This document shows, piece by piece, positions 1 through 64,000 of a stretch of 64,000 nucleotides of DNA. The stretch is from Oikopleura dioica (Eukaryota > Animalia > Chordata). Numbering within the stretch: position 1 is the stretch's first letter; each line of letters starts with the position of its first letter. The notes under the pieces were generated by a model, which saw only the letters and a list, made by a program, of their open reading frames with translations, was not told the origin of the DNA and searched no databases. A program made the translations under genes and the position numbers. The stretch is taken from the NCBI GenBank assembly GCA_907165135.1, contig OU015568.1, positions 15,697,208 through 15,761,207 on the forward strand, written 5' to 3'.

Positions 1-249
1 AGGTAACAACAATCAATTTGAGAGCCAAACTCATCGATTTCATTCAGCGTCTCCAAAGTACTGGCTACGAAAACCCAACTTATCGATTCTTCGAAGCTCG
101 CCAGTGACATTTTTGATCATCGAACTTGTAAAACTATCAACTTCTTACAACTTTTTCCCAAAGGAAATTTATCTTCTCCCAATGATTTTAATATTATATA
201 AAAGAAGTCCCCAATGCGCTCTGTACAACCGACATCATTATTTTACTTT

Positions 250-1634
250 TTAATAAACACATGGAACATACTTATGAATCAAGCAGTCATTTGGTACTCT
301 TCCTTGATTTTCTTTGAACAATTTATTGGGATGAGGGCAGAATAAGATTGTTGAGAGTCAGAACTCTGCTTCAGAAGGATTCAATTAAACGGTAAATATG
401 AATATTCTGAATGAATTATCTGAATCCGAAACGAGGAACAGCAGAAATTGCACGACGGGATGAAACTTTAACAGACCCTAAGCGTCTACCTTGGGCAGTT
501 TGTGCTCTACTTTGAGGAGGCCTTGCATGTTTCAGGAAGAGATATGACTCATATCATATGAGTCAAAAACGAATGCTCTGTGAGCTGAAACATTCCTTTC
601 TAGTTCCTTGAAGTCGATCTGTATTGGATTAATCGACAGACTCGACTGGCTCCTCGTTAGCTTCTCTTTCAGTGAACTTATTTGTCTTTCTGATGTTAAC
701 AATAATCAAACGCCGTTTAATATAATTATGCCTTGTAAACATTTTCTTTCATATCCAGCGACAAGTAAGGATATCTTCTCATCCTCCGAGCCCTGAAAAC
801 CTGTTCTCGTGTTTCTTCCAGACTGAGCAATTATCTTTTTGTTCGTTTGTGAAACAGCAGAAGCAGTACTAGAGCAAGAAATAATTGCCTTTTATTGTTA
901 TTTCACAAAGTCTTCATACCGCGTCGAATGTGGAGATTGAAGCTGGGCTACTTTTCCTTTCAAAGCAGTGTTTCTCCGCTCCGATGCCGCAAATGACGAC
1001 TGTAGCTTCAGTTGATCTTCTCGTAGACCCGCTGCTTCTGTTTGAAATCTGCTGAGTTCTTTCTTCAAAATCTTAATATTAATTGTTCAAAATTGAAGAC
1101 AACGAAGAGAACACTTACTGAAATCTCATTTTTCAGTTGTTCATTATGTTCTTTTGCTCCTGTATTCAGCATTTCCATCCTGATCTGTTTATTTGAATCC
1201 TAGTAAAACATGAAATACCGCTTAATTATTTCATCTTTTTCGTGAATGATGCTTTCTGCTCGTCGAATATCATCCTTTGAAATATTCAGATCTTTCTCTG
1301 TAAGCAAAAGCTGCCTTGACATCTTCTTTCTTTCTCTGGTGATTCCTTCTGAAGATTTTCTCTCTATATGCAGTGTATTTGTCAGCTCGTTAATTGCGGC
1401 TTTGTGTTCGATGTCCGATTTTTTCAGTTCTTCATTTAGCTCCTAGTAGATAACGCTGATGATAATCGTAACAAAATAAATTAATATTTTTTAGAAGGCT
1501 TCATTTTACCTTGATCAAATTGTCGCGCGATATTATTTTTTCTCCAGTTTATCAATTATCTTCTTAGTCTCTTTCTCCTTCAGCGCTAGAAGATGCTCGT
1601 TTCCTTCGGTTTTTGTGTGCATTAGTTGAATAAC
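250..1634 (-). CDS. Multi-exon coiled-coil protein of unknown function; ends uncertain; apparent 1-nt indel in an A-run near 1536-1541
   Basis: Exons with GT/AG borders translate to heptad-like sequence (ELNEELKKSDIEHKAAINELTNTLHIERKSSEGITRERKKMSRQLLLTEKDL). One extra A restores the frame ...LEKKIISRDNLIK|ELNEE. Confidence 0.45.
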
Positions 1635-2360
1635 CTAAGATTTGGAATAAAAAAATGTCTTTTTATTGGAAGATATGAGACTGGAGATGGATATTCAGGG
1701 TCTTTTTCAAACATTTTTGATGGAAAAAATAATTCAAACAAAACTTTTTCGCTTATCAAAAGACCATCGCCCGCAAGCCTTCCCTCGACAAATACTTGAA
1801 ATGATGATGCTTCGATCGAAATTATGATCTTCAAGCAACGAAAATTTCTGCTAGCAGCGAGGTAGAATTTGAGAATGGAGCAAGACTCAAGGGCCAAATA
1901 CAGATGCCTTTACTTAGCGGATATGGCCGTTTCCTTTGACAATGAAAAGTGTTCCGCGAAAAAGGTGCCAGGTGCTGTCATTTTGGTGTCAGTTCTACCT
2001 TCTCGATAAAGTCTAAGTTCACTATCTCGTGGCACGATAGTCGCCAAGCAAAGTGGGCGGCGCGATCAAAGAGACCACTGCCACAGGTGCGCCTTCCTAT
2101 CCGAGCAGCCACATATCGAAGCTGGTTGTGTGCCCAACCTGCGTGTGCACTGCCGCGTCAGCAGAATTCGGAGCCACACGACGGCGATGTCGGGCACACA
2201 GCCGCGGGTGATCCATTCAAGTTGCCACCGAATCTCAGCTGTGTTGGGTCGACCTCGTCGGTACGGAAACGACACCGACCAACACAGGTGTCTTTTTCAG
2301 AATTATGGAGAAGATTTGACATTATTCTTTGCAAAAATTTTGACCAAAAGGAAAGTCAAG

Positions 2361-2600
2361 ACCCAACCCAACCCAACCCAACCCAACCCAACCCAACCCA
2401 ACCCAACCCAACCCAACCCAACCCAACCCAACCCAACCCAACCCAACCCAACCCAACCCAACCCAACCCAACCCAACCCAACCCAACCCAACCCAACCCA
2501 ACCCAACCCAACCCAACCCAACCCAACCCAACCCAACCCAACCCAACCCAACCCAACCCAACCCAACCCAACCCAACCCAACCCAACCCAACCCAACCCA
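2361..2600. repeat. Perfect (ACCCA)48 pentanucleotide microsatellite, G-rich (TGGGT)n on the minus strand, with a degenerate tail to about 2620
   Basis: Read directly: 24 blocks of ACCCAACCCA. Confidence 0.98.
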
Positions 2601-3278
2601 ACCCCAAACCAAAACCCCTAGCCTACTGAAAATTCGGATTTACGATGTCTATCCACTCAAAATTCCCATTGAATGTTGAAAAATCACGTCTTTGATACAG
2701 GAAGAAATCGAATAGAAGTTAATTTGTGAAATAAAACGAAACTATCGCACCTGGGTCAACTCGGTGATCTTTGCACACATTTTGTACTCAATAGAATCTT
2801 TTGAAAATTGAGGTAGCTGCAACGTAAAATCTTTTTATATGTTAGGCGATCATTTCCCAAGAATTTTCTCTCATCGAGATTTTTCGAGCAGTAAATTGAA
2901 CAGCTGCTTTTTAAGAGCTTAAGAAAGCAATAAAATAAAGTCAAACTCGAAATTTGTGAAATCAACGAGGATTTTTCGCGATTTTCGGCTAACACCTTCC
3001 CTTTCGCATCTTGCATGACGAATGCAATTAGCGTCTTCGTCCTCTCTCTCTCAAAACTGATCGACTTGCTCATTGATGATGATCAAAAAGTTGTCCCCTT
3101 GCTCTCTCACAAAAGAACGTCTCGTCTTCCACCAACGTGTCGAATTATTTTCTCACTTTTGGCGAAATAAACATAATACCAAGTAGCAACTTCCCTCAGC
3201 AGAACGTGTCACTTCCTGAATAATTATTATCACCTAGTGCAAATATCATCGGCTTCTTCAGTGATAGAAGAGGGGAAT

Positions 3279-4132
3279 GGAAGGTGAGTCGGCCACCGAG
3301 ACCAGATTTTTAAAAATGATAACAGCTGGAGCGTTCTCTCAGCACAACGCGGCTTATCAATCATCGCCCAGGGGAGCAAGTGACTGTAATCAGCATAGGA
3401 AATCGGTACGGTGCAGGGCAAAAGGGCCGCATTCGCAAATAATACTCTGTTTTCAATGGAGCCTCCTTTCTCTAATCCTTCGTACCATGATATAATTCTT
3501 CTTCTCCTCCGGTCTTGTATAGTATCACATCAGGGCAACGAGCTCCTAGCGAAAATTTTTGGACTTGGCAAGGAAAAATACGAACTATAATATGTACTAT
3601 TCTCCAAACAAAATCTATAGAACTTCCTTCCTTCTTTCAAATCGCCGTTTACCCAACTTGAGGAAACCCCAACTCATCGGCTCAAGTAAGAGGAGTTTAC
3701 ACCTGGCGGTGGGCACTCCTGCACTCCATCAGCGCGACTCAGCGCCTTCCTCGTCCGAGTATGCGGCTCATCAGATTTCCGGTATTTCAGTAAGTGAAAT
3801 CTTCGGATCTGATCAGAATGGGTATCATTAAAAGGAAATTTCAAGCAACATACAGGTTGGAACACTCGGATCGATAATCCCGGCAGGAAAACGATCGGCT
3901 AGAAAGGTTTATGTTTTTAGAAATGATTTATGAAATATTTTAAATAATTAAGCAATATTCTCAAAATCTATATCATATTTCAAATGTTGAAATATATCAA
4001 GAAATTTCCACATTCGAGTAAGTGTTCTCTTTTGCAGGTAGCATTTGGCATTGTTGGTCTTTGAAGCTCCGAGCTGCTCATGTAGCTGTTATCATTTTTA
4101 AAAATCAGGTCTGGGTGGCCGACTCACCTTCC
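3279..4132. repeat. Inverted pair of about 49-bp near-identical sequences (3279-3327 and 4084-4132), each containing a 42-nt GT-AG intron-like unit
   Basis: GTGAGTCGGCCACC(G/C)AGACC(A/T)GATTTTTAAAAATGATAACAG at 3284-3325 (+) and 4086-4127 (-), with 2 mismatches. Confidence 0.85.
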
Positions 4133-4892
4133 GATACCTCGATAGAAGAAGCTACTCTGTTCCAGTAGCGTGGAAACGAGACAGCTACAATTCTTGATAA
4201 TTATTCCAATCTTGAATTCGGCAAGACATAAGCTTACTCAATTTTCAATCTTATTTTTCTTCTATTTTTGCGATTTTTGACCATTTCAAAAATAAGGGTG
4301 TCACAGCGAAATTCTGAGAGCAATCCAGTTTTTACGGCCTTACATGAAAATACCTGAGATACAGAGCTTAAGCTACAGTAACATTAATTTCAACATCGCT
4401 CCGTATGTTGTGAATGAACATTTGGCGCTTTCAACTTACTAGCCACGTTTTTTGTTCAATTCCAGATGTTGATAATATGGCAAGCGTCCCAGTAGCCACT
4501 AGCTCTCAAGTGAGTCAATGAAGGCCTAACAGCTGAGCCATACGAATTCAGATATCCCAATATGCTCTCGCGATTAACTAGTCATTCTGCCATTTGTCTA
4601 GCTTACAGTAGTTTTGTTATACAGTAGTTGCAAGTACAAGGAAGTGATTTTTGGCGAGGACTTTGTCATGGTCAATATTTGCCTGTTCCCTAAAATACCA
4701 TAACCCTAGATAAAGATCCCAACGCAAACAGTGTCAAATCACACACAGATTGATTAGTAGTAGTGACAGTGCCTTGAAACCGATTCTGGCTACTACAGTA
4801 CAGTAGTTCCGAACACTAGAAAAAATAGAAAGAAAAGAGAGTCATCGACGATGAATTTATTTTGTAGAAAAATTGAGTAAATGAAATGGGAT

Positions 4893-5677
4893 CAGATGGT
4901 TTCAAAGAAGTTTCTTCTCAGGCGATGATTTGAGTTCCATAGGCGGCAAAGTTCTCGCTGAAGTTCTCGCAGTCGAGAGAGATCGAATCGAGGTTGTGGA
5001 GAGCGCGGAGGTCGGAGAAGGAAGTCGACCATTTCTTCGAGAGACAAAAGTCGTCGGGAGTGCAGATCTGTATTTGAGAAGCGCTGCCGACTCGCTCGAG
5101 CTTGTTGACGGGCTTTTTGAAGTTTGGATCGTTGCGAGTGTCGTTTTCGTCGATGTCAGCGTTGCTAAAGAATCAATGACTATGAAATTTCAAGGGAGCT
5201 TACAGTGGTGCATTTTCGTCAAATCCCTTGAAGCTAATGTGGGCTTGGCTCGTGTGGAGTCGTCTATCGTTTGGATTGGAAACCTAAATCGAGAAACTCC
5301 TCTTTAGCTTTTTTGAAAAGACTTACCGGGACGGAGAATCTTCGTCGTACTTCTGGGTCGTACTCGAGATCGGAGCCCTTGGCGTTCGAAGTTGAGCCTC
5401 GTCGAATAATGCCTCTAAAAATAAATTTTATTTGGTGCTTTCTACCTACTTGGTATTTTGGGTCCATCTTTTTTATTGAGAATCGCACAAAATAAGGAAG
5501 CAATTTGAACACACTACCTTGACAAATCCTTCATTCTGTCAATAAGCGAGAATCGACGACCTGTTTTAGCTCTTAAAAATCTTATTCTATTATCGTTATT
5601 TTGTTCTTTTGAGCGATTCCTTCGAGTTGTTCTGGCTTTGGCGCCTTAGGAGCACTCTTTCGCCTTCCGAAAACCAT
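4893..5677 (-). CDS. Small multi-exon basic, Ser/Thr/Arg-rich protein of unknown function
   Basis: ATG at 5677 (MVFGRRKSAPKAPKPEQLE). Short exons are separated by small introns, one with a probable GA donor. TCTAGA lies at 5750-5755 upstream. The 3' end is approximate. Confidence 0.45.
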
Positions 5678-8600
5678 CTTGTTGAGAAGCCTTGACGAAC
5701 TTCAAAACTAAATATTTCACGCAAAAACTCTGGTCAACAACAGCCGTGTTCTAGAACCAAACAATTAAAAGTACTTTAATCCGAAAACGGATCGACCGTT
5801 ATACGCAGCACACGGAGTAATCATATTTGAGCGTTTTTAGTTATCTGCAAGTCCAGATTTTCGTATTTGTAAAATCTGGCCCCGTCGCGTTTTTTTGCAC
5901 ATGATGCTATCATAAGCCGTGCCAGAAGGGGGAAGGAAAAGGACTCTCGAACGCGGCTGTCGCAACTCAGCTTTGTGTGCCCAAGGAGCCTTCGGGCGCA
6001 CTGTTCCGTCAGTATGCTCGGTGGAAATGATTGCCAGTCGCATTTACGGCTCTTCAATGTATCAATTTTAAGCTGCGTTTCTTTTCATCCGTTGCTAGCA
6101 ACTACAGAAGCCGAGCAAGTTCTCTTTTTGAAGCAAGAACTATTAGTAGCGCAATCAATTGTAATTAAAAACTGCCGACGCCAGTGGGCCATAAAAACGC
6201 CTTTTCAAGCAGGTGTTGGACAACTACTCGAAGACTAGGAGGATTTCCAAAGGTGCTAAGCACCTCAAGTGGGCGCTATTTAGCTGGAATCCCTTTCAAA
6301 GCTGACCACCTGAGCCAACGAACGAATTCTTCTAGAAAAAATAAGAAGGATCAGTTGTCCTTCAATCTTTCATCCTTCTCAGTGTTGAATTAAGGGACCC
6401 CGCCCCCAATTTCCCGATGTTTTCATGACGATTATGACGATGTTCTCTATATTTATCTGATAATTGTTGACGGATGAAAAAGCAGATAGCCATCGTGAGC
6501 TTTCCCCTTCACAAATAGGCGCAGTGAGATAGTTCCAGCTGGCCGGCTCAGCTTCCTAATTATTCCGCAAAAGTGGAAGCCTTTTGTCGCGGGAGGACTC
6601 TGAACAAAATCCTGCGGAAAATTGCCTCTTGATCGCACCGCTCAGAAGCTTAAAAACTCTTCAATCGTCAATCTTCAATCTTTCATGTGGAAAATTTAGA
6701 ATTGACAAATTCTAAATTTTATGCAATTTAAGGTCAATTTTAGTCAAGATTTTTTGAAAATCAAATATATATATATATTCTATTTTCTTTCGCAAATTTA
6801 ATACGCAGGTCGTAACCCCGCTGCAATTGTGGCCACTTTCGGCGTTATTCATCTTGAAATGCACCTGTTGCAGGGTTCGCCTCGCACCAAGCCCGGACAG
6901 GTGCGAGCTTCTCCTCCTCCACCAACACCGCCGAAACAAAACCTGAGCCGAAGGAATGCGCAGATGACTAGCGACTGAGTCCTTGATTGTAAATTTGTAA
7001 TTATCGAATTACTGCTTTATCAGTACTTCAAAAATACTGATAATTTTCTCGCATCAAGCAAAAAGCACCGCCACTCCTGCAATTACCCCCTTCTGCTATG
7101 CAACCCCTGCGCATAAAGTTGTTTGCGCCCGGTGCGTTTAAAAGTGCTTTGGATCAAAAGTTGCCACTTTCCGCTGACTCTATTTGAATGTGCTCCCTGA
7201 GAGTCGCTTTGATGCTCCGCCGCGGAAGTGATTTTTCATTGAGTTTACTCAGCTGGGCGGCCTAGAAAAGCTCGCCTTACTTTTAATTGATTGTGCTGGA
7301 TTAATAAATCGGGATTATTTTAAGCCTGGAAGGAATAATTGATCGATTATGTTGTAAAGAGCGGCAAAAAATATGATTATTTTACATTGCTAAGCAATTA
7401 TTTTATCATTTAACAAAGCCCAAAGCCTCAAAAGTTCCATAATTGAGTATGATAGCGGCAGATGTGAACTTTTTGTTCAGAGACCGTTGAAAAAAGTGCT
7501 TTATATCTACATTCGTACCAAGATATCGGCAAAAGAAAGAGATTGTCACCTTGAAAATTGAATGAATTTATGACTAATGATTTTTGGGGGATTCTTTGCC
7601 ACCTGAGTCGTATATTATACCCTTGCCACCTTCTGTACAACGGAACCTGGTTAAATATGCTGGTCGGCTCGGGCTTTCCACCATCTTTCAGCTTGTCCTC
7701 AATCTGACCCTTATCTGTATTTGCTAAGCACCTGCACTCTGTATCCAAATTGTGGATCAGGGAAAGACTCAAACTCAAGTTGGTCGATAAATTAGAATTA
7801 TTAAATGAATAAAAATTTATTCGCAAAGTGGGAAGAAAATTTCGTGCTTTGAAAACATGAGATATTCCATCGTTGGCTCTCAAATTCTACTCGTCGGGCG
7901 CTGGCAGTCAGCTGGGAAGGATCAATGTGGCCCAGGCGCAGCTGGAGACAGATCAATCCCCAAGCTTTCCCTTGATACCACGCTGGGCTTTTCCATTTCA
8001 CAAATTTGGTCAAACAAAGGGGAAACCCCGTCGAGAGCCTATCAAATCAGACAGCGTGTAGATTGCTGCAATACCCAAAGTACATTTCCGTAGTGCTCTA
8101 ATCCCGTATTTGATCGAGATTTTAGGGGTAGATTAGTGTCAGAGCGTAGTCAAAACTACTGTTCTTGTTTACTGGAAAGATTACAAGCACTAGAACTCAA
8201 ACTTCTAAAAACAAGACAGCTTGGAAACGAAGGAGAAGCTCGTTGCTTAGCCATTATCAGTCCAAAGCAAAATAGAAATAAGCATACTATCTATAAATAG
8301 GTGTTGAGTATTCGCTTTGGCGCGGGCTCATCCCATTTTGTGCCTTCTGCGGAGTGAATCAACGCGGCCGTGCTGCTGTGTGATGAACAATCTGGTGCTC
8401 GACAGTTGGCGCGCGCCGAGATTAGCAGAAGTCAGAGTAGTAAACTAACAGTTTAGCTACTGCTGAGCATATTTAGCGCAGACTGACAGTTACCTCCGCA
8501 ATATGGTAATGAGTACTGTACTCGACCCGTGTTTTTGATTCTCATTTCTTTTGACTAAATACTGTTTCAAAGATGTAAATAAGCATGTGATCATGTTTCG

Positions 8601-11420
8601 CTGCTGTTACTACCGGTACTTCGGGACAGCCGTTTTTTCGCCTTCAATTTTCAGCTGCTGGGGCAAGCTGCGTCAGCTGGAGCAGCTCATTTCCAAGACA
8701 GCGGCACCGCGTGGTTACACCACCACCAGCACCAAGAACACCAGCACAACGAGGCCGCCCGGCAGCAGACATCTGCTTCAAAGAGAGTAGTAGTCAAGTG
8801 CCAAGAACTCGTCAGATGGTGCAACTTGCACGAAAACATAACAATAATCTCATTTAAAAGGTGCACAAGCTGCTTTGCCCGTACTTGATATGAAATTATG
8901 ATCAATATAAATACCACGATGATCCGCGAAAAACACGAGAATTCGGAGATTGAAAGTTTCCTCATCTTGTCGATACAGGAGTGGAGATCAAGCACTGCCC
9001 GCAGGGAACAGGAAACGACTTTCCAGCTGAGTTCGAGGCATTGACCTTTGGGCACACTCGCAACCTGTCTAAACAGAGCGCTCCTTTGTGGCACAACCTG
9101 TTTGCACACATGGACCGTTGTCTCATTCAGCCACTCGCCTCGGGCCCGTCTCTCTCCCAGAGCAGGTCTCTATCTCTGTCCAAGTGGCCCAGATGGCCTT
9201 TCTATCCCCCTTCCTCTACGCACTTGAGCGCTCTTTCACCTTTTTGCCAAAACGCAGTCATAACCAAACAGGTGACTCGCTTCGAGAGCCCTTCGAAAAT
9301 GTCGTCTTTGCCACAAGTAACTCCCAGGGAGACGCTAAGACGCTTGTTTATTCAATCTGATTTTCTGTTAAATTTCTCGTGGCACCTACCTTTTTTCTAT
9401 CATATTTACAAGTTGATAGCACCTCAGTAAAACATCAAATGGAAAATTGAGAAAGGAAAATAGCCTTCTTTGGCGAGAAGCTGAACGAAGCTAAGGGCAT
9501 CACAAGTGTGCCACCTGCGTGTGCAGCTTGCTTTGATCACAATATAACGACTAATTCAATCTTTATCCTTCTCAATAAACGCCAACTCAAGGAATCCTGC
9601 CTAGAATCTCTCAGAAAGGCGAAGTAATTTTGGTGAAAAATGTGAACTAGTGGATCATCTCTTGGATCAAAGAGAATCGGCAGCAATGTTTGTATCAAGA
9701 ATCAGGCACAGGCCGCTCTCTTTCACACATTAGTGTTGGCCTCGGAATAGTTGACACCTTCGACCAGCTGGCACCGCACCTGACTGCGAAGAGCTTCACA
9801 GAGCTAACTTCTCTTGGACTTTGTTTGGCGGGCCAATTTGAACGCTAGGAGTATTGGGATAGATTCTTGGTAGTCTCATTGTGTTCGGTTTTCCCATGTT
9901 GAATCTAATTCTATGTAGATGGATGGCAATTAGGCGATAAATGAATATGAAGGCTGATGGTACTCAATACTCGCTTGGGCTTTTCCAGATGATTTGACAT
10001 ATGTCGGGATTCGGCGCATATTTGTACTCGAATATTTTATTATAATTTAATATTATCTTGGCGCTCCTTTTTTTTTCTTTCTGGTGTTCTGGCGTAATGC
10101 GATTCTGTCAGCTGCTGGAGAGTCGGAGCCGCCGTGCTGTGCAAATATCGCTTATCGAGCACTTGAGCCGGGCTGCTTTAGGCTATTTCCATCGCCCAGC
10201 TGACAGATTAGAGCACCACCAGTGGCTCCAGCCGTGGAGACGGGCCTCGCGCTCTCCCGGAGCAGCACCAACTAACTCATATCTCTCCCAAAAGCGCCTC
10301 GCGTCCAGCTGATCCTACACCTGCTATGACTCCCCGACGCTTTTCAACTTCTTTATATAGATTTAGCAAGAATATTTTATGAATAAATCTATTGTATTAT
10401 CGAGCCATATTCCCTTAGATACAATAAAATTATGAGAATCTATAAAGAAATTATTGAATAAGAGCCTTTAATTTAAACTTTCTTCTCCCCAAGATGTGGT
10501 TTAAAAAGATCGGTAAATTCCAGAGCACCTTAAACACCGAAGAAATTATTTCCAAATTTAGCGAAGCTGTTCAAAATATGAATGGAAACAATCCCCAGGT
10601 GGAGTCTTTGTCATCTGTGTGTATGGCTTTCATGAATAAAAAGCGCACCAGTGACGGCATCTGTAAGGCCGGGACAGCTGTGCCGGCGACGGCGACGCAA
10701 AAACGACTACTTCCGTAGCCATCCAAGCGTCCCTAAAAGATCTGGGCTCCAAAATCGCCTCATGATAAAGCGGCCCCAAAGACTACTGAAAATCGGCATC
10801 AGGGCCAACAACATCTGCGTAATTGGCACCACATTTTTCCTTTTCCGTTTTGGAGAAAACAAAAGCCACTTTGGATATATCATTAAAATAACACGTGCGT
10901 TTCGGCTTCACGAATTCAAAGAAATCGACGATACTCAAAATAAGAATTCCTTAATTTCAAAGTTAAAATACAAGCAATGATCTTTTATCGAGTAAAATTA
11001 ACTATTATCCGCTTTAAACCTTCAAAATATTTATGTCATAGAAATTTAACAACAAATCTAAATTCAATGCGCATTCTTGCCGTTTGGGTCAACCACCGGG
11101 TTCACCAGCTTTCCACCGGCTTTCCACCAGGCCACTTGTCAGTTTTTTTTGGGTCCCGTCGAAGCGAGCTGCGCCTCCCGAGCGCCTGGTGAGCGCGCCA
11201 CAGCGCCCGAAACAGATGCTCTCCTCGCGCTCCCGCATCCTGTACATAATAGGAGGAAGTCACCAGCTCCATTCATTATCTAACACTTGTTTGGAATAAC
11301 AAGTCGAAGAAAAAAAAAATTGTTTTCAATTTTTGCTACCAAGAAAAATTCGCCGCCACTTTTCTAGAAATCAACGAGAACTGAAAGAAGAAGAACATAA
11401 GAGATTTTCGAGAAGAACCG

Positions 11421-13178
11421 ATGAGCTTGTGTGTAATGAACCAGCCGCAACCTATGGATCTGGCTCCGGCGACACCAGTTTCCAGGAAACGCAAGAGAAA
11501 GCCCTCGATCACTCGCCGCAGGCCACAAGAGCCCGAAGATTCCCCCGCTAGCTCCGAGAACGATCACGATTCAACCTTCTCCTCTCCCGCCAAATGCGTC
11601 AAACTCGAGCCCGCTTCTCCCGAGTCCCCCAAGAGCGACGACCAGCTCTCATCTCCAGAACAAGCTCGTCTCCCTCACAACAACGGTAAGCGAAAGCACA
11701 AATCCCCCCTTGGCAGTTCCTCTCCCCTTGAATCCTAAAAACACGAGAAACGTTTGGGCACGCACCTGAGCAAATAGAATCACTTCAAAACTTTGTCGCG
11801 GCTTTCTCTTTAGAGTTGAAAGGCTGCTTTCAAAGCTCGCCTGTTCAGCTGTTCGAGAATTTTTTCTCGAAGGGATGGGACCTTCTTTCAAGCCACCTTT
11901 TGATAATTAGACAAACTGACATTCCACTGCATCGAGTGTTTTCAACGACATTGCCGTTTATACTGCCCGTAAAAAATCTTTCGATGAAAAGACACCCGCC
12001 AGCTGATAGCTTTTTCTTTCTCAGCGACAACAACATTTTTTTCCTTTCGGGAAGGGCCAGCTGCTCGGTGGGAGGGTCTGACGTCTCGAAAGTTGTAAAA
12101 CTCATTGAGGCTCGATTTTAATATCAATTTTTTATCCCTGGCACCTGGCAGCGGGGGCCCACAGTTTTACGGCTGATGATAGGGACTTATCAAGCTGCCG
12201 CGCTACCTCCAATAGTGTCGGTATTAAAACTCTTTTCCCCCGCTTTGATCTCCGCTTCCACAGTATTCTGCCAATGTCATCCATCAGCAGGGTGTCAACT
12301 ACACCCACAAGGCTGCCAGTAAGTGGGCCTTGTGCTCCTTTGTGCGCAAAGCCCTTCCCAGCTAATTATGCTGCGCCCAGCTGGGCTCAGCCGCCCCTGT
12401 TTTCACCCATTTTCCATCTGGGCCCGATACAACAATAGACTTCGGATCACAAGCTCGCTAAAAATACATATATAATTTGCCGATTAGCCGTTTTTATCCC
12501 AAATTAATTGGCCATTTAACTACTCTTCAACCCCTTATAATCAACGATAAACTGACTCTAGCTGATCTTTTAGAAGCGCAAGAAATCGAAGTCGTCAAAA
12601 TCGAAAAAGCATCAGATGACGAAGATGAGGACATTCCAATGATCATCCGCAACCAGGCCAAGTCCCTGCAGCGTGCACGTGCTGCGGCTGCTGCTGCCGC
12701 CGCTGCGACTACCTTGTCCACAACGTCGACATCTTTTCAACACAGCCAGATGGCCCCGTCGCCCTCATCTGCGATCTCATCTGCTCCCAGCGCCGCGTCG
12801 ACATCGCCCGCGCCAGAAGCACGAAAGAAAACTCCCTCGAAGGCCGACTCCGAAGATGGCGGCTCCGTCAACGGCAAGAACTACAAAAACATGAGCCGAG
12901 AGCGGCGATTGATTGCGAATGCTCGGGAACGCACACGGGTGCACACGATTTCTACTGCTTTCGACGCGTTGCGCCAGGCGATTCCGACTTATTCCTACAA
13001 CCAGAAGCTGTCAAAACTGGCCATTCTTCGCATCGCCAGCACTTACATCAAGTCCCTCACCGCTCTTACCGGAGACACCGAGCACGGCAGCTTTGGACAG
13101 TGCGTTCAGGAGTGCACCAAGACTCTGCAGATGGAATGCCGCGCGCGATCCCGAAGAAAGGGCCGTGGAAAGGACTAA
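11421..13178 (+). CDS. ATOH8: Atonal-family bHLH transcription factor ATOH8/Net; exons 11421-11685 and 12574-13178
   Basis: The bHLH RRLIANARERTRVHTISTAFDALRQAIPTYSYNQKLSKLAILRIASTYIKSL is characteristic of ATOH8/net. A phase-1 GT-AG intron at 11686-12573 joins the two ORFs in frame. Confidence 0.9.
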
Positions 13179-14028
13179 ATCTTCCTCCAATAATTATCTT
13201 TATTATCTATTCTATACCTGCTAACGTTGCAACATTGCTTCATCACTCACATGACTACCTGGTACCTGAAACTTAGTTCAAACATCACTTCAAAAAAGGT
13301 CAAAATTTTCCACTTAGAATTGTAAAAAAATTTATCATCCAGCTTTTGAATCTGTTCATTTTTTTGTCCATTTACGCTCTTTTTTCTGTTTCACCAAAAA
13401 CAAACACGCAGATTTATTAAGATTATTTCATCAAAATTCGCTTTCTTTGACAATTATTATATTCGGCTGCAGTTTCGCTGAGACACAGTATTTTAATAAA
13501 AAATTGAAACAACGGAAGCTAGCGACTTGAGAGTTCTTTGCAGGATTACAATTTTGATAAACGTTTAGTCGAACTGATATTAGCTCTAACGAAGCATGTA
13601 TAAATGATCAATTATCAGTTATCTGAGGGATGGCTTCTGAGTGTTTTCGGGCAAAATTAGGGGCTTCAAATCGATTTTGAAAAGACGGTGGTGCGAGTTT
13701 GAGCATCTGCCAGCTGTGGCGTCAAATACAGCCGAAATATGGAGCTCACAGTATGGATGCTTCAGATGGAGCGCTTTTGTCAAGGAGCCTCTCTTCTTTA
13801 TGACGCAATCACAGGACTTGGTTCCTTGAGAATTTCTCAAAACTCAGATGTCCTTTTATATAATATCCCAATCGCCGCTTGAGTAATATTCAAATTTTTA
13901 TACAAAATAAGAAACAAAGACAGCTGTTGTAGTTACTAATATGCATTTTCGCTGGAAAAAGGGTTGAAGAAGGTAGTAAGTGCGCCGCACCTGCAGCTGT
14001 TGCTCCCCTACACTTTGAGGAATATAAA

Positions 14029-14346
14029 TAGGCCTCGGACGTAAAAAAGACGATTTTCACCATCCGGTCATCGTACGGGAACAGGAGTGGGCTCATTCGA
14101 AAGCTCTTGATAAGGGCTTTCTATTCGACTGATAAAAAAACTGGGCCCTCCCTTTCTGTTACGAGTTATTTTGAAAAATATTTTTCGAAGCTTATCTTCA
14201 AAATCAAATATCTCGAAAAAGGAGGGCAGGGCCCAGTTTTTTTATAAGCCCAACAGAAAGTCCTTTTTAAGAGCTTTCGAATGAGCCTACTCTTGTTACC
14301 ATACGACGACCGGCTGGTGGTGATGATTTTTTACGTCCGAGGCCTA
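14029..14346. mobile_element. hAT-like foldback MITE, 318 bp
   Basis: TIR TAGGCCTCGGACGTAAAAAA...TTTTTTACGTCCGAGGCCTA with long imperfect arms. 8-bp TSD AATATAAA at 14021-14028 and 14347-14354. Confidence 0.88.
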
Positions 14347-16593
14347 AATATAAATGCTTACCGGATTAAAATGCCAAATCGGCTCGTAAATATCACTGCT
14401 TTTTTCTTCAAATTCCTGGGTACAGTAACAAACTGGCGCTTGATACGACCCTCCCCAAGGTCGCAAAGTCTATTATCAAAGCTCGGAGTGATTTGGAAGA
14501 GACGATAGAAAATCTCGGCAGGGACGAGGTGGCTGGAGGTGACACCGTGACAGCTGCCATGACTGCAGCGATCTGTTGTGTTTGGATTAAGAAGAGGACA
14601 ACCTGGCTGGCGTCGACGCTGTTTGAACAGACGAGCGCAACTTGCACAGGCGCAATGCATCCATCCGAAGCTGCCGCCCTAAGCGATCCTGTCCCTGATG
14701 AGTTACGGCCAAATGGCTCAAGTGGCCAAAAGTGGTGCCGAACGGGCGCCGGAGAAAATCCAACTTCCAACTTTCCGGATTCCAAGCTTCCAAAACTGCT
14801 TTCCTTTCAGTTTCTTCCATTTTAAAGTAAGCATTCTTATTGAATTTATCAAACAATCAGCCGTTATTCATCACCTCTTTTCCCATCGATCAACAAGTGT
14901 AGATGTCAGTCCAGTATCGGATACGTGAGGCGGCGTCTTTGATCTCTCCCTGAGAATGAGCCGCCACGTTCTCAGCTGCTACCAACTCAACGGAAATGAT
15001 GAAGAGAAGAGCTGAAATGCGTTTCGGCCGCCAGTCCATCGATTTTGATCTGCATTCCTTCGCCACATCGGTCGAGATGAAACATGATTCTGCAACACAA
15101 ATTCCTTCTTTTACAAATTCTTCAGTCATTGACTCAAAGAATCAAATTTCATTATCACTGATGAGAGTTTCAGAAAGCATCAAAAAATCTCCCATCTTTT
15201 AATTTCCACAATAAACTTCTTCTCTGTCGAAATAATTGACGAAATATGCCATCCAGCCTGAACGGAAATTCTCCATAGACGAGACCATGCGTCGATCTTT
15301 AGGCGCCTATTTTCGTCACATATTTTGGGACTCATTACCAAAGCCCGTGATTTGCAGAAATGATCATTTATCGTTTTATCGAGCATGTTTTCACATGTTT
15401 TTCGTTGTTTTCACAGACGATATCGGTTCTCACCCGTGGCTATCATTTCTAAAGGCGTCTTGGGGCGAATCTTTTCGATGTAGGTGGCTGTCTTCGCTCA
15501 AGAATTTTTGGCTCAACAAAACATTATTCAAAAGACCTGTCAAATTCTCAAGATCCATTTCTAGTTGGGGAGCTGCTGTTCCAATAGTACTTGGAACTGA
15601 TTTAACAGCGTTGATTTATTGTGTCCTTTTAGCTTTCCTCGATGTAAATTTGCGCTGTCATAAGCACTAGAGTGCGCGCGATTGCTCGATTTTCATTGCT
15701 TATAAAGCTGTATTCTTCCTTCCAGCTTCTGTCGCTCCTAACGAGGACAAACTTTACCCTTGCTGTAATAAATCTAAGGCGATAAGAGTGATAACGGCGC
15801 CTTCGAGGCGCGGCAGGGCGGCGCATCTTCGTTTCGGGCACACGCACACAAGGAGCTCATTCCGGCCCCTGTACTGAGTGCACCTGTCACATCGTTTGGG
15901 CAGCGCCAGCCGCCGCTCGACCTGGATGCTGCATGTGTGCCCAAGGATTCTGCAGGCGACCGAGTGGCAGCTACCGCCCGTCTCCGCGGAGCCCGCAATC
16001 GTAAAACACGAAAACTTTTTTTTATGCCAAATGGTTAATCAGCTTAGAATTATCTTCGACAGCTACAGTAAAAGTACGATTTGAAATCACAAATTTCTAA
16101 TTCATAAATTTTTATTTCCAATCAAAAATCTTGGCAAAGTCGGAAATAATCTGTTTATTCAGCGATGTTGAACTTGAAAGGGATGCAACTTCAAAGGAAA
16201 AAAAAGCTCCAGATTCGCACTTATTTGGCCACATTTTTGATTATCTCTCAAGGTGGTGCAAGCAGGCTCCGGCACCATGCGGGCTGTTGGTGCTGCAGCT
16301 GCATTAGGCGCACTGCGCCAATCGCAAAGGAGAAAAGAAATCTGCCCGCTACAGGTGGCGCACACCTGCCGACACCACCACCAGTTTCAGCATCAAGAAT
16401 TGCTGCAAAATTAGAGTTTTTTTTTCAGGTGGAAGGATCACATGGCAATTTTTGTAAATTTAGCACTGTGTCAAAATCTTCCCAAAATCGAATATTAAAT
16501 TTTGGAAATCAAAGTTTTTTTTGTTAATTTTTCTCACGGTCCTTAGATACGTAGCTTATCACCTCTAGGACTAAAAAGGGGAAAGAGAAAATC

Positions 16594-18428
16594 ATGAAAA
16601 AAGGCAACTTTCATCAATACATTTGGAACCGAAAAGACATCCAAAAAGTGGACATCTGGGCTCGGCAACCTGTGTAGAAAACCTGAGTCAGGGTCTATAG
16701 ATCTAAAATGAAAAGTCGCGTAGCGGCTTTTTTATAAACGAAGCCGCTTTGCTCAGAAATCAATTGCTAGTCAAGGAAGTTATATCTGCGAAGCCGCTTC
16801 GCGGCTACGTCTTTAAAAAAGCCGCTACGCGGCTTTTCATTTTAGATCTGTAGACCCTGACTCAGGTTTTCTACACAGGTTGCTAAGCCAAGGTGGACAT
16901 TGTTGGTGAACTCGCTCAACGAGGCTTTTTGCGCGAAATTGCGGAGAACATCTTTAGCTACTTGGAATTTTCGGATTTGTTGATTGTCGGGCAGGTATCG
17001 AAACAGTGGGCGGATATAAATATCTCAAGAAGAATGTGGAAGGAAGGGCTATTGAGAACGATATCAGTCGTAAGTGCTCTTGTTTTAATAAATATTACGA
17101 AAGTGAATATTCTCCTGCGCTTATAATTATCCAAAACTAAGGATGAAAAGTGGAGGAAGCAAGTGGAACGGTTGAAGATTTGCGACTATGACGAACTTCA
17201 ATCGAATAATCTCTTAGGTAACTAATAAAATAAATAGTGCTCCAGAAGAGTTATGCCATAGAAGAATCGTCATAATCATTAGATTGCGAGAAAATTGGAA
17301 GAAGGATCAATGGATATTTTCGAAAGCAACGACAGAACTGGGGGCAACGCCCTCAAAGCGTTCAGGATGAGTTGTCCCATATTAATAATATGATATTATC
17401 TCCTTTGAAGAAAAGAACCCTCGAAAGTTGATGTTTTGAACTCTTGATGTGCCTGAAAATAACTCTGGAGAAAGACAGTAAATTTAGGAAAAGGGAACAC
17501 CATCAAACCACTTGGAATCGACGCTTCTGATGATTATATTGCGGTTATTGTCGATAGATTTCATGTAGGAAGCGCTTGAAAAGACTGAAAATCGGTATTA
17601 TCTTCTTAATTTTGTAAGCGTAAAGCAGTTATTCTCATTTTCGCCCGTTCTGACGGCCAATTCATCTGCAGATTGACCGATTGCCCGGGCGTTAAATTCG
17701 TTCAAGTTCATAAATCAACTTGTGTCGCTTCCAATTCTTCCGGAAAAACGATTTTCATTTGGCTCGGTTTGAAATTTCACTTGCAGATAGTGATAAGCCA
17801 AAAATTTAAAACCGATGGTAAGAACTTGCCGAGTGGACTGTTACTCAATCAAATCCGAGTTCACGAGCCGATAATGAGTTTGTCCTGCTTTTGGGACATG
17901 GAAAAGATGTTTGTTGGGACGATTTCGTCGCTTATTTCTTATGAGATCAGAAATGATGGCGAATATTTCGATGAAAACTGTCTTTTGGAACTCGGAAAAG
18001 GAATCACGAAAATAACTGCAAATGATAAATCGCTGTTTTACGGGACTTTTGACGGTTATCTTGGAATGCTGGACGTTAGAACGTTGGCAAAGAAGGCTGG
18101 TTTCACGAAGAAAGGATACAAGATCTCTTCCTTGATTTCAAACGATGGTTTTCTCGTCGCACAATTTGAAACTGGGCTGGAGATGGACAAATACATCTAT
18201 ATTTGGAAGATCGATGACACTTCTGATCGTCCATTTATATCGCCACTTGCGATTATTCCGAACTCAAAAAGTGAGCCGACTTTTTCGAATGGGGGAGCAG
18301 TCGTTTTCAATGGAGACGAAATCTGTGTCGGCGGACAGAATTTAGTTACTATTTATGAATGGATTGAATTCCCTTTACCAGCCCTAACCCTAACGCTAAC
18401 GCTAACCCTAATCAACCCTACCCCTTAG
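16594..18428 (+). CDS. F-box protein with divergent WD40-like C-terminus (beta-TrCP-like F-box); multi-exon; 3' end uncertain
   Basis: VDIVGELAQRGFLREIAENIFSYLEFSDLLIVGQVSKQW resembles the beta-TrCP F-box. Beta-rich repeats follow (LFYGTFDGYLGMLD, IYIWKID). ATG at 16594 is in frame once 16648-16892 is removed. Confidence 0.7.
16656..16892. mobile_element. Foldback MITE of the CTG...CAG family, 237 bp, inserted in F-box coding sequence and forming an intron
   Basis: Inverted arms of about 90 bp (CTGGGCTCGGCAACCTGTGTAGAAAACCTGAGTCAGGGTCT...). 8-bp TSD GTGGACAT at 16648-16655 and 16893-16900. Confidence 0.92.
18383..18427 (+). repeat. Degenerate telomere-like (CCCTAA/CGCTAA) tract
   Basis: CCCTAACCCTAACGCTAACGCTAACCCTAATCAACCCTACCCC. 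Shorter tracts occur near 29867-29879 and 62157-62182. Confidence 0.7.
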
Positions 18429-19083
18429 CATTATTACTATATCGAAACTATCAAAATCCAATGAAAGTCAATCGAAAAGCTTCAAAGAGCAAAGGAACTG
18501 AAACTGTCAGCTGAAATGACAGTCATTAATCGCCTGAAAGTTCAGGGCGTATCAAATTCTCTTTATTCCAACAAGAATCTGCTCATAAGGAAAAGTTCCT
18601 CATCGTAACTTTAACATCTTTTATGATCTAAAAGTAACTTTTCACAAGCGCCTGTGGTCCTCTTAATGGATTCTCCTTCACGATCTTCTCATTCAGCGAA
18701 GAATTTCAATACAATAAGTACCATTATGAGCTGATAAGATGAATCTGATATAATTCCTTTTTCTAATAATAAAGAAAAACTGATGATGATTGTTTTGAAC
18801 AGAGAATTATTAACCGTCGTAAAAACTCGCTGAGCACAAGTAGATGTCAGAATAAAAGGTCATTCTGAGGAAAAAAAAATAAACTCGACAGAGAGTAAGG
18901 ACTCACGCTTTGAAGCCAAGAGAAGACATGTGCCACCAGATACAGAAAAAGAGAACTTTGCAGGATGTTTTGCACTTTTACAGCGTGCAGCTTCTTATCA
19001 TTTCAATTTTTCAAATTATGAACGGGTCTAATTCAAATTTGCTAATTTTTTTCTTGCTAAAAGCTTTTCGATTCCTTGAAAGA

Positions 19084-19894
19084 ATGGACGCCCTGGCAAC
19101 TTGGTACTGGACACTTACCTTCGGAACAGGCTGCTTTATCGGAATTTTCGGAGTAGCAACTGGATCCATGGGCATTTCATATTCAAAAGTTTCCGATAGT
19201 ACTAATTTCAAGATACTTCTCAAACGAGTTGCGATTATGGCGTACGTAACAATGTCGTTATCATTTGGGGTGTATTTTTGGTTAATTGTTATGACAGGAA
19301 TGCTTACTTCCTTGAAGTGGAATAATGATTTTACCGTTTATCCCGTTTTTCTTGTCGGAGAAGCTATCTGCTTTATGATTCAGTGGTCGTTTTTATACTA
19401 TCTTGCGAATGTGACGGGATCGCCCTGTAATTGTATGGCGGAAGGTTCGTGCTGCTACACGGATCCAGTTCTTGACGCCGCATCGGAAGAACCACTTGTT
19501 GCTTCGAACCCTCAAGGCTGCAATACAATGCCTGTTGTGCACACTTACTTACCTGCACAAACCCAGCCAACAGGTTCGCAACATGTCTCGCTCTTATATT
19601 AACTCAATACTCTAGCAATTGTCTATCAACAGCCTCCGCAGGGTACAACCTATCAAAGCCAAGTATGTTTTATTCGATTTATTATAAATAACGATTTATA
19701 AGAATTTCAATGGATATTCCGTCCACACGGTTCCTCAACAACTACCCGTAGTCCCACAGGAATGGTTTTGATTTTGATCTCTATGGATAAAAAGCTAGAA
19801 ATTCAAAACCTCGATAAAGGCACCGCCACGGGACTCTCTGAGCCCGCCACCTTATGCAGAGTCAAGAAAATTCAGCGTTGAGGCAGATGAATGA
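19084..19894 (+). CDS. Small multi-pass membrane protein with a Cys-rich segment and a Pro/Gln-rich tail
   Basis: Three hydrophobic segments in ORF 18910-19602 from MDALATWYW. Downstream exons appear to encode IVYQQPPQ and PPPY. Confidence 0.55.
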
Positions 19895-19959
19895 GACTTT
19901 TTCCTGCTTTGACTGTATCAAAATAAATCCATACATTAGATTGGGTCATTTTATTTTGC

Positions 19960-20554
19960 AGGGTTTTTATTTGTTCACTTTCGGAGCGCCTTGATCCGTG
20001 ATGCCCTTTACTTGAACAGTGCTAAAGTCGTTTTTTAGTTTGTATCGTAAAGAGATAACTTACTCGGTCAGCCCAGCCATCTGAATAGCTTCAAATGCGA
20101 AGACACAGAAGTCAAACCACCAGAAGCAGTTCGCGGAAACATGAGGAGCACTGTTTTTGGCGACAGTTATCTTTTCATATTTAACAATTTTAAAGGTTTT
20201 CTGCTGTTAAATTTGTCTTGAAAACCAACCCAACAAGATGCAAAGACGAAGTGGTAGAGGAGTCCCCACATGAACATATCTTTTAGGGATATTATTCGTA
20301 ATTTTTTCGAAAAATCCTCCGAAGAAAAAATACGCAGAAAGTACCCTATGTATTTATCCCTGACAAAGGTAGATTGCCCACCCCAAGAACAACATTTACA
20401 GAACCCAAGAATAATCGAAAATATCCACCAAATTAGACTATCAATAGTTGAAATAAATTAATGAAAATGATCTAGTACCTGATGCAGCAGGTCGCAAAAG
20501 CAAATGGCCATTGCCAACCATGCTTATGAAAACATCCATGGTTGTGGTTGTCAT
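19960..20554 (-). CDS. Possible small multi-exon membrane protein
   Basis: Hydrophobic short exons (MFMWGLLYHFVFASCW) with GT/AG borders. The structure is not resolved. Confidence 0.3.
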
Positions 20555-20936
20555 CGCAAACGGCTACTAGGCAGCATATAAATGCGACAAATTCTAGCAC
20601 AATATGGATGACTTTGATAATGAGTTGCTATTTATAAGTTTTTTTCCGGGAATCGTTCATTTTATTCACTTGGTTTCTGAGTTGATTGTCTCTCTTAAAA
20701 CTTTCCTTGCAGCTCTGCCGTTCTGCCATCTTCCTATATCTCTCCTATCGCTGTTTTGCATCGATTCTTAGAAAGCGGGGCTTATACCAGATGCCCGTTG
20801 AAAGCATTTATTTTCGTAGCTAAGATGGAAACTATGGCCGGAAATGTCATGTTATCAAAGTCGTAATTTCTGCCCTGGTTACTTGGTTACTTTTTTTTAT
20901 TAAACAGTTAGGGAACAATTTTCACGAGCATTGAAC

Positions 20937-23900
20937 TTATGAGAAATTATAATCTTTCATTGTCCCATCAGCCGAGAGAGCCGTCTTTTTTGAGGTTTAT
21001 TTTAATGAATGATAAAATAAAACAAAACTAAATTGAAATATCCTGGTTTCTATAAACCCGTTCCTCAGCTGCTTTTGGTTTGAGCGTAGTAGCAGACTGC
21101 ATTTCCGGCGGAGCGTTCTTGTGAGTCTTAAACACTACAAGCAGCACCACTAGAAGAAGTACAAATCCACAGAGTCCAATGACAATCCACCATTTTGCTT
21201 CTGCTGTTGTCAAAGCGTTGGTCAGGATGAGCTTCACTGATTTTGGTTCAACGATTTCGTCGCTGTCAAGGATCGGACTCGATATGATCATCTTATTGTT
21301 TTTCGTTATTTTGGTTGATGTTGTTTATTATTTACCTCGGATGTTATGGTGCTATTTTCTCGACACTCGGGAGTGTTCAGCTTCTTCATAAGATTGAAAT
21401 TGACTTCAACTTCGCTCAAGAGAGAAGGCAGAAGATCTTGTTCAGACTCAACTCTGATCGTCAACTTGCCATTTTCGCTTTCACAGGTTGGTTTTCGCAT
21501 TGTGAGGGTTCCAGAAACGACTCCATTTTCTTGTTTGCAAGGATTTTCGAAAATATAAGCTTCTGTTATTGTTGTGACGACGGCCAAGTTTCCGGCTTTG
21601 ACGGGACTGACGCCTGAAATCAAGGAAGAAACACTGATGCTGATGATTTCGGCTCCAGTTTCGTTATCATCTTTAAAATGATCGTTTACGATTTTTCGAT
21701 TTCAAAACCACTTACTGTCGACATTACACAACGAGCTATCAGGTGAGACGCTCAATCTCGCAGTATTCTTATCCAGCAATTTTTCTTGAACAACTGTAAT
21801 CGAAGAAGAGCACTCAGTGCCGCCGCAGTTTCTGATTTCTTGACATTTTCCGCAAGAAAAGAGCTTGGCTGAGTATCCAAGTTCTTTGCTTGTTCCATCT
21901 GCTTTGACGTCAAATGCGAAATTTGCTCTTTGGCGATCGCCCTCGTTCATCGCGAATCCAAGAGACTTGAAAATGCACTTGCGACCGAAGTAAGTGTTTC
22001 CACAGGAAGAATCATTTGGGCAAGCATCAACGTACCAGTCGTTATCGGAGGTCATGTCGAAGCTCAATTGCCTTGGCAGAAATTAATGATTGAGAATCAA
22101 ACAAAAACTACTCACCCTTCCTCGAACTCCATCATCAGAGAAGGTCGCATCAAAAGAGCATCATCCAATCTCACCGTCAATTGCCCATTCAACCGTTCAG
22201 CTGGTACATTGATACTCTTCACCGTCGTCTCTGTCTTGTCCATTTCGACATCGAGGTTGATTTTCGGCGTCTGAAAAAAATCAGAAACGTACGAAAAAAT
22301 AACTTACATTTGAGCCATCGCCTTCAATTTCCACAAAGTGTCTTGGAAGCCGACTCTTGCAGCCAAAAGTGTAGCCGAACATTTCTTGTTGATTTTTGAT
22401 GTTCAACTTAGCTTCGAAAACTGCTAGTTCAAAAGGACCTGTGTTGCAATCTTGAAGAACTTTGCTGATTTCAACCGAGATTTCTTCACAGAATTCTGAT
22501 GATCTTCTTGTTTTTATCTCGATTTTCTGCATAATGACATCTCCAACGAGTCTTGGGTCCAGCTGGATTGCGACTTCGACCGTAACAGAGTTCGGTGCCT
22601 CGACGGGTTTGTCAGTCAAACGCACACAGATTTCAGCTCGAAGTTGATTTGCTTCCCGATCAAGGACGGATTGATCGCCCCAGTAAAGCTCAAGCTTAAA
22701 CATCGGTTTCAAGTTGAATAAGTAAATCATATCAGATTCTCCAGCCGTGACAAAGAGTTGGTTATCTTCGCCAGTTTTGTATTTCATCTTCGATCCGAGA
22801 GCTTTGAAGTCCCCAGTTGGGGAGTATCCAGAGACTTCGCCAATATCAGTTTTGTCCAAAAGGCAAAAATCTTCAGCGGAGGCCTCATTAGCTGCTTTCA
22901 TCGTAAATTTGCCTCCGTAGATGAGATAGAGTTTGCCAAGTGAGTTGTTTTCATTGGCTGCATAGGGGGAGGAAATGACTACATCGTTGAATCCGTCACC
23001 GTCTTGGTCACCGACGTGTTCTATCGCAGATCCAAATCTTCCTTCTTGATCAACGCCGAGGAGAATTTTCGGATCGATGTCATCTAGCTTGCCATCTCGC
23101 TGGATATAGATAAAGATTCTGCCGATATCGTACTTTCGCTTCTCCGAGTAATGAGGAGCTCCGACAATCAGGTCATCAAGTCCATCGTTGTTGATATCAA
23201 TGACTTGAATCGCGAATCCAAATGACTCGTGAGAGAAAGTTCCGCAGACTCTTGTTCGTCTTGATTCGAGAGCTTCACTCGATTGTTGATAACTTTTGGG
23301 CATCTCTCCTCCCCATTCGTATTCTTGCTGCAATTTCAGAAAGTTGACGCATCCAGTTCTCTTGTGCTGGTCATTCAAACCACGATCTTCGACTTCTAGC
23401 AAGAAATCTTCGCCGCCAATATTGATCGAACCAACGTTTGAGCCCCTTCGTCCTCCAGCTTCTTTTCGTTTGATGAAGTCTGGTGTCATCGACTCGCTGG
23501 AATATTCTGGCTTTGAAAAGCTCAAGAACTTTTTCTTGGTGATGGATTTTTCGATTTGCTGCATTCCAGCGACCATCAGGAGAGCTTTGCTTGGGAACTC
23601 ACGGGTGTTGAATGCGAAGGTGTTTCCTTGATTGTGATTTTTCGGTGCTCCGACGAAGACGTTACTGTCGAATTCATTGATAGATGTTCCAAAGTGACAG
23701 CTCATGCTCATCATACCCTGGTCATAGTTTCGACCGTAGCGACCGTATTCTTGTGTGCCGTTTTTCCAGTAGATAGTCGGTAAACTATGACCGCCCGTGG
23801 GCAAGAGTGGGGTCAAATAAGTGAAACAAGGGGAGATCCAGTTGATGGCGGTGGAATCGATGTTTCCATTTTTAAGCCCGTCAATTTGGTCCTTGATGTT

Positions 23901-24455
23901 CTTGACATAATAACAAGACCCAATCGGGAAGTCGTGTCGTTCAACAGAGCTCTGCATGTCTTCAGTTTTCTTGAGAGTTCTGCATCTCGTCTCGCCTTCT
24001 TCCAAATCTTCATGATCGCGACGATCACACATCGCAGCCGCGGTAGCTCTAGGATCGCAAAACCAGAGAGCGCCAGAATCATCGACTTTAATTGTGGCGC
24101 CGAGAAATTTATTGTGTACCAAGAGGTTTTCCTCCCTTATTCCTCGAAAGATATTATTCATCAGCGTCCCCTGATCCGCCTCAAAGAGCAGCGGGCTTTC
24201 GTGGCAAGTCTCGCTTGTGCATTGTCTGTCGATTTCGTAACTGTAAACGCGACCTGTGTAGCCCGGCTGTACGTTGAATTTTGGAGCTCCAACGACTAAA
24301 TTGACCACTTCTTCGCCATTTTTCCTCTGAGTGAAAAAGTCGAAGCTCGCTCCGAACTTTGACCCTTCCTGGCTATTCGTCAGAGTCAGCTTTTCTGAAA
24401 ACACGGAAGACTCCAACCCAAGCACTGCGGAAAGTGCGAATATCATCGACCGCAT
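20937..24455 (-). CDS. Integrin alpha subunit (no I-domain seen); first exon about 2.1 kb; last exon tentative
   Basis: Signal peptide; FG-GAP repeats (FGASF..LVVGAP; FGFAIQVIDINNDGLDDLIVGAPHY; FGSAIEHVGDQDGDGFNDVVISSPY); single TM WWIVIGLCGFVLLLVVLLVVF. Confidence 0.9.
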
Positions 24456-24713
24456 TTTCCGCGAAGAAAATCAAAAATCTCTTTCGTTTTTTCTCTATGC
24501 GCCTGTCAAATTTAATTTTTTGGTCAGTGCAAGCCATACATTTGTTAAATATTTGCCTTTCACTATTCATCGGCTCGAGTGTGTGCCTAGGGTCTTTACA
24601 TTTCAGCGCGCGGTTTTCATAAACTTCAGAAGATTGCTTTATGTGGCAATATGAAAAGTAACCAGAAAAAATAATTCAAGGAGATTGCTATTTATTTGTA
24701 AGATTGAAGTCTT

Positions 24714-27256
24714 TTATCTTCCATGTTCATTATCGAAAGGATTATCGAATGTGCAAGTTTCCACAGTCATAAGCTGCCTGATTGAATTCATCCTCCGAAA
24801 TTTCGACTGCGTTTCGTGGCAAATTGCCGGTCCTTTCGTATTGAGCGTTTGCGGCATCGACGAATACTTTTTCGTTACTGATCAATTCTAAGGTAAGTTG
24901 GTAAAATAACTTTCAGCCATTCCACAACTCACCAACTTGATCTTCAATCCTGTCATTCACAAATTTCATGAAGCGTGTTCCATTCTTGAAAAAAAAAATC
25001 ATCAAGTGTCAAAAATGATTACAACTTTTGACGAAGAACGCCGTATTTTGAGCTCAATTGATGTTTGCCTGATCACTTCCAGATCAGCCGAGGTATCATG
25101 AAGTCGATGAAGCTCATTTTCAGAAATCGATCCATATTTTCTCTAAACAACTGTTACATCAAACACCATTTTTTACTCTACTTCTGGTGTGAAATCCATC
25201 TTGAAGTATCTATCGTTAATTGATATTTGCCGCCGAAACATGGGTTTTGGCGGAATTTTGGGCCTCCCTTGAATTGCATCACTTAGATCTCGTTGAAACT
25301 TGTCCAGTACTCCAGGCTCAAAGTTGTTCTTAATTCTTTCTTGAAGCCCCTAAATGTTAATCAGTATTTGAGCGTCAAATAACATGCTTGTCTTACTGCG
25401 AGATTGCGGTTAAGCTCGACTTCTTGCTCCGTAAGCATTCGATTTTTTTCGCCAAGGCTTCTTTGAGTACTGTTCCAATCATCGAATTTCTTTGTCAGGA
25501 GAGTTGTTCGTCTCATACGCTTTGAGCCAGCTCATTTTAAGGATTATTCTTATTCTAATCCTTTTAAAAAGCGTTCCTAATAATATTGTTCGCGACTTCG
25601 CGTCTTTCATGAATTGTCTGAAAATTGTGAAAAAAAATAAAGTTCTGCTTCTTTACCTGAGAATCGGATAATCGAAGATCGTCCGGCAACTGTCTTCCTA
25701 ATTCTGTGCTAGAATACAGGGATTTCTCCAAGTCAGCAACTTCAGCTTGCATAATGGAAATCAATCGCTTCGAGTAGTTGACTTCATTTTCCAGCTGTCT
25801 TCTGAGCTCTTGTTTCTCTCGGGTGAATTGATTCCCTTGTTCGTGATGGGCGTCGTAGGATTCTTTGAACTGACGTCTTTGGTTTTCCATTTCTTTATTA
25901 AAAAAGTAAAATGACGAGCTAAATACTAACCCTACCTCTTAATTTTTTTGGCAAATCGTCATGATTTGCTTTTGGCGTTCCAAAACAAATATCGTATTTT
26001 TCGTACGAAGACAACAAATTTGGAGATGAACCTATTCGCTGGGGCAGATCATGTTGTTCATGCTTAGTTTGCTCAGGAAGTGTACTCATGTGTCGAAGAG
26101 GAGGTTTTGACGGAAACTTGGAGGGTGTGGAATCGTAGCCGGGTTCCATTTTGTTTTTCAGTTTGTCGTAGATTGGCTTGACTCTGATATTTGTATTTTT
26201 CATTGATCAATTTGGCAGAAAAGAAACAACAGTACTTTATAATGAGAAACAAGCCTTGGATGCTCAAGAATCTGAGATGCAGTCGGTCGTTTCTTTCTCA
26301 ATTCGAAGCATCCCTTGATGATCTGATCAGCATCAACGCTGCCTTCTACCGGTTTGTATTCTAGCGCCTCGATTCGTTGCCCCATTTCTAATTCTACATT
26401 TTTCTTTTTCTTGACTTCATCGGTCAAAAATGGATGCTCGAGCATGATCAACTCGTAGAGAATGACTCCAGCTGCCCAGATGTCAGAATCACGACCAAAT
26501 TTAGCCTCTCCACCAGCGAAAAATTCGTAATGAACGTATGCGAGAGTACCACTTGCTATTTTTAAGGATATTAAAAGAAAGATGCATCAGAAGAAAAGAA
26601 ACAACTAAAACATATCCTGTTACAGTAGAAGTAACATCATCACCCAAGGTCTTGTTAAGTCCAAAATCTCCGAGCTTGCAAATGTTTTTATCCTTTTTGA
26701 AAAATATGTTTTCCGGCTTGATGTCGCGATGAATGATGTTCTTGCCGTGAATGTATTCTAAGGCCATGTTGATCTGAGTAAACCAGCCCCACAATTGATC
26801 ATCATGGAGTTTGACATCTAAATGGTTTCTCATTAGTGGCACAAAGAGAGTATCTTACTGTTCTCTTTTGCTGCATCAATTGTTTTTCTTAGATCTCCAC
26901 CTCCGCAGTACTCCATCACGATACGAAACTCTTTGATAGAATTCCCCATGAAAGAGTTGCATTCAAGCTCGTCCAAGTATCTCACGATATACGGATGGTT
27001 GAGGCTCTCTAGTACTTCAGCTTCTTTTTTCGCATTTTTGATTTCTCTCTCTCGTTCTTCTTTATCCTTACTCATTTTTATCTTTTTCACGACAACCTGT
27101 TGTCCATCTTATTTCAAAATATTATTAATAAAAAAACGTCAATAATTGACCTGTTAATCGCTTTGCCAGAACTACTTCACCAAATGCTCCTTTCCCCAGT
27201 GTCTGTATCTTCTTATACTTATGCCCATGCTCTTTGAAGAAATTTGCATCGAACAT
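24714..27256 (-). CDS. NEK/NIMA-like Ser/Thr kinase with a coiled-coil C-terminus; 3' end approximate
   Basis: [64 protein letters not shown]. Confidence 0.85.
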
Positions 27257-27851
27257 CGCAATTCAAAAACGGCTCAAAAATCTCCTTTAATTTTTTGGAG
27301 AATGGAATGGTCGACTTCAAATTATGCCAATATTTGCAATCTTGGCAAGAATCATGCGTTATTCCGTTAAAATTTAACACGATAACTTCTTCTTCTTCTT
27401 ATGAAACATTCGCAAATAGGACTAAGGCTCATCAAAGTGCCAAATACGCCTGCAATTCCTGCAAGAAAAAAACGAAAGTTCAATGTGAATATCTTTTTAT
27501 TGATGTATTCAAACAACAAGTGGCAGGTTTATGTTTGTAAATTGTAAAATAAGTGAAATTCTATTCATTCCTAATTTGATGATGTCGCCGATTCGGGCAC
27601 ACCTTGAAAGCTCATACGTCTCATTCTCAGATAATGGCCGAGTCCCCGCACAAAATTCGTCGAAATCGGGAACTCGTTGAATATATCCGTGTATATAAGT
27701 TTTTTATAAGGGAGTTAAATGCTTTTTATATCTTGCTTTTCATAATATGAACATGGATCTTTGAACGTCTGGAAAATATAACGAACTGGAAGAAAAGAAA
27801 ACATCATTTTTTCGGACACTTTTTTCAACGCGCATTTTGATCTTTTTGTGC

Positions 27852-30351
<2,500 letters not shown>

Positions 30352-31039
30352 TCTGGAGACCATCGATTAAATCGTATTCTCGTAATTTTCGCGTTTTCTT
30401 TTTCCGTTCATGCGTTATTATCAAAAAGTTAAAATAACAATTTCCCCAAAAATAGCGGTTCTAGAGCTTTCTTTTCGAGCCGAAAAAAGGCGCCCGAAAA
30501 AGGGGAATTCTCTTTTCCGCGGCGAGAGTGGATCGATCGTCCGTTTTTCAAAGATTTTGAGAAAAAAAAAGCGCGGGCGATTTTTAACCGATCAGCGCGC
30601 GGCGCGGGCGAGCGAGATTTAACCCATTGGCGCAGGGAGAACGAGTGGGCAACACTGGCGTACGAGTTGAATTGAGGCCGCGAACGAACCAAGTTGCGAA
30701 AATTTAACTCTTCAGGAATGGGCGTAATTGAGAATGATTAATCGGTTAGTCACTTGATTACTCACTGATATCAGTGAATGAAAAATTCAAAAAGGGAATG
30801 ATAAGGGGCTTCTACTTAAGGGTAGAACCTAAGATATTGAAACAAAGCTAACCTGATTTCGATTTCATGTTTAAAAATTCAATCAATAAGTTGACAAATT
30901 TTCTCTATTGTGAAATATGGTAGAACATTCTATTCGTACTTTCGCTTAGTATATCTAGAAAAATACTAAATTAGTAAAATTAAATTTTATTTGTCAAAAT
31001 ACTCAATTTATCAAGTGAAAATCTCTTAGTAACAAAATT

Positions 31040-31270
31040 TATCCATGTCATCCAGTGTAGAAAACCTGAGTTAGGATCTGAGAGTTTTTAATGAAAAGCC
31101 GCATAGCGGCTTTTTTTAAAAACGAAACCGCAAAGCAGATTTGCCAGAGTTAGAAATAATTTCGCAAAGCCGCTTTGCCGCTTCGTTATTTATAAAAGCC
31201 GTTACGCGGCTTTTTATTAGAGATATTTCAGACCCTGACTCAGTTTTTCTACACAGGTTCCTAAGAACAA
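31040..31270. mobile_element. Long, more decayed copy of the CTG...CAG MITE family between KAT8 and EPG5
   Basis: GTGTAGAAAACCTGAGTTAGG...CCCTGACTCAGTTTTTCTACACAGGTT. It shares the internal AAAAGCCGC..AGCGGCTTTT palindromes of the 16656 copy. Confidence 0.8.
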
Positions 31271-31598
31271 TCTCTTTCGGTAAGAGTCTAACCTTGATGA
31301 TAAGCTGCGAATAAATTCTTCAGTGGTGGTGATAAAATTCATAGTCGGATAAAGTTCAGATTGGATTCTTCTGAAAAAATCGTGAATTTCGGAAGGTTTC
31401 GCGAATTGGAATTGAAAAGTGGCGCTTTGCCAAATTGGCGCTCTCAACAAATGAGGATCGCGCGCTGAGTCTTGAGACTGTTTCTCAGAAGAATCACGAG
31501 ATGGCTCCGAGGAAAAAATCAAAACCAAAACAATGAGGACAGAAATTTATTGAAGAAAACGTAAAATTAATTTAAATAATTTAAAAGAAAAAAAGAAG

Positions 31599-34500
31599 AT
31601 GAGCTCGTTTACTGAAGAAGAACGGGCGAATTTTCTCGCGGATTTTGAAAGAAAATATGAAGAGACAGACGAAACTATCGACGAAAAGATTAAAAATGTC
31701 GTCAGGTAAAAATCCATCTTTTTTTGCTTCAGATTTTCTTTTTTTTTCCTTTTTCAATAAATTCATTTTTAGATGGATGGGCGAGTCTCATTCCGCGGAA
31801 GAAAACCTAAAAGACAACGACGAGGAAGCCGAGCACGTCTTTGCCAAAATCCACCGAACCCGAAATTCCCAAATCTCCGTTTCCGCCGTCTGCGGCTGTG
31901 GCAAAACTGTAGAAGGAAAACGATGCTTTGAAAAGTGCCACTATTCGAATTCAAATGAAAGAAAACTTCGTGGCTTGTTGGGAAATGCGAGGGAATGGCT
32001 CAAAGAAAAGATCTCTTTCAATCAAGCACAAGCTTCAGAAGCAGTTAGTTCCTTGCGATTCGAGTTGGAGCTGAAAGAAAACGAAGAAAATCAAGTTTTT
32101 TGGAAAAAGATCAACTCGATCGTCAGAAACAGCGAAAAGCTCCAGGCGATTGGCCTGTCAGAGCAGTTGAAGTCCTGGTTTGTGAGATTAGTGCTAGCTC
32201 AGCGTTCGCATTTCTCGTTGCAGGATGAGTCGCAGATTTTATTTATTCTGACGAAATTGCCAGATGGTTGGGTGACATCCTGGGCGGCGAAATTGGCCAT
32301 GGTTCGACTTCCCATAGAGCCAGATCCTGGCCTTATCCAGCACTACCTCTTCCTCGTTGAACTGGTTCTTTGCTGCTTCAAAACTGAGCGGTCCCTCTCC
32401 TCAACCCCTATTCAAGAGAACAAGGAAGAAGAAGAGAACTCTCCGGAAGAACAGCTTCGCAACCAAAACTCGACTTCAGCCACTCCCTCCGTCGGTTCCA
32501 ATTCTTCGGAGACCTTTTCAGTCCTCGAAGACGAGGAAATCCTCGGCGGTCCTTTCGACCCCGAATCGCCACCAAAAGACCCCGCCGAGCCGATTACGAA
32601 ACCGAGTCTCGGGCCAAGCGATTTGATCGAACTCACGAGGCAATTACGGCTATCAGAAGCGATAGAACTCGATGTCATCGATTCCAACGCATTGATTGAT
32701 ATTTTCTGCCGATCGCTGGAAATTTACTCCGCTTCTTCTGCTTATTCACAGTACTGCTCTGTGATTTGCTCGTATTTGGAATGCGTCGTCAGAAAGTCGG
32801 CTCTATCGCCGAATATAGAGGAAATTATCCTCAAAACATCACAAAAATTGCTGAAAATCTCCCGCTTGAGCGTTCTATACAGCATTTCCGCCTTCCCACT
32901 TGAGCAACTCACGAGAAACGGTGTCAAACGAATGGTTAGTTTGTTCCTTTTTCCGAACGCGAAGATGGAGTCGCGACGAATGAAGATTTCAACCGAGCAG
33001 AAGCGCAGCTCGCGAATCTTCATCAAACCGAACTTTCCAATTACATCCGCGCCGCGAGCTGCTTTCTAAGAAAGATCGACTACCACGACGAAGAAATTCC
33101 AGATGAAATGGTCGCCCTGGTTTCTCCGTTGATCTCAGTCATGGTTAGGGTTTCTTTCGTTCTTTCTGCCACGAAACAGGATTTGCTCGACATTCGGCAG
33201 GACATTTTTGGAATGCTGATTGATCATCACCCGCCGATTTTAAGCCTGTTGATCATCTTTTTCTGCGATTCGATTGAAGAAATCGGGTTGGCAGGAATCT
33301 CATTCTTCGAAAATCTCCCATCGGAAGACTGGATTCCTGGATCAAATGATATTTCTATCATCAAGGACTTGATTTCTAACAATCCATACGACTCGCCAAG
33401 GTCCAAACTAGGCCAAGTACTGCTCAAATGTATCAACTTTGGCTACTCAGATGGCGAAACTAACATCGATCTGGCAACTCATCATGCGATTGCGAATATT
33501 TGCGTGACGGAGAGTCTGAAAATTTCCGAAACAAATCACAAAAGAAAGCTGCTTTCCAGGACGCAGGAAACGCTTGGTTTGGCAAAGCTGAAACTTCAGT
33601 ATCTAACACTCATGAATTCAACGATTTCAAAACTGTTGTTGAATAAATATCTCCGCGATGATTTCAAGGAGTTCAATCAGAACGAAGCGGTGGCAGTGGA
33701 GTCGTCGAGAAATCCTCTTTTAGGGAGCGCAGCGGTAAAATCTAGTGAAGATCTTGCTTCTGCGTACATTTTGTGCATTTCCAATGGAGAAAATGATCTA
33801 AACAACATTATTTCCTGCGGTAATCGCTGCATAGAAAAGCCAGAATCTGGTATTCTTGGCCTTCGTCTGTTGGAAATCGCCCTCAAAATGGTCTATTCAA
33901 TGGAGAATTCTTCTCTCCAAGAGCATCAGGCGAATTTATCTTCATTTATTCTCAAAACGATGGAGTACTCAGCTGACCAATGTCAAGCTCTAGTTTCTCA
34001 TTTGATCATGACATTCGATGGATTCTCCGCTTTCCTCATTCAAGTTCTATTCTCCAGCCCTTCAAACATCGAAAGCACGGGAGCGATTGGCATTCTCGAT
34101 ACGATTCTCAAGTATCACCTTTCCTACCCAGCCAACAATTCAGCGGAGAAAGTTCGTTGCTCCATCCGAAAAAGTCTGAAAGAATACGTTTCTCCTCCGC
34201 TCAATTCTCCTACGTCGCCAAAAACGAAATGGCAGTCATTTGCTTCAGCGTTTTCTCGAGTTGGCTTCACACAAAACGACCTCGACATCAAAATTCCAAA
34301 AAATTCATCTACCGTTGTCAAGCTCGAAGTTTTCCAGCAACTGGAGAATCTTTTCCGAGACCCATCGCTGGGCCATCTTCCTCTTTCACACGCGATTCGA
34401 GAAGAGCTCCTTGAAAACCCTTCGAAATCGATCGAAGAAATCAGTCAAGACATATTCAATCGCTTCAAAATTCAAGCTCCACTTTCATCCCTTCCAATTT

Positions 34501-37500
34501 ATCTCATCGGAGAGCTGCTTCTTTCAACCCCCTTCAATGATCCATATCTGCCGAGTTTAGTCTTCTCGTTTTTGGTCCTCTATCTTCAGGAAATACAAGA
34601 AACGGCAATTGGCCACCGCTATTTCGACGTTCATCCTTTTGTTGAGATGATCTCAAATCTGCGAAAAAGACTTGTGGAAGCATCAGAGTTTCATACTGAC
34701 TCTGTTTCCCAGGGACCCCAAGTCGTTGGTGTTTCCTCGGGACAAACGTCCCTCGCTTCGCTTTTGTGGACAGCAGCACTTTGGCTAGAAGAACCACGAG
34801 TTCACGATGCCAGATCTGAGCTAGTCTATCTACCGCCCCAATACGGCCCAGATTTGCTGATGAAAATCCGCTCTGGCGACAACTCCGATTGGAAACCATT
34901 GATTGAAGCGGTCAACTACCAGCAGAAATTAATCGCGTCAGCCAAACAGTGGGTATCACTATTCTCATTACCCACGAGAACTTTGGACTTTTGCTATTTG
35001 ACAAAAACTCGACGACCAATTCTGCTAGAATCGCCTCAAAACAATCATCTGGTCGAAGGCTTGACTGGAGCTGATGAGAATTTTCCAACGAAGGAGATGC
35101 TTTTGGCGGCGGATATTCCAGCAATTTGCAGACCGCTCATTTCAGAAGTCATCCTTGCTGCCGACTGGCAAACTTCATCGCTTGCAGAGCTAACGCAACT
35201 GGACATCAATTATTTGGAAGTTTTGCCGGATTTGTACCAGAACGTCTCCCACGTCATCGAAATCACTGCTTCTTGTGGAACCGGCTTCCGAGGCCACTCT
35301 TGCCAGGCACCAGCTCGCGTTCCCGTAGAAATTCAGCTGCGAACGAAGATCCCCGAGGTCTTCAACACTCTCAGCTCGAATAGAAATCGGTATCAAGAAA
35401 TTCGCACAAACTGGAGCAATCCGCAAAGATGGGTTAACCTTGGCCACGTCGCTTACACGCTTAACAGAATGTGCGAGATTCTTGCGGATGCGTATGAAAA
35501 TGCCATTCTGGAGACGGATAAAGAACAGGCAAGGAAGCAAGGGGAAGCGCTTTTCTTTAGCATCGTTACAGCTGTTACGCCGAGTGTTACAGCATTCGCT
35601 CCTTGCTCAAGAATCGTCGTCGATCTAGTTGAAAAGCTAGCGGGAATGTTTTGCTCTGAAACGGCGAGTTTTCAACACCTTGATGTCAGCATCCGCTATC
35701 CAACTCTAGCCCCAATTCTAGCGCCTTATTTTCACCCCAACGCGCAGCAAGACGATTTCGGCGAAATGTACACCCTCGTCATGCAGCGATTGAACCGAGG
35801 CCACACGAGTTTTGCTTTTTCGCTGCTTTCCAAGTTCAATATTTCTGAATACGCTGCTCGATGCGACGAAAATCAAGTTGCGGATTTGATTTCTACACTC
35901 AAATCTGGCCTCTTCTCCCTCGCTGGGGATACTGAAGGAGAGACTAATGTGGACTTCGATACCCCACATAGTGATGAGAGTAGAGAACTGGTCAAGGATA
36001 TTTTAACGAGGCATGCTTGCGATGTGCTCTTGACGAATCCGAATATTTCTGCAGAAACAATTCTTCAGGCATCGGTTGTTATTTATCATATATTTTCAAT
36101 ATATTACAAAGTAATCGAAGGACGATCCAAAATTAATAAGAAATCATTTTAATCACAATTTTGACGGAGAAAAATAACTACGGCTCTTCAAATGTTATCG
36201 TTACATTTTCTCGAATAATAAATTCAAGCTTTTGGCTTCGGTTTTATTTGGAAGAACAGCTGATAAAACTGATAAAGATCGAACTTTGATTTATACTATT
36301 TCTTTCAAAACCGAACCAAGACATTTCTGCACGTGACGACGCAAGGAGATGGTTTTGATAACGCCTGGGTTCGAATTTGCACCACTCTTTATAAATTCGA
36401 GTCTGGAATGATCAGAAGCGACGTAATTGACGATGTCATAAAGCTAATCTTCGGCCATTTTGCCAACACCCGTCACGAAGAAGACTTTTTCAGCTCAGGT
36501 CCTTGGCCAGCTGTCTTGCCAACAATCGCCCAGATTTTATTGACGCTAATGGATCTTCTGCTGGTTGGAGATTCAGAAAGCGCGATTCAGGAACACTTGG
36601 AATTGACATTCATGGCTATCGAGCCTTTTTTGAAACCAAAAGAAGACGGGAAACACTTTTTATGGCCAATTGCTGACCAAACTAAAGACTTTTGGGATCT
36701 GCTCATGACTCAGTACATCAAATGCGCTTCTATTTCGGAACTCTTCGCGCAGAGGCACTTTTTGCTGAACTTATTGGATATGATTACATTCAAAGAAATG
36801 GATCTCAATTATGTTCACAATCTGACCAATATTCTGGAGAAATTTTCTTTCGCTGAACTTGTCCCTACATCAGAAGTCGTCGAAAAACTCTCATCAGCAC
36901 TAGCTTTAGACAACACACACTTGTCTTATCTCGTCAGCTTGATTTCCGCCGGCATAAACTGGGCAGCGTTCTTCTACTCGGACGACGATGACAGTCAAAC
37001 GATGGCATTTCTGTTCAAAATTTTGCTTGAGCTCGTCAGCGATCGATTCCCCCTCCACAAGCTGCAGATCATCAATCCACTTCTTCTTTCCTGGCCTGAG
37101 CTTCCTTGGGAGAAGCTGACGAATGACTTTTTGAAGCATAACTTTCCGGATTTGCCGAGCAAGATCGGTTTGGAATCATTTGTCCACCCAACAAGCTGTC
37201 ATCAGAAAGCGCTTTTACTCATTCGCGAAGTTTTTCTCAACGGAGAAGGTAGTAAAAATTGTAACAGGAGCATCCAATAATGTTTTAATAGGGAATTCAA
37301 CTGAAGAGGACCAGGAAAGGAGACGTATCTGGCTTGGAACTGTAGCAAGATGCGTGAAAAGAAGTGGTATCTCGAAAAAGGATGACTCTGTGCTCACCCG
37401 AATCCCACAGTATCTCACTGATCAGCTTCAGTGGGCCATAACTGGTAAAAACAACAAAGTGACTGTTTGACTTTTAAACTTTTCAATTAAGGTATTCCGC

Positions 37501-38605
37501 TAAATGAGATGGACGAGCTAGCAAATTCGAACGTATGGGGCGAACTTGTGCACATCATAAACTACGACAATTCCCTGGTGGAATATTTCGTTCAAGCAAT
37601 AAGAATGGAAACCGACCTCTTGAAACTGCGACTTTACATAACTACCTCGAATCGAATCGTGAAGGATCCAGCTTGTCAAATGATGCTCATGGAGAGTGCC
37701 ATTCACAAAGCCATGACATTAGGTACCATTCCAATTAATGAGCTCAACTGTGAATGAATCTTTCAGGACATGGGCTGGCACTTCTACAAGGGACTCTTTG
37801 CACTCTACCTTTTCATGGACGCGATGAGCTGCGAACAACACTTTGTTTGACGTAAGAGCTCTATTCATACATTAAAATTAACCGTTTTTGTTCAGTGAAA
37901 GTTTCCTAACGCCACTGATACTTCTTCAAGAGCAGCTTCGACCAAACCTCCCCGTCTCGACTAAAGTCAAGCTCATTTCTCAGAACGCATTCTACGTGAA
38001 AGATGCGAAGCCACGAAAGCCTTCAGAATGGAAGCTCGCTTGTTTTCTTTATCAAATCGTTCGATTGACTCTTTCGCTTTGGACCACTGTATGTTTCTGA
38101 TTTAGATTCCTTGCTTATGTTTCATTTCAGGACAAGGAAGATGGAAACCTTCAAGTCTTCGTCCACAACGACTTGCTCAATCTTCTCGGTAGCTTCTTTT
38201 ATGCGGACACTGGATCCGTTCTTCTGAATATGATTGGCCTATCGAGCGCGTCTGAGCCTTCAATCGAGTTCCAGCTGTTCGTGAAAGCGCTCCAGGAACT
38301 CGTCAGTAACTACTGCAAGGGTCTCAATCGAGAGAATCTTCAAGAGGTATGTTTTTTCTCTCTTTCAGTGATCTAACTTGATCATAGTTTGCCCTTCTTG
38401 GAATTCAATCGACCAAGTTCTGCCAACACGAAGATTTCGTCAGTCAACTGTGTGATCTTATTGAAAGACCATCTGTTGAAAACACAGGTTAGTACTGCTT
38501 TTAAGTGTTCAATCCTGACAGTGTTTTTCATAAGACGAGATAACTCGCTGTTGGGCCCGCCTCACCGACCATCATCTGGCGTCATTTTACCTTGATAATC
38601 CTTGA
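31599..38605 (+). CDS. EPG5: Ectopic P granules protein 5 (autophagy tether); probable 1-nt assembly indel near 32948-32952
   Basis: Very large helical protein with EPG5-like segments QISVSAVCGCG, LWLEEP..LVYLPPQY and CGTGFRGHSCQAPARVPVE. Recognised from memory of the family, not by search. Confidence 0.75.
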
Positions 38606-38750
38606 GGCCTTGAAAAAAAAAACTCGATAATTTTTCCCCTTTTCTATCTTTCTTTCTGTTCAAAATATTCTGTCAAGACTGAAAAATTCAGGATAATATC
38701 TTCAAAAACCGTTCCGTTCAACAAAAAAAAAGAAAATAAATAAATTTCAA

Positions 38751-41298
38751 ATGTTCAGAACACGCGTGTTTGAAAATTTGAAAATGCTTCGATTTCGTGT
38801 TTTTAGCAAGTTTCCAGTAGCAAAAAGGTTCCATGCAGATTTGGTCAGGAATATCGCAGTTATTGCTCATATTGACGCAGGAAAGACTACTACCACTGAA
38901 GCGTTGTTGCATAACTCTGGCAAAAAGGCGGTGAAAGGATCTGTAGGAGAGGGTCAGAATATTCTCTGAACACTCGTCTTTTCGTACATTTTTTGACCGT
39001 TCCAAAGATGATGGGACGACAACGACAGACTATCTTGTTCAAGAGCGCGAACGAGGAGTTACCATTCAATCTTCAGTAGTGTCGTTTACGAATACAAATA
39101 AAGAAACCGGCCAGATTACAAAATACAATATCTTTGATACACCTGGTCACGCTGATTTCATTTTTGAAGTCGAGCGAGTTCTCCCGGTAATCGACAGGTT
39201 TGGGCAAACCACTCAACGTCTTCTCATGTTTCTAGCGCTCTGCTCATCTTAGACTCTTGTCGTGGCGTAGAAACACAAACAAAAGCAGTTCTCCGACTAG
39301 CCAGAAAGCACAACATTCCAATAATGGTCTTCGCCAACAAAATTGACAAATTCAACTCCAATCCATCATTTTCAATCGAGTCGCTTGAAAAATTCGGGAT
39401 GAATCCGATCCCGCTTCAAAAAGTAGACGAAGACAAAATGATCCAAGATGATCTTGAATCTGATGATGTTGTCGAACGCGTTTCAAATTATGACGACTCG
39501 ATTTGTGAAAAATATTTGAATGGAGAAAGTGTCAGTAAAAAAGAAATTCTAGCGGCGATCAGGGAAGCTCATGGACGATGCGAAGCAACACCAGGAGAGG
39601 CTTTTTATTAGCGATTACGTTTTTGATGGCATTATTATTTTGCAAGCCTGAAAAAGTTCTATTCGGGTCATCGAAAAATAATGTTGGCCTGGCAAAGCTG
39701 ATCGAATATCTGACCCTCTTCGACCATCGAGAAGAAAAACAAGACTTTACTGGCTCTTCTTTTGTGTTCAAAATCACTAATGACCGCAGACTTGGCGAAA
39801 TTGCCATGCTGCGAAATTTCGGCCCATCTCCGTTATCATTGAAATCAACGAAGACTCTTCAAAACTTGTCGAATGAAAACATGCCGATTTCTACAAAGAA
39901 AACTAAGATATTTTCTGTTGATGGAGCAGCTTTCGAACCCGCTCAAGAAATTCAACAAGACGACGTTCTTGTTCTATCGAACTTCCAGAACCTGAAAACT
40001 GGGGATTTCATCAGCAACAAGAAGGCAAAGACATCAGAGAGCAAGTTTGACAACTTTCTGAAAGCCCGGCAAGCATCTTGTTCCGTTGTGCTAGAAGTCG
40101 AAAAACAAGGAAAAGAACAACAACTGCTGGCCGGATTGGAAGTTCTGTGCAAGGAAGATCCAAGTTTGAGCTTTTTGGAAAACGAAGAAACGGGAGAAAT
40201 AATTCTGAGAGGAATGGGCCCTTTTCATCTGGAAATCGCGATTTCGAGGCTGGAAACAGAACATAGGCTTGGTTCTCAAAAAAGATTTCTTGATTCTCGA
40301 TTGAGTCGGAAAAAGCACCATAAGATTGTTTATTTCACCGATTTTCAAATGAGCACCATAATTTTTAACCGGAGCGGTGCTGCCGGTCATGATTTTTGAT
40401 CGACAGTCTTTACGATAAAAACTTCAGTCACCAAATGAAGTAAATTTCTGTAGGGCAAACCTATTCCCGCTGAGCGCTTACAGCGCTCAGTTGGTTCTGC
40501 CCCATTTTCATGAATTTCCGACTATCGGCATATTAAACCGACCGGTTCTTCCTTTACTGAGAACCAGTTGAAAGAATCAAGGACATTTATCAATACCCCG
40601 TTCGCGTGGATTATCGCGAAGTTCCGCAATCGTCAGTCTTACACGAAACCATCATCACTGAAAATCATCTCGGGCGGGATTCAAGCGTCAGATTTGAGCT
40701 CGAGCTTGAGCCGCAAGAAAATATTACCGAGTTTACGACAAAGAATATAATTTTCGGAAGCAATGCGGTTGGCCAAAATGTTGATGGGCAAAGTTCGAAT
40801 GTTGAAAATTTCGCGAAAGAATTCAAGGTCAGGAAATTGATTGAAGAGGGAGTTATGATGGCGACGATGGCTGGTCCCGTCGAGAAAAATCCTGTCATTG
40901 GTTTCGATTTGCGGATCAAACGCATCGAAGCTCAGGGATGCTTCTTCAAGCAAATGAAGGGATTCATTGTTCAAAAAATGATCATCAGAGCTATTCAAGA
41001 AGCGCTTCGAAAAGCTAATTGTGTCGTCAAAGAACCGAGAATGAAATTCCAGCTTTCTCTTTACAGGTTTTCAGCATCTAATTCAAGCGTTTATATATTT
41101 TCAAGCGTGGAATTCCGCGGAAAAGTGATGGAACTTCTCGCTGAAAATGAATGCGAAGTTTTATCAGAAGAGCCCGAAGGTGAAATGTGGAACATCTCTG
41201 GACTCTTGAACGTCTCGCAAGAATTGAAAATCCAACAGAGACTCCTTTCGCTTACGAGAGGGAACGCTTATCTTGAAACTTCATATTTTGGCTTATAA
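38751..41298 (+). CDS. GFM2: Mitochondrial ribosome-releasing factor 2 (EF-G2mt)
   Basis: N-terminal transit-like peptide; [18 protein letters not shown]; [21 protein letters not shown]; [14 protein letters not shown]; NKID; EDPS; GMGPFHLEI. Confidence 0.88.
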
Positions 41299-41341
41299 AA
41301 AATAAACCAAATAAAATTAATGTGAGTATTTTTTCTTTAGT

Positions 41342-43052
41342 ATGTGCGGAATCGGAGTGTTTGTTAACTGTGAGCCAGATGATCGAACAATCAAAGCATT
41401 GAAAAACCGAGGGCCAGATTTTTATCACCAGGAGACCTTCAACGTTGTAGGACAGTCAGTAACAGTCGTTGCTACTGTTTTGTCTCACCAAGGAGAAGGA
41501 ATAATTTCGCAGCCCATTGTCACCGACGACTTTATTTTCCTTTGGAACGGCGAAGTTTACGATCATCCTCGCTATCAACCGCAAGAAGGTGGCGATACCA
41601 ACTGGTTCTTTGATAATGTCGGTTCGCAAATCACCGGCGAAAATGCGACAGGAATTGAAATCATGAAAGAAATCAGAGGAGAGTTTGCATTTTGCACAAT
41701 CAACCGAAAAACTGGAGAAATTTCTTTTGGACGAGATCGACTCGGTCGCCGATCATTGCTTCTTTATTCCTTTGAAAATAAATTTATTCTGGCTTCATCT
41801 TCGTCTGGCTATCACTTCATAGAACTACCCGCTGATGGTCTCTACAGTTTTAACTTGAAAATGATGGACAAACTCAAGAGACATCCATTCGCAGCGAATA
41901 CAAAAGTTGATGGGCACATGCTCGACGAGTTTTTATTCTCGAATTTGAACGAAAACATGTTAGCAATAGAAGGAATCAAAGATGGGAAACTACACTCGCT
42001 TCCAGTCGAGAATGTTCAAGGCTCACTTACTTCCGATTTATGGAACTTCGAGCAGAATTTTGACGGGTCTTGCACTAACGACTGGTTGCCAGAGCTTGAA
42101 ATAGTCTTCAAAAAAGCAGTTGAGCGCAGAGTAAAGCTAAGAAAAGGATCAGTAGGAGTTCTATTCTCTGGTGGACTTGATTGCTCTCTTGTGGTAGCGC
42201 AGGTGCTGGAAATTTTCGAAGGACAGCGGGAGTTAGCGACTACGGTTTATCTCTACTCTGTTGCGTTTGGAGACAACGAGGAAAAATGCGAAAAGTGTCC
42301 AGATAGAATAACCGCCGTAGCAGCATTTCAAGAAATCACAGAAGCTCATCCAACAGCGGATTTGATCCTCGTCAAAGAAAATATTTCAAAACAGGAGCTT
42401 CAGAAAACCAGAGATGAGAGAATAAAACATCTGATATCTCCTCGAATTTCCGTTCTTGATGATTCTATCGGCAGTGCGCTTTACTTTGCTGCTCACTCCG
42501 AAGTTGGCAGTGATTGTAGATTGCTTCTTTCTGGCCTCGGTGCGGATGAATTGTTTTGTGGGTATTCTTGTCATAGACGCGTTCACGATCGTGAAGGACT
42601 TGATGCTTTAGGCTTTTGGTCTACCTTTGATTTTGACAATTTTCAAGGGAACTTTTGGAGACCAAATTTCAAGGGCTAGAAGTTCAAACGCACATTGAAA
42701 GAATCGCCGAAAGAAATTGCGGTCGAGACGATCGAGTGATTTCAGATAGCGGGCGAGAATACAGAATGCCTTTTCTCGATTTGGATTTGATCAGTTTCTC
42801 CTCGTCAATTCCAATTCCAGCGAGATGCGATCTGACAAAGCCAAGGGGAGAAGGTGAAAAGATGCTCTTGAGACAACTTGCTTACAAAAAGGGATTAAAA
42901 GTACTGTTTTCTTTCACTAGAAATAGGGTTAAAACATCTGCTAGACAATTTCTTCGTTCGAGAAGCGCGCGATCCAGTTTGGCTCAAGAATAGTGAAGAT
43001 GGAAGACAAGAAAGTGAAGGGAAACGATATCTGTGCAAACTTACAGAAATAG
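41342..43052 (+). CDS. ASNSD1: Asparagine synthetase domain-containing protein 1
   Basis: MCGI; NRGPD; LWNGEVY; RDRLGRRSL; LFSGGLDC; LSGLGADELFCGY; C-terminal KRAIQFGSR. Confidence 0.92.
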
Positions 43053-43203
43053 AAATTGCCCAATTTCAATTAAAAACCTTTTTAGTCTGTTAGTCTCCGT
43101 CGAGCTCAAGCCGCGCTCGTTCTAGCCGAAAATATGAAGCCCACTCAGTTGAGGCGAGAAAGAAGCCGCTTTTTATTTCATTTTGAGAAATTGGACGAAA
43201 AAG

Positions 43204-44247
43204 ATGTCTCTTCCAAACCGAGTTAGCAAGTACAGAGATTTCTTGCCAAAGTCGCCGGGGCATTCAGATAATTACTACGGCTCGGCGGTAATTAATAATG
43301 AAATTCATGAACTATTCTAACTTCCTTTCTAGCCGCTGTGGAGCCAGTCATCCTGCGAAAAATCTCAAGATACTCAGACCTGCCCACCTCGATTTTACAC
43401 GAGAAATCCGTCAATAGAGCGAAGGAATTATGGAAGTCAGGGTTTCTCCATTGGAGAAAGCTCACAACTTGCATCTGCTCCAAAGGTACTTTTTTGATAA
43501 TTTTTTTTTCTTTCAAACTGAAATTTTATTTTCAGGGCAGAAAAGTCAGCGAAGCTGGTCGACCAAGATCCTTGCCTAGTACCCAGGTAAAGTCTAGTTG
43601 AAAATGACCACAGCTAATCAGAATTCAAGCAACTTATAAATGGCAAGCTTGCTTTTACTGCATCACAATTTACTCCAAAGAAAGACGCTCCCAAGAAAAA
43701 AGACCTCCGTATCGACAGCTGGACACAGATGACACCAAAGTCCAGCAAGCCGAAAGCACAGGAGTCAAAGAAGACAGTGAAAGATGCAGCGACGGAGATG
43801 ACACCAAAGAAGAAAGAGGCCAGCGTTCCAACTAGGAAAGAGGGTGATGTTCCAGAGAAGATTAAAATCAAGGAAGAACCGTGGCCGACACCACCACCAC
43901 AGGCTTCTAGAGCGACTCAATGGACACCCAAGTCGGCCGGTTTGCAGCTGAATTCTCTCCAACGAACCCCTATCAGAAAGAAGAAAGTAAGCGAGTACTT
44001 CGAAGAAGCAAAGAAAAACTTCGGGGAAGAGGGAAGTAGCTTTTCGATGGATTTCAGCGAGTCGCCAGGAGGAACGTTCAGAGTTCACTTCGAAAAGAAA
44101 CAGAAAGGTAAATCAAAATCATCGTTGTTTTATTCTGATTTCGTCCCTTCTAGCGACGATCTTGGAAAGCGAAAAGAACGGGAAGATCAAGTCGATCATG
44201 AAGCGAAGCATCAAGAAAAAACGAGTCAGCTTCAATTCTCAAACTGA
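43204..44247 (+). CDS. Multi-exon basic protein with several (S/T)PxK CDK-type sites; function unknown
   Basis: ORF 43729-44247 and upstream exons contain FTPKK, MTPKS, MTPKK, WTPKS and RTPIRK. Confidence 0.5.
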
Positions 44248-44787
44248 GCTCATCTATTAATTCTACTGTTTTTTGATAAAAATTGTCATTTTTCAATAAA
44301 ATTTTAAATCATCAACTTTTAGAAAAGATCCCTAGATCGCGTCGTTTCTTTCGAATTTTGACCCCAGTTAACCTCTTGACCGCCTTTTCGCGTTCTGGAA
44401 AACTTTTTTCGCGTAGGTTTATTACGCAACAGTGCGCAAAATGCGCGTAATGCTGGAGGATTTCGAGCTGGGGACGATCTTTTCTTCAAAAAAACAAAAT
44501 CTGAGATCAAATTCAAATCGGTAAGAGCTCACTCAAATTCCCAGAGATCCAAGAAGATTTTTATGACGGTCGTGAGAGCGCTTTTTCGCGGGCGAACTTC
44601 TTCAAGCGCAGAGATGATAAAATTAAAAAAAAAAACTTTTTTCAAATTATCTTTCAGAACTTCCTTTATCACCCTTCGCCCAAGCCACTTTCATTTCTAC
44701 CGTTCTTTATCTACCTCCCTCAGCCCTCTTCGCTCACAGCATCATTCAGACTTGACTCAAGAATCCCACCTCTTTTCTTCGTCGAAA

Positions 44788-46504
44788 ATGTCCTCCCCAC
44801 CAGCAAAGCGAAAGAAATCCGCGAAGATAGAAGATGATGGAGACAAGATTGCTCTTTTCATTTTCCGCCGAGATTTGCGAATCGAAGACAATACGAGCTT
44901 GATCAAGGCGATCAAAGATGGATACAGGAAAGGATTCACAATCTGAGCTTAAAAATTTCTTTTTCAAAAGAGCCAATTTCAGAACCCTTTCAAAAGAATT
45001 CTCCCTGTCTTCATCTTCCCTCCCGAGCAAATCGATCCAGAGCAGAACGAGTACTTCTCTCATCCAGCAGTGCAGTTCATGTGCGAATCTCTCAACGATC
45101 TTGGGCGCAATTTGAAGGAGAAAGTGTCCGGAAAGCTTCATCTTTTCAAAGGCGGGAATCTCGAAACAATCAAGAAGATCAAGAAAGTCGTCAACTTCTC
45201 CGCTGTTGCTTTCAACGAGGACTACTCAGTTTATGCGAAAGAGAGAGATGGAGAGATTGAAAAGTGGGCGGAGAAAAACGACGTGGAAGTGATCAAAGAG
45301 GAGGATTACGGACTGTTGCCGATCAAAGATGCATGGCATCATCCTAAAGATGGCCCGCCAAAGCCATACCGAGTTCTTTCCATCTTTTTCAAGGTAAAAC
45401 TCAAATTTCCAATGCATTTTCATTAGATATTTCTAGCACATTCAAAAGAACTACGATATCCGAATGCCAGAGTCTGAATTTGAATTCGAAGCATCTCAAT
45501 TCACCAAAGCCAAGTTTGACTTCAAATTCCCCATCGACAAGTTGAACACGCTTTACAAAGCCAACGAAGATTTGGCCGAACGAGGAGGAAGAACAATCGG
45601 CCTAGTTGGGCTACAGAAAATCGAGAAGAAGGCGGACTACAAGACGACTCGGGATTTCATGCACCTCAAGGCTGGGACGACGAAAATGTCCGCTCACTTG
45701 AAATTCGGAACAGTGTCTATTCGAGAGATGTACTGGCGAGTGGCAGAGTGCTTTGGCGAAACGCATGATATCATTCGACAGTTGGTGTTTAGAGACTTCT
45801 ACTTGAAGATCTACTCACACAATCCCGCTCTTCAGCGAGGAACAGCCCTGCAGGATGGTTTGGATAAGCGACTCCCGTGGAATGATGATGAAAAGCTATG
45901 GAATGCCTGGTGCGAGGGAAAGACTGGCTTTCCCCTTGTTGACGCAGCGATGCGGGAAATGAAGGCAATTGGCTGGCAGGTAAATCTAACTGAATCCAGC
46001 TCAAAATCTAACTCAATTTTCAGCACAATAGAATGCGAATGCTCACAGGATGCGTGTTGACCAAATACTTCATGATTGACTGGCGAAAGGGAATGAAGTT
46101 CTTCTACCAGAACCTCGTCGATGCGGATATTTTCAACAACACAGCCGGTTGGGGGTGGGTCTCGTCAACTGGCCCCGATGCCGTCCCCTACTTCCGCTAC
46201 CCCTTCAACCCTTGGACTCAGTCGAAGAAATTCGATGTGGTAGGAGTTAGATTTATCTACATCAAATAACTTTTATTAGGATGGAAAATACATCAAAAAG
46301 TACATTCCCGAGTTGGCCGATGTTTCTCCTGCAGATCTTCACAAATGGAACGACGCATCTATTCGAGCCAAGTACAAGAAAAACAAGAAGGTTCAGCAGT
46401 ACCCAGCGCCGGTTATTGATCATGAAGAAGCGTCGAAGAATGCTGTGGCTCAATACAAGAAGGCTTTTGAGGACTGGAAGGCGTCAGATGAATACAAGAA
46501 ATAG
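44788..46504 (+). CDS. DNA photolyase, microbial class I CPD-like; four introns, the first GA-AG (44928-44996)
   Basis: FIFRRDLRIEDN; TTKMSAHLKFGTVSIRE; RQLVFRDFY; WCEGKTGFPLVDAAMR; HNRMRM; LVDAD..NNTAGWGW; PFNPWTQSKKFD. Confidence 0.93.
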
Positions 46505-46630
46505 ATTTGCTCGAAAAAGATTCCATGAACTGCCGCAAGATTTTTTTGCACTGCCTCTGTTTCTTTGTTCAAGAATAAAATGAGAGATAACAGGAAATAC
46601 CAGATAGTAATTTGCTATTTTTATTTGCAG

Positions 46631-46966
46631 TCATTTACGAGCAAGGCAGCGATAGATAATACTCTCCATTTGTTGAATCAGTTTTTCTGTTGCCCTGTAG
46701 CGTCGTTTCAATCGAGAGAGGACCGTACCATCATTGTTGACTTCCTTGCCATTTCGGCGTCTAGTCCGCTTTCGCTTCTCTGATGCTTGGCTGCATATGA
46801 CTTGGATTCTTTGAGCAAGTGACCTCCTCAGTCGTTTCAGATCATCAAGTTCTTCGAGAAACTCGGGAAGTTTCTTCACATCTTTCTTTTCCGATTTCCA
46901 GTCGAGACGACATGGTTTTCCTTTCACTTTCGTTTTCACAAGTTTCACTTCATAAGCAACGTACAT
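46631..46966 (-). CDS. Short basic or coiled-coil ORF, probably the last exon of a small gene downstream of CPSF2
   Basis: 111-aa ORF ending convergent with the photolyase 3' end. Upstream exons are unresolved. Confidence 0.4.
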   Translation of the reverse strand: MYVAYEVKLVKTKVKGKPCRLDWKSEKKDVKKLPEFLEELDDLKRLRRSLAQRIQVICSQASEKRKRTRRRNGKEVNNDGTVLSRLKRRYRATEKLIQQMESIIYRCLARK

Positions 46967-47461
46967 TTCTTGTATTTTTGGAGAATGATATGAAGTTTTT
47001 TCAGGTCTCTATTTTATTATCGATATTCTCGAAAATAAAAAAAAAAATACGCTACTGTCCAAAATATCGAAGGTAGTAAAATAGCAAGATATCGATTTTT
47101 TCTCAATAAGATTATGCGTGGCGAATTTGGATATTTATCGGTCAAAAATTTTTGTTCTCCAGCGCCGTTATCAATTTGATTGATGCTCATCAAATGCTGA
47201 TGTAATCAGTTCACAGCTCTTGATCTCGAAGGCGCAGTTTTCAAGTTGAAATGAAACGCTGTCGGCAGAGATCAAGGCTTCAAATAGAAAGAATTAACTA
47301 AAGGAGTATCAGCAATTCTAACCAAAAGCCTTCCTTATTTCTTGATGCTTATAAAGACTCCGGTGGCTTTATCGATAATAAATTTATTTGTGATATTTAT
47401 CTGTGGCAGTGTGAAACTTTTTGAAAGAAAATTTCATGTAAATTGTTCTAATGCACTGTCT

Positions 47462-50400
47462 TCAAACAATCGCGTAGTTGGCGTAGACTTCCTTTCGGAC
47501 GATGAAGTATTCTTCGGAAAGAGCTCCTTCGACTTGAATCACACCATTCGCACTCTTTTTGATGCTCACTTTTTCGTTGCAAACCAAATTTCCTCCTGAA
47601 ATCCATTTTAAAAAGTAGCCAAGCTATGATTATCCAAGGATTATCCAAGGATAATCAAGCCTTACCGATAAACTCTGCCTGCATGCCCATTTCGATTAGT
47701 TTTGACTTGAGATCTGTAAGCTTTGTATCGTTTATGAAGATAGTGTCGTGTCCACTCGAGTAGGTATTTGAAACAGGCTACAAAACAGTTAAGAACTGAC
47801 GCTTTCTCTCTTTTCTATACCTGTAAAGTCGGAATATCATCGATTTCCAGCTTCCTCGGCTCATCCGACTCTTCCTGCAGCTCAAGTCGACCGCCAAAGT
47901 AGTCAACTCTTCCTCGAATCCTCGCGACTTCGATATCTTTGCTTCCAACACGAACAAAATTCAAGTTGCTCAAAAGAGAATCCTTCAGTTTCAGCTGGTA
48001 GATGAAGCTTTCCTTCGTCGCGTCGATTAATTCGTGATGCTAGAAAAGTGCCCATGACATTCTGATAAATAGAAGAAAGAACTTACCACTGGCATATGAA
48101 TTTTTATTCCCTGGACTCTTGATTTGATATCTTTGATGAGCTTGTCCTTGTACTTTTCTTTCGTGCGGATGAGGATCAATTCTTTGGGCTTGATAGTCGA
48201 CAGGATTTGAAGTTGAGATTCGCCGTCGACTCGTCCTTCGAAATCGATGAATTCGATGTTGCATCTTATTGAAACCTGAAGTTTATTATGAATTATCGGA
48301 TGATAAAGGTAAATGTTACCTGTTCTCGTGATTTGATACACTTGGTCGGCATTTTTTCCTCTTCCTCGGGGGTATCGGCTCTTTTCTTTTTCTTATGATT
48401 AGGATTGTGTCGCCCAAAAGTAACAGACTGTTCTCTTCCAGCTAAATCGTCATTTGAAGGATCACTTTCTGGAATAAGCTCGTGCGTTTTGTAGTCGTCT
48501 GGATTGATAATTTCGCCGTAATCGTCCCATTTAATTCGATTCTCGTTGAAAGGAAACATTGGGAACTTCTCCTTTCGCGCTTTTTTGAAGAAACCGCCTT
48601 CTTTCTTCTGCTGATGATGGGGCATCATGATGTCGTAAATTCGCTTTTTCTGAAATAATCCGTCAAGAAAGGCCTCAAAGAAGAAATTTTACCTTGACGA
48701 TCTTTTTCTTGGCAACAACGTTTTCATTTTCATTATCCGATTCGTCGCTCGACTCTTCCTGCAATCGCTTGATGAGTTTGGCGTGCTTTTCTTGGGGTGC
48801 GCGTCTTTTCTGGCATTTTGAGAAATGCGTCCTTTCTGGCATCGCGTTCTTTCTGGCAGTCGCGTCTTTTCTGGCACTGGAGTCTGATTCATTTTACTCT
48901 GATATTGAGTAGGGTCAACCAAATTTAATATGCTGATATTAATAGCATAAAATCTTTACCTTCAATAGCAACTTGCCACAGGCAAAACTTTTTTATTTGA
49001 TTTAAAAATTTTTATTATCAAAGAAAAAAGTGCTGATAACTTACATAACTTAAAAGATTTTCAGCATTACTTATGATGATCTCATAATTTTTCATTCGAT
49101 TCTAGTGCCAAGAAATTGGTCCTCTCAATCATATTCAAAACTACGGGTACTTCTTCTTGAAGATAATTTCAGAAGGAAATAACAGTTGATTAGATTTGGT
49201 AGACCCTACTTGATATCAGAATTCAATGAATCAGACTTCAGTGCCAGAAAAGACGCGACTGCCAGAAAGAACGCGATGCCAGAAAAGACGCATTTCTCAA
49301 AAATGCCAGAAAAAACGCGCACCCCTTTTCTTGCTCTCTTTGCTTCTCAAATTCTTCCAATTCCGGTCCAACCAGAGGCACCCGCTGCTTCATTTCCAGC
49401 GTAATCGAACTCATGCCTTCGTTTTCGATGATTTTTCGACAAAGAGAGCCTTTGACAGATTTGCTAGACATAATTATCGCGTTTTTCGGGTGACCAGCCA
49501 TCATCGTGAACAGTTCTCGCGAGAAACCAGTGTCCATGTCCATCGGCGTCGCAAGAACTACTTTTGGCTCTGGGATACGAGCAACTTCTTCGATGGACAT
49601 TCTCAATTTCAGCCGCGTAAGGTCGAAGACATTCTCTCTTTTGTGGGTAAACCTGGAGATGATTTTCTCGCTCATCCATTCGATCATTCCTTTCGCTGCT
49701 TCAATCATGCTCGGAGCTACGTTTGAGATCATGACCAGATTGACGCGGGAAAGGTTGAATCGCTCATCGTTCCAGAGTCCTTCCAAGAGAAGAGCCATTT
49801 CTAGCGCTCGGCCGGCGGTATCTGTCGTAATCAGGACGTTTCCGCCCTTGGTAGTGGTGTTTTGAATCCGTCGAACAAGGCGTTCTGTTCTTGTAGCTCG
49901 TCTTTCTTGCTGATAGCCGTAAGTCGAGCAGTCAGTAATCATCAGTGTCGGTTTGTCAAAAGCATCGAGCTGGATTCCGTTCAGATGCGTTTCTCTTTTG
50001 TGATTCGCGTCGACGCAGTAGACGAACTGTTCTTCCTCGTCCTTCACGATCTTCCAGCTGGTTCCGCCGATCATGTGGCCAGCTTGAACTGGAACAATTT
50101 GTAAGCCATAATCTTGCCCTCGTACAGCTTCCGTTTGATTGTGCTTGAGTTGAATTGCCCGGTCGAAAACGGCATCTACGTCGTCGAGGGTGAACATTTC
50201 AAAGTCCTCAACTGCGTTTCTCGCCAAAACCAAGTCGTAGAGAAACATTTGACCCATTTTACAGGTAGGCATCGTCATGTAAACCGGACAAGTGATTCCC
50301 AACTTGCCCAAGTAAGGGAGCATTCCACAGTGAAGAAGATCAGGATGAGAAATTAAAATTGCGTCGATTTGTCGCCCATGTCGCTTTAGTCCATCTTTAA

Positions 50401-50615
50401 ATTCTTGTTAAATTATGTGATGAGTATGGAAGGGCTTACCGATGATTTTTTCGTGGTGCTGCTCGGCCCAGCCGCAGTCGAGAAGAAATTTGAAATCGTC
50501 GATTTGAAGCAAGTGACAGTGAGGAGCTTCATCGTCAAATCCAGATAATGACTGGAAAATTATTTAGCATTTCTATTGAGCTGATTTTTACCTGAAACTT
50601 GACGATAGACGTCAT
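47462..50615 (-). CDS. CPSF2: Cleavage and polyadenylation specificity factor subunit 2 (CPSF100)
   Basis: MTSIVKF; FLLDCGW; [12 protein letters not shown]; [13 protein letters not shown]; SSDESD; [10 protein letters not shown]; [12 protein letters not shown]; C-terminus [13 protein letters not shown]...YAIV. TTCAG acceptor 2 nt before the ATG. Confidence 0.95.
48795..49324. mobile_element. Mutator-like foldback MITE, 530 bp, inserted in a CPSF2 exon and forming a GG-AG intron
   Basis: TIRs of about 135 bp starting GGGTGCGCG, each with four GCGTYYTTTCTGGCA-like subrepeats. Perfect 9-bp TSD CTTTTCTTG at 48786-48794 and 49325-49333. Confidence 0.93.
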
Positions 50616-50856
50616 CCCTGAAGATTACTCCTTCTTCCTTATTTTCTCTTTTCAATTTTTCAGGCTTTGACAAATTCTCCTTCTCGTATTGAGCCAATCG
50701 CAGCGCGCGCTTTTTTCAAGAAGCGTTCATTGTAGCGTTGATCTTCTGAAGGAGCACGCTTACTTAGACTTTTCACTCACTTGGACTCACTGAAGACTCA
50801 CAATTGAAAATTAAGGGCTTGCAAAAGTTATTATTATTAAAAAATTTTAATGCATC

Positions 50857-51447
50857 GACGATTTTCAATAAGGATTTCTGAGTGAAATCCTTACCCCCTT
50901 TTTATTTGCTCATTGAAAAGAGCGTAAAAAGTTATCCCATATTCACCCGGAAAATGATGAAATTTTGGAAAAATGATGTGATGGCACGTGACTGAAGTCC
51001 CAAAAAACTCAAACTTTCCCGCTCGATCATTTTCGACTCGTCTGAGCTAATAAGACTTGTAATAGCTCAAAATGATCGTCTCTGCGAGCTCTTGGTGGAC
51101 ATCAAGTTTTCATCCCTTTTAAACCCTTTTTTTAAATTTCTATTTTTCGAGCAATAGATGAAGGGATGAAAAAGGGTTGAAGAGCGATGAAAATAAGAAG
51201 CCCGCCAAGAGCTCGCCAAGACAATCATTTTGAGCTATTACAAGCTCTTGTATCTCAGACGAGTCGAAAATGCCCGGGCGGGAAAGTTTTGGTACTTTTG
51301 GGACTTCAGTCATGTGCCATGACGCTATTTCTTCGGAAATCTCATCCTTTTCCGGGCAAATCTGCGATAACTTTTTACGCTCTTTTCAATGAGCGAATAA
51401 AAAAGGGGGGTCAGGATTTCACTCAGAAATCCTTATTGAAAATCGTC
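50857..51447. mobile_element. Foldback MITE, 591 bp, almost entirely inverted arms
   Basis: GACGATTTTCAATAAGGATTTCTGAGTGAAATCCT...AGGATTTCACTCAGAAATCCTTATTGAAAATCGTC, flanked by ATC on both sides. Confidence 0.88.
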
Positions 51448-51645
51448 ATCATTAGTTATTATATTATTGCATTATTAAATTGTATTACTATCATTTCCAT
51501 CATTTCTCGAATATTAATTTTTTTTTAACATTTATAACTGTTTGAACGTAATAAACCTTATTAAGCAAATCAAACAAAAGCAAAGAGTCAGTAAATTTAT
51601 TTCAATCAGGTTTTGGTATTTGAACATGCGATTAGCAATTTGTTA

Positions 51646-53228
51646 TCATTGAAAGAAAAAGAGCAAAGAAAAAAGAGATGTGGACGCAAGTGCAGCTGAT
51701 GCCGAAGCTGAAAGTGATGTACTGGAGACTTCAAATTCGATATCCCTCTCGAACGACTGTGGAGGGCTTCGGTCAGTAGAATTGGTTCTGAGTGATCGAA
51801 CAATTGGAGAATCACCACATCTGTCAGCGTAAATACATCCTTCGTAGTCGTTGCTCTCACAACCGTTGATGCGGCACTCAAGATTCACCTTTGCTTTTCT
51901 GCCTCCGATCGCCTTAGTCAAAATATTATCATGTTTCTAGTTTTCTGGGTTACTTTTGGATAATACAAGGTTTTCCATTGAAGCTGATCGCGTCGAGTGA
52001 ACTCGAAAGAATCATCAAGAACGACGGCTTCAGAAAGACAGCCGTCTTCGATAAAGTTCTCCACGACATGAGTTTTACTTGTATCCTCGGAATTCGTAAA
52101 TGTTAGATTGCACTGCTGCATGAAGGGTCGATATTTGTCATAGCCTACATTTTAGAAATTTTTGAGATGATTTTTTTAAATACCTCCAAGTGTTTCGAAA
52201 TCAAAGAAGAATCCTAATTTGAACTCTTCTTCTGACGCCGGGAGAGAGTTCTCGTTGATTTCATATTTATCTTTTGGGAAAATTAGTTATTTTACCGAAA
52301 ACTAAATTTCAAGCATTACCGCTAATTCTAGCAGTGATCTCAAAGTCGAGTTCATCACTATCCGTCACGGTACCAACTGTAGGAGTCGGTAATATAATTA
52401 CACTATTAACGTCCTCCAATTCGACAGTTTTGAGGGAGCATTTAATGTCCCAGCCGTGACCAACAAAAACAAATTTTTCATCGTCACCGATTCCCTTTTG
52501 ATTGTTATTATTAAATCGTTATGAGAATCTAACCGGTCCAAAAAGAGTGTCAAAACCGACGCCAAAATTGTACACTGTCTCCCCGTCTTGTCTTATTTTC
52601 GAATTTTCAAAAATTCTTTTACATAATGTAAAGTCTTGTTGAAGGAGATAGTCTCATTGAGCTCGAACTCGCACGCGCAAGAATCTCCGTTCTGGAAGAT
52701 ATCCTCCAAATACTCCTCCTTTCGAACTGCTTCTGTAGCCCGATTTATTGTTTCAGTATCAACGATGCAAATTTTTCGATCGTCCTTAAGCACTTTTTAA
52801 ATAAAGTCTTAAAATATTTAACTACAATCACTCTTCCCGGAGGCACTCGTTTTCCTGGAAGCTTGTCAAAGTCCGAAATGTCGAATCGAAAGTTTTCCGC
52901 ATTGAAATCGCAGTCGAGTTTTGACATTGGACCTGGTGTTGGTGGAGGTGTTGGGACAGGAGGAGAGCAGAGGAAGTCATCGCCGGGACAGTCAACTTCG
53001 CATCCGTATCTTTCAAAGCAGTCTGGTGTTGTAAAGCACACGTGTGTAAAAAGATTGCATTCTTGATTACCAGCAGCCTCTCCATCTATTTACCGATAGT
53101 AGGAGTTTGAGAAACATTAACATACCGCATGTGGTCGAAAGTCCAGCATCAGCATAAGCAGCACTACATTTGGTTTTAACACCTTGAGACATTGCTGTCC
53201 CAGCAATTGTTGACAAAAAAAGTTTCAT
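51646..53228 (-). CDS. Secreted, membrane- or GPI-anchored ZP-domain-like protein
   Basis: Signal-like MKLFLSTIAGTAMS; Cys-rich N-terminus; Pro hinge; ZP-C-like QC...FIEDGC and VNLECRINGC; RSLR cleavage-like site; hydrophobic C-terminus. Confidence 0.6.
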
Positions 53229-54478
53229 GTCAGCCTATATCTCGATCGATTGATTTTAGTGGCAACTAAAATTATGAGAGAAAATTATGCAGTCCTGGAT
53301 TTTATATACCATCGGAAGCTTGATTTCTTAGCTGCGGAAGTCTTGATCGGATCTTGAACGCCTCTGGTGGAAACTAAAAGGGAAAATCATCCTACAACCT
53401 TCGGTTTATAATGAAGCAAGGAAAAATAAGAGAAGACAATTCTGACTTCGGAAAAGCGGAAACCAAATACTTATACAATCAACAGATTCAATGAGAACAT
53501 CCTGCCTATTGTAATTTCTCCTGGATAGGAATGCTTATTCTGTACTTTCTGCTAGGAAAGTTGAGAAGTGAAGCATCCAGCAAATTTATTCTTTTGTCGG
53601 GAATAAAATCTTTCCCATCCGGGCTCAGCAGAAAATTTCTTGATCTTTAGTTTTTTTAGTACAAAGGTATTGTTGACATAGCTGGGAAAGTAGTCTTTGA
53701 TTATTTCCCGGGTAATATTCCGGGTCGTATCATTCGTCCCACTTCGTTTCTTTGAGAGCCATTTTGACCCAGCCATTCTTCGAAAAGAAGTGCCTTTGAG
53801 AAAGATAAACTGTTTGACAGAACTTCCGGCGTTTGGAATTACGTGCATTGTTTTGCTGAATGTCGCAGGAGCCGGTGTCTCCTAGAGATTGAAAATTGGC
53901 TGTGAATAAAGTGTCCGGAAGGACATCTGCTCCAGGTCTTAATTTGGTTTTTCAGAGTACAATTAAAATTAGCGTTTGATTCCTATGTTAGGATAAAGAA
54001 CAATTCATTTTCAGCACCCATTCTTGACATGTGGTTTGGTCCATTTGAAGTGAAAAGAAGTTCCGCTTCCCCTCATATCAGGTTTTCCCTTTTTCAATTG
54101 AATTGAATTAATCTAAATTCAATCAACTGTTAATATTTTGAACGAGAGCGAAAACCGTTTCCCACATCCGCTAATAAATTCTTTACCCATGGAAGATAGT
54201 CATGGTCTTTATTGTAGCTAGAATATTCATGGTTCACTTAAATCTAAATGATTTGGCCGTTTCGTGACCACTAATGATCTCAAAAATAGCTGATAAGCAC
54301 TGTGAAGTTCACATGTGTACCCCAAAATTACCTGGTATATTTTGAAAATAATGAATTTGACATCAACTTCGTTGCGTCGAGAGACTTCTAGACGAATTAG
54401 CAGTCATTTTTGGTTACGAACAAACATCAAATATTAGCGATGGTATACAAACGTTGATTTCAATCCGCAAAAATCAAA

Positions 54479-56579
54479 ATGCCAAGCTTTATCAATGTCA
54501 CTACTTTTACATTTGCAATATGTCTGGCCATGTGTTTCAGCGTCGCCGGAACATCCTTTACAAGAGCTGCTTTTACGACAATCGAGAGATATTTCGGAGT
54601 GAGCTCGACGAAGATTTCTGTTTACGCCAGGAAAGTCATGAATTTTGCCTCAGATGCATTCATTTATTGATCAAAAATGACTCTAAAAAGCTTCAATCAA
54701 ATGGCAGCGATCGTTATTACTCCCGCGGCTGTGCATTTTACCAGAAACATGCATATTCCTCGCATTTTGTATTTCTCTTTTCTCGCAAAGGCAATCGGGT
54801 TCGTCGTTCTTGTCTTGCCATATTTTCTCGGGCCCCGGTATTTCCCCGACGGAGTTGACAAGATCGAAGCAAATGAATCGCTAATCACTGGAAACATCTT
54901 TTGCCAGAACGAGGCTGAAGAAGGAACGACCAGAAATAGCATGGGTTACTGGGAATACTGCATTCCCATTTCAAAAATCATTATCGGCGTTGGCGGCTGT
55001 CTTATCTGGCCCCACTCAATTTCGTTTATCGATAACAACTCCAAACAAGGGCAGTCCTTGGTCCTTTTCGGGTTCAACTTTGTTGGCATCTTGCTTGGCC
55101 CAATGCTTGCTTACAGCTTTGCTAGTTACGTCCTTTCATTGTGGGTTAATTTCACTTATGAATGTGCGCCAGACTGGGTTGATCCCAACGGATCCGACTG
55201 GATCGGAGCGTGGTGGGTCGGCTATGTTATTGCTGCTGCTTCACTGTTGATTTTTTCAACCCCTTTGGCTTTCTTTCCAAGGTCTCTGAAGAACAAAAAT
55301 GAGGATAACAAGGAAGAAAAGGAAGAGATAGATGAGAATTTGGTGCTCAAAGATCACTTTGAAAACGAAGTCGAAAAGACACCAGAGTCCTCCTCCTCTA
55401 TGATTTCAGAAACGAAAGCGCTGTTAAAGAACCCGCTTTTTGTAATGCAAGTTTTAGCCGGAATCGTCAATAGCTGGGCGATGGCGACGAAAGCTACATT
55501 CGGGTAAGAAGAACTTTCAAGCTTTCGAACATGATTTTCAGTCAAAAATACATCGAAATTCAATTCGGTCTCTCCCCAGCTGATGCAGCTCAACTCAAGG
55601 TTTTCTACATTGGCTCGCTTTGTGTCGGATTTTTGGTCGGAGGACTGATTGTCAAAAAACTGAAGCTGAAGCCATTCAACGTAGCAGTGTTCCTTTTTGT
55701 CGTCCAGACATTATATTCGATTACGTTCCTCCTTCTCTGGTCCTTTGAAGGGTGCTCTCCCCAAAGTCCAGATTTGCTCTTTGGATCCAAAGAAGGCCAG
55801 AGCTTGGCGGATTGCGACTGCAGGACAGATAAATTCGTACCTGTTTGCGGTCAAAATATAACAATGGACGGAAAGATTTATGATGAGCTGACGATTTTAT
55901 CTCCTTGCAAAGCAGGCTGTTCAGATGTAGAGCTCACTTATTCGAAAGAAGAAAAAGAGTTCTTCGGCTGCCCAGTCGTTTCGAAAGGAATCGATAATAG
56001 AAAATATCTGGACTGTGCAGTTCCAGTTGAAACTGGCATCTGCGGTGCGGAAGAATGCAAAACAAGAGTGTGGATTTATCTTGCTCTCGTTTGCCTTGGC
56101 ACTTTCTTCTCAGGTAAGACAAAAGTCAATACAGTTTTTAAGGCAAAAACTAAGGAGTTAATGGTTCTCCTGGAACAGTGTTTCTGTTACGATCAGTCGG
56201 AAGCGAGCGCAAACCTTATGCGATGTCTATTCTTGGAACTTGTATGAAGCTTTTTGGATGGCTCCCCGCTCCGATTCTATATGCCAAGCTCTTCGGTAAA
56301 TAACACAATGAAGAAAATAAACGAATTCTGATTCAGATTCGCTTTGTGCAGTGAAAGGATCGCTGGACAACTGCGTCTTTTACGACAATAATTCCGTGAG
56401 GCACTTCTACTTTGGAATTAACGCGGTCATTGCCGTCTTTTATACAGTCATCAACTGCTGCTTTCTTCTCGTTATTTGGAGGAGATATAAATCGAATAAG
56501 GTGAACGCCAAATAATTATTGATTTTGAAAGAACTTTTAGCCGATGTGGGGAGGAATGGACATGGAGAAGCCGTTTTAA
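54479..56579 (+). CDS. Organic anion transporting polypeptide (SLCO family)
   Basis: FTTIERYFGVSS; SFIDNN; DPNGSDWIGAWWVGY; KYIEIQFG; Kazal-like CDC...PVCG...SPCKAGC; P..PILY. Confidence 0.9.
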
Positions 56580-56745
56580 AAATTACACACTCGTTCGAAA
56601 TAAAAAATATATATTTCCTGTTACTTTAGGGAGAAACTCATTTCTCTCTAGAAGATAGCTTTTCATTGTGCAGAATGAAGGGAAACATTGAGAAATAAGA
56701 GCACAAAGAATATTTTCATTTTTTTTTGAAATTAATCGAGCAGAG

Positions 56746-58018
56746 ATGAAGAAGCTTCACACTCTTCGGACATTAAGCCTAGCAATTGTTTTGTGTCTCT
56801 GTTTCCTTGTAATTTTGCAAACAAAAGTCGCAACTTTGATCGAATTTGAAGAAAATGCACAAGTCCGCAAAATGCGCAAAAATCAGGAGAGCGAAGGCTG
56901 CGAGGGGTTTAAGAAAAACGTTATTTTCGTGAAAACTCATAAAACAGCGTCTTCCAGTGTTCAAAATATTCTTCTACGGTAAGTAAAATGAACAATTATC
57001 ATTTTATGAGTTGAGTAGTTACACAGTCAACCACGGATTGAATCTGGCAATGCCTCGTCACAACGGTGCTCGCTTCTTCAATCCCGAGCCGTTCTCTCCT
57101 GACATGGTCCGGCCATTCTACGACGAGGATGAGCAACCGAATGTCATCGCTAATCACTTGGTCGCCTCTCCTGAGCTCTTCAATTTCATCCCCGATGCCT
57201 TTACTTTTACGATTCTTCGATCAGTTCCAAGCCTTTACGAGTCTACATTTGAGTACTTCAAGACCTCTACTAAAGCCTTCAAAAACGCGGGAAATATTGA
57301 TGCTTTCTATTCAAATCCGAAAGAATTCTATGCTCCAGGAAGTCATTATAATGAATATACTCGAAATCACATGGGAAGGGGCTTAAGAATTCTTTTAATA
57401 TTGGTAAGAGAATCTCGTATTTTTTAATCCCCGAAAAGCCCATGATCTTGGGTTCAAACAAGACTCAGTGGATCCTGTATATTTTCAGAAGTCTGTAGAA
57501 TACATGGAAAGAAGATTTGACCTCGTCCTCATTAGCGACTATTTTCTTGAGAGTATGATCCTCCTGCAAGACAGGCTATGCCTCACGATGGACGAAGTCG
57601 TCACCTTGGTCGTCAACGCTCGGGATAAAAATCGTCTTTATCGCCAACAACAGTTGAAAATATCAAGCGCTGGAATTCTTTCGATCTTTATTTATTCGAC
57701 CATTTCAACTCAACTTTCTGGAAGCAGTTGGAGACAGTTCCTGACTTACAAAAACGCAAAGAAAACCTGAAACAGCGAACTAAAGCGCTAGAAGAGTACT
57801 GTGTCGCTGAGCAAAAAGTGTGCGGCTATTTCGACTCCAGTTGCGGCTGGCAAAAATCTGGTGCCAATATCAAAGGATTCTCTCTGACAGAAGCTGGTGC
57901 GAAGAATCAACTCTGCATAGATCTAACGATGCCGGAACGACCATTCTTGGAGAAAATCGCAAAGTTGCAATGGCCGTTTTGGAAGGCTTTTTATTGGCCA
58001 AGCTTTTTAGAATTTTAA
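56746..58018 (+). CDS. Galactose-3-O-sulfotransferase family; probable 1-nt assembly indel at 57627-57631
   Basis: Type II TM; VIFVKTHKTASSSVQNILLR; FTILRS; FDLVLISDYFLESMILL; RWNSFD. Confidence 0.9.
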
Positions 58019-58223
58019 AACTGTTTTCGCTTTCCTGACCTTGTCTTCTACCAATAAATTTACAAAAACATCTCTGGCTGTATACGATGCCGCCTCCCGG
58101 TCGAGGATTACCTTTTGTACTTTGCTCTGGAATTCACTTTAGTTTGAACAAGGAATCCTGGCTTTCTAGAACGGTGAGAAATCGTCGTCTAAGAAAACCC
58201 ATCAGTCAACCGGAAAGAGCAAA

Positions 58224-59422
58224 ATGCACAAGAGAAGGTTTTACCAAAAATATTCATCAAGTATTTTTCTCGGCTCATTTTGTACGATTTGCTTGTTCGT
58301 TCTCAATTATGTAAGTCAAGTCTACAAATAAATTTTTTACAGTGAAAACATGGAAGAGTACATGAGAGACCCCTCTTGATTTTAGGACTACGTTTCATCA
58401 TTCGAAAAGCAGAACTATTACCGAATTTCGAACGGCGTCTGCAGCCCAGAATTTATGCCAACCTCTTGGCGTGATAATTCAGCCGCTCAAAAATGGCATG
58501 TTGGTCTTTTGAAAGTACCGCGGTAGGCGATTCTTTTCTTCAAGCTTCTTCCATTTATAGCTGCCCAAAAGGAGAGAGAAGACTGACAGTTATCATCAAA
58601 ACTGCAATTTTAAATCGACAGAGCCGAGATATTCTTCGCAATTACTATTTGAAAATCAAAAGAAAACTGTTGGAAGAAAATGGTATTGAGTTGTCTCATT
58701 ATTTCGTCGTCGGCAGGAAAGAAGACTCGACCGTTGAGGAAAGAGCGACATGTTTTTATAAATAATTTTTGTCTGAAATTATCAAAAAGCTCGGAATAGG
58801 ACGCAGATGACATCATTATTGGAAATTTCGAAGATACTTATGCCAACTTACCCTACAAAACAAAAGCCGCCTATGAATACTTTTCTTTGTGTGAAAACAA
58901 GGAAGACAACGATGACACGAGCACGCTTGTGATCCACGACGATGATACTTGGGTGGATATTGTGGAGATAGTAAAGCTGTTTGGAGACACGGGCCTGCCT
59001 GCCGATGCTGTTTTCGGGAATCATCGCCTTGAAGTTTCCGTTAGAAACGAGTGGATGGACAGAAAAGGATTCGATGTCAACGAAGAAATCTGGCCATATC
59101 ATTATTTGCCAAATTATATCAGTGGACCTTGTGTAATCATGTCTTCGGAGGTAGCTAAGAAGATCTCTCTGTCTGCTAGGTTTTGTTCAAAGGTTATCCC
59201 GTTTGTCACATTGACATATTTAGTGAGTTCAAGATTATACCCGAAATACCTGTCGAAGACGCAGTTTATACCGGCATCTTGCGAGTAAAGAACTGCCTAA
59301 AGCTCGGAAGATTGGGATGGCTCTTAAATAATCACAAAAAATACTGTCTTCATACAGAAAACCAGATCGAAAAACTACAAAAGAAGATAGATGAAACTCT
59401 AACTTCTTTGAGTCTCCTGTAA
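58224..59422 (+). CDS. GT31 beta-1,3-galactosyl/GlcNAc-transferase family
   Basis: N-terminal TM; DIIIGNFEDTYANLPYKT; HDDDTWV; YLPNYISGPCVIMS; EDAVYTGILR. Confidence 0.85.
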
Positions 59423-59535
59423 TGTCAAACACTTCCTAAAACAGTTTGCCAGCGGATTATTCTAATTTCTCTCTAGAAGAAAGCTGTTTTTTTTCGCGAA
59501 AAGAAATATTTTGACGGAATAAACGAGGAATAAAA

Positions 59536-60347
59536 ATGAGAGCAATTTTTATTTTTTCTATCTTTTTCGCCGGAATAAATGCAAAATTTGAACCTGACTG
59601 TGACGAGGTAGAAATGTTCGAGGCCCTTTGGGAAGGTAACTCAAAATCTGATCGGCAGGATGCAAAAAATTTTTCAGGAAAGGACATTCCGAAGCTAGAG
59701 AAGATCAAGCATGAAAAAGCAGCAGCCTTGTGCAAGTCAACGGAGACCGCGAAGAAGAGAATCTCTCAGCACGCAGCGAAGTCGTTCTTGTTTTATCTGA
59801 CCGGAGAGTTGACAAAATTCAACAAAAATTTCAGCGTGAGTGATTCCTGAAAAAATGTATTGTTGATTACTTTTTAGAAATCAAATCACATCGAATGCAC
59901 GCACCATTCTAATCTGCTAAAAATCACGAAATACTTCCTCACCATCGATTCCGACTTGGTCGACAAGGAAAGGTTAAATAGAGAAGTTAATAAACAAGCA
60001 TGAATGAAAATATTTAACGTTCGCTAAAGGCAGACTCGGAATATTTAGAAGAACTGGATTTTCGACAAATTATCACGAAAACAGCGAAATTGCTGGCAGA
60101 AATGAATCTGAGACTGGCTAGAGAAGATTGCAAGGTTCGATTTGTCAGAAAGCCGCTGATCTGAATTGATATATTTTTTAAGGGAACGGATAATTTCGAG
60201 TTGCTTGTGAACGAGTCGAAAATTCAAGAAATATTAATCAAACTTCAGGAACAGTTTTTCTCCGACTACTTTTTTATGATTAAAAACTTATTTGAAAAAC
60301 TCCAAAAGCAAAAAGAATCTCGACGAATTGAAAAATTAATGCAATGA
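59536..60347 (+). CDS. Small secreted protein of unknown function
   Basis: Signal peptide MRAIFIFSIFFAGINA; several short exons. Confidence 0.5.
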
Positions 60348-60423
60348 AAAAAACCAAAGATTTTTTCTCTAGAAAAGATATTTTCTTTTTAGATAAAAGT
60401 GGTCGAAGCACAAGCGCGAGAAA

Positions 60424-61079
60424 ATGACTGAATGTATTCAATACGATGGTAAATTGAAGAAAATAGCCCCTTTTCGATCTTTTTTCAGGCGATGAATGCG
60501 TGGAGTGGAGCGAGTACGACTTCGTTTACGACATTGTCAATGGCGAAAATGGCGAGGTGCAGATTCAGCAACCGCCGCCAGAGGTGGAAAAAGCACCCAC
60601 GTTTTCCAACGAAAGAATGAATCCATATAACATGAAGAAATACGGCATCTTGCTCGTCGTTTTCGTCGTCTGTTTCGGCTACTGCTGGTACTGCTGCAAG
60701 AAAAACACAGAAAAGGTGAGTCAAAAGAGCGAAAACTTCATTTATCTAGCTTCAGGTTCAAAAAATGAAAAATGGCGGCGACGGAAAATCTTCCATTTCC
60801 TCCAAATCGGCCGGCATCGGCGGTGGACCAGTCAAAAAGCCGCCAAAAGAGATCTCCGTCCAAATCGATGCGGATTCCGAAGACGCTGACGATGTTCCTC
60901 CAGCGCCATCTGCTGCCCGTGCTTTGCGTTTTTCAAGAAAACAGGCGGAAAAAATGGTGATTCTTTTTCTATACTTACAGTTGTTTCACATTGTTTTAGG
61001 GGGAAGTATTCGTGGAAAAAGTAACGAGGCCATTCAAAAAGCCACAGAAAGGCTACGAAGTAGTCGGATCAGACACTGA
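60424..61079 (+). CDS. Small single-pass membrane protein with a Cys-rich juxtamembrane segment
   Basis: YGILLVVFVVCFGYCWYCCKK; exons joined by GT-AG introns. Confidence 0.55.
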
Positions 61080-64000
61080 CTCCGTCGCAGAGGAACATTC
61101 AGAAGCAAACACGGACAAATACGGCTCCGTTTCCGACCGATTCTTTTAGCTCGATCTTTTTGTAGCCTCACTGCCCATTTATCGAAATAAATATACTCAC
61201 GCACGATATCATCGGAACGAGAGGAAGGGACGATAAGATCGTCGTTTCCGACTGAGTTGGCATCAGATTGCCAGTTTTCAGAGCATCTACTAGTCAAGTA
61301 GCTTGGTTATTTAGCTTTGAGTCCCTGAAATGAAGTTGAAGTATTTTGAAGAATTGAATTTTTATTTGAAAGAAGCGAAACGAGAGCTGAAAATTTTCAA
61401 ATGGTCTTGCGTTGTTTCCTTTGTTCTGTAAGTTAACTTCCTAGAAATATAGGAATCGACAATCGAGGTTTCTCTGAAACAGTTTTTGACTCATCATTCA
61501 GTTTCTTCTTATCAATCCATTCTGCTCGAAAAAACTCGTTTGAAAACTTCGCGTTTCCAATTGAAAATCGTCTTCCTTACGATGCATCCATCAACTTCTC
61601 CTTATTCCGGTCCTTCAAGCTGCAACGAGAGTTTGAGAATTTAAAGATTCTTGAGGAGACAGTTCAAACTAAAAACATCACAAGGAATGGTTTGCTAACT
61701 GAATAAGAAGGAACAGAGCAGATTGGCCAAACTAGTTAAAGAAACTTGATTGTTATTCCTGAGATAAAACTGACTTACGAAAAAGCTCAAGACTTTTGCG
61801 AGTCCCGTGATGCTCATCTTCCGACAAATTTTCAGAAAACCTCTTTGTTGAATGAATCCTTCTGGGTTGAGTAATACTCAATTTTCGGTATCTTTTTCTA
61901 ATTTGATTCAGAGGAGACGTGAATTTTATCACAAAAGAAGCAAATATTTCCGCTGAAATCAACGATGAGACTTTGGAAAATATGTTCAAGGACCGGAAAA
62001 TTGGACTTAATAATCTTGGTATTTTTTAAAAATGACAATTTTCTCAAAAAAAAACAAGATAATCGAAAAAGAACAAAGATTTATGGAAATCCGATCAGAT
62101 TTTTGGCATGAAAAACCTTGCCATTATCCCATGAAAACCGATTTCTACGGTATTGATAACCCTAACCCTAACCCCATCCCTAATGAAATTTAGAAAAATT
62201 TACGAAGAGCTTTGTTTGTGAAAATGACACATTTACCGAGCTTGGTCTCGTGAAAGTGTGGACTTCAAAAACTATCCACTGCAAAGTCAAAAAACTGACG
62301 AGAGACTTTCTCCTTGAAAACAATCTCTTCAACAATCAGTTTCTCTACAGTAGGGCTTTAATGGAGTCCTTGAAATCGAAGACCTTTTTCTTAGCTAGTT
62401 GGATAAGAGCGTCGACTGCGCCTGGATTCAGCAGAAGGATTTCTGGCTGGACTCTCGCTGAAGCTTGGAAACAAGGACAAGACCAGATGCCGATTTGCTA
62501 TCCAGATTCATGTACGAAAAATAATATTTTTAATGATTAAAATTTCATCAGGGGTCAAGCACTTGGTTCAAGAAGACTCGGAATTGAGAGTTTCCTTGAG
62601 ATCGAAAAATCGAGTTCTCTGCATTCAAAATTAGAAATAAATGTAAAAAAAAAACGATCTTACAGTGGCTTGAGATTGTAATACGAGGAAGGCGTGTTTA
62701 GGGGACAAGCAAAGACAGTTTTGTGGTTTTTGCAAATTGAATTAAATACTGTCGCCGGGGCAACTGAGTACAGTTCCGCTCTTTTGTCGGGAAGCAGGCG
62801 TAGACACTTTCCATTCATTTCTCAAGAATAAAGATCTCATTTATCGGCATCAATCTTGGCCATTTTTTTCTATCAAAAGACCGGTATCATGGAGCAAGAA
62901 ATATCCTATTTTCAAAATTACAAAGAGCAGCCCGTAAAAAAGGCAGGAGATATTCGCTTCAATTTGAACGGTAGGTTTTCAAGATCAGAAATTAAACTAA
63001 AATATCCAAGCCGAGGAAAAGTCAAGAATCATTCCAGTTCGGGTAAACAGCAGTTACGGACATCGGCCTTTTTACGATACGATAATCGGGCGAGAAAATG
63101 TTCGAATCAACCACTGTCGAGATTTTCTTTCAAAAAATGGCATTGGTCTTTGAAGTATTTGTCTGTAACTCAATAAAATTATAAGCTGCACGAAAAAATG
63201 TTCAAAGAGAAAGTCTTCAAGTCAATAGCCCGTCCTCCCACAAAGTGGATGTTCCAAAGAGAGGCCCCGGAAATACTTGAAATGCATGAAATTCGTCCTC
63301 ACTGCCCAAATTTGTTCAATAGAATGGTACCTTAAAAGTTGATAAAAACTAATGTGCAGTTTTATTTATTCGAAATTTTTTCAATAAATATCAAAGAGGT
63401 TACTCAAATTGTCAATCAGAGTCCAATTGGCAAGGTCAGAACTCTATCATTTCTTTCTTGAAAAGTTAAACATAGCGAAAAGTCCATCATTTTTCAATAA
63501 TTATCATTCTTTACTGAGTCAAAAGACGTGATATAAATCGCACGGGCAAGCCCAGTTTAGTTTCAAAACATTCAAACACGTTCGAGGAGCAGCACTCGTA
63601 AATAACTAGTCGTAATCATTAGAGGAGCTAACTGCAACACGCACCTCCACCTAGCGCTGGCGGGTCAACTGACCCGTATAAAAGAATGGAAGCCACGAAG
63701 ATAGGCGATAAGAGAGAGAAGGGCAGCACTAAGAAAGATGAAGCTTTCATTAGCTGTCTTGTCTACTGTTTGTGCAAAAAGAGATCCAGAGTAAGTACAT
63801 CTAATTTGATTTAAAAATATGCCAGAAAAATAGAAGTGCGATATCTTTTTATTGGGATCGCTGATTTTCACAAGATATTTTGATCTTATTTTATCCCTAT
63901 TTTCCAGTGCTGAACGTCGCCTCGAGAAAATACGAGGAAAAGCAGCCGAGTACAAAACTTTCGCAGAAAACAATGACAATGTGAGCACCAAGCGCCTCAA

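Follow-up and report, generated by a model that had tools for sequence, protein, structure and literature searches.

Exonic MITE insertions in Oikopleura dioica that are predicted to be removable as introns

Do the ends of MITEs, together with a spliceosome that accepts donors other than GT, turn insertions into coding exons into introns, and does this amount to a system that explains intron turnover? Intron birth is seldom caught in animals, and the question is raised by a stretch of 64,000 nucleotides (the window) from Okinawa Oikopleura dioica (OKI2018_I69, PAR), in which two elements from different families lie in coding exons. The reading that we favour, at a probability of roughly 0.55, is that ordinary MITEs insert fairly blindly and that the few insertions that can be spliced out are kept as introns. 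The sequence-only reading had proposed an intron-generating system; MITEs are probably the source of some O. dioica introns, but they do not form a dedicated system that explains intron turnover. Its view that such events are common was also overstated, with only two of the eight TIR elements in the window being exonic.

Two exonic insertions in the window

Host genes were identified with Pfam profiles and local scripts, spliced gene models being searched one exon at a time. Both insertions that had been proposed are real. The family-1 element lies in an F-box gene between two perfect copies of an 8-bp TSD (GTGGACAT), with an F-box-like Pfam match downstream of it (16935–17045), and the family-2 element lies between perfect copies of a 9-bp TSD (CAAGAAAAG, minus strand) in a gene that, from its motifs, we take to be CPSF2/CPSF100 (Table 1). 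Element anatomy, exonic position and reading frames, like the TSD statistics given below, are direct observations: in each gene the frame is open once the element and one TSD are removed and contains stops if the element is retained. We infer splicing, and the sites that it would use, from sequence. The F-box insertion can be removed exactly as a predicted GT-AG intron, although a solution that adds 12 nt is open as well. The CPSF2 insertion can be removed exactly as a predicted GG-AG intron. That this is the sole rescue of CPSF2 is ruled out, as a GT donor two bases into the element is also in frame and, combined with acceptors within the 3′ TIR, would add 21, 48 or 69 nt. No close second match to CPSF2 was found in the genome.

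Table 1. Positions of elements, duplications, genes and introns within the window
Feature	Position	Strand	Remarks
F-box gene, 5′ part	16594..17070	+	ATG 16594; 18 codons upstream of TSD
5′ TSD of family-1 MITE (GTGGACAT)	16648..16655	+	GT donor in exact-splice model
Family-1 MITE	16656..16892	+	237 bp; hAT-type by 8-bp TSD; end AAG, candidate acceptor
3′ TSD of family-1 MITE	16893..16900	+	Exonic under exact-splice model
Short family-1 copy	28025..28121		Within ordinary GT-AG intron of MYST acetyltransferase gene; intron not its product
Short family-1 copy	29392..29500		Within another GT-AG intron, same MYST acetyltransferase gene
Decayed family-1 copy	31028..31268		Non-coding
EF-G2-like gene intron, inferred GA-AG (AG|GAGAG)	38947..39007	+	GT alternative 6 nt downstream
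EF-G2-like gene intron, inferred GA-AG (AG|GAGAG)	39595..39656	+	GT alternative would add 8 codons
EF-G2-like gene intron, inferred GC-AG (AG|GC)	40267..40574	+	Has GT alternatives
Photolyase gene intron, inferred GA-AG (AG|GAAAG)	44928..44996	+	No in-frame GT alternative
Second TSD of family-2 MITE	48786..48794	-	Terminal AG, acceptor in exact model
Family-2 MITE	48795..49324	-	530 bp; starts GGGTG; classed as Mutator-type from its long TIRs and 9-bp TSD
First TSD of family-2 MITE (CAAGAAAAG)	49325..49333	-	Exonic; puts AG ahead of GG donor
Family-2 host gene	49964..50512	-	Genome's best Lactamase_B_6 match, E 4e-44

Family 2 is small (about 10–20 copies genome-wide), with TIRs of about 150 bp and 9-bp TSDs that are perfect in most full copies. 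As had been supposed, it would offer a donor either way, beginning GGG in both orientations, but the further exonic copies with AG-terminal TSDs that were expected did not appear, there being no second exonic copy among the seven others. One copy with a TSD ending in AG (L032) was ruled out as exonic because it sits within another repeat. A MULE search of the genome gave weak matches with long open frames, none of them at family-2 sites. For family 1 the ends described as CTG...CAG hold for the consensus but not for the window copy, which ends AAG.

The window had also been said to hold GA and GC donors in ordinary introns. Judged by frame and Pfam continuity, this appears to hold for the GA donor of the photolyase gene but is less secure for three introns of one EF-G2-like gene, which are best read as GA, GA and GC yet have in-frame GT alternatives. 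The notion that almost any G can serve is not confirmed: all four of these donors read AG|G, not G alone, and the F-box event would use a plain GT. In O. dioica the upstream AG and a downstream A are conserved at GA donors (PMC7072748). TIR remnants in such introns had been proposed as a check; no convincing TIR or TSD remnant was found in the window's four inferred non-GT introns.

Family 1 across the genome

Family 1, with 515 exact TIR ends across the genome, is a common and unremarkable MITE of the hAT type, a short non-coding element with TIRs and an 8-bp TSD. In the 42 copies whose TSDs have two or fewer mismatches the target profile is nYnnnnRn. An excess of GT at the TSD start (56/515, 10.9%, against a background of 4.4%) was rejected as evidence of introns, as it is not exon-specific and follows from this profile. 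The genome has nine hAT dimerisation-domain matches, none of them linked to a family-1 TIR within the matched stretches themselves. The genome-wide comparison covers 90 loci; samples are small, and exon assignment was in part manual. Coding exons hold 14 of the 36 copies beyond the window copy (15/37 with it), and the coding-exon rate at insertion sites (0.34, compared with 0.43 for sites drawn at random from the window and 0.23 for flanking sequence) does not indicate a clear depletion of exonic insertions.

Further intron-compatible copies do exist, in line with the sequence-only reading: six exonic copies beyond the window copy are exactly spliceable, every one of them aged (among them L026, L062, L085, L086 and L087). 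The proposed dependence on a G-initial TSD fits only part of them, as three of the six would rely instead on AG|G within the TSD, and exonic copies are not richer in G-initial TSDs, as had been predicted, than controls are (4/14 vs 13/47). Three compatible copies, the window copy included, have a GT donor, and the placement of splice sites relative to TIR and TSD is inconsistent, solutions varying among exonic copies. Exact spliceability is not enriched among exonic copies either (6/14, against 17/47 controls; P = 0.44). With a post hoc division by age it is found in 6/10 aged exonic copies, 8/31 aged controls (P = 0.057) and 0/4 young exonic copies; four of the eight exonic copies with no exact solution are aged. 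All three exonic copies whose TSD contains AG|G have lost the element's terminal AG, and none of the 12 others has (P = 0.002, also a post hoc test).

The Pfam match of the nAChR gene (L021) is continuous across the insertion junction, and at L026, L071 and L083 the orthologous allele that lacks the element runs on without a break. At L026 the target is G-initial in the empty allele; the 5′ TSD retains this G and bears a would-be replacement change, while the 3′ TSD has changed only synonymously, which is the asymmetry predicted by exact GC-AG splicing. At L083 an outgroup matches the 5′ and not the 3′ TSD. A homologue search for L088 found none within the length limit that applies to it. The 3′ TIR holds additional AGs that may be competing acceptors. 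From the AG losses and the changes at L026 we infer that some compatible copies have evolved as expected under selection on splicing.

How the insertions may become introns

In the favoured reading a common hAT-type and a small Mutator-type MITE would hit exons at about the chance rate, family-1 targeting following its own profile with no splice-site preference. Family 1 could then be removed exactly by two routes, one in which a G-initial TSD serves as donor and the AG-ending TIR as acceptor, and one in which AG|G inside the TSD is duplicated and gives both sites; in family 2 an AG-ending TSD would abut the element's first G. A permissive U2 spliceosome (GA, GC and GG donors, mostly after AG) would enlarge the spliceable minority. 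Compatible copies would persist and adapt by losing the competing terminal AG and by internal deletion, the remaining exonic copies being young, probably heterozygous, and either spliced imprecisely or null. Young incompatible and aged compatible copies of one family, together with public empty alleles, make this filter model directly testable; a specific signature to check is the loss of the terminal AG in copies whose TSD provides AG|G.

We think it rather unlikely that the data reflect an ongoing introner invasion of a chordate, with some 150 exonic hAT MITE copies nearly all spliced in frame by two donor routes, a TSD-derived G (exact) or, for the remaining copies, a site inside the TIR. 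In that case the Okinawa population would be polymorphic for new introns and for small peptide insertions, and the birth of introns could be traced allele by allele. A little less probable is that family 1 brings both splice sites with it, an in-frame donor (GC at base 5 of the element, the TSD plus 4 nt making four codons that are never stops) and its terminal AG, so that the TSD is irrelevant and nearly any exonic copy is tolerated. The lack of a clear depletion in exons, the copies with no exact solution, the open +12 solution of the window copy, the compatibility of L083 with a retained 5′ TSD and the precedent of a 12-bp addition by one Aureococcus family (PMC9860276 Fig. 2F) are all consistent with this, but the internal donor (GG|GCTCGG) lacks the upstream AG of non-GT donors, the terminal AG that it requires is gone in three exonic copies, and L026 agrees with the exact model.

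It also appears improbable that most or all exonic copies, the window pair included, are unspliced heterozygous loss-of-function alleles whose spliceability is coincidental. Chance alone makes about a third of all oriented copies (17/47) exactly spliceable, the assembly represents a single animal with a heterozygosity of about 3.6% (PMC8008620) in which both window insertions may be heterozygous, and the public gene model at L083 begins downstream of the element and fails to span it. Against this, aged and decayed copies lie within exons of FPGS-like, CLCA, prefoldin and sulfotransferase genes, which are conserved and have open flanking frames, and the AG-loss pattern and the asymmetry at L026 point toward selection on splicing. 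Most doubtful is the original proposal that MITE ends and a G-only donor rule commonly make introns and drive both turnover and non-canonical donors: seven family-1 copies and one of family 2 are exact-compatible and GT, GC, GA and GG donors are all represented, but G-initial TSDs are unenriched where a compatible TSD is the rule in real introner classes (Polarella GHN6), the non-GT introns of the window have AG|G donors and no remnants, and by rough extrapolation family 1 would account for between some tens and about a hundred introns against tens of thousands in the genome, numbers that seem too low to explain Oikopleura intron turnover.

Relation to known intron-generating elements

TSD-based intron birth is already known, the mechanism having been published for Polarella and transposon-derived introns having been reported in Oikopleura. 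The introner-like elements of Polarella glacialis (classes 6, 8, 10, 12, 14 and 3; bioRxiv 10.1101/2020.10.14.339549) resemble what is predicted for family 1 in using a G-initial 8-nt TSD as donor (GA, GT or GC) and the element end as acceptor in both orientations, in deriving both sites from AGG in the TSD, and in forming a donor where a G that closes the TSD meets a C that opens the element, the arrangement of L085. They differ in numbering thousands of introns with a compatible TSD as the rule, whereas fewer than half of the exonic family-1 copies fit and most copies are non-exonic. The introners of Micromonas and Aureococcus (Huff et al., 2016, as described in PMC11282704 and PMC9860276) are likewise MITEs with TIRs and TSDs in which one site is carried and the other co-opted from the TSD, with a variant that adds 12 bp; in these accounts splicing is demonstrated and donors are canonical GT/GC, whereas the Oikopleura splicing is predicted.

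For O. dioica, nominally the very species of the window, intron gain by transposon insertion, a permissive major spliceosome proposed to favour it and a three-fold greater frequency of non-canonical ends in new introns are attributed to Denoeud et al. (2010) in PMC4122922, PMC3296678 and PMC3443670. In another larvacean, Fritillaria borealis, non-canonical introns derive from MITEs (Henriet et al., 2019, as related in PMC11282704 and PMC13326754), with TIRs and TSDs at the intron ends and a spliceosome tolerance tied to transposon invasion. By those accounts more than 90% of its introns are non-GT/AG, with AG-AC or AG-AT ends, and U2AF is duplicated, whereas the window insertions of O. dioica retain G...AG.

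Exonic insertions in the window

The window is part of the PAR chromosome of Okinawa O. dioica (OKI2018_I69). The genome assembly has 19 contigs (64,281,565 bases); the Okinawa assembly comes from a single animal with heterozygosity of ~3.6%, and its introns are 11% non-canonical with a median of 49 bp (PMC8008620). Element 1, a family-1 (hAT-type) MITE, lies in an F-box gene, with an ATG 18 codons upstream and an F-box-like match directly downstream. Unspliced it brings stops into the reading frame, which is open once TSD and element are taken out as a predicted intron with a canonical donor (GT...AG). The family had been described as ending CTG...CAG, but this copy terminates AAG, keeping a candidate acceptor AG. 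Its 3' TIR resembles a textbook 3' splice region, the frame depending on the AG chosen. Element 2, a family-2 (Mutator-type) MITE, splits a long exon of the gene with the genome's best Lactamase_B_6 match, which from its motifs we take to be CPSF2. Exact removal (element plus one TSD copy) is predicted via AG/GG...AAAAG, an acceptor that is plausible because the window's putative non-GT introns (n=4) likewise finish in purine-rich AAAG. Exact GG-AG is not the sole rescue: for a GT 2 bases inside the element, in-frame acceptors lie within the 3' TIR (+21 nt or longer), and there is also a GG alternative of +6. The window's six other TIR elements are intronic or non-coding.

Elements and loci discussed (unprefixed positions are in the window; L, sampled genome locus)
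Feature	Position	Strand	Details
Element 1	16656-16892		perfect 8-bp TSD GTGGACAT
Its 3' TIR	16855-16892		CTGAC branch-point-like motif, then TTTTCT tract, then AGs at 27, 14, 5 and 0 nt from element end
Element 2	48795-49324	minus	perfect 9-bp TSD CAAGAAAAG
Three more unrelated TIR elements	3279-4132; 14030-14345; 50857-51447		none within evident coding exon
Telomere-like CCCTAA(C) run	18380-18430		short, right after F-box gene; similar runs beside L003 and L029
Photolyase gene	44788-46490		four short introns, non-GT donor in first
Compatible aged exonic copies	L026; L083; L087		predicted donors GC; GT; GA
Compatible aged exonic copies	L062; L085; L086		AG/G within TSD
Aged copy, 108 bp	L073:1410-1517		prefoldin (subunit 5-like) exon
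Exonic copy	L088:1501-1733		G three bases into 5' TSD, absent from 3' TSD; would give GG donor in frame with terminal AG (+1 codon)
Young near-perfect copies	L021:1502-1746; L076:1018-1517; L071:1501-2267; L002:1501-1752		nicotinic-receptor; potassium-channel; ODAD-like; BORCS6 exons; no exact solution; likely polymorphic
Two tRNA-like (SINE-like) repeat copies	L002:2037-2591		upstream of BORCS6 exon
Candidate active hAT transposases	G000:C1:636914-737685; C4:380299-393363; C5:13847453		seven near-identical hAT dimerisation-domain matches, open frames

Spliceability of exonic copies across the genome

Family 1 has 515 exact TIR ends genome-wide, with G as first TSD base at 28% and GT at 10.9%, an excess of GT that follows from the target profile nYnnnnRn, which agrees with hAT target preference. 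Copies were sampled at 90 loci. Of the 37 elements with clear boundaries, 15 lie in exons and 6 are uncertain; the host genes include a nicotinic-receptor-like gene, a potassium channel, a kinase, two sulfotransferases, prefoldin, CLCA and BORCS6, and presumably, from weaker matches, FPGS-like and ODAD-like genes. Empty orthologous alleles are continuous across three exonic sites. An automatic exon call was obtained at 34% of insertion sites; the rates for random window sites and for flank sites were 43% and 23%, which gives no clear sign of purging of exonic copies.

With the window copy left out, the proposed enrichment of G-initial TSDs was absent (4/14 exonic sense copies, 13/47 controls), nor were exact splice solutions of any kind enriched in family 1 (6/14 against 17/47, p=0.44). 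All six compatible exonic copies are aged (decayed in TIR or TSD, or carrying a deletion inside the element), giving 6/10 aged exonic against 8/31 aged controls (p=0.057) and 0/4 young exonic copies. The expectation of further intron-compatible copies was borne out for family 1 but not for family 2, where the window copy is the only clearly exonic one among ~8 full copies. For L026, the target is G-initial in the empty allele of a near relative, and later changes are consistent with an intronic 5' TSD and exonic 3' TSD; L083 shows the opposite pattern, and its public gene model starts downstream of the element. The A of the terminal AG is gone in all three copies with AG/G within the TSD and in 0/12 other exonic copies (p=0.002, a pattern spotted post hoc), the trace that selection against a competing acceptor would be expected to leave; at L086 that AG would have stayed in frame.

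We give a probability of roughly 0.55 to the reading that splicing plays no part in where MITEs insert and that a spliceable minority would persist as introns, helped by a spliceosome accepting non-GT donors. It is improbable that an element-borne in-frame donor saves nearly all copies at the cost of a four-codon insertion; the aged prefoldin copy, with no exact solution, is a good test case. Slightly less probable is that exonic copies are unspliced heterozygous nulls.

Donor rule and relation to introners

Four introns in photolyase and EF-G2-like genes are best read with GA or GC donors (frame and Pfam continuity), only the photolyase intron lacking any in-frame GT. The sequence-only reading supposed that almost any G-initial dinucleotide could serve; non-GT donors do appear, but AG directly precedes the donor G in 4/4, and in O. 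dioica GA donors the upstream AG and a downstream A are conserved (PMC7072748). The rule is therefore closer to AG/G, which favours family-2 geometry and TSD-internal AG/G sites, and leaves a bare G-initial TSD a weak donor except where it reads GT. None of these four non-GT introns holds a TIR or TSD remnant. Compatible aged copies exist, but with G-initial TSDs not enriched and donors reading AG/G, an intron-generating system of MITE ends and G-only donors is the least probable reading.

Intron birth from transposons, including in Oikopleura, is already published: reviews credit Denoeud et al. 2010 with such gain and with a permissive spliceosome favouring it (PMC4122922, PMC3296678, PMC3443670), and non-canonical introns of Fritillaria are described as MITE-derived (PMC11282704). 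In Polarella, the introner classes whose 8-nt TSD is GHN6 give GA/GT/GC introns in either orientation, others using AGG in the TSD or the last TSD G plus the element's first C (bioRxiv 10.1101/2020.10.14.339549); the introners of Micromonas and Aureococcus are described as operating similarly (PMC11282704, PMC9860276). The main texts of two introner surveys do not name Oikopleura. Some copies of both Okinawa families behave like introners in predicted splicing, but splice-site placement is not consistent among the exonic copies of family 1, which is therefore not classed as an introner family. Extrapolating from the 515 ends and sample proportions, family 1 would, very roughly, have given rise to exact introns numbering in the tens, up to about 100, which is small beside the genome's intron count.

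Follow-up and report, generated by a model that had tools for sequence, protein, structure and literature searches.

A segregating Mutator-type insertion in Oikopleura dioica CPSF2 as a candidate nascent GG-AG intron

A non-autonomous Mutator-type MITE interrupts a coding exon of the CPSF2 gene in the OKI2018_I69 assembly of Oikopleura dioica. We tentatively favour, at somewhat less than even confidence, the view that this is a young segregating insertion tolerated through exact GG-AG splicing, that is, a nascent intron. Unless a contig is named, positions are those of the window, by which we mean the whole 64,000-nucleotide stretch of DNA that was analysed.

The element, its family and the gene it interrupts

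The features of the locus are the following.

47460–50620 (approximate ends), minus strand: CPSF2 gene, nine coding segments
49325–50394, minus strand: CPSF2 exon 3, 356 open codons, 87% identical to ortholog residues 47–402
48693–48785, minus strand: CPSF2 exon 4, 93 nt, from ortholog residue 403, with the SSDESD motif
48795–49324, minus strand: non-autonomous Mutator-type MITE, 530 bp, inside the CPSF2 coding exon
49178–49324, minus strand: 5′ TIR arm (in gene sense), with 16–18 bp subterminal repeats
49324 and 49322, minus strand: candidate donors GG and GT, respectively, in the 5′ TIR arm
48795–48940, minus strand: 3′ TIR arm, containing an alternative AG acceptor at 48806–48805
49325–49333, minus strand: first TSD copy, CAAGAAAAG, at the end of exon 3, providing an exonic AG before the GG donor
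48786–48794, minus strand: second TSD copy, CAAGAAAAG, whose final AG is the acceptor of the exact cut

Read on the minus strand from 49324 to 48795, the MITE starts with GGGTGCGCG and ends with CGCGCACCC. Its TIR arms are about 140–145 bp long and 90% complementary. Sister copies set the boundary at GGG with a 9-bp TSD and rule out an alternative boundary with a GGGG-starting TIR and a 7-bp TSD. The sequence-only reading had described a Mutator-like MITE in a coding exon with a perfect 9-bp TSD. Both parts of this description were confirmed, by CAAGAAAAG on either side and by the long TIRs, the TSD length, the lack of coding capacity and the presence of dispersed similar copies. If the element is retained in the transcript, the first in-frame stop is met at element codon 29. 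In the predicted fold the TIRs form one hairpin (−287 kcal/mol, z −29), in which the donor and any branch point are buried. The CPSF2 copy carries 13 private substitutions, which may reflect an unsampled donor copy instead of age.

MULEs are defined by long TIRs with 8–11 bp TSDs (PMC6446971). The CPSF2 MITE resembles them in both respects and in its G-rich termini and low target specificity, but has no transposase. Weak matches to PF10551 (the MULE domain) were found in genome ORFs of 541–596 aa at G000:C1:5821086, C5:10116858 and C2:8822519; MULE transposases are seldom reported in chordates (PMC6446971). The family is a low-copy one. Besides four full sister copies (91–95%), it has two members that contain nested inserts, and the GGGTGCGCG ends also occur in a related subfamily of 540–560 bp. 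Neither copy with nested inserts is an autonomous partner. The 7-kb copy (L033:512-7674, G000:C4:6073011-6080173) is split by a nested LTR element, whose ORFs are gag-like, protease/RT and integrase-like, and the 2.4-kb copy (L034:518-2928, G000:C4:7295817-7298227), flanked by a perfect 9-bp TSD, contains non-coding nested inserts and no long ORF. Two unrelated elements were also noted in the window, a foldback element of 590 bp close to CPSF2 on its upstream side (50857–51447, terminal arms 96% complementary) and a 260-bp inverted-repeat element at 16644–16904 (104-nt arms, 88%).

Among 13 other copies the TSD is a perfect 9-bp repeat in 11, a 9-bp repeat with one mismatch in one and 11 bp long in one. 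These copies were screened for exonic location by open frames only, and no convincing reading frame across the empty site was found in any of the 13. The CPSF2 copy, with its AG-ended TSD, is the one clearly exonic copy of the 14 screened. Target duplications of the others show no bias to AG, which ends the TSD, on either strand, in 1/13, about the chance level. With no AG bias and no other clearly exonic copy in the screen, this is not an introner family, and the MITE is at best introner-like at the CPSF2 site. Since an exon target would end in AG by chance in 7.3% of cases (calculated for CPSF2 exons), the AG end of the sole exonic copy gives modest support to a splicing filter, support that is weakened by the fact that the finding was picked for its AG geometry.

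CPSF2 exons 3–9 are open, and the flanking introns are GT-AG introns of 40–70 nt. Exon 3 is up to ~50% identical to CPSF2 proteins. Searches of protein and representative-sequence collections returned no Oikopleura CPSF2 entry. The ortholog reference was JGI contig Ga0314683_10027251, an intron-free cDNA of full length that belongs to another lineage; the exons are 62–91% identical to it, exon by exon. The end of exon 3 corresponds to ortholog residue 402 and the start of exon 4 to residue 403, with a gap of 0. The linker in this region is 19 residues long in O. dioica and 19–30 in other homologues.

The assembly (64,281,565 bases, 19 contigs) contains no second complete CPSF2. An intact CPSF2 elsewhere had been named as a finding that would speak against splicing, and only two incomplete fragments were found, neither of which qualifies. 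The fragment on chr2 is the 3′ half only and has a premature stop; the one on chr1 (L068:5211-6443, G000:C4:4634211-4635443) is more decayed, at 85%, with many replacements and deletions. Changes on the lineage of the filled haplotype comprise 15 synonymous and 2 replacement ones; the corresponding counts are 13:10 in one paralogous fragment and 9:18 in a second. Judged by these changes, the filled haplotype is otherwise intact and without decay, as a young insertion would likewise be.

Possible ways of splicing the element out

Combinations of G-starting donors and AG acceptors were enumerated. The original sequence and the ortholog length are restored only by donor GG at 49324 together with acceptor AG at 48786, which skips 539 nt. 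The proposal that this cut restores the frame into the SSDESD exon held, ortholog residues 402 and 403 being brought together, and so did the observation that the GT at +3 used with either TSD AG shifts the frame. It had further been claimed that the element can be removed exactly only as a GG-AG intron. This cut is indeed the only exact one, and other in-frame cuts also exist. One pair omitted from the sequence-only reading, GT at 49322 and AG at 48806–48805, is in frame and stop-free and adds 21 nt, or seven residues, GRAPQEK. GG at 49324 with AG at 48759 is likewise in frame and stop-free and removes 27 nt (nine residues). Joining the GG to the acceptor of the next intron would skip the 93-nt exon 4 in frame, as follows from the exon length, and further in-frame G-starting donors are present.

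Introns with non-canonical ends make up 11% of introns in the OKI2018_I69 assembly (PMC8008620). GA donors of O. dioica come after an exonic AG (PMC7072748), GA and GG donors of a copepod require one (PMC5714493), and A at +3 is typical of both donor types (PMC5714493, PMC7072748). The candidate GG donor is directly preceded by exonic AAAG, in agreement with the exonic AG requirement; its +3 position is G, not the typical A. A GT lies 2 nt away, and the match to U1, counted by eye, is about equal for both. The exact acceptor has no T at positions −20 to −3, compared to 6–10 in the other introns of the gene that were checked (the acceptor of the first intron was printed two bases off), and 5 nt upstream of it is another AG that would compete. 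The T-free acceptor, competing AG, G at +3, nearby GT and buried donor count against exact splicing, while the zero-gain colinearity with the ortholog and the intact filled haplotype count for it.

Filled and empty alleles in sequenced DNA

Four runs, X1, X2, X4 and X5, were compared. All four are DNA, for their contigs cross constitutive introns and skip none of them. The exact empty site, with 48785 joined to 49325, was found in 4/4 DNA runs, which is what the sequence-only reading had proposed to look for in other samples. No homozygous-filled sample was seen among the four, and no filled junction was evident in contigs of X2, X4 and X5, where X2 and X5 have reference-like flanks and a filled junction may have been pruned. 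These results were counted against the exact-intron reading. Of the earlier claim of a recent intron gain, the recent insertion stands, and the intron itself is a candidate.

Run X1 shares identical stretches of 205 and 408 bp with the reference, and one of its contigs has the 9-bp deletion present in the chr1 fragment of the assembly. From these identities X1 is probably the source male, an Okinawan O. dioica. The depth of the X1 empty-site contig is 44.9, compared to ~43–46 for the reference haplotype (~45 per haplotype). Contig sides were simulated with k=31 on the assumption of a variant at 48783, the third base of a His codon, where contig ends suggest that filled and empty alleles differ. 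Further variants of the filled haplotype are at 49379, 49409 and 48560. In the simulation a side of 30 was produced only by a filled/empty genotype, whereas empty/empty genotypes gave 33 if the chr2 copy was present and 36 if it was absent. The observed sides were 30 in X1, 33 in X2 and X5, and 36 in X4, and this geometry suggests that the chr2 element is absent or different in X4. Read alleles common to the chr2 copy (19/25) were dropped, since the list of best-supported sites favours shared ones. With the empty allele at one-haplotype depth, the insertion looks heterozygous in X1, so the essential nature of CPSF2 is no proof of splicing, and in the probable source male the intron would be nascent, not fixed.

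A second-haplotype contig of X1 (49826–50051, depth 32) leaves exon 3 at 50051 and continues into 205 unlike letters, and no second contig covers 50088–50199 in X1. The break may be an artefact of amplification or come from a paralogous piece; if instead the empty chromosome truly carries a lesion there, the filled allele would be the sole working CPSF2 in X1.

The chr2 fragment lies in a non-autonomous TIR element of 1970 bp (L066:5302-7271, G000:C5:8997302-8999271), which carries the 3′ half of CPSF2 as a genomic copy at 89.7% identity. The 5′ end of the captured piece is at 48792, inside the TSD of the MITE. A breakpoint that near the TSD is expected by chance in ~2% of cases (a rough count, for four breakpoints over 3.2 kb), which suggests a transposase-made break at the CPSF2 TSD site during the chr2 capture. 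The chr2 copy looks more diverged than the CPSF2 alleles. Either the site received two hits, or the insertion has an age greater than its apparent rarity implies.

Competing readings and related systems

Exact removal would proceed as follows. A MULE transposase would have cut a 9-bp target with AG at its end. Of the two TSD copies, the first would then supply the exonic AG needed by non-canonical donors and the second the 3′ AG, and the TIR would supply the GG donor. Binding of U1 would need to precede transcription of the 3′ arm, which closes the stem. A wider proposal, that the MITE is exactly spliced despite its ~140-bp stem and purine-rich acceptor, that it forms a segregating intron allele and that breakage of the site also seeded a Pack-type capture, is put forward with more reserve, as a conjecture that we consider rather less than evenly probable.

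The insertion could instead be a null or strongly hypomorphic allele, with the MITE retained or mis-spliced and survival in heterozygotes only, which we regard as a real though doubtful alternative. The heterozygous pattern of X1, with a joint depth of one haplotype and the filled/empty side length, speaks for it, as do the lack of an evident filled junction in X2, X4 and X5, the poor acceptor and the buried donor. Such an allele may be sheltered by linkage to the sex-specific region, which is ~1.35 Mb from it along the PAR long arm: the CPSF2 site is at 15.75 of 17.09 Mb of contig C1, taken as the pseudo-autosomal scaffold on the grounds that C4 and C5 have the sizes of chr1 and chr2, and the sex-specific regions are assumed to be joined to this arm (PMC8008620). 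A null allele leaves the AG-ended TSD as a 7% coincidence and sits less easily with the lack of decay on the filled haplotype (which youth would equally produce) and with the possible lesion at 50051 on the other allele. Where populations are large, a null allele of an essential gene should not last long, so that sampled exonic insertions would be enriched for tolerated ones; our lean to splicing rests on this population-genetic inference, which makes splicing plausible.

Imprecise in-frame splicing, with seven residues gained, nine lost or exon 4 skipped, appears unlikely. All three cuts are in frame and stop-free, the longer linker would stay within the natural range, and the GT and GG donors are about equally good matches to U1. 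However, the acceptor of the +21 cut sits within the stem, the conserved SSDESD region is damaged or deleted in the products of the −27 cut and of the skip, and the AG-ended TSD is left unexplained by every one of these options. We consider it very improbable that the assembly misplaced the MITE into CPSF2. The empty site in all runs and the absence of the copy's private bases from run contigs would fit such an error, but the perfect TSD is built from the exon's own sequence, the X1 contig geometry requires a filled junction and lower-depth bubbles are dropped from contigs.

O. dioica gains introns fast. Transposon-derived introns have been listed for this species (PMC3443670), and in Fritillaria they are the rule (PMC11282704). 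Larvacean introns (O. dioica, PMC3443670; Fritillaria borealis, PMC11282704, PMC13326754) are, like the CPSF2 candidate, lineage-specific, non-canonical and of MITE-like origin. They are supported by RNA, whereas the CPSF2 case is a candidate for which an exact empty allele is still segregating and GG-AG ends would be required; F. borealis has AG-AC and AG-AT intron ends and a duplicated U2AF (PMC11282704, PMC13326754). GA- and GG-donor introns of the copepod Eurytemora affinis (PMC5714493) share the exonic AG before GG and a recent origin, but nearly always have A at +3, where the CPSF2 candidate has G. The insertion had also been called an introner. As in introners of Micromonas and Aureococcus (PMC9860276, PMC11282704), a non-autonomous transposon with TIRs and TSDs offers an element-derived donor and a TSD-derived acceptor, here as candidate sites, and this exact-removal geometry, built from element and TSD bases, is a part of the claim that stands. 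So is the absence from the orthologous site that introners show in relatives, given the exact empty site in the four DNA runs. A family bias to genes and AG targets does not. Introners form families with at least five intron-forming copies and are usually gene-enriched, whereas 1/14 screened copies of the CPSF2 MITE family is clearly exonic, its TSDs are not AG-biased, its TIRs are ~140 bp long and splicing is predicted from geometry. The main text of Gozashti 2022 does not mention Oikopleura.

The CPSF2 case, in which a Mutator-type insertion of exact GG-AG geometry is segregating, is a new candidate in a field where transposon-derived introns are already known. To our knowledge, an origin of introns from transposons has been proposed before, and there are few cases in which both alleles still coexist. 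Junction reads by themselves are no proof of such introns, and with an empty allele present, an exact-junction RNA read is informative only with a haplotype marker. Filled and empty alleles are apparently present in one animal, with a putative linked variant 3 nt from the junction, which makes an allele-specific test possible. The locus thus addresses whether a relaxed 5′ splice site can neutralise a Mutator insertion. If splicing fails, it is ordinary heterozygous transposon load; if exact splicing is true, an essential chordate gene would here be segregating for the presence or absence of an intron.
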